Assembly: GCF_004010195.1 (NCBI RefSeq)
Contig: NC_057718.1
Location: 60,506,137-60,570,136, forward strand
Source: Chiloscyllium plagiosum
Taxonomy: Eukaryota
DNA: 64,000 bases
Direction: 5' to 3'
Shown here: positions 1-64,000 of the stretch, in pieces
Position numbering within the stretch: the first letter of the stretch is position 1
Layout of the letters: each line of letters starts with the position of its first letter
Made by a program: the position numbers and the translations under genes
Notes under the pieces: generated by a model
What the model saw: only the letters and a program-made list of their open reading frames with translations
What the model was told of the DNA's origin: nothing
The model's database searches: none

Positions 1-1580
1 GTGGATAAATCCCCAGGACCTGATCAGGTGTACCCTGGAACTCTGTGGGAAGATAGGGAGGTGATTGCTGGGTCCCTGGCTGAGACATTTGTATCATCAA
101 TAGTTACAGGTGAGGTGCCAGAAGACTGGAGGTTGGCTAACGTGATGCCACTATTTAAGAAAGGTGGTAAGGACAAGCCAGGGAACTATAGAGCAGTGAG
201 CCTGATGTCGGTGGTGGGCAAGTTGTTGGAGGGAATCCTGAGGGACAGGATGTACATGTATTTGGAAAGGCAAGGACTGATTAGGGTTAGTTAACATGGC
301 TTTGTGCATCAGAAATCATATCTCACAAACTTGATTGAGTTTTTTTGAAGAAGTAACAAAAAGGACTGATGAGAGCAGAGTGGTGGACGAGATCAATATA
401 GACTTCAGTAAGGTATTCAACAAGGTTCCCTGTGGGAGACTGGTTAGCAAGGTTAGATCTCACGGAATATAGGAAGAACTAGCCATTTGGATACAAAACT
501 GGCTCAAAGGTAGAAGACAGAGGGTGGTGGTGAAGTATTGTGTTTGAGACTGGAGGCCTGTGACCAGTGGAATGCCACAAGGATCGGTGCTGGGCCGACT
601 ACTTTTTGTCCTTTATATAAATGGTTTGGATGTGAGCAAAAAAGGTAAAGTTAGTAAGTTTGCAGATGACACCAACACTTGAGGTGTCACAGACAGTGAA
701 GAAGGTTCCCTCAGATTACAACAGGATCTTGACCAGATGGGCCAAGGGCTGAGGAGTGGCAGTGGAGTTTAATTTAGATAAATGTGAGGTGCTGCATTTT
801 GGGAAAGCAAATCTTAGCAGGATTTATACCCTTAATGGTAAGGTCCTAGGGAGTATTGCTGAAGAAAGAGACCTTGGAGTGCTGGTTCATATCTCCTTGA
901 AAGTGGAGTCGCAGGTAGATAGGATAGCAAAGAAGGCATTTTGCTATGCTTTCCTTTATTGGTCAGAGTATTGAGTACAAGAGTTGGGAGGTCATGTTGC
1001 GGCTATACAGGACATAGATTGGGCTACTTTTGGAATATTGTGTGCAATTCTGGTCTCCTTCCGATTGAAAGGATGTTGTGAAACATGAAAAGGTTCAGAA
1101 AAGATTTACAAGGATGTTGCCAGGGTTGGAGGATTTGAGCTATGAGGAGAGTTGAATAGGCTTGGGCTGTTTTCCCTGGAGCGATGGATTCTTGAGGGGT
1201 GACCTTATAGAGGTTTATAAAAGCAGGAAGGGCATGGATAGGATAAATAGATAAAGGCTTTTTCCCTGGCATCCAGAACTGGAGGGCATAGGTTTAGGGT
1301 GAGAGGGGAAAGATACAAAAAAGAGACCTGAGGGGCAACGTTTTCACACAGAGGGTGGTACTTGTTTGGAATGAGCTGCAAGAGTTAGTGGTGGAGGCTC
1401 ATATAATGGCAACATTTAAAAGACATCTGAATGGTGTATGAATAGGAAGGGTTTGGAGGGATATGGGCTGGGTGCTGGCAGGTGGAACTAGATTGGGTTG
1501 GGATATCTGTTCAGCATGGACGAGTTGGACTGAAGGGTCTGTTTCCATGCTGTACTTATCTATGACTCAATGACTCTATG
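1..1580 (+). mobile_element. CR1-clade LINE, decayed ORF2 (RT region) plus 3' UTR, running in from the left window edge
   Basis: ORF pieces KSPGPDQ, WRLANVMPLFKKG..PGNYRAVSL and FNLDKCEVLHFG; frameshifts and stops; 3' tail gaagggtctgtttccatgctgta followed by (tatgactc)n. Confidence 0.95.
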
Positions 1581-1617
1581 TGTCAATTTGATTTTTGAAA
1601 ATATATGTACGGTTTGA

Positions 1618-3887
1618 CATAGAGAACATAGAACATACAGCTCAGTACAAGCCCTTCAGTCCACGATGCTGTGCCAAACATTTATCTTAATCTCAGGTCA
1701 ATCTAACCTACACACCCTCAATTTACTGCTTTCCATGTGTTTGTCCAACAGTCACTTAAATGCCCCTCATATGTCTGACTCTACTACCACTGCTGGCAGT
1801 GCATTACACGCACCCATCACTCTCTGCATAAAGAAACTACCTCTGATATCTCCCCTATACCTTCCTCCAATCACCTTAAAACTATGACCTCTCATGACAA
1901 TCATTTCTGTCCGAGGGAAAAGTCTCTGGCTATCTACTCTATCAATCCCTCTCATTACCTTTTACACCTCTATCAAATCACCACTCTTCATTCTTCTTTC
2001 CAGTATGAAAAGCCCCAGCTCACTCAACTACTCTTCATGAGACAAGCCTCCTGCACCCTCTCTAAAGCATATACACCCTTCCTATAATAAGGCAACCAGA
2101 ACTGGATGCAATTTTCCAAGTGTGGTCTTACCAGTGTTATATAGAGCTGCAACAAAACCTCATGCCCCTTTAACTCAATCCCCTGTTAATGAAATCCAAA
2201 ATACCATACACCTTCTGAACAACACTGTCAATTTGGGTGGAAACTTTGAGGGATCTATGACCCCAAGATCCTGCTGTTCCTCCACACTGTCAAGAATCCT
2301 GTCTTTAACCCTGTATTCAGCATTCAAATTTGACCTTCCAAAATGAATCACTTCATATTTATCCAGGTTGAACTCCACCTGCCACTCCTTGGCCCAGCTC
2401 TGCATCCTGTCAATGTCTTGTTGTAGCCTGCAACAGCCCTTGACACAATCTACAACACCAATGACCTTTGTGTCAACAGCAAACTTAATAACTCACCCTT
2501 CCACTTCTTCATCCACGTCATTTACAAAAACTACAAAGAGAAGAGGCCAAAGACCAGATCCCTGCAGGACACCACTGGTCACTGACCTCCTGCAGACTAC
2601 TTTCCAAACACTACCACTCATTGTCAACTTTTAGCCAGCCAATTCTGTATCCAGCCAGCCAAATTTCCCTATATCTCATACCTCCTAACTCTCTGAATGA
2701 GCCTACCATGGAGAACCTTATTAAATGCCTTACTGAAATCCATATACACCACATATCTATGACTCAATGACTCTATGTGTCAATTTGATTTTTGGAGACA
2801 CTGAAAAAATATGTACAGTTTGACATAGAGAACATAGAACAGTACAGCTCAGTACAGGCCCTTTGTCAACTTGTCTCGTCACATCCTCAAAGAACTCGAT
2901 AAGGCTTGTGAGACATGACCTGCCCCTCACAAAGCCATGCTGATGATCATATTAATCAAATTATGTTTTTTCAAATAATCATAAATCCTATCTCTCAGAA
3001 TCCTTTCCAGTACTTTGCTTACCACAGATGTAAAACTGGCTAGTCTGTAATTTCTAGGGATTTTCCTATTCCTTTTCTTGATCAGAGAAACAACAATCGC
3101 CTCCTTCCAATCATCCGGTACTACACCCGTGGAGAGTGAGGATACAAAGATCATCGAAAGAGGTGCAGCAATCTCATTTCTCACTTCCCATAGTAACCTT
3201 GGATATATCTGGTCTGACCCTGGGGACTTATCCATCTTGATGCGTCCAAGAATTTCCAGCACATCCACTTTCTTAATATCAATCTGTTCAAGCCTATTAA
3301 CCTCATCCACAGTGTTCTCACTATCAACAAGGTCCCTCTCTCTAGTGAACACCAAAGCAAAAAACTTATTTAGGGCTTCCCCTACCTCTTCAGACTCCAG
3401 GCACAAGTTCCTTTGGCCCTACCCTCTCTCTGATCATTCTCTTATTCCTCACATAAGTGTCGAACACCTTTGGGTTTTCCCTAATCCTTCCCATCAAGGC
3501 ATTTTTCTGCCCCCTCCCAGCTCTCTGCAGTCCATTTTTGAGTTATTTCCTAGCTACCCTAATTCTCTAAAGCTGTGCCATTTCCTTGCTTCCTCAACCT
3601 TAAGTAAGCTTCCTTCTTCCTCTTGACGAGAAGCTCCTCTTCTCTTGTCATCCAAGGCTCTTTCACCTTTGTGAAGGACACCTTAAAATTATCCTTGTCT
3701 CAGTGGGACAAAGTTATCCAACAATCGCAACAAGTGCTCCTTAAACAGCGTCCACATTTCTATTGTGCATTTCCCTTAGAACAATTGTTCCCAATTTATA
3801 CTTCATAGCTCCTATCTAAAAGCAGCACAATTTCCCCTCTCCCAATTAAATACCTCCCCATGCTGTCTATTCCTATCCCTCTCCATG
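1618..3887 (-). mobile_element. CR1-clade LINE, 5'-truncated, decayed ORF2, tail-to-tail with the preceding copy
   Basis: Minus-strand ORFs 2927-3406 (MDKSPGSDQIYPRLL..NYRLASFTS), 2175-2405 and 1767-1955; tail repeat agaacatagaac at about 1620-1635. Confidence 0.93.
2754..2863 (+). repeat. About 110-bp local duplicate of 1557-1656 inserted inside the second CR1
   Basis: tatctatgactcaatgactctatgtgtcaatttgattttt...tttgacatagagaacatagaac...cagctcagtaca.gccctt occurs at both places. Confidence 0.93.
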
Positions 3888-5029
3888 GTAGGAAACCAAG
3901 AACTAGGAACAATTGTAAGCTCCACAGTGTACTAAGGCTTCTTTGAATCATCCAAAAGGAGATTCAAAGCCAATACAAGTCAATGAGGTTCCTGCAGGTA
4001 TCCACTTATGTGTTTAAGGATTCATTCTGGCCTTAGTGAGAATAGGGAACAGAGCATGTGCAAGACTCCTGAACATGTAGTGCAACCTGGAGCAGAGCTA
4101 AAGACCGAAGGGCTTGTGAGCCAGCATGCCTCTGCCTTCTTATGCAGTCTTCCAAACATCTTGTTACTGTTCTGTTCTTTAGCAGTTGGTGTGGCGGACA
4201 ATCTTGGGTGTGTTTAACTTTCAGGCATTGACTGATCTGCTGTTTCCAATGTTTTTTTTTATTTTCAATGCACTGTCTTGCTAATTCTGAAAATCAAGTA
4301 CTAACTATGTCATTTATTATCAGAAAACATCTTTTCAAGACATATGCACCCTCTGTAATATTAGTTTTGAAAATAACTTTTTATGCTGATATTTAAATTC
4401 TATTTGATTCAATCACTTAATAAAACTAGAAAAAAGAGTGGATGTATAGGCTTTACCACACACCCTTTCTCAGTTATGTGCTAAGATGATTATGTTGACT
4501 TTACCTATAGGCTGCTTGTTTAACTACATGTGAAGTCAATAAGGTTCACTAAAATTATTCTTGTGAGACCAACCGATGGATTATTTTTCACAATAGTATT
4601 TTTCTTAACCAGTATGCTAATACCCCAGCTTTCATGTCCAAGCATGGCCATAAAATCTAAATCTAAATCTAGCTCATTTCCCATTCATGCATCTATGATT
4701 CACATTCCAATATTTCTCAGTAACTTAATCAGAGTTGATTTTAAGTTTACTGTCTGCATTAGTAACAACATGAATGCTGAGGGAAATAGACTATCATGGA
4801 ATTGTTTAGTCCACTGAATAAATAAGTGAATTAAAATATGATCCCTTTTCCTGATTGTGCTACATCAGGTAGCAAACACCAAGAGTATAATTCAAGCACA
4901 TTGCCAATCCACGCACTGTAATATTTAATAAGTAGGCACAAAAAACCTGATTTCTCTTTGAATGATCCCAAATTTATCTTTTCAACATGTTGTAATTGGT
5001 TCTCACTCTGCAAGCACACTAGTTACGAC

Positions 5030-5241
5030 AGAGACCGGTATCCTGCACAAATATTAGTATCCTGTCACCAAGTACCCTTTATTTAAATGTGCACAGTAAA
5101 CTGGCTGTGACCAGTCAGCTCAAAATTAGTCCCTGAAGACAGGAGACTCTGAATCCCCTATTTATATCTGTCAGTCAGGCTCCCTGTTTGGCCCAGGTTA
5201 ACAGCCCCAGTCAAGGATCTCATAGTCAATGAGATCCACCT
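5030..5241. mobile_element. Probable LTR-like interspersed repeat fragment
   Basis: Minus-strand AATAAA (ctttattt near 5076) and TATA-like (tatttatat near 5160) motifs in LTR-like order; resembles a shark repeat from memory, not verified. Confidence 0.35.
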
Positions 5242-6524
5242 AGATGTAAACATTATAGACATGATTTAACTTATTTACTTCAATAGCCTTCTCAATTAAT
5301 TGATTTAGCAAGTCCCAATATCCTCTGGTGTCTTGCTTCCCATTTTTGCTTCTACCAATTTAGAATTGGACCATTCACCATGGCAAATAATTCAGTTTGC
5401 CAATCTCTTCCAAAAGCTTCAATTTGATAACCTCAAAATCACCTCTTTACTGTAGAATACATGTTTAACTTCCTTGACCCTTTCTTATAAATTGTTTCCT
5501 ATTTTTGGCTATTGTTGATTTGCTTGTTTTGATAGATCGCTCTAGATCGACCAATTGCATTTTTCAAAGTTCACTCCAGGTAAAGACAGAAAAAAAGAGA
5601 TGTTTCAATGTGCAGGTTGTTGAGTACTGTTGTCGACCCCCTTAATCTGGCTTTGAGTTTCCAAAAGTTTCCATACTTCCAGATTGCTATTTGCAACTCC
5701 AGAGAAAAATCATAGGAACATCAAAAATGATTTTTTTGTCAGTTTCTTTGAACATATTTCTTTACCAGACATAAAATTGTTCAACATAAAATAATTGGCT
5801 CTTCGGCTGACAGTCAAGCATTGTCCAGCTGGATACTGAGTCTTTTACTTTCCAATCAGTGTAGGAGGGCATTGCGACATAATAAATGATATGTTGGCTA
5901 ACCTGGAGTATGGAGTAAATCATGTGATAGAGCATTCAAGAGTAGATTTTATCATACTTGACCACCCTAGTTGGAAACTATTTCCCTGACAGATACAATT
6001 GCCATTTTCCATATTTGGATGTGCAGGTAGGACATCAGGGAAGGAAGAGATGGTTGAAGTAAAACAATTCGAAGTATATCATTGGGCTGCATTTTGCAGT
6101 GAAATGAATGATTATCTGCACAGCACTCACTATTATTATTCAGTAAATCAACTAGCAACCTCTAGGAGGTCTGCAGGTGCAGCTAAATGCATAGACCAGG
6201 AAGCTGTTGGCTGAGTTTCTGAGGTCTTCCACAAGTTGTAGAAAAATAATATCCCCATGAGTTACTGAAATATATGGACGGGTATGAAGTTGTTATAATT
6301 GCCTGATGTATAAAAACTCAAAAAAAGGTGAAAGTACCCTTTTAATAGCATGAAATATTTTAATTATTGCTAATCAATCTTTCAGGCCATACTGCATTGT
6401 TTACCTTCTTGACATGGTCCCGCATGTCCAATCGGATTGCTAATTTTTCCAATATTTGGTTGAAAGTTAAGCAAGTGGAATGAATGGCTGGCACACTTGT
6501 TCACTGCTGAGTGTCAAATCCAGT

Positions 6525-7500
6525 TCGATCAATTCCATGAAATCATGGCTAATCTGATCATCTTCGATCGTGTTTTCCTGCCCTTTTCTCATACCCTTTT
6601 GGAATAAAAATCTGTCTATCTCAGGCTTGAACATACTTAATGACTCAGCCTCGACAGCTATCTATGGTAAAGAATTCCACAGGTTCACTGCTCCCTGACA
6701 GAAGAACTTCCTCATCTCTGTCCTAACTAAGCAACCCCTGCCTCTCAGATTATGTCCTCTCATCCTTGACTCTCCGATAAGGGGAAGCAACCTCTTTGCA
6801 TCTCCTTTGTCAAGCCCCCGAATCTTTTAACCAGGTTTCTGTTTATTCTTCTGAGTACAAGTCCGACATACTCAACACATCCACATAAGAAAATCCCTCC
6901 ATACTTATAATCAACCTAATAAACCTCCACTGGACTGCCTCCAATGCCAGTATGTCTTTCCTTAGATTAGAATTCAAAACTGTTCATATTGTTCCAGATT
7001 ATGTTAAATAAATGTCTAATGTGCTTTTAGCAAGATTTCCCAATTTTTATACATCATTCTCTTTGGAATAAAGGCCAGCACTCTATTTGCCTTCCTTATT
7101 GTCCATTGACCTTGTACATCAGTTTTTAATGATTCATGTATGAGAACCCCTAAATTGCTCTTTGTTGCAGCTTTCTGTAGTCTTTCGCTATTTAAATAAT
7201 ATTCAGTTCCTCTATTCTTCCTGCCAAACTGCATAACATTAAGTTTTTTTCACATTATATACAATCTGACATGTTTTTGCACACCCACCTAACTTGTCTA
7301 ATCCCTCTTTGTAGATTATTTGCATTTTCATGTTGTCCTCAAACTTATCAATTGTACATTCATTTCCCTCATCCATGCCTTGAATGTATATTGTAACTAA
7401 TTGTAAGTCCAGCACTCAGTTGCAGATTGCCATCCTAAAAATGCCCATCTTATCCCAACTCTAAGTCTTCTATTAGTTTGCCAATCTTTTATCTGTCCAA
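6525..7500 (-). mobile_element. Old CR1-clade LINE 3' fragment
   Basis: ORF 7016-7234 (FGRKNRGTEYYLNSERLQ..LGVLIHESLK..IRKANRVLAFI); same subfamily as 61170-62365. Confidence 0.85.
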
Positions 7501-7974
7501 TCATGCACTATCATACACTGCATTTGCTTCAATTAAATGGACATATCTAAGGGGCCATGATCATTCATGCAGGTCCAGTGCTCCCAGTTCAAGGATTAGT
7601 GATAATTTAGTCAGTGAGCTGCACAGTGATCAGTCAGAATGGTCTGGTCACTCATTAGTTGGAGCTGTCATTCCAAGTCAGTTAGGAGATAGGCCAGGAT
7701 CTGTCAAGTATGCCTGTTCACTGAAAGTCAAAAGCGATTATGAAAGTGTCGTTGTTATGGTTGGTCAGTTGGGAAGTCAATTAGAGTTATAGAATCATAG
7801 GGAAGTGCAGCACAGAATCAGACCCTTCAGTCCAACTCATCCATGCTGACCAGATATCCCAACCCAATCTAGTCCCATCTGCCAGCACGTGGCCTATATC
7901 CCTCCAAACCCTTCCTGTTCATAAACCCATCCAGATGCCTTTTATATGTTGCAGTTGTAACAGCCTCAACCACT

Positions 7975-8014
7975 CTGTTTCCATGCTGTATATCTCTATG
8001 ACTATGACTCAATG
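7975..8014 (+). mobile_element. 40-bp CR1 3'-tail fragment inserted antisense into the host CR1
   Basis: ctgtttccatgctgtatatctctatgactatgactcaatg interrupts accact|tccactggcagct and is flanked by act on both sides. Confidence 0.8.
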
Positions 8015-10664
8015 ACTTCCACTGGCAGCTCATTCCATACACATACCACACTCTTCATGAAAAACTTGCCCCATAGGGAAAACAGCCCCAGCCACTTTAA
8101 CATCTCCTTATAGCTCAAACCCTCCAACCCTGGCAACATCCTTGTAAATCTTTTCTGAACCATTTCAAGTTTCACAACATCTTTCCAATAGGAGGGAGAC
8201 CAGAATTGCATGCAATATTCCAAAAGTGGCCTAACCAATGTCCTGTACTGCCGCAATATGACCTCCCAAGTCCAGTACTCAATACTCTGACCAATGAAGG
8301 AAAGCACACCAAATGACGCTTTCACTTTCCTATCTACCTGTGACTCCACTTTCAAAGAGCTATGAACCTGCACTCCAAGGCCTCTTTGTTCAACAACACT
8401 CCCGAGGAACTTATCTTTAAGTGTATAAGTCCTGCGAAGAGTTGCTTTCCCAAAATGCAGGACTTCACATTTATTTAAATTACACTCCATCTGCCACTTC
8501 TCAGCCCATTAGCCCATCTGATCAAGATCCCATAGTAATCTGAGGTAACCTTCTTTGATGTCCACTACACCTCCAATTTTGATGTCATCTGCAAACCTAT
8601 GAATTTTACCTCTTATGCACACATCCCAGTCATTTATACACAAGTTGAAAAGTAATAGATCCAGCACCAATCCTTGTCGTACTCCACTGATCACAGACCT
8701 CCAGTCTGAAAAGCAATCCTCCATCACTACCTTCTGTCTTCTACCTTTGAGCCAGTTCTGTGTCCAAATGGCTAGTTTTCCCTGTATTCCATGAGATCTA
8801 GCCTTGCTAATCAGTCTCCCATGGGGTAACTTGTCGAACGCCATACTAAAGTCCATATAGATTATGTCTACTGATCTGCCCTCATCAATCCTCTTTGTTA
8901 CTTCTTCAAAAAGCTCAACCAGGTTTATGAGACATGATTTCCCATGCATAAATCCATGTTGACTATCCCCAATCAGTACTTGCCTTTCCAAATACATGTA
9001 CTTCCTGTCCATCAGGATTCCCTCCAGCAACTTGCCCACCACTGATGTCAGGCTCACTTGTCTGTAGTTCCCTGGCTTGTCCTTACCACCTTTCTTATAT
9101 AGTGGCACCACATTAGCCAACCTCCAGTCTTCTGGCATCTCACCAGTGACTATTGATGATAGTAATATCTCAGCAAGGAGCCCAGCAATCACTTTCCTAG
9201 CTTCCACAGAGTTATAGGGTACATCTCATTATGTTACAAGACATCCAGCACTTCCTCCTCTGTAATAGGAACATTTTTCAAAATGTCACCATCTATTTCC
9301 CTACATTCTGAATCTCCATGTCCTTTTCCACAGTAAACACTGATGCAAAATACTCATTTAGTACCTCCCCCATCTCCTGTGGCTCCACACAAAGGCCGCC
9401 TTGCTGATCTTTGAAGTGCCTTATTCTCTCCCTAGTTATCCTATTACCCTTAATGTATTTGTAAAAGCCCTTTGGATTCTCCTTAAGTCTATTTGTCAAC
9501 CCTATCTCATGTCCCCTTTTTGCCCTCCTGATTTCCCTCTTAAGTATATTACTACTTCCTTTATACTCTTCAAAGGATTCACTCAATCTATCCTGTCTAT
9601 ACCTGACATATGTTTCCTTCTTTTTATTAACCAAACCCTCAATTTCTTTAGTCATCCACATTCCCTATACCTATCAGCCTTCCCTTTCACCCTAACAGGA
9701 ATATACTTTCTCTGGATTCTTGTTATCTCATTTCTGAAGGCTTCCCATTTTTCATCCACCCCATTACCTGTGAACATCTGCCTCCAATTAGCTTTTGAAA
9801 GTTCTTGCCTAGTACCACAAACTTAGGCTTCCTCTAAGTTAGAACTTCAACTTTTTGATTTGGTCTATCCTTTTCCACCACTATTTTAAAACTAATACAA
9901 TTATGGTCGCTGACCCCAAAGTGCTCCCCCACTGACACCTCAGTCACCTGCCCTACCTTATTTCCCAACAATAGGTCAAGTTTTGCACCTTCTGTAGTAG
10001 GTACATCCACATACCGGATCAGAAACTTTCTTGTACACACTTAACAAATTCCTCTCCATCTAAACCTTTAACACAATGGCAGTCCCAGTCTATGTTTGGA
10101 AAGTTAAAATCCCCTACCATAGCCACCCTATTGTTCTTACAGATAACTGAGATCTCCTTACAAGTTTGTTTCTCAATTTTCCGCTGACTATTTGGGGATC
10201 TACAATACAATCCCAATGAGGTGATCATCCCTTTCTTATTTGTCAGTTCTATCGCAATATCTTCCCTGGATGTATTTCCAGGAATATCCTCTCTCAGTAC
10301 AGCTGTAATGCTATCCCTTGTCTAAAATGCCATTCCCCATCCTCTTTTGAGTCTGTTTCTGTCCTTCCTGTAGCATTTGTATCCAGGAACATTAAGCTGC
10401 CAGTCCTGTCCATCCCTGAGCCATGTTTCTGTAATTGCTATGATGTCCCAGTCCCATGTTTCTAACCATGCCCTGAGTTCATCTGCCTTCCCTGTTAGGC
10501 CTCTTGCATTGAAATAAATGCAGTTTAATTTATCAGTCCTACCTTGTTCTCTGCTTTGTCCTTGCCTTTCCTGACTGTTTGACTTGCTTCTTTTCTCAAA
10601 TGTACCAGTCTCAGACTGATCTCTTTATTCAATATCTCCCTAGTTCCCACATCCCCACGTCACT

Positions 10665-11592
10665 AGTTTAAATCATCCCAAGCAGCTCTAGCAAATCTCC
10701 CTGCCAATCTATGAGTCCCCTTCCAATTCATGCAATCCATCCTTCTTGTACCGGTCACTTCTACCCGAGAAGAGATTTCAATAATCCAAAAATATGAATC
10801 CTTCTCCCATACACCAGCTCCTCAGCCCTGAATTCATCTGCTCTATCCTCCTATTCCTGCCCCCACTAGCTCATAGCACCAGGAGTAATCCAGATATTAC
10901 TACTCTCGATGATCTTGTTTTTAAATTCCTGCCTAATTCTGTACATTCTTCCTTCAGAATCTCATCCTTTTCCCTGACTTTGTCACTGGTTCCAATGTGT
11001 ACAATGACTTCATGCTCATCCGTCTGCCCCTTGAGAACATTCTGCACCCTCTCTGAGACATCCTTGATCCTGGCACCAGGGAGGCAACACATCATTCTGA
11101 TTTTTCACTGATGGCCACAGAAACATCCGTCTCTGCCTCGGACTAGAGAGTCCCCTAACACAACTGATCTCTTGGAACCCAACCTCCCCCTCATTACATT
11201 TGAGCCAGTCTTGATCCCAGAAACTTGGCTGGTCTTGCTACCTTCCCCTGAGATTCCACCACTCTCTACATTTTCCAAAACAGCATACTTGTTTGAAATG
11301 AGGGTAGCGACAGAAGACTTTTGCACTAACTGCCTACTTCTCTTGCCTTTCCTGGAGTTAACCCATCCATGTGACTGTATCTGCAACTTTTTTCCCTTCC
11401 TATCACTGCCATCCATCACCCCTTGTGTTTGTAAATTCCTCATTGCCTCTAACTGTCTCCCCAACCAATCCATTCGATCCGATAGGATTTGCAACCAATG
11501 GCATTCATTGCAGATATAATCCTCAGTGACACGTAAACTCTCCCTAAACTCACACTTTCGACAAGAAGAGCATATCACACGACAAAAGGCCA
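10665..11592 (-). pseudogene. CR1 ORF1p: N-terminal CxxC..CxxC, coiled coil, SGNH/GDSL esterase domain (frameshifted)
   Basis: MAFCRVICSSC..YICNECHWLQILSDRMDWL; VVLGDSLVRG (block I); CCLPGARIKDV (block II); VHIGTSD (block III). Confidence 0.88.
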
Positions 11593-11792
11593 TTTTTGCT
11601 TCTTCCAATCTACAGACCCAAAAATAGCACTGTCTTATTCCTCTATAAAACACTGTTCCAGGCTAATTTAATAGATATGGCTTATATTTTTAAGTTTAAT
11701 CAAGTGACATATCTCAGTGAAAATATCAAGAAAGAACCCACTCTGCTCACTACTGCAGACTTACTGTAAGCTCACAGTTAAAAATATTCACT

Positions 11793-13853
11793 AAGAGTCA
11801 GTGAGTCATAGAGATGTACAGCATGGAAACAGACCCTTTGGTCCAACCCGCTCATGCCAACCAGATGTCCCAACCCAATCTAGTCCCACCTGCCAGCACC
11901 TAGTCCATACCCCTCCAAACCCTTCATATTCATATGTCCATCCAGATGCCTTTTACATTTTGCAATTGTACTAGCCTCTACGACTTCCTCTGGCAACTTA
12001 TTCTATATACATACCACCCTCTGCGTGAAAACGTTGCCCTTTAGGTCTCTTTTATATCTCCCCTCTCACCCCAAAAGTATACAAACTAGTTTGGACTCCC
12101 CCACCCCAGGGAAAAGACTTTGTCTATTTATTCTATCCATGCCCCTCATGGTTTTATAAACCTCCATAATGTCACCCCTCAGCCTCTGACACTCGAGAGA
12201 AAATAACCCAAGCGTATTCAACTTCTCCCTATAGCTCAACCCTGGCAATATCCTTGTAAATCTTTTCTAGCCCTTTCAAGTTTCACAACATCTTTCTGAT
12301 AGAAAGGAGACCAGAATTGCACGCAATATTCCAACAGTGGCCTAACCAATGTCCTGTACAGTAGCAATATGACCTCCCAATTCCTGTACTCAATACTCTG
12401 ACCAATAAAGGAAAGCATACCAAACGCCTACTTCACTATCCTATCTACCTATGACTCCACTTTCAAGGAGCTATGAACTTGCATTCCAAGGTCTCTTTGT
12501 TCAGCAACACTTCCCAGGATCTTACCATTAGGTGTATAAATCCTGCTAGGATTTGCTTTCCCAAAATGCAGCACCTCGCATTTATCTAAATTAAACTCCA
12601 TCTGCCACTTCTCAGCTCATTGGCCCATCTGATCAAGATCCCGTTGTAATCTGAAGTAACCTTCTTCACTGCCCACTACAATTCCAATTTTGGTGTCATC
12701 TGCAAACTTACTAACTATACCACTTATGCTCCCATCCAAGTCATTTATATAAATCATGAAAAGTAGGGGACCCAGCACCGATCCTTGTGGCACTCCATTA
12801 GTCACAGGCTTCCAGTCTGAAAAACAACCTTCCCCCACCACCCTCTGTCTTCTGCCTTTGAGACAGTTCTAGTTCTCCCTGTATTCCATGAGATCTAACC
12901 TTGCTAATCAATCTCCCATGGGGAAACTTGTCGAACGTCTTACTGAAGTCGATATAGATCACATCTACTGCTCTGTTCTCATCAATCCTCTTTGTTACTT
13001 CTTTAAAAAACTCAATCAAGTTTGTGAGACATGATTTCCCACACACAAAGCCATGTTGACTATCCCTAATCAGTCCTGGCCTTTCCAAATACATGTACAT
13101 CCTGTCCCTCAGGGTTCCCTCCAACAACTTGTCCACCACCGATGTCAGGCTCATTGGTCTATAGTTTGCTGGCTTGTCCTTACCACCCTTCTAAAACAGT
13201 GGCACCACGTTTGCCAACCTCCAGTCTTCCGGCACTTCACTGTGACTATTGATGATACAAATATCTCAGTAAGAGGCCCATCAATCACTTCCCTAGCTTC
13301 CCACAAAGATCTCGGGAACACCTGATCAGGTCCTGGGGATTTATCCACCTTTATGTGTTTAAAGACATCCAGCACTTCCTCCTCTGTAATATGAACATTT
13401 TTCAAGATGTCACCATCTATTTCCCTACATTCTATACCTTCCATGTCCTTTTCCACAGTAAATACTGATGTAAAATACTTGTTTATCATCTCCCCCATCT
13501 CCTACGGCTCCACATGAAGGCTGCCTTGTTGATCTTCGTGGGGCCCTATTTTCTCCCTAGTTACCCTTTTGTCCTTAATATATTTGTAAAAACCCTTTGG
13601 ATTCTCCTTAAATCTATTTGTCAAAGCTATCTCATGTCCCCTTTTTGCCCTGCTGATTTCTCTCCTACGTATACTCCTACTGCCTTTATACATTTCTAAG
13701 GATTCACTTGATCTATCCTGTCTATACCTGACATACGCTTCCTTCTTTTTCTTAACCAAACTCTCAATTTCTTTAGTCACCCATTATTCCCTCATCTACC
13801 AGCCTTTCCTTTCACCCTAACAGGAATATACTTTGTCTGGGCTCTCGTTATCT
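11793..13853 (-). mobile_element. 5'-truncated CR1 of the same family nested in the upstream/5' UTR part of the outer CR1
   Basis: ORFs 12066-13780 ([24 protein letters not shown]); tail gagtcatagagatgtacagcatggaaacagacc near 11804; closely similar to 7790-9735. Confidence 0.93.
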
Positions 13854-14980
13854 GTTTCTGTGCTGTGACCTCTCCCAAACAGGTTCCTCCAAGATCAGTT
13901 ATGAATTTCACTGTTTGTTAATTTTCCTAGACACACTCCGAAGTCCAGCGATACATGAATTCAAACAGCAAAGGCAGTAACTGTGCAGGTTCACTGCTCT
14001 GTCAGTTAGCCGTGGGAGTTTCTTTCTCTCTCTCTCTTGCACTGACCTCGCCTTTGTCTGTTCCTCACCCTTTTAAAAGTGCTGTTGTTTTGAGGTTTTT
14101 TTCCAAAGTTCCAAGACAATGCAAAAGCATATAAAATAGTAATTGCTACTCCTGGAAGTTGAGAAAATCACCTCCAACACCTAAAATGCCTCAAAAAAAA
14201 AGAAACAGCCAAACCTGTGCATGTTGGATTGTAGAGGGGACAATAAATGTAACAGGGACAACTTAACACATAAGGATAATTGGGGGATAGGTTACAGCAG
14301 GATCCTCAATAGTCACAATCACCTTGGTTTCAGGGGACAAATAGTGCCTCTGTTGGTATAACTGAGCTGGGGGCCCATGGCTCAGGGGATAATGTTGGGA
14401 CATCAAGACTTAAATTGTTATGAAGGTGTCTTGGATGGTCCTTTTGGCCCTTAATTCCAAGAGGTGTTTTCATAAAAAAGGAGAGATACAGAGACAAGGG
14501 AATTTCTGGTGTAAACAATGTCTGTTTGGGATTGATGGGATGTCACACCTAAACTTGTCAAATAAATGTCAAGCATAATGGTCTGTGGTCTTACATGACT
14601 ACAAAGATACTGACTACAAAGATTACCACTTTATAAACAACAAACAAACCCCTGCGAATTCTGTTTTCATTTGGAGACACATTTCGTGATCATCCCTTTG
14701 GAGGGTACACAAAGACTGGGGGAATAAAAAGGCAATTGCAAATGACATTGATAACTCTCATGATTTCAAGCCTGTGAGCATTAGCATGGATGGAAGTTCA
14801 AAATCAAAGAACTATCCCATGGTTATCCCTGTGTTGCAGGTTAAAAAAAAAAATTCTCATTCTGAGTGCGAGAGTTAGCTAGCTAGCAACCAGTCAAAAG
14901 GAAGATTCTTTGCCACTTTGAAAGCTGCAAACCAGTTTTAAAAAAATGTAATCTCAACAAAGGAACTTAAATACTAACTA

Positions 14981-15173
14981 TAAACTGAAAGAACTGTGGA
15001 TGCTGTAAATCAGAAACAAAAACAGAAATTGCTGTAAAAGTTCAGCAGGTCTGGTGGTATCTGTGGAGAGAATTCTGAGTTAACATTTCTGGTCCAGTGA
15101 CCCTTCCTCAGAACTGTATGGATTTCTCTCCACAGATGCTGTCAGACTTGCTGAGCTTTTGTAGCAATTTTTG
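14981..15173. mobile_element. Short Penelope-derived inverted-repeat element
   Basis: Left arm aaattgctgtaaaagttcagcaggtctggtggtatctgtggagaga is complementary to right arm tctctccacagatgctgtcagacttgctgagcttttgtagcaattt; related to the Penelope end at 17980-18110. Confidence 0.8.
15078..15115 (-). ncRNA. Minimal type I hammerhead ribozyme motif
   Basis: Minus strand AGUU-CUGAGGA-agGGUC(acug)GACCa-GAAA-U-GUU-AACU: core CUGANGA/GAAA, stem I AGUU/AACU, stem II GGUC/GACC. Confidence 0.7.
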
Positions 15174-15454
15174 TTAAAATCTTTACTATTCACCTACGAA
15201 TGTTAAAATTACTTGTAACCTCTGCAATAACCTCAATGTTGAACTTTCTACTCTTTCTGCCCAATTCAGAGACTAATCCACACATCTGTTTTGTCTTAAC
15301 TTTTGTCTTTTTGAACTAACCTCTTAATTCTTATGTATGTGTAGAGTGTTATATTACTAATTGCTTTCATGTTAATCCAGTAAAGCTTTGTTAATTTAAC
15401 TCATTTTAAAACGTGCATTCATTCATATTTACGAGAAAGGTATCCAGAAATGAT

Positions 15455-17376
15455 TATATCTGCAGGAAGTGTCTTTGTTTGCAAATTCCATCAATATCGC
15501 ATGGATTGGTTGGTGTGGCAGCTCGAGGCAATGAGAAATTTACAAGACCTAGGGAGTGTGATGAATGGTAGTTAAAGGAAGGGAGAAAAGCCACAGATAC
15601 AGTCAGGTCGATGGATTGACTCCAGGAAAGGTAGGAGGGGTAGTCAGGTAATGCATGAGTCTCCTGTGGCTATCCCCATTTCAAACAAGTATGCTGTTTT
15701 GGAAAATTTAAGGCTTGATGGACCGTCAGTGCAATGTAGTATCAACAGTAAGGTTTCTGGTACTGAGGCTGGCTTGAGTGTAATGAAGAGTACATCAGAT
15801 TCCAAGAGATTGTGATACAGGACTCTCTCGTCAGAGGCACAGATTGATGTTTCTACAGCAACAGCAAAAAATCAGAATGGTGTGTTGCCTCCCTGTGCCA
15901 GGATCAAGGATGCCTCAGGGAGGGTGCTGAATGTTCTCAAGGGGGAGAGGGACCAGCAGGAGGTCATTGGATACATTGGAACCAATGACATACGAAGGGA
16001 AAAAGATGAGATTCTGAAGGGAGAATATAACAAGTTAGGCAGGAATTTAAAAAGGAAGTCCTTGAGGGTAGTAATATCTGGATTACTCCCAGTGCTATGA
16101 GCTAGTGAGGGTCGGAATAGGAGAATGGAGATGAATGCACGGCTGAGGAGCTGGTGTGTGGGAGAAGACTTCACATTTTCGGATCATTGGAATCTCTTCT
16201 GCAGTAGAAGTGCCTGTACAAGAAGGATGGATTGCACCTGAATTGGAAGGGGACTAATATACTGCCAGGTACATTTGCTAGAGCTGTTCAGAAATATTTA
16301 AACTAATAAGATAGAGGGGTGGGACCCAGGGAAATAGTGAGGAAAGAGATCAATCCGAGGCTGGTACAGTTAGGAAAAGGAGCGGGTCAGTCAGAAAAGA
16401 CAGAGACAAAGCAGAGAACAAGGTAGGACTGATAAATTAAACTGCATTTTTTAATGCAAGAGACCAAACAGGGAAGACAGATGAACTCAGAGCATGGTTA
16501 GGAACACAGAATTGGGATATCATAGCAATTACAGAAACATGGCTGAGGGATGGACAGGACTGGCAGCTTAATGTTCTAGGATAAAAATGCTACAGGAAGG
16601 ACAGAAAGGGAGGCAAGAGAGGAGGGGGAATGGTGTTTTTGATAAGGGATTGTCTTACAGCTGTACTGAGGGAGGATATTCCTGAAATACATCCAGGGAA
16701 GTTATTTGGATTAAACTGAGAAATAAGAAAGGGATGATTACATTATTGGGATTGTATTATAGATCCCCTAATAGTCAGCGGAAATTGAGAAACAAATTTG
16801 TAATGTGATTTCAGTTATCAGTAAGGATAATAACGTGGTTATGATAGGGGATTTTAACTTTCCAAACATAGACTGAGACTGCCATAGTGTTAAGGGTTTA
16901 GATGGAGAGGAATTTGTTAAGTGTGTACAAGACAATTTTCTGATTCAGTATGTGGATGTACCTACTAGAGAAGGTGCAAAACTTGACCTACTCTTGGGAA
17001 ATAAGGCAGGGCAGGAGACTGAGGTGTCAGTGGGGGTCAGCGACCATAATTGTATTAGTTTTAAAATAGTGATGGAAAAGGATAGACCAAATCTAAAAGT
17101 TGAAGGTTTAACTTGGAGGAGGCCTCAGTTTGTTGGTATTAGGCAGAAACTTTCAAAAGCTAATTTGGGGCTGATGTTTGCAAATGATTTGGATATGAAC
17201 ATAGGAGGTATAGTTAGTTAGCAAGTTTGCAGATGAAACCAAAATTGGAGGTTTAGTGGGCAGTGAAGAATGGTTACCTCAGATTACAACAGGATCTTGA
17301 TCAGATGGGCCAATGAGCTGAGCAGTGGCAGATGGAGTTCAATTTAGATAAATGCAAGGTGCTGCATTTTGGGAAA
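15455..17376 (+). mobile_element. CR1 LINE: ORF1 esterase, APE domain, large internal deletion near 17182, short RT C-terminal piece, cut off by a Penelope element
   Basis: YIGTND and DGLHL (about 16225) esterase motifs; APE motifs ITETW, GDFNFP, LDLLL, SDH; direct jump to NDLD..FADE..LQQDLD. Confidence 0.9.
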
Positions 17377-18110
17377 CCTGTGCCCACACCTCCTCCCTCA
17401 CCTCCATCCAAGGCCCCAAAGGAGCCTTCCACATCCATCAAAGTTTTACCTGCACATCCACCAATATCATTTATTGTATCCGTTGCTCCCGATGCAGTCT
17501 CCTCTACATTGGGGAGACTGGAAGCCTCCTAGCAGAGTGCTTTAGGGAACATCTCTGGGACACCCACACCAATCAACCACACCGCCCTGTGGCCCAACTT
17601 TTCAACTCCCCCTCCCACTCAGATGAGGACATGGAGGTTCTGGGCCTCCTTCACTGCCGCTCACTCACTACCGACGCCTGGAGGAAGAACACCTCATCTT
17701 CCACCTTGGAACACTTCAACCCCAGGGCATCAATGTGGACTTTACCAGTTTCCTCATTTCCCCTTCCCCCACCTCACCCCAGTTCCAAACTTCCAGCTCA
17801 GCACTGTCCCCATGACTTGTCCAACTGCCTATCTTCCTTCCTACCTGTCCACTCCACCCTCCTCTCTGACCTATCACCTTCATCCCCTCCCCCAATCACC
17901 TATTGTACTCTATGCTACTTTCTCCCCACCCCCACCCTCCTCTCATTTATCTCTCCATCCTGCAGGCACTCTGTCTGTATTCCTGATGAAGGGCTTTTGC
18001 CCGAAACGTTGATTTTCCTGCTCCTCGGATGCTGCCTGAACTGCTGTGCTTTTCCAACACCACTCTCATCTAGACTCTGGTTTTCAGCATCTGCAGTCCT
18101 TGTTTTTACC
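17377..18110 (+). mobile_element. Penelope-like element 3' part: GIY-YIG endonuclease remnant plus terminal repeat
   Basis: FTCTSTNIIYCIRCSRCSLLYIGETGSLLAECFREH..PVAQLFNSPSHS, a GIY-YIG with the PLE CxxC; pyrimidine-rich tract; terminal ...gcatctgcagtccttgtttttacc. Confidence 0.92.
17978..18015 (+). ncRNA. Minimal hammerhead ribozyme motif in the Penelope terminal repeat
   Basis: auuc-CUGAUGA-a-GGGC(uuuu)GCCC-GAAA-C-GUU-gauu; stem II perfect, stem I imperfect. Confidence 0.68.
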
Positions 18111-18769
18111 ATAGAGAAAGGGAGCCCGTTCATCCATTCTTGATTTGGATTTTAACAATTTGGAGTACTCTGTCTGGAATGATAATAAATCTGGAACCTG
18201 AGCCGGGTTCTGAACATAATAAATTGGGAGTTCTTGCCATGATTTAAACCCACAGGCAAAACAAAAGAATTTGAGTGAGTAAATGATCACTTTGAAATCA
18301 GTTTTAAAATGAGAAAAAACTTCAAAAGACTTCCTGACTTAGGACTGCTACAATGGGAAATGTCTGCATTCAATGCCAACTTGTTCCTAGCAGAATTAAT
18401 GGATGTCACTTTTGAGAATTTAAATATTCTGATCCTCAAGCAGTGAAAAGATTTAGCGAGGCACTTGCTTTAGAATTTTACCAGAACACCAAAAAAACCC
18501 AAAATTTTCAAAGGTGTCGGCTAATAGTTTACAATGACGACTGAGGATGACGCAAAATTTAGAATAATGGTTGGGAGATTAAAATTGAAGCTGCATAAAT
18601 TAGAATTTCAAGGTAAAGTGAAGGAATTAGGAAAAGAGGGAGAAAATTCAAAAAGTGGAAAGAGTATTACAAGGAACATGCTGAAGCCACAATTATTTGC
18701 AGTGACCTCATCAGGAAAGTGAATGCGCTGTCGACAAATTTGAGGATAACACAAAAATAGGTGAAAAGG

Positions 18770-19212
18770 TCAGGCGTCATCAGGATGATATGAAGAGTTC
18801 TGCAGAAGGATAGAGACAGACCATAAGCAGAGTAAGCCATTCAGTCCATCTAGTCTGCCCTACCATTCAATGATGCTCTGATAGTCCTCAACACTTTCCT
18901 GTTTTCTTTCCAACAAACCTTGATCCCCTACTGATTAAAAATGTGCCTACCTTAGCCTTGAATATGCTTAATGATCCAACGCCAACAGCCCTTTGTGGTA
19001 AAGAATTCCACAGAATTAGTATACTGTCAGAGAAAATATATCCTTCTCCTCTATGTCCGCACTAGGCGACTCCTTACTCTGAGATAATGTCATCTGGTCG
19101 TACACCCTGCCCCCACTCCCAACCCCCAACCCCACCCCCATCCTCCATATGGGGAAAGAATGCCTCTGCAGCTACCTTGTCAAGCCCCCTGAAAATCTTA
19201 TATGTTTTAGTC
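18770..19212 (-). mobile_element. CR1 3' fragment (minus), preceded by a short plus-strand CR1 piece
   Basis: LTKTYKIFRGLDKVAAEAFFP in ORF 19074-19298; same tail type as 6525-6840; LQKDRDR-like plus-strand piece at about 18795-18820. Confidence 0.75.
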
Positions 19213-20574
19213 AGAATTTTTAAACGGGACCAAAGTAAGTCATATACTCTTAAAATGTCTGGTGGTCTTGTCTTGTAAGATGCATACTCCCTGGCCACTC
19301 TGCGTCATTAAACCTTTGGCACCTCCCTGGCACCTCCCTGACACAGTCAGTGGCAGCTACAGCTTTGCACACAGAGGGACACAAACATGAGGAATTGATA
19401 TTGAGGAGGGCCAAAATGCAAGCAGAACGCAAAGTCCTGTGTACATGGTTATTTCTCAGTTGAAGTTGATGTCAGGCAGGGTGGAAATGGAGGGACTGGC
19501 CATTTTTACTTTGCTGAGTGGAAACCGACGAGGGCCCTGAATGTGGTTCCTGCTCTGGCTGTGCATCTCCTGGAGCAGCTACTGTCTCCTTGTGAGGATG
19601 GAGCAATTGGGATCAAGGTTCCCCAGCCCCTTCGTCACCAGGTCTTTGGTCCCGAGGATCAATGGGTGGAATGATGGAGTGCAGGTGTATGATCTTGGCA
19701 GAGGAGCATTGAGCTCTTTGCTGCTCCTGGTCATCCCTGGACACATAGACAAAGTCCCTGATTGCAGACACTACAGTGTCCCATGCTCTCTCAGCCTAAG
19801 ATCAACCCTGAGATGTTAGTATCTGAGTTGGGGTTTGCAGATGGAGTACAGAAGGCAGTCTTGTCAATACTTCCTCATAGGCCTTGGTACTCTTACCTTC
19901 AGAGGTTGAGGACAAGGCTTCTGATGGAGATGGTTCATTCTCCACAGAGATTGAGGCTTCCACAACCTGTAAGAGAGAGATGGTGTCACAGTCAGCGGTT
20001 TGAAATGGCACCCCATGGCTGTGATGAATGCAGAGTTAATGGGGGAGTAGGGGTGGCATGCAGAATGTGACTTACAGTTTGATGGGACAGGGATGTTTCC
20101 CCCTTCCCATAGGAATGATCCTAATCTTCTCCTGCAAGGGGCAAAATTCTCTTTGCATGTTTTGGGCTGTCTTGAGAGTGCGTTAGCATAATGCAGCTGA
20201 CTTCACAAACAGAAAAAAAGGTTACATTCAATAAATGTACAAGTCAGCAGAGGTGTCACATCTCACTGTCTGCGTCAAATATCCTGAGAGTTGCAATGAT
20301 ACCTATTATCCTTGATACCTCTCAGGTTTCTGCTTCATTTCCAGGGCCATGATGTCTGCACGGAGACAAATGCTACCTGCTGCAACTATGACTGCTAACT
20401 GTATTATACAACACCCTGACTGAGGCGGAATGTAGTTACAATGCAGTCCATTGTAACACCAAGACATTTTAGAGCAGATGATAAGCCTCCTGCAAATGCT
20501 TGGATTTGTGGGAACTAACTAGTGTTTTCAGGCATGGCTAAACAGAGATACCAGCGACTAGATTGGGATTTTCA

Positions 20575-20915
20575 AGATTAGATTAGATTACATTAGATTA
20601 GATTAGATTACATTACAGTGTGGAAACAGGCCCTTCGGCCCAACAAGTCCACACCGACCCGCCGAAGCGAAACCCACCCATACCCCTACATTTACCCCTT
20701 ACCTAACACTACAGGCAATTTAGCATGGCCAATTCACCTGACCCTGCACATCTTTGGACTGTGGGAGGAAACCGGAGCACCCGGAGGAAACCCACGCAGA
20801 CACGGGGAGAACGTGCAAACTCCACACAGTCAGTCGCCTGAGGCGGGAATTGAACCCGGGTCTCAGGCGCTGTGAGGCAGCAGTGCTAACTACTGTGCCA
20901 CCGTGCCGCCCACAA
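20575..20915 (-). mobile_element. Young tRNA-derived SINE (HE1-type) with 13-bp target-site duplication
   Basis: Minus strand gggcggcacggtggcacagtagttagc (A box)...ggttcaattcc (B box); CR1-like tail; (agatt)n microsatellite; TSD attgggattttca at 20562-20574 and 20916-20928; CpGs retained. Confidence 0.93.
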
Positions 20916-20920
20916 ATTGG

Positions 20921-20960
20921 GATTTTCATGGTGACTTGTTGATTTTCATGGTGACTTGTT
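20921..20960. repeat. Perfect 20-bp tandem duplication overlapping the right SINE TSD
   Basis: gattttcatggtgacttgtt x2. Confidence 0.9.
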
Positions 20961-22135
20961 TATTTTCAGACGGCCCCACACTAGGACTGAACTATTGGCT
21001 TCTTCTCATACTGGTCCTCAAGTGTGTCACAGGGGGAGGAATTGAAATGGACAATGTGGAAAGGGAAGAGAAATCCTCAGCCTGTGTCTTTAGGCATCTG
21101 TCCATCGCCTCCTGCCTTTAAATTTTGCATAAAAACTTTAAATGAACCGATCTTTAGCTGGAAACCAAGTAGGTGGCCGAATGTGACGGATTAACCTGAT
21201 ACCTGCCCCAAACATCAGTGTGCAGGATGCCAAAATCTAAGCACTAGTTCAGAGAGCCTGCTTGAATGTAAGCTGTCCTACTCTATCTATTGCACTTATT
21301 TTATGCCACAATTACATAATAGGCTGACTTGCATCACATTGATGGCCAGCAAAATTTGAAACTAAACAATCATATGGCTGAAGATTAGAACAAAGAACAA
21401 AGAATAGTGTACCACAGGAACAAGGCCCACCAAGTCTGCATCGACACATGATGCCTTTCTAAACTAGAAACGTTTGCGCCCACACAGTCCATATCCCTCT
21501 ATTCCCTGCCTATTCATAAATCTGTCAAAATGTCTCTTAAACATTGCTATTGTATCCACCACTACCACCTCCTCTGGCAACGCATTCCAGGCACTTACCA
21601 CCCTCTGAGGAAAATAAACTTGCCTATCACCTCTCTTTTAAACTTACTCCCTTTTACCTTAAACCTATGTCCCCTAGTAATTGATATTTCTACCCTGGGA
21701 AAAAGACACCAATGATCCATTCTATCTGTGCCTCTCATAATTTTGTAAACTTCTGCCTGTCAGCCCTTATTCTTCAACATTCAAATGAAAACAGATCAAG
21801 TGTGTTCAATCTCTCCTCATAGCTAATACCCTCCAAACTGGGAAATGTCCTGGTACCCTCTCCAGGGGTCCCCATCCTCCTGGCAGAGCAATGACCAGAA
21901 CTGTACACAATATTCCAAATGCTGCCTAATTAAAATTCGATACAGCTGCAACATGATTTGCCAAATGTTATACTCTGTGCCCTGACTGATGAAGACAAAC
22001 ATGCCATATGCTTTCTTGACCACTTGATCCACTTGTGTTGCCATTTTCAGAGAACTGCGGACTTTCTGTATGTTGATGCTACTAAGGGTTCTGCCATTTA
22101 CTGTATACTTCCCTCCTGCATTAGACCTTCCAAAC

Positions 22136-23058
22136 ATCATTGAAGAAGACTCTTAGGGTTAAGATGTACGCACATTTGGAAAAATATGGACTTATTAGTG
22201 ATAGGCAGCGTGGTTTTGTGTGGGGAAGGTCAAGTCTCACAAAGTTGATTGAGTTTTTTGAGAAAGTGACAAAAATAATTGATGAAGTAAGGGTAGTAGA
22301 CATTATCCATATGGACCTTTGCAAGGTCTTGGACAAGATCCCTCATAGCAGTTCGATACAAAAGGTGAGGTCATGTGGGATCTGCGATGAACTGGTAAGA
22401 TGGACACAGAACTGGCTCAGTCATATCAGACAGAGAGTTGCAGTAGAAGGATGTTTTTCTGACTGGAGATCTGTGACCAGTGATGTTCTGTGGCGATCAG
22501 TACTGGGACTCTTGTTGTTTGTAATATACATAATGAATTAGAGGAGAATATTTATGGTTAGTAAGTTCACAGAACTTACAAAGAATAGGGGAGCTGCGTA
22601 TAGTGAGCAGGATTGCCAGAGGATACAGCAGAATATAAATAGACTGAAGCCTTGGTGGAGAAACGGCAGATGGAGTTTAATCTGGACAAATGTGATGTGA
22701 TACATTATCACTGGTCACAGATCTCCAGTCAGAAAAAAACGTCCTTCTACTGCAACTCTCTGTCCTATATGACTGAGCCAGTTCTGTGTCCACCTTACCA
22801 ATTTTTCGCTGATCCCAAGTGACCTCACCTTTTGTATCGACCTGCTATGAGGGATCTTGTCCAAGGTCTTGCAAAGGTCCATATGGACAATGTCTACTAC
22901 CCTTACCTCAGCAATAAGTTTTGTCACTTCCTCAAAAATATCCAATCAACTTTGTGAGACTTGACCTTCCCTATACAAAACCATGCTGCCTATCACTAAT
23001 AAGTCTATATTTTGTCCAAATGTGTGTACATCTTAACCCTAAGAATCTTCTTCAATGA
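22136..23058. repeat. Inverted repeat of about 345 bp (22136-22483 vs 22707-23058) with a spacer of about 225 bp
   Basis: Plus ORF 22140-22541 and minus ORFs 22715-22945 and 23005-23241 encode the same RT segment (LRVKMYAHL..DLCKVLDKIPH..WTQNWLSH). Confidence 0.92.
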
Positions 23059-23747
23059 TTTCCCTACCATTGATGTATGGCTCACCAGCCTATAACTGCC
23101 CAGATTTTTCTTATTGCCTTTCTTAAACAAAGTAACAACATTGGCTATTTTCCAGTCCTCTGGGACCTCTCTTGTAAGTAAAGAGGATAATACAATTTTG
23201 TACATGGTCTTAGCAATTTCCTCACCTGTGTCCCTCAACATTCTGTGTTGATTCCATCAGGTTTTGGGGACTTGTATACCTTAATGCTTTTTGAAACAAT
23301 CTACACTTCCTCCTTCTTTATATTGACATGCCCTAGAATATCAACATACCTCTCTATAGACTCATCATCCACCATGCTCTTCTCCCTTGTGTATATCAAT
23401 GCAACGTATTTGTTAAAGACCTCAACCACTTCCTCTGGCCCCACTCATAAATTCCCTTCTTTGTCCTTGAGTGGACTTTAACCCTTTCCCTAGCTATCCT
23501 CTTGCTCCTAATATATGTATAAAGCACTTTGGGATTTTCTTTATTCCTGTTTGCCAAAGATCTGTCATGGCCCCTTTCAGCCCTACTAATTCTTTGTTTA
23601 AGTTCTTTCCTGTTATCTCTATGCTCGTTGCGAGCCCTGTCTGTTTTTAGTTTCCAAAACCTTACCGATGCCTTTTTTTTAAATTAAACTTTCAATTTCT
23701 CTTTTCTCCAAGGTTCCCAAATCTTGCCATCTTTATCCTTGATTTTC

Positions 23748-24238
23748 AAGTGTCAAGAGTAGCTCAATTTATCATTTCTACCATATACAACTGATATAGT
23801 CAAAACAAAACAGCATTCCTCTAGGACCAAGGTGCTACATGGACAGCACAAACTACATGACCATACACAGGGTGGCATAAAGTGAGTAAGAAGTGCAAAA
23901 CATGCAAGACAACACAGTACTGTGAAGACAATAGGCACAGTGGTGTACAAATTACAGTGTATTAAAAGAATGATAATTAATAAAACATTGTTCTAGCAGC
24001 AATTCGAAGTCGTGCAGAGTTTCAGATGGAATAGAGTCTGATCATACTGTGTTCAGGAGCCTGATGGCTTTGGGGAAGAAACTGTTGCACAGTCTGCCCG
24101 TGAGAGACCGAACGCTCTGGCATCTTCTGCCAGATGGCAGGAGGGAAAAGAATTTGAGTGAGAGATGTGTGGGGTCTTCCACAATGCTCTTAGCCTTTTG
24201 GATGCAGCGTGTGGTGTAAATGTCTGTAATGGAGGGGA
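23748..24238 (-). mobile_element. Rex1/Babar-clade LINE 3' end nested in CR1
   Basis: IYTTRCIQKAKSIVEDPTH..LLPSGRRCQSVRSLTGRLCNSFFPKAIRLLN*, the typical Rex1/Babar RT C-terminus, followed by a 3' UTR. Confidence 0.85.
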
Positions 24239-24392
24239 CATGCTGGTTCTGAACTCTAATCAACTGGCATTTTAAAGATTTCCACATGCAATGTGGATTT
24301 ACCCCCAAACAGCTGCTCCCAGTCCACATTCCCTAGTTCCTGCCTAATATTGTGGTCGTTAGCCTACCACCAATCTTCCCTACTTTCACCGA

Positions 24393-24541
24393 GGGTATGA
24401 ATAGGAAGGGTTTAGGGGGGATATAGGCCAAGTGCTGGCAAATGAGACTAGATTAATTTAGGATATCCGGTTGGCATGGACAAATTGGAGGGAAAGGTCT
24501 GTCTCTGTGTTGTACAGTTCTATGACTCTATGACTCTATGA
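24393..24541 (+). mobile_element. Short CR1 3'-tail insertion nested in the minus-strand CR1
   Basis: ggtatgaataggaagggtttagg...tctatgactctatgactctatga; same tail as 1435-1580. Confidence 0.88.
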
Positions 24542-27500
24542 TTACTCTTCCCTTCTACAGAAGTAACGTAAAACTTGCAGAATTATGGTCCCTGTTCCTG
24601 AAATGCTCCCCAACTGAAACTTGGATAACCTGCTCAGACTCATTCCACAATACCAGGCCCCTTCCCCAGTTGGACTATATACATATTATTTCAAAAAGCT
24701 GTACTGGACACACCTTACAAATTCTCTCCCAGCAAGACCTCTGGCATTGAGTGAGTCCCAATCAATGTTTGGGAAGTTAAAGCTACCAACCACAACAACC
24801 ATATGGCTTTCCCACCTTTCCATAATCTGTCCGCATACCTGTTCCTCTATCACCTGCTGTTGGGAGACCTGTAGTACAATCCCAAAGTGTTTGTGCCCTT
24901 CCTATTCCTGAGCTCTACCCATTTACCCTTTATGCATGAGTCCTCCAAGGTGCTGTCCCTCTGTACAGTTATGATATTTTCCCTTATCAATAACACAACT
25001 ACCCCAGCTCTTTTACATCCCTCTCTATCTCACCTGAAACATCTAAATTTCAGCATGTTAAGCTGCAAGTCTTGCCCCTGTCTCAACCAAGTCTCTGTAA
25101 TAGTTACAACCTCATAGTTACATGTATTAATCCAAGCTTTAAATTCATCTGCCTTACCTTATATACGTCTCACATTAAAACCAATACACCTCAGACCACC
25201 AGTCCTGTCATGTTCAGCAACCTCTCCCTGTCAGTTCTCCCTCTTAGTCTCACTGATCTTAGTTTCTAACTCCTTCTTATGTAATTTTATTTGCTGACCT
25301 ACTGCTCTAGTTCCCATTCTTCTGCCATGCGAATTTAAACCCGCCGTATGTGGCACTTGCGAACCTTCCTGGCAGGATATCTGTGCCCCTCCAGTTCAGA
25401 GGAGAACACATTTTCACCCCTCCAGTTCAGGTCCAACCTGTCCTTCTTGTACAGGTCCTACTTGCTCTGGAAAACATCCCAATGATCCACCTACCTGAAG
25501 TTCTCTGTCCTATATATCTGTAGCCACATATTAAGTGTACTAGCTTCCTATTACTGTTCTCACTAGCACGTGGCACAGGAAATAATCCCAAGGTTACAGA
25601 TCTACAGGTCCTGCTTTTCAACTTGCTATCTAACTCCCTGAAATCCCATCACAGCCTCTCATCTTTCTTTCTACATATGTCGTCAGTACCAATATGGACC
25701 ACAGCCTCTGGTTGCTCACCCTTCCCCTTCAGAATGTTCAGTGCCCTCTCAGAGACAGCCTTTTCCTGGCACCAGGGAGGCAACACACTATCCTGGAATC
25801 TTGCTTGCTGCCACAGAAACCACTCTCTGTGCCCCTGACTACAGACTCTCTTATCACTACTGCTCACCTACACTTTGACCCTCCCTGCTATACAACAGTG
25901 CCAGTCATAATGCCAATCACTGTTGCTCCGGTTTTTCTCTAAGAGGCCATCATCCCCAACAGTATCCAAAGCAGTATACCTCTTTGAGAGGGGAATGGAC
26001 ACAGGGGAATTCTACACTGCCTGCCCACGCTTACTCATCTTCCTGGTGGTCACCCAACTCATGTCTGTCTGTGTGGACATTACTGGTGGTGTGACCAGAT
26101 CACGAAATGTGCTATTGATGACATTCTCAGCCTCATAGTGAGTCCACCTGCAGCACTAGGCACTCTATGTGGCAAATCAGGAGCTGCAGCTGAACACATT
26201 TCCTGTCAACTACATGGTCAACTACAAACAATAATCCAGGAACTGACTACACAACTTTACCCACTAGTCGCTTACTCTCACTCTCGATTCCTAGCTGACT
26301 ACAACTACAAAAAGTGTGTACATTATCCCTTCCCAGACAATACTCATTTAGTCTGGTTCCTGGGGAGCCAAGCCTGGGTCACTTTTTGAGTCATGACATC
26401 ACTTCTGGGATCCGCCCCAGATTCACACTGACAGACCCAGTTCCTCACATATTTATCCTGCTGCTGTTATTCACCCCCTGATTTACTCTCCCTCACTCTG
26501 TTGCTGCTGTTGTCACTGGTTAGACATACCGAGCAGGTGGCCAGTGGATTAGCTAACAATTTGTTAACTGTCTGTCTAAGTTGGTTGTCAGGTAGCTGCG
26601 CTGGATGAGTCTTATGATTTGTGATAACATGTTTCCAAGTGGAAGATCTCACAAAGGCAACCAAATAATGGAGCAGGGTAATGGAAGGGAGGCAGAGTAG
26701 AAAAGCACATCATTTCGATAGGCCTGACCTACAAAAATCTCCTGAGGCTGAGGACAGAATGATAGCTGGATGTCCATAGATGGAACTATCAATGCAGTAT
26801 TGTGGTATGAGCACTGATTGATTGATTAACCCTCAGGACTGCAGACTGGTGCTTGAAAACCTTCAGTGACCTGATAAGGACATTCAAGAAGGTCCTTGTT
26901 TTGTCTTATTAGGAAGTATACTGGAAAATAGGGAGACCATGGAGACAGTAATCTGCTTGAACGTTTCAGGTGACATTGTGTAGGCCTCTCATCTGTAGGC
27001 CTGCTCTACATCTGTTTCTGAGTTGGTGATTGAAATTATGAGTCATTTCTGGAGGGGATATCCCTGGTTATCAGCCAGCCAGGCTATGACCCATTGGCCT
27101 AACTGAAATAGAAGTGGGACATAGTATTCTCCCTGACTATTAGCATCATGGTTTGCCTGAGTGAGTTTGTCGCAAGGCAGGTCGGGTGCTGGGGCAGACC
27201 AACCAACATAGGACCCTGATTTTAATACAATAGCAAGGTTTATTTTTTTAAATACTACCACTGCCTGTCCTGGAAGTTACGCTTCCTGGACAGAATGGAC
27301 TCATGCGTAGCAGGTCGTATTTGACTCATTAATATGATATATCTTCAGAAAGAAACAAGTTAGGCTCGATAGAAACATAGGTCCTGATATCCTCGAACAC
27401 TGAAATGAAAAGGATGCAAAACAGTGAGGTCTCATTGTTGTAAAATTTACACCTATTAATTATCTTTAGTTATTTCTTGCATGTTAATGTATTGTGAATT

Positions 27501-30500
27501 ATCGTGCATATAAGATGTTTGTCGAAACATCAAATTGCAAGTTACAACATGGTACTTGTTATTCAGCTTCCTGTCCCAGATCGTCCTCACAGATAATCTA
27601 AAACTATATGGAGATGAATCTGTAAAAAAAAACTAAGTTCACACCATTTTAAAACTATAAGTTATATTGAACAGCATTTTAAATAATAATTAAAGATGGC
27701 AAAGGACTGTGCTTTTGTAGCAATTTCAAGTCAATGAAACAATTGTGTATGAGCTTTAAGTGTAAAAATAATCAGGTTCCCTACTGTCACCACTTATCTC
27801 AACTGCAGACAGCAATCTTTAAGATGTGAATTGAGTTCCCATCTAGCTGGAAGTTACTTATTTTATCCATTTCTGTTTTATTGAAGGGGAAAAAAAAAGT
27901 TCAACTGTGAGGGCCTGACAGTAATTAGCACAAGCTAGACATTAACAAACAAAGATTAGAACTAAGCTACAAATGGCACGTAGCCATGAGCAGAATGGTT
28001 ATAGGGTGCTTTTATCCCTCATGAATGTGAACATTAGATTAATAACATTGTTTAACAAAGTGCTGCATGCATTCTCTTATGGCATTCATTATCAAATCTT
28101 AAATCTGTGCAGATTTCTGAAAATGACTTTTAAATGTTAGAGTATTGTAGGAAAGGAGGCTTGATTTGCTAGTTGGGAGATCTTGCTGTGAGGTTTTAAT
28201 GAAAGATCATAGTGGCCCTACAAGGATCTTCAAGAAGCTATGGTCCCAGTAAAGCTTGAAATAATCTGTTTTACTTTTAATGGCAAGCATTTTATATTCA
28301 TTAGGATCAAAATGCCGTTTTGCAAGCAAATTGCAAAGCTATTCTACTCACAGCTTGAGAACCTAGAGGCCCTACAGCTTTTTTCATCCTGTTCATAAAT
28401 GCGCATGCTGTTAATATCCTAAATATGCTTTATTGCTCAGTGCCTTACATGCACTGTGTACTGTTATATGACATGTTTACAAGTTGCAAGGGCTAACATT
28501 ATGTTTAAAAAAATGCTAAGGCTCCCTTGAAATGCACAAATGCTTTTTTTTCTGTCTGGCACAGATGAAGGAATTTGATAACCTTTCTTTGGGTCTTAGG
28601 GTAAGTTGAATATGTCTGGTCTGCCATGACACAATTTAATAGGCTTCTGAAAACACTCAAAAGGCAGACACAAATGTGTGGATGGGCAACAAGCCAGAGT
28701 GACCTGGGGGATGGGTCCAGTCTGGGAGGGTAAGGTTGTGATGGAATGCCGAGGACAAAGCTTGTCAGGATTGTGCTTTCACAGCCTGTGAGCCGAGTGC
28801 TTACTTCACCAGACTTTCCTGCCTTAAATACAACTGTTCTGTTTGGTAGTTAAACCAGCTTAGACTTGCCATAACCATATCAATGATTCACTTTTCTTTC
28901 ATCTGTTGTCGAACTTTACAACACTTTGATGTGAACTCTTTGCACACTTAAAAAAATCTTTATGCTTTTTTACCTTATCAAAAAAATCCATTATTACCCT
29001 GCTGTGATTCGCCTTTCCTATTGAAGGGAGTTTAATTTCTTTGAAATCCATTTACCAGTATTAATGGTCTAAGACTCCATTAAAATATGATTTTAGAAAT
29101 GTATTGCTATCCTCCTTTTACTTTACGTTTTTGAATAATCTTTTTTTCCTCCCTCCTCTTGAATGTATTGTTGCTTTCTGTAGTTTGGTTTGTAATTGAA
29201 CGTTTTCCTCTGAAATACTTTGCCGGAATAGCATGTCCTGAGTCGTGATGTCAACAGGCTATTCCAACATGGAGGGCATCACAGCTCAGCCTGATCCTAT
29301 TCTCAGCTAAAGGCTTTACATAGGCAATTTCAGCAGAGAAAACCCGAGTTGATTTTTATCACACTTAGCTGAGACCCTGACTACTACTTTGGCTGAAATC
29401 AGCTATTTTAGAGCCAATCTGGTATTGAATCTGAGATCATCTTGATACATGGTGGAGGACCACACAGAGTGATGCACTGATCTATAGCACAGCCTCAGGG
29501 AAGCTGAGTTTGTTTTTTTTTAAATGGTGTATTTATTCCTGCAACATTGTCTCTGCTAACAGTGAAGTGATGGGAAATAATTCAACCTTGAGCATATTTG
29601 CCCTGTACAGAATTTCCCTTTCTCTAAAGTTCACCTAGTTAAATGAAAGCTTTGTTTCTCTAACAAACATGTAAACTGCACTTCATTGTATCAGCATTGT
29701 AATGTATGCATTCCTGTTCAAGACACTTTATCCAGAGTGCCAGGTTTAATGGTAACAAATAACACAATTTCTGTCTGCTTAGACAACAGAAATCAATTCC
29801 CTTATTTTATGAAAACTGTGTTTTTAATATTTTTCATATGTTTCCATTTAGCAAGCTGGATAACAAAACAGAATGAATAACACAATGGATATCATCATCA
29901 AATTTTAATAGTACAGCATTCTGTGATAATAAAGCATTAAAACTAGTCTTATTTCCTTCTGATACTTTCTTGGGTTATATATGGGATAGTGGACACTAGG
30001 GAGTATGACACAAGGCTGCAATCGGTTGTGATTTATTGTTATTTTGTTGAGGTGTTGGTGACCAGAGAAACTTCTCCGAGGAGCTAAGTGGTGAGCAGGT
30101 GCTCACCAGAGAATTGGTGACAGCACCAAATGTTGCAGTCAGGGTATAATTAGTATGTTACTGGGTGCTGGTATTCTAAATCACACATATTTGTTCTGTG
30201 ACCTGATACTGAAGTATGCTATATAGTGTTCAGCACTTTATTTCTTGCAACATATTAAATTATGACTTCCGGATTACAGATAATATTACATTGCATTTCA
30301 ACAATTCAATTAAATTTCATTACCTTTCCCTTTTGTAAATAGATTCCATTGTACTTGTTCAGGACATTATCGTGTATAATTAGAACCTATAACCAAAAGC
30401 TTGGTGAGAGAATTGGAATTACATCAATCAGCATATTCTGTTTTTTCTTGTTTTTCTCCTCACTTGCCAAACAAATGCAATTCATACCTTTCCCTAATTC

Positions 30501-33500
30501 TGTTGAACTAATGCTGCCAGATTCTGTTTTAACCATCTCTGTTGGGCAGAAGGAAAGATGGCAGTAACATGTGTAAAGGATATTTCAGTGTGTTTTGACA
30601 ATAATGTAATCTAGAGAAAGTGTTAGCCCCCTTGCAGAGGTCATCATTCTTAATACAGTGCATGTCATCAATTCTCAGGACAACAGGAAAAATGATCCAG
30701 TCAATACATATGAAATAGAAATCATGCATAAACATGCTGTCTTGCTATAAACAGGGTGACACCGATGAGAATTGGATATCAGTCTGGGATGCAATTTTCC
30801 ATAACTTTTTATTATTCATAAGATCTTGTGATCTAATAAGCCACACCTCAAATTACTGTCCATTGAAGGCACTGCTGAGTGATGTATTCTGACAGTGCTG
30901 AGAAAGAATATATTATGATTAAGATCAGATGCCAACATCACTGGACCCTAAGCTGCTGCCTATTTTCAGTTTTCTTCCATCAATTTCTTTTTATTTTTTT
31001 AATCTTCAAAACCTTGAAAAAGCATGAATCTGTGCATCACAAATTGACAAAGGAATGATTTTACTCACTGATGTTGCTAGAGGCTCTCCTTTTTAATTCA
31101 TCAAATGTAGAAAAACAGGCGTAGCCAGTATCTACAAGCCACATTCCAAAGGGAGATGTTTTCAATTCAGTCATTATAAAAAGGTCAGACTGGTTCAAGT
31201 TCAATGCCATGGAAAAGAAGCACTCTCTATAAGGAGTACCACCCACGCATGAAAGTGGAGGGAGAGAATTAGATGAACTATGTAACCTAATTTTTTGGGC
31301 AAATACAAGAAAATTAGCCTTCTGTGCTATTTGAATTTAAAACCACACATTAACAATTCGACTCTGAAAGGTGACAGAAACCACAACAAAGTAAACATGC
31401 TCCCTAAACCATTCTGCTGTAATGATGTTATTAGTATGCATGTTGCTGAGCCCAGATACAGCCTTTAACAGTTTGAGTCCTTTTTTTTGTGTGCATGGCT
31501 TTAGACTACATTCAAAGCAAGGCACTCAACAGACCAACGTACCAAAGGATAGATTCAGAGATAATTCATATCTGCAAATAGAACATGACCACCATGTCCA
31601 TCTTCACTGCAAACCATTGTCTGCAGTGATATTAGGTGATATCTCTTGGCAGACAACAGAAGTGCTAACATAACAGCTTGTGCATATTAATGTCTCTGAA
31701 TCAATTCTGCCACTGACCAGTATAGGAAGAAAATATTTGAATACTCCTCACGATTAGCATGGTATAAAATATATTTTATATCTCAGAATAGGTGTTAAAA
31801 AAAACCCTGTAAATCATAAAGACACAGCATCTTATTCTGCATAATGATATTCAGAATCCTGTGTTTGAAGCAGTGCAGGATGGGCTAGCATTCCCAAAGC
31901 ATGAATAGGTCGCAAATGAACAAATACATCTTCCGCTGATTTCTGAAACATTTAAGTGTATTTATCATAAAGGCCACATTTAGAAAACTACTTTAGAAAG
32001 AAAAGTTACATATTGCCAAAGGGCACAGAACTGAAATAAAGATGGTAGGTAACATAACAATAGGACTATACAGAACATTAAATCCAAACCGTAATGACCA
32101 AAATTTGCATCACTTTAATTGTTTTTTATTGAAAACACATGGCAATTCAGAGACTGAACCACTGCTAACAAAATCTGACTAAATTAGCATTGGTTCAGGC
32201 CATAAAGAAAAACTCAATCAGTTTAAAGGTGTGTTGTAGTGTAAGGAATTCAAGTAATTTTAATGACAATTTAGCACAACTTAGGCTCAACAAAGCCACA
32301 CTGTCACCAATGGTAATGCACTTGTTCAATGGTATTAAAGATGTTGTTAGACTGTATGCCTGCAGAAATTTTGTTTCAGTAATGCCATTTTGAAGCATTT
32401 AAACGTTGAGGTCTGTTTACTGATTGCAGTGAAAAAGCTTCAAAGACACTTACTGAAGAGATTACATCAGATATTCAGTCAGCCCTCGGGACAGGTACTA
32501 CAAAGTAATACAAGTGAATGGTTAACAGCATCAATGTTTGCTCACATTACATACATTTTTAAAAAAGCAATTGTGTACCAGCTGTAAGAACTGTAATACC
32601 AATTTCATATAGGCAAGTTATGTTCATGAAGAATTGAAACACAAATCCAAATTATTCTAGAAAAGTTAAGAAAAATTGGGAAAATTTGAATTTGATTACT
32701 GTTTGGACTGCTCAATATTCAATTTTGCCTTTGCTTTATGAAAATTACTAGGTAGAACACTTTAAATTTACATTTGTTTTGATTAATCGGTCCCTTCCAC
32801 ATCTTCCAAGTTGCTAAAAGAAAATACTTGGCTATTAAAAAGAAAGTACTGAAGTTTCGTTCTTGAGTTGGGACCGTGGTGTCGGATGCATTTCTGAGAC
32901 ACAGCCTAGAAGCACAACAATGCCTGACACTTGGCTTAATTTTAAGCGACACACCAATTAGTGTCTAGGATATGAGCTTGCCTTCCTAGTATGGATGAAA
33001 GCTGGGCCCCCCGAGGTTGGACAACCAATAGGAATTGCCCCATCATGAAAAGATCAGCAGTGTCACTGCCCAAGGTTGGAACTGATGATGGGAGAGAGAG
33101 CATGTCTCAAGGTAAGGGTGGCCTCTGATGACCATGTTTACAGATATGTAGTGAAAGGCTGGCACATTTCCCGGTCATTGGAAATTGCAACTCCATCCAC
33201 CTCTGCTCCAGCGTCCTCTGGTGTAACAAAAGTCCTGCTCAATAAGTCAGCAGAATTTGCTTTTTAGTGTGCTCCCCATGGCAAACTTCCTGTATTGGTG
33301 AAATGGTGGTGGATGCATTTATTATGGCAGTCTAATGACTTGACCCTTTTTTAGTGTGGCTTTCTTTTATTTATGTTCTGTTTTATGAGGAAGTTGTGTT
33401 GTCTGTTTTTCAATGACCTTGGTAATCTATTTTATGCTGTAACACTCTAGTAGTGCTCAGAATGTGCCTGCTTCTCTTTGGAAAATTTCATGTACTGACA

Positions 33501-36500
33501 TTGACTGGTTCTCCGGAGGTATTAGTGGAAGATCAATTCAATGAAACTCTAGTGAAGCTATGTAATTAGTTTTGTGAGTTCCCATAAGGCCTGGTATCTA
33601 TCCATCTCTCCCAATTTCTCGTGGTGGTAAGTGTTTAGTTTAATAGTGATATACAGAGAATATTTAACTCTGAAGAACTCCTGCAAACATATATGACCAG
33701 GTACCGAGGGGTCTTGTTGAACTGGTAGAACTATTTTCCAGGCATTACAGGACATTATTAGAACTATGCTTCTATTTCTGTTAGGGAGGGTTGAGTACTA
33801 CATTGATGATGATCATGGGTCTGTTGAAAGACTAAATAAAGGATACAGGGGAGTGATTGGGCAATAGGTACATGAAATCAGTTGTAGTGATGTTAACTCA
33901 TGGATAAAGTGCTCAGTTTAGGTGTCATTAAGTAAGTGTCTAGGTTTGCCATCGAGGTTTAGAGGCTGGACATGTAATTTATATGTCACTGATAGTGTGG
34001 AAGCAGTGACCCAATATTCAATAAGTGCCTTTGACTTCGCAGTTTCATTTATTTTTATAACTTGTTCTTTTTGTTGCTTTTCATTGATTTTTGTAGAGTG
34101 CACTGTTGTTCATCTGATAATCATCAAAACAACTGTGTACACATTTAATAGATCCGTATAAACAAGAACCCTTGTATATTTCCTTGACAATTCATTGTTA
34201 TTGCAGAACTGAGTCTGTTAGAAATGATGTTGTACCATAACCCACTCCTGTCCTTGCAATCCATGTTCATTTTTCTGTTTCAGCATCAACAACAGCGCTG
34301 TATTTGGCAGAGTCCACCATGTACAGTTATTCTTATTCTGTTAACACAGTTTGAATTCATGGTTCTCATTTCCGCATTTTCTGATGCCTGGATTATGCTT
34401 AGAGAGATCTAAAAGATTGAAGAGGGTAGGCTGAGAGGTCAACTAGATAAACCTCAATTATAGAATGTACTCTAACTATGGTCACCAACTACTTGCTGTA
34501 GGGAGTACCAATCAAGGGACAGTGGCTTGCAACAGGAGTCTTAGTGCCTATCATTGCAATAGCATTGCTTTACTGACATGATAGGGTCCTCCATATTCAT
34601 TCCTGATAACTGCTGCAAATCTGTAAGCTAATAAGGATTATAAATGAACTTCTTCCAAAATTAGCTTATTGAAAATATTTTTGTTTCAAGTAGAAATTGA
34701 TACTTCAACTTGCAATTGCCATTATAATGTACTGCCACTGTGCTACTATTTGAGGTTTTTAGCACCTTTTGGCAAGCAATAGATTTTGTTCCACAAAGTT
34801 TGAGGAGGCATTTTTATCTTCTCTTATCAATTATAATGTAACCCCAGTGTTTGAGACATGCTAATAATGTCTCTTGCAAGCTTACACATAATAATTTATC
34901 TTGCAAATGTCAAATCACACAAATAAAAATAAACTGAATTAGTGCCACCTTCAACCTGGAGAACTAATTGGACTCCTTAACTTCAGTGGAACCTTTCAAA
35001 GTATAATATTTGTTCCTTGTGGATCAAAATGACTAATTTTTTGGAATAGATTTCTTTTAGTTAACTTGTGGCATTCTTTCTGTGTTCCACAAGGTACATC
35101 ACATTTTGCTATACCACAATTCTGTGCTGTTACTAATGTCCCCAGCTCCTCAAACCCATCATTTGCTAAGGCACATTTATTTTGTGGAGACAATAAAGGA
35201 ATCAATATTGATGCCTGAGGTGCCCCTGTTGCTGTCTAATTAATTTTTATGAGGCATGTCAGCCACAAGCAGCATGCTGCACAATAATCCACTGAGGAGT
35301 GAAGTACACATGGAACATCACTTTTAAACTAAAACTTAGTCATACAGACTGGGAAAGCCTCAGATTTGATCCCTAGGAGGGCTAATTTAGTTGCTAGGCT
35401 AAGCAAAAGGACAACATGACAATTTGTCCCAGCAATCCCCAGATTAGGGAGGATCCACAGTGCTGATTGTTACTTGGTAGTCTCTGCTAGGACTCCTATT
35501 AGTAGATAAAGGAAAAGACTTGTGTTTATATAGCACATTTCCTGATCTGAGGCTGTCCTAAAGCACATCAGAGCCAATAAACAGTTTTGAAATATATAGC
35601 TGAATGTTATTAAGCAGCTGTATAGCCTAGCCCTAACACCAGTGGAATGATGTCTTGCCCATGAGAGTTTTTGGCCAGCTGGTCAATCTCATTGGCTTGC
35701 AGCTCTTTAAGTCTCAGTAGCAACACAACTCAGAAATGAACACTGCTGGAACTGCAAGCATCTCCATGAAGAAGACCGATGTTAACCAGAAACAGGTATG
35801 TTCTAAACTTTTTGGATAAAGAGGCATCTGGAAGGGGGAAAGGCAGGGGGTGGGGAGGGATGTGGGGAGATTTCTAAAGTACAGCCTGGATGTTGCAAAC
35901 TAAGGAATGTGACTTAGGGAGGTGCTTATGAAGCACACTCCCTGAAGAATGTAACACCTTTCTTTCATGATGGTGGTTGCAAGATGAGCATTAGCCAAGA
36001 CATCAGATTAATTATAAGAGCTGTAAAGACTCATCTGGACCTAACTGCAAAATTAGTAGGTGACTTAATTGTCTTTTTTTAAATTTTGTAGTCAATTAGA
36101 TGGCAGTTTCAGCATTCTCTCCTAAACTACTGCTTTAGTCTAACTAATCATACCAATGTTTCAAAATAATTTTTCCCTTGTAGAATGCATCATGCATTCA
36201 TAAACCTGGTAATAGACAATAAAACAAAATCCTTTGTGTGCAAGCATAACCATTAGAAAAGTTGGCTCTGAAACTTTGCTTATGCTTCATAAAATCAAAA
36301 GTAGTGTTGATTAATGAGAACAATTACACTACTTGGTTTAGCTTAATGACATTTCCCACTACAGTTACAATGGATATGTTTCGTGGGGACACGTGAAGCT
36401 TAGCAATACTTCATAGCAACGCTATATATCTCATTGCTTCATAGCAACACCACCCATCCCATTGCATCAGGACTGAGACTCATGCTCTAATCATTGCAGA

Positions 36501-37980
36501 ATTAAACATTTCTTTTTCAAAGCTCTCTGTTAGTCACTGTAACAATGCTGCCATTTCTCAGCATTTTCATGGTATAAATACATTCTAGCTGATGGGATGC
36601 AATTATTTTCTCAACTGAAACCCACTGGTGTTGGTCACAGTAAGTGAAGGATGGTATTGCATCAATATTACTTTGGGAAGGCTGTTCTGTCTGGAAGAAA
36701 AGCAGACAGTAAAGACAGTTAACAACAACAATATAGAACTGTTGCAGTCATTGCACAGCTTTGACATATGCCATGCTGTTTGCCTATGGCAGGTGGCTCA
36801 ATGAGCTCAGAGAAGCTAGTGAGAAAAGTAAGCCTTGCCAGAATATTTTTTACAACAACCAGAACTCTCTGTCAGCGTCATCGCCACCACAGTAACCAAC
36901 ATGTTGTGAACATAGATATTGTGAGATAGGAGTGTCCTTTAAGACAGTTTGTGTAATGTAAGAAGTAGAAGTGTTCTGCAAATATGATTGAATGGGAGCA
37001 CAGTAGACTTGTCTTATTACTGAGGTTAAGATAACTGACATGGCTAAAGGATCCCAAAGTACAACTTCTAAACTACAGTTGTTTGAAATATCAATTGCTG
37101 CAGCTATGGCTTTATTAGCGAGGCTTCTTTTCTGGATACTTATTTATCCACCAGATGAAGCCTGGTTCTGGCAGTAATGCTGCATATTTGATAAATTCTT
37201 GACTAAAATGTACAGAAATAGAAAATTAGATAGTGTGTCGCTAATGAACTAACACAGTGCTCTCGATGAAAAAGACCAGTTCTCTTAAATTTTATTCAAA
37301 ACTAAAACTCACACACCCCAGTACACAGCTTTAAAAGAAATATAGATGGAAAGGGAATTTGCATGAAGGACCGAAACTCGTGGCACATCTACTGAAGTGC
37401 TTCATTAGTATTTTCTAATTGCACTATCTCAGAATTAAAAAGTGCAAATTCATTGATCATTTACTCTTCTAACAGCAGGAAGACAATCATAGCACCTCAA
37501 CCATGGCAAAGTTTTTCTCTCTTTCTTTCTCGCTCAGTCTTTTGGAATTGTCTTTATGATGATCTACACAGCTGTGCGAGTGCCTTAGTATGCTCTGAAT
37601 TACAAAAATTGGTACATAAAACAAATAGGTAGCGGAGTGGCCCTGCTGGGCTGTATCAGTTAGTCATAGTGCATAGGTCTTCTTGTAAAAGTAATTCGCA
37701 CTTAGGCACAGCATCGCTCCTTTAATTACCACCAGATACCATTTACGCTGCTCAGACAAGCCCGAGATAATGGGCAGGAGGGAAGGCAGACTCACAGTCA
37801 CAGGGGCTTGCAAGTAGATTCCAGCTTCCTCGGTGCATAATATTGTATTGCTCTTGCATGAGTGCTGTTCTATTACTGTTCTAAGTTTCAATGAAGTTTT
37901 GGGACATTTTTAATAGATTTTTTGTTTCAGTTTAATAAATAAATACAATAAATTAGTACTTGAATTTTTTTTCTCCCCAG

Positions 37981-39110
37981 GGGCTAGATTAGATAGCCTC
38001 CAATGTCGGCCATAGGGACTGTGCTGTGCAATTAACCCACGCCTGTTCAAAGTGGTACAGACAGCATGCAAACTTCACGCTACCTGCTAATTATAATTAT
38101 TGTGGCATGCAGTCCAATGCTGAATGTGTTGGTGAGTAGCTGCTTGCCTCAGCAAGGCGGCACCACTTAAAGCTGTCTTACACTACTTAAAACCAGATAA
38201 TTAGAGTTCAGATGCATTTTGGCTCTAGCATGGACAGGAATTTCTTATTTGTTTTTCTGAATCTGCTCATGGGATGTAGGCATGTCACTAACTAGGCGAG
38301 AATTGTTGCCCATCCCTAATCTCCTGAGAGAGCATTGTGGTGAGCTGCCTTCTTAAACTAGGATTTTCACTCTATCGACGTTTCACATGGCAGGGAGAAA
38401 TGACAATATAGTGCCACATCTAAATGGCTTGGAGATGGTAGTGGAGAATTGAAGATTGGAAGGAATACACAAAAATGGCATAACAGATCAGAGAGCATGC
38501 CATGAGGTTTTCAGCTGATTGCCTTGGGGCTGGAAGTGTTCAGGAAGAGGGAAGCCTACAGGAGGCCAGGAGGCACTCCAGACATGTATGGAGAGGACAG
38601 TTGAAGCAAATAGCCATTGCAGTCAATGACAGCAATCTAGTCCTGAGGATCTGGGTCCAGTAGTACAAAGCATTAAAAAGCTTACGAGGGTGATCAAGGT
38701 CAGTAAATTCATCTTCACATGTAAAATACTAGTTTCTTTACCACTCAACCGCCATTACTCAAAGCTCACCTTCACAACCTCAGCTCAAGCTTGCACACTT
38801 AACAACTCAAAAAGCACATTCTTATCTCTCAGTTTGTACATACTGTCAGCTATTACACTCTTATAGGCACATCAGCCAGTGGATCACTTCACTGCCAACA
38901 GCTGTCACCCTCTTTTGCAGGGTAATGTGGCCCATCATCGACCAATTCAACAAGTAACCAATGAGGGGGACATGGAGGGGAAGTGAATAGGACAGGAACA
39001 GCTACATCTACTCATCCCCATTAAGGTGTGCATGCTGGCTGTAACCAATAATACATCACCAAACAGGATGTCATTGAAACAGTGGTCAGATTAGGGCATA
39101 AACCTTTGAG
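37981..39110 (+). mobile_element. Decayed Harbinger-like DNA transposon: Myb/SANT-like ORF remnant with intron
   Basis: 38605-38700 reads KQIAIAVNDSNLVLRIWVQ*YK..LTRVIK|gtcagt; after ttttgcag at about 38920 it reads GNVAHHRPIQQVTNEG. This resembles the Myb/SANT W..IA..VN....R.W.QC.KKF and H..RE..KTGGG motifs. A GGGCTAGATT start sits at 37981. Confidence 0.55.
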
Positions 39111-39274
39111 ATAATGGTATTTCTACTTTAACCTGAACCATGATAAATTGGAAAACGGCCGACATGAACTAAATCAATATAGTCACTGATCACATTGTGG
39201 ACATGCCTTGTGGTTCTGACTGACCCCACACTATTCCTGGAACAACTTGACATTTGATGGATATTCTGGAATTT

Positions 39275-39880
39275 CTGAGATTATGCCCTCTAGTCCCAGA
39301 CTCTTTATCAAGGGGAAACAACACTTGCCCACCTTTCCCCTGAGAATCTTGTATGTTTCAATAAAGTTGTCTCTCATTCTTCTACATTCCAATGCTTGCA
39401 GGCACAACCTACCCAACCTCTCCTCAGAACAGTCCCGCCATGCCTGGTAGGAGAAAATGAGAACTGCAGATGCTGGAGATCAGAGCTTAAAAATGTGTTG
39501 CTGGAAAAGCGCAGCATGTCAGGCAGCATCAAAGGAACAGGAGAATCGACGTTTCGGGCTTATGCCTGAAACGTCAATTCTCCTGTTCCTTTGATGCTGC
39601 CTGATCTGCTGCACTTTTCTAGCAACACATTTTTAACCCCATGCCTGGTATCACCCAAGTTAACCTTCTCTGGACTGTCTCCAATGCCAGAATATCTTCC
39701 TTTAGATAAGGCACCCAAAACTATTCACAGTTTTCCAGCTCTGGTCTTGATTACTACCTTGATTCATTTTAACAAAAATCTCTATTTTTATAACTCCATT
39801 CACTTCAAAATAAAGGCCAACATTCCATTTGCTTTCCCTATTGCTCGCTGACCTTGAATGCTAGCTTTTTGTGATTCATG
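39275..39880 (-). mobile_element. CR1 3' fragment interrupted by a palindromic insert
   Basis: ORF 39231-39416 (LECRRMRDNFIETYKILRG); ggccaacattccatttgc (KANGML) near 39820. Confidence 0.82.
39450..39638. mobile_element. Penelope-derived near-perfect hairpin element with 12-bp TSD
   Basis: Arms 39487-39559 and 39564-39636, loop ttat; TSD ccatgcctggta at 39438-39449 and 39639-39650. Confidence 0.92.
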
Positions 39881-40230
39881 ATACCAATTAAATATGAGAC
39901 AATATATGCAGTGAATGTTAACCCTGATGATATTTGACTCTGCTGTGTTTGATGAGGTGTTTTTACATATTTACAATTTCAATCTGTTGGATGGATTTGC
40001 CCAAAATGTAGTTTTTGAAATCAGTGTATATATCTACTCAGACATTCATTATGTGTTCATTTGTTTCAGTTTCAGTTTGTTTCCAGTTTGTATAATCCTT
40101 CCATTTATACTCCCTTGTGAAACAGGAAACCAGAGGGTGATCAGAATAATTCTTCAAATATAGTATTCTTAGTTTGTACACTGTTTAATTATGAGCTAAG
40201 TTCACCTTATTTCTTTTTAAATGCACCATC

Positions 40231-40475
40231 TTTTTTTTTATTCCAAAAATATACTTTATTCATAAATATTTTGATGATCTGTACAATTGATCATGCCATA
40301 CCTATGTAAACATCCCATTTCTTGGCATACAGAGACAGAGTAATCATTCATATATACAGGTCTGTACGATTACTGACCACATATTTAGCAGGGGGGTCTG
40401 CAGAGCCCCCTTACTGCGTCAGATTGCTGTGCTTAGGCAGGCAGATGTTACACGATGGTCTTTCCCCACTGTGCC
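40231..40475 (-). mobile_element. 5'-truncated L1/Tx1-like LINE 3' end with poly(A) and 16-bp TSD
   Basis: Poly-T start; AATAAA on the minus strand near 40255; ORF end KAQWGKTIV*; TSD ttttaaatg(c/t)accatc at 40215-40230 and 40476-40491. Confidence 0.8.
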
Positions 40476-40832
40476 TTTTAAATGTACCATCACCAAATAG
40501 GATCCTACAGTTATTACAATTATTTCTCTGAGTTACTGTTCACAGCTATCTATTGGGAAATCCTACACACATTTTGCTGGATTTGAGATTTGAATGTCAA
40601 ATGAATTCCCTCTGGCAATTCATATAAAAGGCAACATTTTTTTGCCAAACTGTCTAGACTTTCTCTTGTTGTGGAGGAGCAAGTCTCATATCTTCAAATA
40701 GCTGGCTCATCATTAATCCACCTCGATTCAACATTCAGAAATGGGGTATAGAGTGACCAATAAGGCACTGATTTTAGCAGTGTTAAAATGTTTCCTAAAA
40801 TTGAAACCACTTCAGAATCTGCATAACAGATT

Positions 40833-41179
40833 GGGTAGCAGGGTTGATCAGTGATTATCATGGCTACCTTACAGTGTGAGGTACCCAGGTTCAATTCCAG
40901 TCTTGGGTGACTGTGTGGAGTTTGCACATTTTCCCCATGTCTGCATGGGTTTTCTCCGGGTGCTTGGGTTTCCTCTCACAGTCCAGAGATGTGCAAGTTA
41001 AGTGGATTGACTATGCTAAATTGTCCATAGTGTCTAGGTATGTGCAGGCTAGGTAGATTTGCCATGTGAAATGTGGAGTTATAGGGCATGTGGGTGAGTC
41101 TGGGTGGGTTGCTCGTAAGAGAGTTGGTGTGGACCTGTTGGGCTGAATGGCCTACTTCCACATTATAGGGATTCTATGA
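40833..41179 (+). mobile_element. Older HE1-type tRNA-derived SINE
   Basis: B box ggttcaattcc near 40888; body gtggagtttgcacatt..; tail gttgggctgaatggcctacttccacattatagggattctatg. Confidence 0.88.
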
Positions 41180-42636
41180 AACAGAATCTATTTTATTTTT
41201 GCTGCTATTTTATGTTTGTATGTCATTTACAGGGTGTATTTTTCAAATCCTTTTATATAATGATAAACAAGTGGAATTGCAAAAGGTAATGCTTACATAG
41301 AGTTGCTAGATTGTATAGTAAAAATATTCATGATTTATTGAAAACTCTTACCCCTCCCTGACACATTTCCATATTCTAACAATCGTTGTTCACCATCTGT
41401 ATAAAGAAGACTCTGGATTAGAATAAAGAAACACTTCAGATCTATTCAATGTTATTGGAGCACATTTTGACCTTTTTCATGGATCATGTTGCTTCAGTCA
41501 AACCAGTTTACTTCAGGAAGATCAATCTCTTTGACCTAGCCCCATACTCAATGTGAATTCTGGTTGAAAAGTAAAATCTGCCTGAAGTCAGTTGGTTCGA
41601 TCTGCTAGCAATCATTCAGCATTCATTGATTTGTTATGAAAATAGAGAGGTTTCTGCATTCATTAACAAATCAAAATCAGCACCTATCACATACCTCAGA
41701 GCTGAGCCCCCTACTTTCCTCCCTGGTGTTGACTTTGGCTCAGCAATTCCAATAGTTCACATCTGGCTTGCTGTTTGATGGGTTGGGGTCAGCTCAAGTT
41801 GAATTGAACGGAATATTCAAACTGGAGCTAGTTTACACATTCCTAAGCCAAACTGTTCCTCAATGTTGTGGCAGCATTTAGCACAGAGGCAGTCTATTAT
41901 GTATTCCAATGCAGTCTTTGTAAAAATAATATGATGAACTTCTGACTCTTGTGGAGATTTCATTTATGTTTGATGTTGTTCATTTAAAGATAGTCATGTT
42001 TATAATTAAAGGAAAAATTCAGGTTCTAAACAACTTCAATATAATACAGGAAGAACTCCTCCAATGCCCAGTTTGAAGAACTAATTAATTTTCTACTTCA
42101 CTATAAAAGCAAATTTCCATTTACTGGGAGTGGTGATTAAAGCAAAAGGAAAGCGTTGTGGGAGTACTTTCAGTATAAAAAGCACTCCCCATCTACATAT
42201 TGTGAAAAAAAATGATTGAATGAAATCTCTTACCTGCTGCGATATTAATAGTTTTGTATCTTTGATTCTTTTTGTGAAGATCATTCATTTTGACCTCCTC
42301 CTTTGGTTCGTCAGCCTTACCATTGCGGCCTACCGGAGAGTGGCTGCACTGAAAGTTCCACAGCTTGGCTTTCCTTCTAAAACTGGAGGCTGTCCACAAG
42401 GTAGGAAAATTATACAATAATTGTGTACCCTGGCAGGGCTGGCATTTCCAGTCATAAATTTGTCAATCAGCTTGGATTTTGGTCGATGAGTTTTTTACAT
42501 TTCCTCACTGACACAAGTGTAGCAGCTCTATATTGACGCTACATCAAAATTTTAAGAAGGATTTAAATTATGAATACAGCTCCCCCTTATCTTCTATATC
42601 CATCAACAGATTTATGTCTTCGGATCAAGCCAATAT

Positions 42637-42948
42637 TTAGATTAGATTACTTACAGTGTGGAAACAGGCCCTTCGGCCCAACAAGTCCACACTAACCCGC
42701 CGAAGCGCAACCCACCCAGACCCATTCCCCTACATTTACTCCTTCACCTAACACTACGGGCAATTTAGCAGGGCCAATTCACCTAACCTGCACATTTTTG
42801 GATTGTGGGAGGAAACCAGAGCAAACCCACGCAGACACAGGGAGAACGTGCAAACTCCACAGAGACAGTCGCCTGAGACGGGAATTGAACCCGGGTCTCT
42901 GGCGCTGTGAGGCAACAGTGCTAACCACTATGCCACCGTGCTGCCCCA
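42637..42948 (-). mobile_element. HE1-type tRNA-derived SINE
   Basis: Highly similar to 20575-20915 throughout, including the (agatt)n tail. Confidence 0.93.
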
Positions 42949-43264
42949 TCAAAATACAAAGGGACATAAGAGTTTCTATGTTGTTTGTGCAGCTTGGCTG
43001 GAAATGTTCTCACTGCATTCCACTAACATAACTGTGGTATACATTTAGTAGATTCCTCAATTGTGCGTAAGTAGTGTTTCCACCATCATTATGACAATGG
43101 AAGAAGAAGGCCCAAGAAAATTCCTGTCTTTTATTTCAACTTGTCATTTTTTAACTAAGGTTTGAATGATGAGACAGGAATATTGCTAGCAAGTGGTGAG
43201 AGACCCATTCACATGAATTAATCACTATTCTGTCTAATCTATATGCAGTTTGCTATTTATCCAC

Positions 43265-46200
43265 ATAGTGGAGAGCAACTAGATGGCAGGTAGTTGCTCG
43301 GTTCCGGTGGAGACTGTCCCATCAATACAGATCCCTCCTGTTTCAAAACTGATGCCAATGCCCCATGGAATAGAACCTCTCTTTCCCACACCACTCCCTT
43401 AGCCAAGTGTTTATACTCATTCCATGCTGCTGCTGCTCCAAGGCAGATAGGGAGATCCTGAGTTCAGGAATCGAGGACATTATCCAACAGGTATGAGATA
43501 CTTGCTCCCTGTAAGGATGAGGAAAAGGGTTACAGGGAGGATGAGCCAGCTGATCATGGCACCATGGTGCAGGAGGCCATTCAAGAGAGGAAGCCAAAAG
43601 GTAAGTGATAGTTGTGGGGGATTCTATAATTAGGGAGACTGCATCCTTTGTAAGCTGAATCAAGAGTCCCACATGGTATGTTGCCTGCCTGGTGCCAGAG
43701 CGTGGGACATCTCTGACTGTCTTGAAAGGATATTGGAATGGGAGGGCGAGGACCTAGTTATTGTGATCCACGTTGGACAAACGACATAGCAAGGCTAGGA
43801 AAGAAGACCTTATCGAGGATTATCAAGCATTAGGAATGAAATTAAGGAACTGGTCCTCAAGGGTTATAATCTCTGGATTATTGCCCAAGCCACATGCAAA
43901 GTGTCTTAGGGATAAGAAAATTAAGGAAGTAAGCACATGGCTAAGGGAGTGGTGTGGGAAAGAGGGGTTCCATTTCATGGGTCATTGGCATCAGTTTTAG
44001 AACAGGCAGGATCTGTACTGATGGGACGGTCTCCACCTGAAAAAATCGGGAACCAGTGTTCGCGTGAAAAGTATAAATAGGGTGGTCACTAGGATTTTCA
44101 ACTAGTGAGTCGGGGGCAAAGGAAGGGGAAAACAACAGGAAGTATGGTGGTAAATAAAAAGGAAAGCAATAGGTTAACATGTGTGCAGGAGAGTTTAACT
44201 ACATGACTATGAAAGAAGTAGAAAGGAAGGATAACTCAGAAGATATTATTATTGGAGGTGTTGTAATTCTTAAAGACGGTACAAAAACTAGCACAAAGGC
44301 ACTTTCCCTTAGTGCTTGTAGCATTTGTAACAAGTTAGATGAGTTAACGGCACAAATCATCGCAAATGAATATGATTTTGTAGACATTGCAGGATGGGAA
44401 ATAAGGGAGGTGGTGTAGCTCTGATATACAAGGACAACATCAGGGCAGTAGTGAGAGATGATACAGGTACCATGGAGAATAAGGCTGAATCCATTTGGGT
44501 GGAAATTAGAAATTCTAAGAAGAAAACATTACTGATGGATATAGTCTATAAGTCGCCAAATAATTATGTCACATTGGGGGCGGGTGATAAGCAAAAAAAA
44601 AAACTTATGCCTAAAGAAATGGTACAGCAATGATCATGTAGATTGGTCAACCCAGCTTGGTCAGGGTAGCCTTGAGGAGGAGTTCATTGAATGTAACCGC
44701 AATAGTTTTCTTGAACAGTATGTCATGGAACCAACGAGGGAACAAGCTATCCTAGATCTGCTGCTGTGTGATGAGACAGGAATAATTAATGATGTCATAA
44801 TTAGGCATCCTCTTGGAAGGAGTGATCACTGTATGGTAGAATTTAGAATAAAGATGGAAATTGTGAAGATAAACTCCAATACCAGGGTCCTGTACTTAAA
44901 CAAGAGTGACTACAATAGGATGAGGAAGGAGTTGGCTAAAGCAGACTGGAAGCAAAGACTTTATGGTGGGACAGTTGATGAACAGTGGAGGACTTACAAA
45001 GCAATTTTTTGAAGTGCTCAGCAAAATATATACCAGTGAAAAGGAAGGAGTGTAGGAAAAGGGGTAATCTGCCATGGAAATAAGGGAGGCTATCAAATTG
45101 AAAGAGAAGGCATACAAAGTGGTCAAGATCAGCTGGAAACTAGAATATTGGGAAAGCTTTAAAGGTCAACAGAAAGCCAGAAAAAGAGCAATAAAGAAAA
45201 GTAAGATAGATTATCAGAAAAAAACTAGCTCAGAATATAAAGACAGACAGCAAAAGTTTCTATAATTATGTAAAACCAAAAAAAGAGTAGGTAAAGTAAA
45301 TATTGGTCCTCTAGAGGATGAGAAGGAGGATTTAGTAATGGGATATGAAGCACTGAATAGGTACTTTGTGTCGGTCTTCACAGTGGAGGAAATGAATAAC
45401 ATACCAGTGATTGACAAAGAGATGAGGGTAGGCGAGGCCCAGGAAACAATCATTATCATGAAAGAGGTAGTGTTGGACAAGCTAATGGAGCTGAGGGTAG
45501 ACAAGTCTCCTGGCCCTGATGGAATGCACCCCAGGGTGCTAAAACAGATGGTGGGAGAAATAACAAATGCGCTTGTGATAATTTTCTAAAATTCACTTGG
45601 ACTCTGGACAGTTCCAGCAGATTGGCAAATGTGATGCCACTGTTTAAAAAGGGAAGTAGGCAAAAGATGGGGAAGTATAGACTAGTTAGCTGAACTGTAG
45701 TGGGAAAATGCTTGACTCTTATCAAGGAAGAAATAGCAAAGTGTCTAGATAGAAATTGTCCCATTGGGCAGACACAGCATGGGTTCATGAAGGGCAGGTC
45801 ATGCTTCACTGATCTTTTGGAATTCTATGAAGACATTATGAACACAGTGGACAATGGGGGCCCAGTAGATATGGTGTATCTAGTTTACCAAAAGACATTT
45901 GACAAGGTGCCACACAAAAGGCTGCTGCATAAAATAAAGATGCAAGGCATTACAGGCAATATATTAGCATGTACAGAGGATTGGATGACCAACTGGAAGC
46001 AAAGAGTGGGAATAAGTGAGTGCTATTCTGGTTGGCAATCAGTGACTAGTGTATGTTTCAGGGATCAGTGTTGTGACCACAATTATTCACAATTTATGTT
46101 GATGATTTGGAGTTGGGGACCACATGTAATAGGTCAAAACTTGCAGATGGCACTGGTATAACAAAGTGTGCAGAGGACTGTGAAACCTTGCATTGGGACA

Positions 46201-47062
46201 GAGACTGTTTAAGCGCATTGGCAAAAGTCTGGCAGATGGAGTAAAATGTGAATAAATGTGAAGTTACCCATTTCAGTAGGAATAACAGTAAAAAGGACAA
46301 TTACTTGAATGGTAAGAAATTGCAGCATGCTGCTGTGCAGAGGCACTTGGGTGTCCTTGTGCATGAATCACAGAAGTTTGGCCTGCAGGTGCAACAGCTG
46401 ATGAATAAAGCAAATGGCATTTTCTCCTTCATTGCTAAAGGGATTGAGTTTAAAAACAGAAAGATTATGTTGCAACTGCATTGGGTGCTGGTGAGGTCAC
46501 ACCTGGAGTACTGTGTGCAGTTTTGGTCTCCTCATTTAAGAAAGGATGTACTGGCACTGGAGGGGGTGCAGAGGAGGTTCACTAGGTTGATTCCAGAGTT
46601 AAGCGGGTTGGTTTATGTGGAGAGACTAAGTAGACTGGGATTATATTCATTGGAATTTAGAAGAATTGGGGGGGATCTTATAGAAACATAGAAAATTATG
46701 AAGGGAATAGTTACGTTCGAAGTAGAGAGGATGTTCCCACTGGCAGGTGAATCTCGGACAAGACAGCATAGTCTCAAAATTAGGGGGAGCAAATTTAGTA
46801 CTAAATTGAGAAGGAACTTCTTCACCCCCAGAGGGTTGTGAATCTATGAAATTCCCCGCCCAGTGAAGTAGTTGAGGCCTCCTCAGTAAATGTTTTTAAA
46901 GCTAAGGTAGATCATTTTTTGAACAGTGAATGAAGGGTTATAGTGAGAAGATGGGTAAGTGGAACTGAGGCCATGAAGAGATCAGTCATGGTCATGTTGA
47001 ATGGTGCACTGGGATTGAAGGGCCAGACGGCCTGCTCCTGCTCCTAGTTCTTATGTTCTTTT
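43265..47062 (+). mobile_element. Near full-length decayed CR1 LINE (ORF1 esterase, ORF2 APE+RT, 3' tail)
   Basis: VVGDSII near 43610, DGLHL near 44025; ORFs 44394-45012 (APE), 45338-46161 and 46248-46691 (RT); tail cctagttcttatgttctt. Confidence 0.93.
43300..43414 (-). repeat. Inverted copy (about 115 bp) of 43930-44042 at the 5' end of the same CR1
   Basis: Minus ORF ..NTWLREWCGKERFYSMGHWHQF matches plus ORF ..STWLREWCGKEGFHFMGHWHQF. Confidence 0.9.
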
Positions 47063-47935
47063 GTAACAATTCTTGGTATGAAAGTCAGAGTGGGTACCTG
47101 GCAGCTTCAGGTCACTGTATACTCTTCTAGTCCCCAATCTTTGCCAACAGTCCCTTAACCTCAGACTGTATGTGCAACAATCACCCACGACTTCTGTCCA
47201 TGGAGATTGGCATCAGGCGCACGTGACTACATCATCATGGGACATTTCCAATTCACTTAGAATACAGTTATCCACTTCAATGCTGCACTAACATTGTCCA
47301 TTGCAATGCTGCTGCCAAACCTTTTGTGTACAGGGCAGCACTGACCTCATGGACTGGAGCAGGGTATCAATCAAAGCTCTTTGTTTTCTCAGTTGGTGTT
47401 TATACTCTGTGGTTACTTGGATACGCACAGCATCCCCGCCTTACTTTGTCTGTTTGCACATTGACACATCATTCCATATATACAGGCTCTTCATTCTTCT
47501 GTCCTTCTTTGCTTCTTAGCCAAATTCACCCAGTCATGGGGTCAGTTCCCACACAATCCCCAGCTTTATTTCTCACTGTTACTTGTGACCACTCCACAGT
47601 CTTCATGCTGCCATGGAACACTGATGCATTCCTCCAAGTAAACATTCTATGAGAACCATGGCTTGACCACACACCTTACATCTTCCTCCCAGTCACAATC
47701 CTGTTGACCTTCCTTCCTGTCCACTATCTCAACCTAAATCAGAGAGTTCACAACCTCAGAATCTATTGAGTTATTTGAATGTCTTAGCTGAGCTTCCAAC
47801 TCTATTAAACTTCATCAGGTAGATTCCATACGTTCAGCTCCATGAGGCTGCCAATCCCCACTGCATACCTGTTTCTGAAACCCCTCATCCATGCCTTAAA
47901 TCATCTCCAGATACAGCCACTATAGTGCTCCCCTG

Positions 47936-48117
47936 CAAACAAAAAATGCTGGAAATCACAGCAAGTCAGGCAGCATCCAATGAGAGACACCAAGCTAACA
48001 TTTCAGATCATTCTTCATCAGAGCTGAAGACAGATGCTGTCTGACCTGCTGTAATTTCCAACAATTTTTGTTTTCAGTACAGATTCCAGCATCTGCACTA
48101 ATTTGCTTCTACATCAC
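47936..48117. mobile_element. Short Penelope-derived inverted-repeat element with 9-bp TSD
   Basis: Arms aacaaaaaatgctggaaatcacagcaagtcaggcagcatc and gatgctgtctgacctgctgtaatttccaacaatttttgtt; TSD gctcccctg at 47927-47935 and 48118-48126. Confidence 0.85.
47993..48025 (-). ncRNA. Minimal type I hammerhead ribozyme motif
   Basis: Minus strand AGCU-CUGAUGA-AGA(auga)UCU-GAAA-U-GUU-AGCU; stem I perfect, 3-bp stem II. Confidence 0.7.
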
Positions 48118-48813
48118 GCTCCCCTGTCTAGTTTCCCTTTCTTCATTCTCCATAATGTTTATTTTGTCCAAAAACCCTGTAGTTTCTATTCCATCCCATA
48201 CCAAGTATTATTTACCTATCATCCTTGTCCTTACTAAACAACATTCATTCCCATTCCACGACTACCTTAATTTAGAATTCCTTTTCCTTTAATGGTTTCA
48301 CCCACTCAGTATCTCTGCAATCTTCTCCAATCCTGCAATCCCACCCCGAACTGTATTCCTCTGATCACTTTTGAATCCTCTTGCCCAACATTGTCAGCCA
48401 TACCTTCAGCCGGAATTTCCTACTTTATAACTCTCTACCTTTTTCTCCTCCTTTGAAGTCCTACTGAAACTTACCACTTTTAGCACACTTTTGGTCCCAA
48501 TTCCTAATACTGTGTCTTTGTCTTGCTTTTTGCTCTGAAGTGCCCTCTTCATGAAAGAGGTTAATTAATTGTAGATTGTTATGATGCTAAAATCGCTAGG
48601 AGAAAAATAAGTTGGTTATGCTTGATCTATAACTTTGATCCTAGAGAAGGCTGAATTTATTCTTCAGATGTGCTTCACATCTAGTGGATGGCATCCATCT
48701 CACAGGAGATCAGTAAGAAGCTAGTTATAAATGATTGCAATAATACTTGATTAACCCTTAATATGTTCTAATGGTTTTTCTTTCCATCTCTTATTTTAAA
48801 GGAAGCATTAATT

Positions 48814-48994
48814 TGTTGATTGAGAACTGTCCCATTTCCCATAAACCTCGTCCACAGACCTTGTGAAATTGACACGTTTGTTTATTTCACAATATCGTGG
48901 GAAGAGGTCAATGACCGCTCAGCTCGGAATGGTCGCTCAGCGCTGATGAGTCATAACGTCTCCGCTCAGCTACAGGCGTATACAGTTTATAAAT
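48814..48994 (-). mobile_element. Partial ERV LTR (TATA-R-polyA-U5), probably the 3' LTR
   Basis: Minus strand TTTATAAA (48986-48993), AATAAA (48881-48886), ends ..ttctcaatCAACA; the U5 matches the U5 in front of the PBS at 51802-51858. Confidence 0.75.
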
Positions 48995-49320
48995 GATTTG
49001 GAGGAGCCAGTGTAGGACTGGGGTGTACAAAGTTAAAAATCACACAACACCAGGTTATAGTCCAATAGGTTTATTTGGAAGCACTAGCTTTCGGAGCGCT
49101 GCTCTTTCATCAGGTGGTTGTGGAGTAAAAGATCGTAAGATACAGAATTTACAGCAAAGGTTTACAGCGTGATGCAACTGAAATTACATGTTGAAGAAGA
49201 CCTGGATTGTTTGTGAGTCTCTCATCTTTTAGAATGACCATGTTGGTTTCATTTCTTTCATTTGTAAATTTCACAACTTAGATTCGATTTCTAAAAAAAA
49301 AATGAATCCATGTAAAATAC
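48995..49320. mobile_element. Penelope-like terminal fragment of a second family, sitting where most of the ERV pol/env is missing
   Basis: gatttggag..ggactggggtgtacaaagttaaaaatcacacaacaccaggttatagtcc..; partial second copy at 60010-60087; carries a hammerhead motif. Family assignment rests mainly on that motif. Confidence 0.7.
49082..49116 (-). ncRNA. Minimal type I hammerhead ribozyme motif
   Basis: Minus strand CAC-CUGAUGA-aaGAGC(agc)GCUCc-GAAA-G-CUA-GUG; stem I CAC/GUG, palindromic AGCU stem III, CUA cleavage triplet. Confidence 0.75.
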
Positions 49321-50030
49321 AGTGCATATAACGTGATGCTCTTTGTATACCCTTGGGGAAGCCAGGTCCATGTATATTAGCAGCTGCCATAAGTAAAGGC
49401 AAAGTAAAGGCTGTCAGGAGACAATGTGATGGAGAAAAAGGCTGAACAGAGGTCCATTGTGGAAAAGCAAGTGGCAGAGGCCGGGAGACTACTAAGAATG
49501 TATTGGTGTCCAGTACTGATGAGGAGCAGGGGACAACAAAAACATTTACGGCCCTTAGGTCCTGAATGAAACGGCACCTTCCCGGTTTCCCTGGTTTCAG
49601 GATTGGAAGTATGCAGTATTACAGGGACTGGTGGTAGGTATCAAAATGCCTTAGTGTAGGAGGGAGTCTATAACAGGTTTGATTCCCTCTGTTGCAGCCG
49701 GCGCAGAACAGCTCCCTGCTTAACCTGCTTCTAAGGTAAGACCCCGGGGATAGCAGTGAATACAGGCATTTAATTTACAAAGGGTTTGATGGTCCAAAAG
49801 GACCACTAGACAGGATGCGGAAATGATAGCTGCGTCGGCGACTGTGACTGGTCTGGCGCTAATGGGCACTGCATTAGAAAGTGGTTCTGTCATGGGTTCT
49901 CCAGAGACACCTACAGTGCGGACAGTATTGGAACTGAGGGGAAGGTCCGCAGAGGGAGCTGTAGACGAGTGTGTGGCTCTAGAGTCCACAAAAACTGAAA
50001 TGAGGCAATCCCCCACTTCTACGTCCATCA
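49321..50030 (-). pseudogene. pol: Endogenous retrovirus protease plus N-terminal RT (class I, epsilon-like), disrupted
   Basis: VFVDSRATHS (aspartic protease DS/TG, mutated); then EGIKPVIDSLL*GILIPTTSPCNT-LPILKPG..RFIQDLRAVN..DLCSAFFSI..FAFTY..YTWTWLPQGY, with stops and frameshifts. Confidence 0.9.
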
Positions 50031-50099
50031 TGGGATTTTCAGATGGGGAGTGTGAGAGACGTATCGAGGGAGCCTGCAAACCTCCCTCCTGTGACAGCC

Positions 50100-51550
50100 C
50101 TAGGCTTTTGGGGCACAGGGAATGGGTCGTCTGCAGTAAAGGCAGCCTGCTGAGGCTGTCTTTGTTGAGGAGCATGATTTTGCTGGAAAAGTGAAGGTGG
50201 TGTATGGGTGGAAGCCTTCGATGACCTCTGAGGGCCCGCTAACCAACAATCTCTTTCCCACTGACCCAGTTTGCCGCATGCCCTACAAGTATTCCCATGT
50301 CGCTGTGCCTGGCCTTGGCTTTTACCCTGATTCCATGGCTGCATGAGCTGAGGGTATGCCTCCTTCCCTCTCTTACATTCAAACAGTCCCTGTCAGTCTA
50401 AATTTTTGAGAGTGCATGTATCTCCCCACATGGCTGCTTGCCAGGTTAGTTTGTGGAATATGTAGACATGAGCATATCAGGGCAGCATGCATTTTACAAG
50501 GGTCTGCACTGCTGATTTACCATTCTCTGACAATGGGATGCCCGCTGAGGACTCCCAGTCATCTTTGAAGTAGGTAGTGAAATCGGAGATGGGCTCATTA
50601 GATTTTTGCAGGCAACAGGTAACTTGCCCGGATGCAGTGATAGCATTCTAACGTTATTCACAAGCCAGGTGGAGCGTGCAGGTGCATTAGCCCATGGCTC
50701 ATCAGGGAATTCAATGGAGGTCCTCACAGTTGTCCAGTGAGACCCATATGCTAACTGCAGTAAAGTCTGGACGTCCTGCCATCAGTAATTGTAGATATCA
50801 CAAATTTGTAGTAGCCAATTGAAAGGTGCTTTAGCACCTCATGGGCATCCTGGAACATGCCTTGGACCTCAGCGTGAGTCCAGGGCTTGTTGAGAGGTGT
50901 AGTGCCCATCATAATGCTGGGGTGCTGGCTATTGAGGGTCTGGGGCTTTGAAGTAGCAGCCGCACTATGAGTAAGTCTGGTGTTGGAAGTGGGATTGGTG
51001 CCCACTTGATCTGGGTGTCCTGTCCCTGACATGCTTCCTACAACTGATGCCTCCGAAATCCCCTGCTTTGCGATACCAGGGGGTGTGGAAGGACGCACGG
51101 CAACAAATACAGCAACCTCACTTACTAGCGGGTCTGGCTTCGGAGCTGGGAAAGGAACTTCAGGACATTGAGGGGTATATGGTGGTGTGGCAGTGGGTGG
51201 GGAATTAGACGATGCAGAGGTGTTTGAAAGCTGACAGCGACCTTCATTTTTAGAGGGCTGGTGCCCTTTCACGACTTCCTTAACCTTTTCTAAGCATTGA
51301 ATCCTTTTGTCATTGTCCCAAGAGGGGTCACTGTATCCACCCTCAAAATGCCTTCTCCAGTAGTCCATTTTCTCCAATTTAAAGGAGCCCCCATAAGGCC
51401 AATTTCCATAGGGCCACCCATATAAATCGGAGGTGAAGGGAATACCATATCTACTGTCACTTGTTTCCTTCCGTACTGTGTCAGCCGGTGACCCTGGTGT
51501 TACCAGAGGATCTCCTACCTTGTTCTTGCAGCATACGTGTTTACCATCAT
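50100..51550 (-). pseudogene. gag: Endogenous retrovirus Gag (matrix, proline-rich region, capsid, zinc knuckle), disrupted
   Basis: PGSPA..WPYGGSF (matrix-like), TPPY-containing proline-rich segment, PWTHAEV (capsid start), CRACGKLGQWERDC (CCHC knuckle with H>Q). Confidence 0.85.
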
Positions 51551-51801
51551 GCTTTTGTGTCCACCGTGAGAGAGTCAGTGGATGCAGACCGCCCACCTCA
51601 GCGGGACAAGTTAGACTTGCCCCCCAGGGACAGTCCTTCTCCCGAGGATTTCGAGTTCTGCAACCCCATTTACTTGTGACCAGTCGAACGGGAAACAAAA
51701 AACAGATAACAACACGAACCACCACAGACAGGACGAACATGTGAAAAAAGCACTCAGGACAAAACACTGGACAAATGAACAAGACAAACACAGGCACCCT
51801 G

Positions 51802-52190
51802 GTCAATTTCACAAGGTCTGCTTACAAGGTTTATTGGAAATGGGACATTTCTCCAACAGTTTGGTATAGTTGGCAGGATCCCTTGTTCACAACAGGGCTC
51901 CAGAGCAAACCTAAATGTTTAAGAATTTGGCCAATTGCGTGATCCTGACCTGAGCCAGCGGGCAGATCCTAAGTTGGGGATAGATGCTACAGCAAGACGC
52001 AAGACCGGAAAGATTGCCTCTCTACATTTCTAAATTTTTCTAAATTTTTTCCTAAAATTCAGCTGACTGCATAGCCCCACCCTGAGCCAACAGGCTGATC
52101 CTAAGTTGGGAAGTGACGCCAAGGCAAGACGGGACCTTGGAAAGACCGCTGCTGAGCAGTAATTCATGTTCAAAATGGTTTCCCTTCTCC
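51802..52190 (+). mobile_element. ERV U5-PBS-leader block, oriented opposite to gag
   Basis: U5 (46/52 identical to the reverse complement of 48822-48873) ending CAACA, then the PBS, then about 70-bp direct repeats at 51949-52018 and 52081-52150. Confidence 0.75.
51862..51879 (+). promoter_or_regulatory. Primer-binding site complementary to the tRNA-Ser 3' end
   Basis: tggtatagttggcaggat vs TGGCGTAGTCGGCAGGAT: 15/18, all three mismatches at CpG positions; begins after a 3-nt gap following the LTR-terminal CA. Confidence 0.85.
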
Positions 52191-52904
52191 GATCGTTGTT
52201 TATTCTAAATAAAGTAATTGCTCGATTACATTGTAAGACTGAAGAAGGTGATAAAAGAGCATTCAATATTTGCAAGTAAGTTGTCTTTATTTTCCAAGCT
52301 GATTAAAATACACTTGTATGATCACTAGGAGTATAATGTCCACTCCCATGGAATCATATTCTTTGTCTGTCCTTCAAACAAGGCTAAGCTGTGAGCCCTC
52401 GGACCCCCTTGTGATATTGTCAGGCAGATGAAGAAGACTTGAAGAATCTCTCATTGAAACTTGTGCAATATAGATTATTATCGTGATGTTTGGTGTTAAA
52501 GGCACTTTTAGAAGGGAGCTAATGCAGATGTAACCAGTAACAATGAGTAAATGCATATCTTTGTTTCATTGCCAAAATAGGAGAAACAAAACATCATAAA
52601 CTTTGTGTGCTTAACGAAACAGAACTCTGGAATTTGCCTTCAGAGTGTTGTGCTATCTGTTATTTCATCTACACTTCATCTGGAGCTCTGAAACAGAACA
52701 GTATAGGGATTGTATACAAACATATCAAAAACATTACTGTACATTATGTTATTAACTAGGTTAATTAGCAAATTGGCATTCTAACCACTAACATGGTTAT
52801 TTCATTGAGGAAATACAACTGAAGATTTGTTAGTTATATAAAACTCTCTACCTAGTTCTGCCGTACCTTAAACAATTTTCTCACGCCTGTTCGTCAGCAC
52901 CTTG

Positions 52905-53283
52905 TGGGGTTATAAAATCATGAGGGGCATGTTTAGGATAAATAGACAAAGTTTTTCCTTTGGTTCGGGGCATCCAGAACAAGAAGACATAGGTTGAGGG
53001 TGAGAGGGGAAAGATAGAAAAGAGATCTAAGGGGCAACTTTTTCATGCAGAGGGTGGTGCGTGTATGGAATGAACTGCCAGAGGAAGTGGTGAAGGCTGG
53101 TACAATTGCAACATTTGAAAGGCATCTGGATGGGTATATGAATAGGAAGGGTTTGGAGGGATATGGGCCAGGTGCTGGAAGACGGGACTAGATTGGGTTG
53201 GGATATCTGGTTGGCATGGACAAGTTAGACCGAAGGGTCTGTTTCCATGCTGTACATCTCTATGACTCTATCTATGACTCTAT
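52905..53283 (+). mobile_element. CR1 3' fragment
   Basis: Matches 1210-1580; ends tctatgactctatctatgactc. Confidence 0.92.
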
Positions 53284-53319
53284 ATTATCAGAATTCTGAG
53301 AAACTAAGCTCCCACCCAA

Positions 53320-53797
53320 GCCACTCACCATCCAGACCTGGAAATATACCACTGTTTGTTCACTGTAGCAGTGTAAAAATCCTGGAATTCCACCCCCACC
53401 ATTGTGGGTTTACCTACAGCATATGGACTAAAGTGTTTCATGAAGGCAGTTCACCAACATCTTCTCAAGAGCAGGTAGGGACAGGCAGTAAATGTTGGTC
53501 CAACCAGAAGTGTCCACATCCCATGAGTGAATGAAACAAATGGGAGAATGAGAAAACTTCATGAATATCACTGATTAATTCATAATTGATCACACTCAAC
53601 GCATTATGAGAAAACATTTTACAAATTAGTTTGTTAGTCTTGCTTACAGTGAAACAATTGATGATGCATATGTGGGAGTACTTACATCAGGTAGATGGCA
53701 GCAGTTCAAAAAGGCAGTTCATAACTACCTTCTCAGGGACAAGGAATGCTAGCCTAGTCAGTGGAGACCACATTCCATGAATGAATAAAATAAAAAT
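53320..53797 (+). mobile_element. Two 3'-tail fragments of a further non-LTR element (53320-53540 and 53695-53797)
   Basis: Shared aaggcagttca..cttctca..ccacat.ccatga.tgaa motif with A-rich end; antisense relatives near 38245-38360, 57715-57800 and 62490-63070. Confidence 0.6.
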
Positions 53798-56296
53798 CAT
53801 TCAGAAATACCATACTTGCTTTTTAGTTGTACAATGTATTGATATACTTCATGGGTTAGCATTTTACACTCCACCGCCATTGGGACCAAAGGCAGAGAGC
53901 ACATAACATTTCAACCAATTGGCCTTCCTGCTGCTTGACCTGTCTGAAATGTCATGGGTGCACAAGCAGGTCATTGGGCAACCTGCTCACTTTGGGCCTT
54001 TTCAGATTTTTAAGTGGCCATTTAAAGGCCACATTTTTCACCCTCTTGAATTTTAACTGTGATGGGTGTGGCTCATACCACATAGGAACCCATCCAAAAC
54101 ATTACCTTGTCCTTTACTCCCGTTCAGCCCGCCTCTCAAAGCTGGCTCCTATTATTCTGCACATCCCACACTGATGCCTGCCAGCCTGACCCCACTTGAC
54201 AAGATATGAGAATACATCTGAGTCTGGGCTCCTCTTTGCCTGTACTGGGCAGGGGCCAGGGCCTACTGTGTCCTGTTAAATCCAGCCTCAAGGCATGTTT
54301 TTAGATGTTATGGATGCCTTCAATGATTAAGGATATCCCTCAGGCAATGACTTACTTCATATTATTTATCATAAATATATAAAAAGACTGTTAAATACCT
54401 AATGGAACAGAAGGGAAATGAGGTAGCAAGGAAATATGATTATCTGGTCATAGCACAAAACCAACGGATCGGCTTACTATTATAAAACAAATCTCCTCCA
54501 TCCCCACCTGCTGCAGCCCCATTTCTCTTAGCATTGCGTGTCACTGAAAGGAAATTCAAACAAGGTACATAACAAACTGTCACCGATCTAACTCCCTTCC
54601 TGAAGCTAGATTTCACTCCCAGCCAGTGTTTAAATTATTCATGTAGGGATATTTTTTCTCCTTTGGGCACAACTGATGTTCCAGGAACAAATTGTGCCAG
54701 TTTTGAAGAGTGCTTCTTCTGACCTTCAGTTTCCACTCAAACTCTTTCACGTATCGTCCATCGCAAAATCTATTGTGAATCAGTACAATTGGGCAGCATT
54801 TTAAAAAGATATAGATTTTAATTACAAAAATTTGGCTTAAAGAATAGTCCTTGACATACTTTAGAGTAGTAACTTAGTGCTGGTTAATTACTGCACTGGA
54901 AAATTAGTTTATCAGAGAGAGAAAAAGAACAGTGTTGATCCATAACCTGTGAATAATCAAATTTTGAATGATTGAAAATGAGTTTTAAAAGCATGCAGAC
55001 ATATTTGTCAGTTAGAGTGGGAAATCATAGTCAGTTCTTTAGTGAAAAGTTGTATTAAGGCATTTTAAAACATACCTATTCATATCCTTGGACACAAAAG
55101 AGCCAATTTCATTGTTAGAGTCTCCTTGAAGGCTGGAAACTGAGCAGTTAGAACAAATGCCCTCGCATGATGAATTAAATCTAGGGGAACAGCCAGTGTT
55201 CTGGATGGGATCAACCAGATACTTTTAAATATCTCAACCTGATACTTTTTTTAAAAAAATTGCAGAAACCTGATGTACACTGAGTGGAATTTGTGTTTAA
55301 AATTCTGTGATCTTTCAAGAATGCTAAACTTATTTTATGCAATTTGTAGCAAAAACGCGTCAAGAAATAAATCCAGCAGAAAAGGGCAGCATTTGCCTAT
55401 CATGTTTGTTGTAAAGCAAAAGGTGGGTAAATATACCCTGACTAACAGTTTGTGGTAACGTTTTTTCAACTCAAACACGTTACACGTAAGTTGGAGAAAG
55501 GAAACAAGATTTAGGGGAAGGTCCAACACAAAGTTATTGAACACTTTATCAAGAAAAACAACGTTTACCAGGCTTTACAACAGTACTTCAATTAAACTCT
55601 ATCAAACTGTATTGACCTCTTCACAGGACTCTTCAGTAAATTGTTTTAAATCTCTAAGTAAACAGTCTCGAATCTACATTAGTTATTTACTTCCACTTCT
55701 GTGGATTCGCTATAACCTATTCAAAAGTGCCTATTGCTATTACTGAACTGCGTGCCTGAGAAAGAACTGATAATACCATTCAACAAGCCGATCCTCAGTC
55801 TTTGAGGGTTGGTTGATGCTTCAGGATCTGCAGTCATTGACTTGGACTTCCCCTCTTCTCTAAGGCTGGTTCTAGTGTTGGGGTTGCCTCATTGAGATGG
55901 TCTTCCTGGGTCTGATCAGTCTGATGATGTTCATCACAAGGTACAAGGAGCTGCAGATATTGTAAAGCACGGCTGCCAATTGAAGGTGCTCTTTGGAGAT
56001 GCTATTGATGAAAGCACAAAAAAATCACAGCAAGCTGGAGCTCCTTTTTGCCACTTTTGCGCCCCCCTCCCAACTTTGCATCTTCCTCAACAATTCTGTG
56101 GCCTGTGTCCAAATTTTAAATTATCTTAAACACCTAATTTAGATAATCTCTTTATCTTCTACAATCAACAGCACAATCTTGGTTTACGCACTTTTACCCC
56201 AGTATTATTCTACTGAATCTCTGCTGCATCTACTCCAAGGCCAGTATGTCCTTCATACATTTCAGTCTTGAAAACTGTTCACACAGTATTCCATTT

Positions 56297-56403
56297 GGAG
56301 AAAGTGAGGACTGCAGATGAGGACTGCAGATGCATTCTTCAGGAATGCATCCCGAAGAAGGGCTTATGCCCGAAACGTCGATTCTCCTGCTCCTTGGATG
56401 CTG
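56297..56403. mobile_element. Rearranged Penelope terminal remnant with a degenerate hammerhead core
   Basis: ggagaaagtgaggactgcaga (13-bp tandem duplication), then cCGAAGA-a-GGGC(ttat)GCCC-GAAA-C-GTC-gattctcc. Confidence 0.8.
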
Positions 56404-58518
56404 TATTCCATGTTTGATCAAAGCAGGGCTTCGCATAGCTATAACGTAACCTCTATCCTCTATAACATTGTTATTTGAACTTTTTGGATAGACCAGTTAA
56501 CTTAAAGTCCAATGACTCAATTTTCAGAAATATTTGTACAAGTGATTGTGCTTTCTAACATGGCAGTGGTAGCAGTGCAGTGTCAACAGCACATTATTTG
56601 AAGAAGTGTTAATCATCAACAGGAGCTCCTGGATTTCCACATTTAACTACATATTTGTGGACTCCATAAGTTCTTGACGGTTCCACAGAAGTAGCAGCAC
56701 TGAACACAAAGTATTGTTCTCACTACTACTGCAAAACTGAAGCCAAAGTAAATTTTTAGTAAGTCTGTCAGTTGCTGATTTTCCAATGCAATATGATCTG
56801 GGTCTATCATTAAGCTGCCTACATTACAGTAACTGAGCACTTTCTTTATCTTACTCTATTTTGGAAAATACATGAGCATTGTCCTTGATAAGCCTCAGAG
56901 AATTTTCCCATATTACCTTAGAGCAGCTTTTGCAACTTGCTTTATATCCCTTCAGCATCTTTTTTTATGTCTCTTAATCTGGAGAATTTCTACTGCTCTA
57001 TGGCCCTCTACAAGTCTTTTCACTTGGTTTTAAACTATTTGTCACTTCTTTCATTAACCAACATTGTTTAATTCCATAAAAACAGTATGCACATGATTTG
57101 TATTCTACCAAATGAAGTTTTGTAAAGTAATACTACATTCATAAAAGTTCTAAATAACACTTCATTACAAATTACTATTTCCAAAAGAGCAATATAGGTT
57201 TTTTTTTTTGCATGCTATGTGGATTTTAAAACGCATCATTACAATTGACAGTACACATGATATTTATGATATATATTCCATGACAGGGATAAAGTTCAAG
57301 GGTTTTGATACAGTTCTGAGTGCCTCGCTGTGATCTTTCTCCATTGAGCCATTGTAGCAGTTGCCCCAAGCTTTGGTGCATCACTCAGCAATGAAGTACT
57401 GGATCTTGGAATGTGACAAACTGCAACATTTAGTTGTGAAAAACCCTTTTAGCTAAGTGACTTATTAGTTCCGAAACCCTTGGCCATTAAAATCACTAAA
57501 CAAAGAGCAATATGTTTTACTAAATCTAAGAGTGCCTGTTCTCTTGTCAATTCCAGAACATACTGTTCAAGAAAACTATTCGAATTCACATAGTTCTGCT
57601 TTCCTCAAACACTGAAAATTAAAGTCTCCCCAGTGTCAACACTGAGTACACCCAACAATGTGTATGAACCGTAACTTTAAAAGAGGCATTCTTTGTGCCA
57701 ACTTTACTTAATTTTTCACATTTGTTCTTTGGGTAAGAGTTTTTCTGGAACAAATTGCCCATCCCTAAGTTGCCTTTCAAAAGGTCTAAAGCGTTCTAAA
57801 ACCACTACAGTCTATGTGATGTCAATTTACCCACAGTGCTTTCTTTCTACTGCACTTTGATACACATGTGTGGCTTCCTATACTATTTCAGAGGGTCAGT
57901 TAGAGTCAAGCGCTCTTCGTACAGATTATGAAATTTCCTGTAGATAAGCAGATTTCCTCCCCTGATGGAGACCAGTGAACCAGATGGGTTTTATGACAAT
58001 CTGGTAGTTTTATGATTATAAAGTAGCATTTCATTGCAAATGTATTAATTATTTAAATTCAAGTGCCCCCAGCTGCCAAGGTGGAATTTGAACCTGAATT
58101 TCCTGAGCATTAATCCAGAGCAGTAACACTGCCATAATATAACCATCCTCCTTAAGGCTATCTTGAATGCCATGAACAATTAATGCCCACATGAAGGCAG
58201 TTTAAACCTAATGCTGCAAGGGAATGGTTGGGCATTGTCAAAATCGCTTTACATAGCACCTTCACATCTGCAGATGAAGAAAATTGACACTCCATCAATC
58301 TGGGTTGAGTGGAAGTCCAATGACTAAACTACTGTGTCCAGGGTAAAATAAATATAACATGGATCCAAAGTATTTCTTTATATGGAGTGTTAAAATTTGA
58401 GAATGATTAACAAGCTAAACTAATGGAATCAAAGATATTTGAGTCTTAAAAAAGCAGTTTGTTCTCAGTGGTGAGGGAGAAATTTAATGGACAGGATGAC
58501 ATTTTCTTATTTTCTTTT

Positions 58519-58666
58519 CCTCAGAGCCAGCTCTCAGATTGAACAGAACCCCTGACACTTCTGTGTATCTTTTTTTCTTTTTTTTCTTTTCTCCCTTCCC
58601 TAACACAAAAGTCCAGCTCCCTTAGAGCCAGCTCTCAGAGTGAACAGAATCCCTGACACTCCTGTT
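58519..58666. repeat. Two direct copies (about 46 bp, period about 101 bp) separated by a T-rich tract
   Basis: agagccagctctcaga(t/g)tgaacagaa(c/t)ccctgacact(t/c)ctgt at about 58523 and 58624. Confidence 0.85.
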
Positions 58667-61169
58667 CTTTTTTCTTCCTTCCTTTTGACATTTTCTTATA
58701 TTCTTGTGTCTGATCTGTAAAACAGAAGAAGAATTAGTACCAAGACTTCAATTAATTTTGGTGTGCAGCAAAACACCTATTCCAACCCCTGCCCTATGTC
58801 CATCCTGGACCTTGCTCAGATTTGGACATGGCAATATGTGTAAGAGACTAGTCGTGCCTTGAAGTTCATTGAACATATTGTGCACATTTGACTTTGAACA
58901 TTGTTCTTCCTTGTTAAGCTAACAAGGACCTTTTCAGTAGGTAGAATGGGACAGTGGGCTGAGTTGTGGATTCATGTTACAGCTTTTGTTCATAATACTG
59001 AATGGTTCACTATTACTGCAACTAATCGATGGCTGCCAATATTGGGTACTTAGGAAGTGGTTAACCACAATTATTCCCAAATAAAAGACATTTTGAATAG
59101 AGTTGATTATTAATTTGTTATGGTTGAACATGAATAATAAATGAAATTAATCTGACTTTATGTACATACTGGCAAAAATACAAAAGGCTATTTTGTCAAA
59201 TATCCAACTGCCATATAGGCAGTTTTCCAAAATATAAACTTGGCTAAGGATCCATGCTTCACTTACTGAAATCCTACTTTATCAAGTATGTTTCATTACA
59301 ATATTCCCTGCTAACCTGACTAAAGTTACATGTAATTTGAACTGAGCAACATTATTAATTAATTTGGACATCATCACAGTGGACTCTTTGATGCCACCCT
59401 CAAATGACTTTGAGGTATAAAGAACCAGGGCCATTGAGAAGAATTTCAACATTGTTGTGTTTGCATCACCCGCGTGATGGGAACTCAATACGCATGCACA
59501 TTGAGGGAGTGGAATCCACTTGTATTTGGAAAACAATAGAATAAACAAATGGTATACACAAGTCAATGTTATCAGCTATGCTATGGGGAGGCGGACCGTG
59601 TAAAACTTTGTTGGTGGCTAGCAGGAATGAAATGAAGATGTTTCACTGTGTAAGGAGAATCTTAGTGAGCTGCCTTATGCAGTATTGCAAGGCAAACTAC
59701 AAGATCTTGTTCATATTTTCCGCAGCAACATGGAAAAAGCCAGACACTTGAAAACTGATTTCCCCATCACCTCTAGAGAGGTTCAGGCAGTGTGGTCCAT
59801 GTCCTATTTTGATGATCCAACTTACAATGTCATAAAATATCAGATTCCATGTTTTTATGTGAAAGACAGATGTCTCAAGCATTCATCCTGAAGTTGATGT
59901 AAGAACATTGCTGCCTGAAGTTCTTTGGTAGCAATTTTCTTTCTGCTCTCCCTTGTTCTTTCACCAGCAGCTCATCCCACTGTACATGGTCTCTGTTCAT
60001 TCTTTCAATGTTAAGAATCACACAACACCAGGTTATAGTCCATCAGGTTTATTTGGAAGCACTAGCTTTGGAAGCACCGCTCCTTCTTTCAATCATCCTC
60101 GATTCCAGATGGAAGAATGTAATGAGTCAACAAAGTCTGGAAGTGATGTTTTTCAACACAAGCTTTTGATTGATCAAAACAAAAAGCCAGGTCACTCCCT
60201 GTAGATTACTGTTACTTTGTGCAAATACATAAAATCTCTACTGCATACAATTGCACTAACGCTGAGAAGAAATAGCACTGTAACTAACCTGTGATTGCTG
60301 TATGATTTCTTTAAGCAGCACCAGTGGGACCTTCTTCACACCATTTAATATTGTGTTCAGCTGTGTGAGGTTCCGACAGGATAAGCTGGAGCATGGTGTT
60401 TGGAAATGATCATGATGACATCAGATCAGCATTGTATACTTATTAACCCAATAATGCGCCTGTTTCTATGCTGTTTATGGTCATTAGGTGCGTGCACATA
60501 AAGCTCTTTACTGAGATACTATTCAGTACATTTCCCAATGGAAATATACATGTACATCTAAGAAAACATTTTCAAGCATTAGGAGACTATGTAGCACATA
60601 TGAAAAACACTACAAAATTCAATTTAGACCCTTAGATCAGAAATGAAAAGATAAACGTATTTAACAGTAAACAAGTAAATGAACAGCATTCAGAGCAAGT
60701 AACATATTTACAGTTATTTCAAACTATTTTCCTTGAAGTGTCAAAACAACAAAGACACTTCTCTTGCGCTAATTCTTAGCATAAAATTGATCCTTGAAAC
60801 ACAATCACTCACTTCTCTTATGATGCCATGTTACCATGGAGTCATGACCTAACTCGATATTTTTGCTGGTTTCAGAATGAAGGCTGACTGGGATCAAGTC
60901 AGCCACATATATCTCATTTAAAATCATTTGAATATAAAATGAAACAAATGACAATAAAAACTGCATCCATATTAGCCACTTCAGGTGGTCAGCTTTTCAG
61001 ATTTCAAACGCAATATTGATAAACTAGCATGTGGGTCAGGAGATTGAATTGAATAGCTGGGCTACTTAAACATATCGATGTAATCAAACCACCTAGTTTC
61101 ATAGCAGCCACTTGTAGTCACACTACTTATTCATCTGGGTTTGCATATATATTAACTAGGAAAGGTTCT

Positions 61170-62365
61170 GTTGAATTTCCTTTTACTGTCAACAATGAGA
61201 AACATCAAACAGGAGAGGGATACAACCCATTTACAGAAAGATGCTGATAGATTAGATTCCCTACAGTATGGAAACAGGCCCTTCGGCCCAACACGTCCAC
61301 ACCAACCCTCTGAAGAGTAACCCACCCAAACCAATTCCCCTAGCCTATGTTTACCCCTGACTAATGCACCTAACATTATGGGCAATTTAGCATGGCAAAT
61401 TCACCTAACCCGCACATCTTTGGATGGTGGGAGGAAACTAGGGCACTGGGAGGAAACCCACACAGACACGGGGAGAATATACAAACTTCACAGAGGCAGT
61501 CACCCAAGATGGGACTCGAACCCGGGTCCTTGGCGCTGTGAGGCAACAGTGCTAGCCACTGAGCCACCGTGCCACCCAAAGGTTAAGTAACTGGGCAAAA
61601 AAGGTTGGCAAATGGAATATAATGTGGGAAAATGTGAAGTTGTTCATTTTGAAAGGGAGAACAAAAGAACAGAATTTTATTTAAATGGAGAAAAAATGCA
61701 GAAAGCAGCAACACAAAGGGACTTAGGTGCACTGGTGCCCAAAGTACAGAAAGCTAGCACACAGATGCAGCAGGTAATCAGGAAGGCTAATGAAATTTTA
61801 GCCCTTGTTTCAAGAAGGTTGGAGTGTAAGTGTAAATATGTCTTACTGCAACTGTACAAAATGTGAGTGAGACACATCTGGAGTAATATGAGCAGTTTCT
61901 GTCCCCTCATCTGCAGAGAGATATTGTTTCATTAGGGGCAGTTCATAGAAAGTTCACTAGGATGGTCTCCAGTATAGAGGAATTGTGTTATGATCAAAGG
62001 TTAAACAGGTTGGGAACCTACTCACCAAAATTCAAAAGACTGAGAGATGATCTCATTAAAATACATAGGATTCTCAATGGGACTTGACAGGACAACTGCT
62101 GAGAGGATGTTTCTCATTTGGTGAGAATTAAGGACTAATTTAAGACTGAAATGAAGAGGAATATCTTCTCTCAGAGGTTTGCAAGTCTTTGGAACTCCTT
62201 GCCACAGAGAGCTGTGGTAGCAGAGTCCTTGTGTATATTTAAGGCTGAGATAGATTCTTGATCGGTAGGGGAATCAAGGGTTACACGAAAAAAGTAGGAA
62301 TATTGACATGAGGAATGTCAGATCAGCCATGTCCTATTGAATGGTGGGGCAGGCTCGAGGGATGA
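61170..62365 (+). mobile_element. CR1 3' fragment interrupted by a SINE
   Basis: LQKDAD|RLSNWA split by the SINE; ORF 61612-61866 (YNVGKCEVVHF..RDLGALV..IRKANEIL); tail gatcagccatg..gaatggtggggcaggctcgagg. Confidence 0.88.
61248..61578 (-). mobile_element. HE1-type tRNA-derived SINE
   Basis: Minus strand ggtggcacggtggctcagtggctagc (A box), ggttcgagtcc (B box), CR1-like tail. Confidence 0.92.
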
Positions 62366-62489
62366 AATAAAAACTAAACTTCTAACAATTTAATAAAACT
62401 GTGAATTCTAATTTACCATCATTCATGCTGGAAAGAAAACGATCTACGAGTGCAAACAAAAGTGACCTTTAAGTGTCGTTGTCTTTATT

Positions 62490-63070
62490 GATTGCTGGCT
62501 GCCCAGCACTTATTATCCAGCCCTTGTTCCCCTGTAAAAAGTGGTGTTGACCTTCCTTCTTGAACTGCTGCAGTCAATGGGGAGTAGGTACACCTATAGT
62601 GCTGTTAGGAATAGAATTCTAGGAGATTGACTACATGACAGTGAGATAGTAATATTATAGACCCAAGTCAGGATGATCTATCGCTTAAAGGGGAAAATGC
62701 AGGTGATGGTATTTCCATTCATCTGCTGCCTTTGACCATCCAGATAGTAGGGAGTGCAGCTTTGGAATTTGCCTTTGAAAAGCCTTGGTGAATTGACATG
62801 GTGCACCTTGTAGATAGTATACATGGTACTACCAATAGATCAGATGCCAATCAAAAGGGTTCATTGTTCTGGATAATACCGATTTTCTTGATCCAGGAAA
62901 GTGATGTGTCTTCTATTAGACTCCTAAATTGTGCCTTCTGAGTTGTGGAGATGCTTTGGAACGTCAGATGGTGAGTTACATGCCTCAGAGTTCTGATCTG
63001 CTGCTGTAGTCACCGTACTTATCCAGGTTGGTTTCTGGTTAACCGCAAACCCAAGGATGTTGATAGTTTG
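62490..63070 (-). mobile_element. Decayed non-LTR retroelement 3' fragment
   Basis: Begins ggctgcccagcacttatt..cccttg..ccttcttgaactgctgc, antisense to the tail motif at 53320-53797. Confidence 0.55.
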
Positions 63071-64000
63071 TAAACAATTGGGATCAAAATACAGTATTTT
63101 TTTTACAGCTTTGTAATAGTGTTAATCATTCTTGGCTACTTGCTGTGCTGAAGCTATTAGTCTGAAACCCAGTCAAGCACTCATAATGGCTAGAGCCATC
63201 ATAACAAAAGACACCTTAGAAAATGTTGTTTAAAGTTTTTACAATGCGTTTTAACACATAACCACCAGTTTCAGCCCAATATTAAAATGAAATCATTTCT
63301 ATAATGTGTGGCTTGATAACAGCCTGTTAAGCAATGGAGAGGAGCGGGTAAGGATAATGTTTGCAACTTTCAAAGGATTTTTTTTTAAGATGTGTAGCTA
63401 TCAGTCAATTTAAATCACAGCTACAAAATATAACTGCAGAGCCTGCAGGAGCATTTTTTTTCAAAAACATTGCATTATGACATTTTCTTAAAAGGAAAAG
63501 GTACTGTAATACATGGCAATTGCACAATGATGATCAATGTAAGAGTTAACCTACCTTTACAGGTCAGATCTCTATGATAAATTGTTACCCTAAATTACAT
63601 CTGTATTGCAACACAGCATCTATTGGTAGAATTTGAAGGTGTCAAAAACTTTTACACATACCTTTAGAATGTTCCCGACTCCTCAGTAGGCTTCCTCCAG
63701 TGGTCATGAACTCTTTGAAGAAAGTACAAGTCTTTAGAGACTCCAAAACTTGCGTGATCATGTGAAAATTGTACACAGGAGGATATGAAATTTCCCTTCA
63801 CAATTGGGGCCCTAACATTGGAAGACCTGTATCTGTATTTTGCATTAAAGACTTTCCAAATCTGTGAAAAGGACACAATATAATTGCATTGGATCAGGAA
63901 GGTAGGAGAAAATTGTTTCTCCAGCACAAAATTAAAGTTAAGTCCAAAATCTCCTGACCCATTTTGTGCATCAACTGGCAGACAAAATTGAACCCAATAT

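Follow-up and report, generated by a model that had tools for sequence, protein, structure and literature searches.

Minimal hammerhead ribozymes of Penelope-like elements in Chiloscyllium plagiosum: decaying insertion copies probably reverse-transcribed from uncleaved RNA

The window, a 64,000-nucleotide stretch of Chiloscyllium plagiosum contig NC_057718.1, contains remnants of several Penelope-like element (PLE) families, compiled in Table 1. A sequence-only reading had proposed five hammerhead ribozyme (HHR) motifs there, and all five were found, at 15078-15115 (-), 17978-18015 (+), 47993-48025 (-), 49082-49116 (-), and 56350-56385 (+). They represent four lineages, with those at 17978 and 56350 both belonging to family A, and when each was judged against the consensus of its own family only the motif at 17978 proved intact (1/5), the others carrying decay. 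The motif at 56350, whose core lies at 56352-56379, has U4 changed to C in the core and a broken stem I. The motif at 17978 is preceded, 200 nt upstream, by a GIY-YIG endonuclease frame and also by a TTTATC box whose position is conserved across four family A subfamilies. Remnants at 39449-39638 and 60006-60086, as well as inverted arms adjoining three of the five motifs, had been overlooked in the sequence-only reading.

Table 1 PLE-derived features in the window, numbered from its first nucleotide
Feature	Position	Strand	Remarks
Family B stub, HHR and long tail	14979..15116	-	Start 34 nt before cut site, end +103
Family B minimal HHR, degenerate	15078..15115	-	C11.1>A, which abolishes the G10.1-C11.1 pair, and C15.2>U; cut predicted at 15082/15081
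Inverted short arm, same insertion as 14979..15116	15121..15175	+	Spans +7 to +61; folds back on stub
PLE ORF 3' fragment, Neptune-type GIY-YIG endonuclease	17379..17760	+	GIY-YIG E=0.051; inserted in CR1-like LINE fragment
TATA-like box TTTATC	17946..17951	+	33 nt before putative transcription start 17979; putative promoter
Family A minimal HHR, only intact one of five	17979..18014	+	Sole change N17 C>U; predicted cut 18010/18011
Family A tail	18011..18110	+	Two 3' end sites (about +60, +100)
Family A head-to-head insertion hinged on stem II	39449..39638		Catalytic core gone; 12-bp target-site duplication
Whole family C head-to-head insertion	47933..48107		Minus-strand stub 48027-47933 and plus-strand inverted long arm 48033-48107; target-site duplication of 9 bp
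Family C minimal HHR	47993..48025	-	Stem II shortened by a 6-nt deletion; cut predicted at 47997/47996
Family D 3' UTR, HHR and tail	48993..49269	-	TATA box (about 49153) mutated in this copy
Family D minimal HHR	49082..49116	-	G10.1>A; palindrome AGCU; cut predicted at 49085/49084
Family A stub and inverted tail piece	56292..56404		Tail piece on minus strand at 56292-56319; target-site duplication of 9 bp
Family D stub, start inside core	60006..60086	-	10-13-bp target-site duplication

In the window, the bare CUGANGA..GAAA pattern does not exceed chance, with 10 matches versus 6.8 expected and 10 reached in 15/100 shuffles, and an Rfam scan gave no hammerhead family match at E<=10. A strict minimal-HHR descriptor recovered 2/5 motifs in the window against 0.03 in shuffles, and 39 matches across 0.58 Mb sampled at even spacing from the genome against 0.2 in shuffles, and the motif class is therefore present far beyond chance. 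Genome-wide, core-intact motifs number 201,687 versus 135 in the control, and fully paired intact copies amount to about 53 per Mb. Relatives of the motifs lie behind frames for reverse transcriptase (RT; YIDD) and GIY-YIG endonuclease. Endonuclease ends are located upstream of family D, E, and F motifs, and an ORF with RT and C-terminal GIY-YIG adjoins the pLTR/HHR in families A, D, E, and F; the search recovered no ORF for families B or C and only the ORF start for the U3-A8 family. No intact full-length element was recovered, the long "open frames" being mostly N runs, and, in a search for host gene context, Pfam gave no match for 124/282 short frames in non-repeat DNA. The ORF AUG lies behind the tail, about 135 nt past the cut site. 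The CX2-5CxxC linker before the endonuclease, a mark of Neptune (PMC8557442), is present in the A and D frames and absent in those of E/F, which are Poseidon-like; families A-D are regarded as Neptune-type. The proposed identity as minimal type I HHRs of PLEs is thus borne out, and it matches the description of metazoan PLEs by Cervera & de la Pena 2014 (PMC4209133). The motif is of an already known, self-cutting kind, and the cut positions in Table 1 are predicted ones.

Across 13 subfamily haplotypes, 45/52 stem I positions are paired versus 25.0 in shuffles, and 51/52 versus 34.4 in stem II, which is part of the discovery descriptor. In 14 real copies, with family D rows and window rows left out, pairing reached 89.9% versus 66.5% in shuffles, a value attained by 0/500 shuffles; these permutation tests ignore relatedness. 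The conserved core CUGANGA / GAAA / UH, with its bulged base and G10.1-C11.1, is present, the II.1 pair is G-C in 12/13 haplotypes, and in the window only the 17978 motif keeps all of these. The palindromic helix III is loopless, with CG in 9/13 and GC in 4/13 haplotypes, the CpG of three old consensuses having been put back by a script. One family with a U3-A8 core swap has 729 exact copies, and among the 100 rows listed U3-A8 occurs in 97 and G8 in none. These patterns indicate that the ribozyme fold is selected in active (master) lineages, which upholds, for such lineages, the earlier claim of selection on the fold while the elements were active. The compensatory stem changes that had been claimed are real between subfamily consensuses, but two of those cited are decay. 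The AGA/UCU "stem" of 47993 is an accident because 6 nt were deleted from stem II (GAGUC/GACUC in family C), and AUGU is CpG decay of ACGU rather than a variant palindrome, TG and CA forms both being present in families B and C.

The inserted copies themselves decay neutrally: core changes number 74 versus 81.4 expected, and CpG decay is 46/209 at the G12 CpG versus 64/280 at tail CpGs. When polymorphic columns are kept in, the core changes in 6.3% versus 8.4% for the tail (p=0.02) and is thus slightly better kept, and two-sided changes comprise 19 pair-keeping versus 5 pair-breaking ones; both probably reflect unresolved subfamilies. Core conservation above neutral, as expected of host-domesticated HHRs, was not found in inserted copies by this bulk test, whose reach does not extend to rare single exapted loci. 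A huge load of ribozyme motifs can therefore be neutral for the host. The sequence-only reading had envisaged very many latent self-cleavage sites that could affect host transcripts; in host pre-mRNAs these would cut by pairing with a chance partner or with the help of host factors. In favour of this idea are the very large number, which stands, the density of fully paired copies, and the presence of copies, in both orientations, in the poly(A) RNA from a related organism. Cleavage of host RNA is nonetheless unsupported: copies occur singly, are decaying, or are trapped in hairpins. Same-strand intact pairs, which a dimer would need, are no commoner than random (6 versus 3.5 expected; nearest 987 bp), 26/70 intact copies adjoin an inverted arm with which the RNA is predicted to form a long hairpin, and stem I is predicted at <5% in 5/6 consensus 5' ends. 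Read ends do not pile up at the cut site, although such ends are not reliably visible in this weak assay. In addition, monomers did not cleave in vitro (PMC4209133), and the Anolis PLE HHR requires an element protein (PMC11167929). Judged on these grounds, dispersed copies are unlikely to be working cut sites in host transcripts, and we give latent host cleavage only a slight chance.

The structure of the insertions is more informative. They bear the signature of EN+ PLEs (5' truncation, an adjacent inverted copy, and a one-sided 30-40-nt tail), and target-site duplications (TSDs) bound 95/194 pairs versus 4 in the control. The tail has two alternative 3' ends, one of each being used per head-to-head insertion, and 103/112 head-to-head pairs combine one long and one short arm, with 56 expected. 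The stubs could instead be taken for an autonomous-like SINE or retrozyme family spread by ribozyme-cut circular RNA, as they are short, abundant, and fixed-looking at their ends, and as retrozymes derive from PLE pLTRs (bioRxiv 2026.07.22.740005). However, tandem units each with an HHR, the retrozyme hallmark, were not seen among these copies, which form no tandem arrays; of 254 copies, a single direct pair lay within 300 bp. Moreover, the stubs end elsewhere than at the cut site, follow the same linear order as full elements, and bear the two-end signature of PLEs. We regard such an origin as very improbable.

Rather than at the cut site, the 5' ends of the copies concentrate on the 5' border of stem I, at 30-33 nt past the TATA-like box. 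In family A (n=238), 110 fall at -37..-23, 4 at -60..-38, and 4 at 0..+2; in family D (n=88), 30 fall in the stem I-edge cluster versus 1 at 0..+2. The E/F copies show no such cluster. The modal start tracks the position of the box (-31/-30 in A, -34 in C and U3-A8, -37/-36 in D). TTTATC, the A-family box, matches TATA poorly, no TATA-like box occurs within 62 nt in one A subfamily and one E subfamily, and family B, with upstream sequence from 2 copies, fits the spacing badly. A putative cap-derived extra G is found in 8/15 solo A copies (p=0.03, weak), and in 6/25 paired and 4/14 D copies, which is not significant. Starts at the cut site were rejected as a major class, given the 4/238 of family A and the microhomology that stem I complementarity itself provides there. 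There are 4,845 A copies genome-wide without upstream GAAA; read by eye, the first 100 are roughly flat, with 4-10 starts per position around the cut, where a small excess may exist. A splice acceptor was likewise rejected as the source of the 5' edge: YAG occurs there in B, C, and U3-A8, but the AG is retained in the copies, and it is missing from families A and D. The cluster might also arise not from an RNA start but from RT stalling or release at a protein-bound ribozyme, or from cDNA joining by microhomology at stem I. Junctions do often use short microhomologies inside the HHR, as in the 39449 pair hinged on stem II, and the starts tail off across -29..-17. Nevertheless, the upstream edge is sharp, TSD-bounded solo copies show the same cluster, and the start mode follows the box rather than the core, lying 8-9 nt before the latter in D and 3-4 nt in A; we consider this alternative rather unlikely.

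Probably, then, the motifs are neutrally decaying copies of the minimal HHRs of several PLE families, reverse-transcribed from uncleaved RNA with its 5' end at or just before stem I, a reading that would join the PLE linkage, subfamily covariation, neutral decay, 5'-end cluster, TATA-like box, two 3' ends, and AUG position observed here. A promoter within the 3' UTR upstream would drive transcription beginning at stem I. Both target strands would be nicked by the RT-endonuclease, and reverse transcription would begin at the two internal tail sites, pass the uncut ribozyme, and end at the RNA 5' end, whereupon joining of the two cDNAs would yield the head-to-head insertion. The ribozyme would be selected in master elements, where a likely protein-assisted or dimeric cut would remove a 31-37-nt capped leader or trim tandem transcripts, and the dispersed copies would be inert by-products. 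If so, hundreds of thousands of insertion records would tell that the copied RNA was uncut and likely begun at stem I, and the cut would accordingly fall 31-37 nt past the cap. The scarcity of cut-site starts is compatible with RNA being cleaved and thereafter left uncopied. The role of PLE hammerheads has been called unclear (PMC8557442). A tentative and rather doubtful extension is that the HHR forms the first 35 nt of a Neptune-type mRNA as a protein-triggered decapping switch: element protein bound to the tail would induce the cut that removes the capped leader and silences the RNA, only uncut RNA would be copied, and the 200,000 stubs would be a fossil map of transcription and RT start sites. 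The PLE life cycle would then be readable from a genome via its stub record.

The HHRs share with those of PMC4209133 the core, the bulged base before G10.1-C11.1, the loopless palindromic 15.2-16.2, covarying families, the U3-A8 core variant (from Schistosoma there), and mostly single, dispersed copies with some opposite-strand pairs. The genome count (201,687) is above those in the papers compared, about 4,000 in coelacanth and 9,000 in Xenopus versus about 200,000 here, with differing descriptors. In contrast to the present analysis, the text of PMC4209133 consulted covers no cartilaginous fish and draws no link to transcription start. Literature searches turned up nothing about such motifs in cartilaginous fish, nor about transcription beginning at stem I, although supplements of PMC4209133 and bioRxiv 2026.07.22.740005 may hold such data. 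The Anolis Poseidon element PAc (Frangieh 2024, PMC11167929) agrees with the proposed mechanism in having two internal RT start sites that bound a 30-40-nt tail, cutting of both strands, an upstream HHR, and uncleaved, unprocessed RNA as the main substrate. The PAc ORF, however, starts within the HHR, whereas the AUG here lies well behind the cut, and PAc is Poseidon while families A-D are Neptune-type. Inverted-pLTR insertions of EN+ PLEs (PMC3846280, PMC8557442) likewise have head-to-head arms, a tail on one arm, and 8-16-bp TSDs, and the Adineta Pen2a pLTR carries TATA and Inr-like motifs, as with the TATA-like box here; the difference is that the present insertions are reduced to stubs of 90-230 bp, and these dominate the copy number. 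Non-LTR retrozymes (PMC7229834) resemble them in their type I HHR, very high copy number (up to 120,000 in axolotl), and PLE connection, but are tandem 150-450-bp repeats with canonical HHRs that yield circRNA, while the copies described here are single or inverted, and minimal.

All five minimal hammerhead ribozyme (HHR) motifs claimed by the sequence-only reading are present, and they are real and of a known kind. Matches to the bare core pattern are not significantly enriched in the window (10 vs 6.8 expected) and an Rfam scan of the window gave no match; a strict descriptor, composed of the core, a stem II of at least 3 pairs, a paired 15.2-16.2 and UH, gave 2 matches in the window vs 0.03 in 100 shuffles, 39 in evenly spaced genome stretches (579,827 bases) vs 0.2 in 10 shuffles, and 97 in the full sample (140 stretches, 1,330,257 bases). 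Across the 3.56-Gb genome, exact patterns counted 201,687 motifs with an intact core (135 in a reversed control) and 59,498 perfect motifs of family A (control, 0), for which extrapolation from the sample gives 72,000. The window is repeat-rich, with CR1-like LINE fragments and 42% masked by fetched genomic loci, and its 10 fragments (156/Mb) lie below the sample average of 376/Mb (500 fragments). Its 13-kb tract nearly without sampled repeats is possibly a gene or conserved region; the short frames tested from it had no Pfam match.

Features of the window and of one genomic locus (window copies are compared with their own family consensus)
Position	Strand	Feature	Remarks
15078		HHR, family B	G10.1-C11.1 lost, C15.2>U
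17978		HHR, family A	intact
47993		HHR, family C	stem II deletion, 6 nt
49082		HHR, family D	G10.1>A
56350		HHR, family A	U4>C
47818	-	CUGAUGA..GGAA GCUC motif, 5-pair stem	probably coincidence or an ancient copy; no relative among fetched genomic loci
18095-18113		pyrimidine run, then YAG	just upstream of ORF leader; also in tails of A, B, C, U3-A8
20600-20912, 42638-42947, 61248-61578		SINE-like repeat, three copies	repeat families D1/D8/D10; presumably HE1
22255-22938		inverted repeat, 204 nt (91%)	LINE-like; arms few hundred bases apart
43302-44041		inverted repeat, 112 nt (88%)	LINE-like; arms few hundred bases apart
26206-39272		tract nearly without sampled repeats	
49271-51821	-	broken gag/protease/RT-like frames, directly upstream of family D copy	resemble an LTR element or endogenous retrovirus; weak match to RVP_2 in Pfam (E=0.11)
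L241:412-1902		497-codon frame, CR1-like RT piece continuing in frame into the RT-thumb and GIY-YIG domains of a PLE	chimera produced by insertion

The assignment to Penelope-like elements (PLEs) is upheld, as the class matches that in the available text of PMC4209133 and endonuclease/RT frames adjoin the motifs. A GIY-YIG-like frame lies 200 nt upstream of the 17978 motif (E=0.051, short of the cut-off), and relatives carry RT (YIDD) and GIY-YIG (E=2e-4), their RVT_1 match sitting on a fused CR1 piece. The motif likewise lies downstream of endonuclease ends in families D, E, and F, a tail is common to A, B, and C, and no ORF was recovered for B and C. The CX2-5CxxC linker, a feature of Neptune/Nematis in the consulted part of PMC8557442, is present in A and D and absent from E/F.

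Stems covary between subfamilies, as the claim of compensatory changes held, but two of its examples fall away: the AGA/UCU pairing in 47993 was created by the 6-nt deletion, and AUGU is a product of CpG decay. Selection on the RNA fold while the elements were active, also proposed there, is real in the master elements. Clustering gave 18 references with 13 distinct HHR haplotypes, and in shuffle tests that take no account of relatedness (three old consensuses entered with restored CpG, and two copies underlie one strand of stem I) 45/52 cells were paired in stem I (pairing that the discovery descriptor does not require) vs 25.0 shuffled, 51/52 in stem II vs 34.4, and 27/28 in the four deep lineages alone vs 14.2. 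Among 14 real copies, aligned with D rows excluded and again with relatedness ignored, 89.9% of cells were paired, a level reached by 0/500 shuffles (66.5% shuffled), and 8/10 pairs showed two-sided change.

Inserted copies are, in the host, neutral debris. In subfamilies with at least 10 copies, core changes numbered 74 vs 81.4 expected from tail rates (CpG and polymorphic columns excluded), and changes at G12, a CpG position, 46/209 vs 64/280 for tail CpG. A cruder test gave a slight core advantage (core 76/1200 vs tail 388/4618, p=0.02) and 19 pair-keeping vs 5 pair-breaking two-sided changes, plus 139 one-sided breaks; both the advantage and the pair-keeping excess are likely due to unresolved subfamilies. 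The suggestion of many latent cleavage sites affecting the host is borne out in number but not in action. In the sample, the HHR is spanned by 268 copies; 70 of these are intact, and 26 of the intact ones have an inverted arm beside them. Intact same-strand, same-group pairs within 10-kb stretches numbered 6 vs 3.5 expected (0-8), the nearest at 987 bp. Folding predicts long hairpins for three head-to-head elements of the window (each with inverted arms from a single insertion) and stem I at <5% in 5/6 consensus 5' ends. Poly(A) single-cell reads from a related organism (2,306 on 17700-18200) run in both orientations and 96% continue into unlike sequence, and therefore the copies are transcribed passively; their ends do not pile up in this assay, which has little power to reveal cut ends.

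With the cut site as position 0, 5' ends of family A (n=238) number 58 beyond -60, 4 at -60 to -38, 110 at -37 to -23, 29 at -22 to -1, 4 at 0 to +2, and 33 further downstream, and those of family D (n=88) number 23, 5, 30, 17, 1, and 12 in the same bins. In the A copies and the part of the D rows inspected, starts were not over-represented at the cut site: of 4,845 selected A copies, the first 100 spread evenly around it by eye. No 5' end cluster was seen in E/F. Of 163 solo short copies, 33 have an exact target-site duplication (TSD), and most of these begin at the stem I edge. In A, C, U3-A8, and D the modal start is preceded, at a distance of 30-33 nt, by a TATA or TATA-like box and moves along with that box; family B fits poorly. 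Pol II promoters place the start ~30 nt downstream of the TATA box. We infer a transcript start at stem I, for which a cap-derived G (8/15, p=0.03) is a hint at most. The ORF AUG lies ~135 nt downstream of the cut site, and the pyrimidine run and YAG at the long-tail end resemble a splice acceptor. A conserved donor was not found. The 3' ends lie at about +60 or +98, and 103/112 head-to-head pairs have one of each kind (56 expected, p=1e-21), and TSDs of 8-19 bp occur in 95/194 pairs vs 4 in a shifted control.

One PLE family that is young and has its catalytic core swapped to U3-A8 (loci L270-L281), found through tail homology, has at least 729 exact copies and a clear TATA box 31 nt upstream of its 5' end cluster. 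A relaxed pattern matched 863 times; in the first 100 of these matches, U3-A8 occurs in 97, the remaining 3 deviate at position 3, and G8 occurs in none. Locus L281 is a partial tandem in direct orientation (order HHR-tail-ORF start-HHR, spacing 531 bp) and a candidate natural dimer.

The scheme in the available text of PMC11167929 includes two internal RT starts, nicking of both strands, unprocessed RNA as the main substrate, and an HHR that cuts only with protein, and the long/short arm pairs, TSDs, and uncut starts fit it. Inverted pLTRs with a one-sided tail and TATA/Inr-like motifs appear in the accessible part of PMC3846280, and the Drosophila start is placed 46 nt plus an intron upstream in those of PMC2377424 and PMC4209133. 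The stubs, short dispersed copies holding HHR and tail, are not retrozymes because they form no tandem arrays, judged against the portions consulted of PMC7229834, bioRxiv 2026.07.22.740005, and PMC6155905. In the literature, subscription papers and some supplements aside, no report was found of the motifs in cartilaginous fish or of transcription starting at stem I, and the useful residue of this study is the genome-wide count and the inferred start. As far as the available text of PMC4209133 describes the PLE minimal HHRs, the window motifs are of the same class, work alike, and are members of it.
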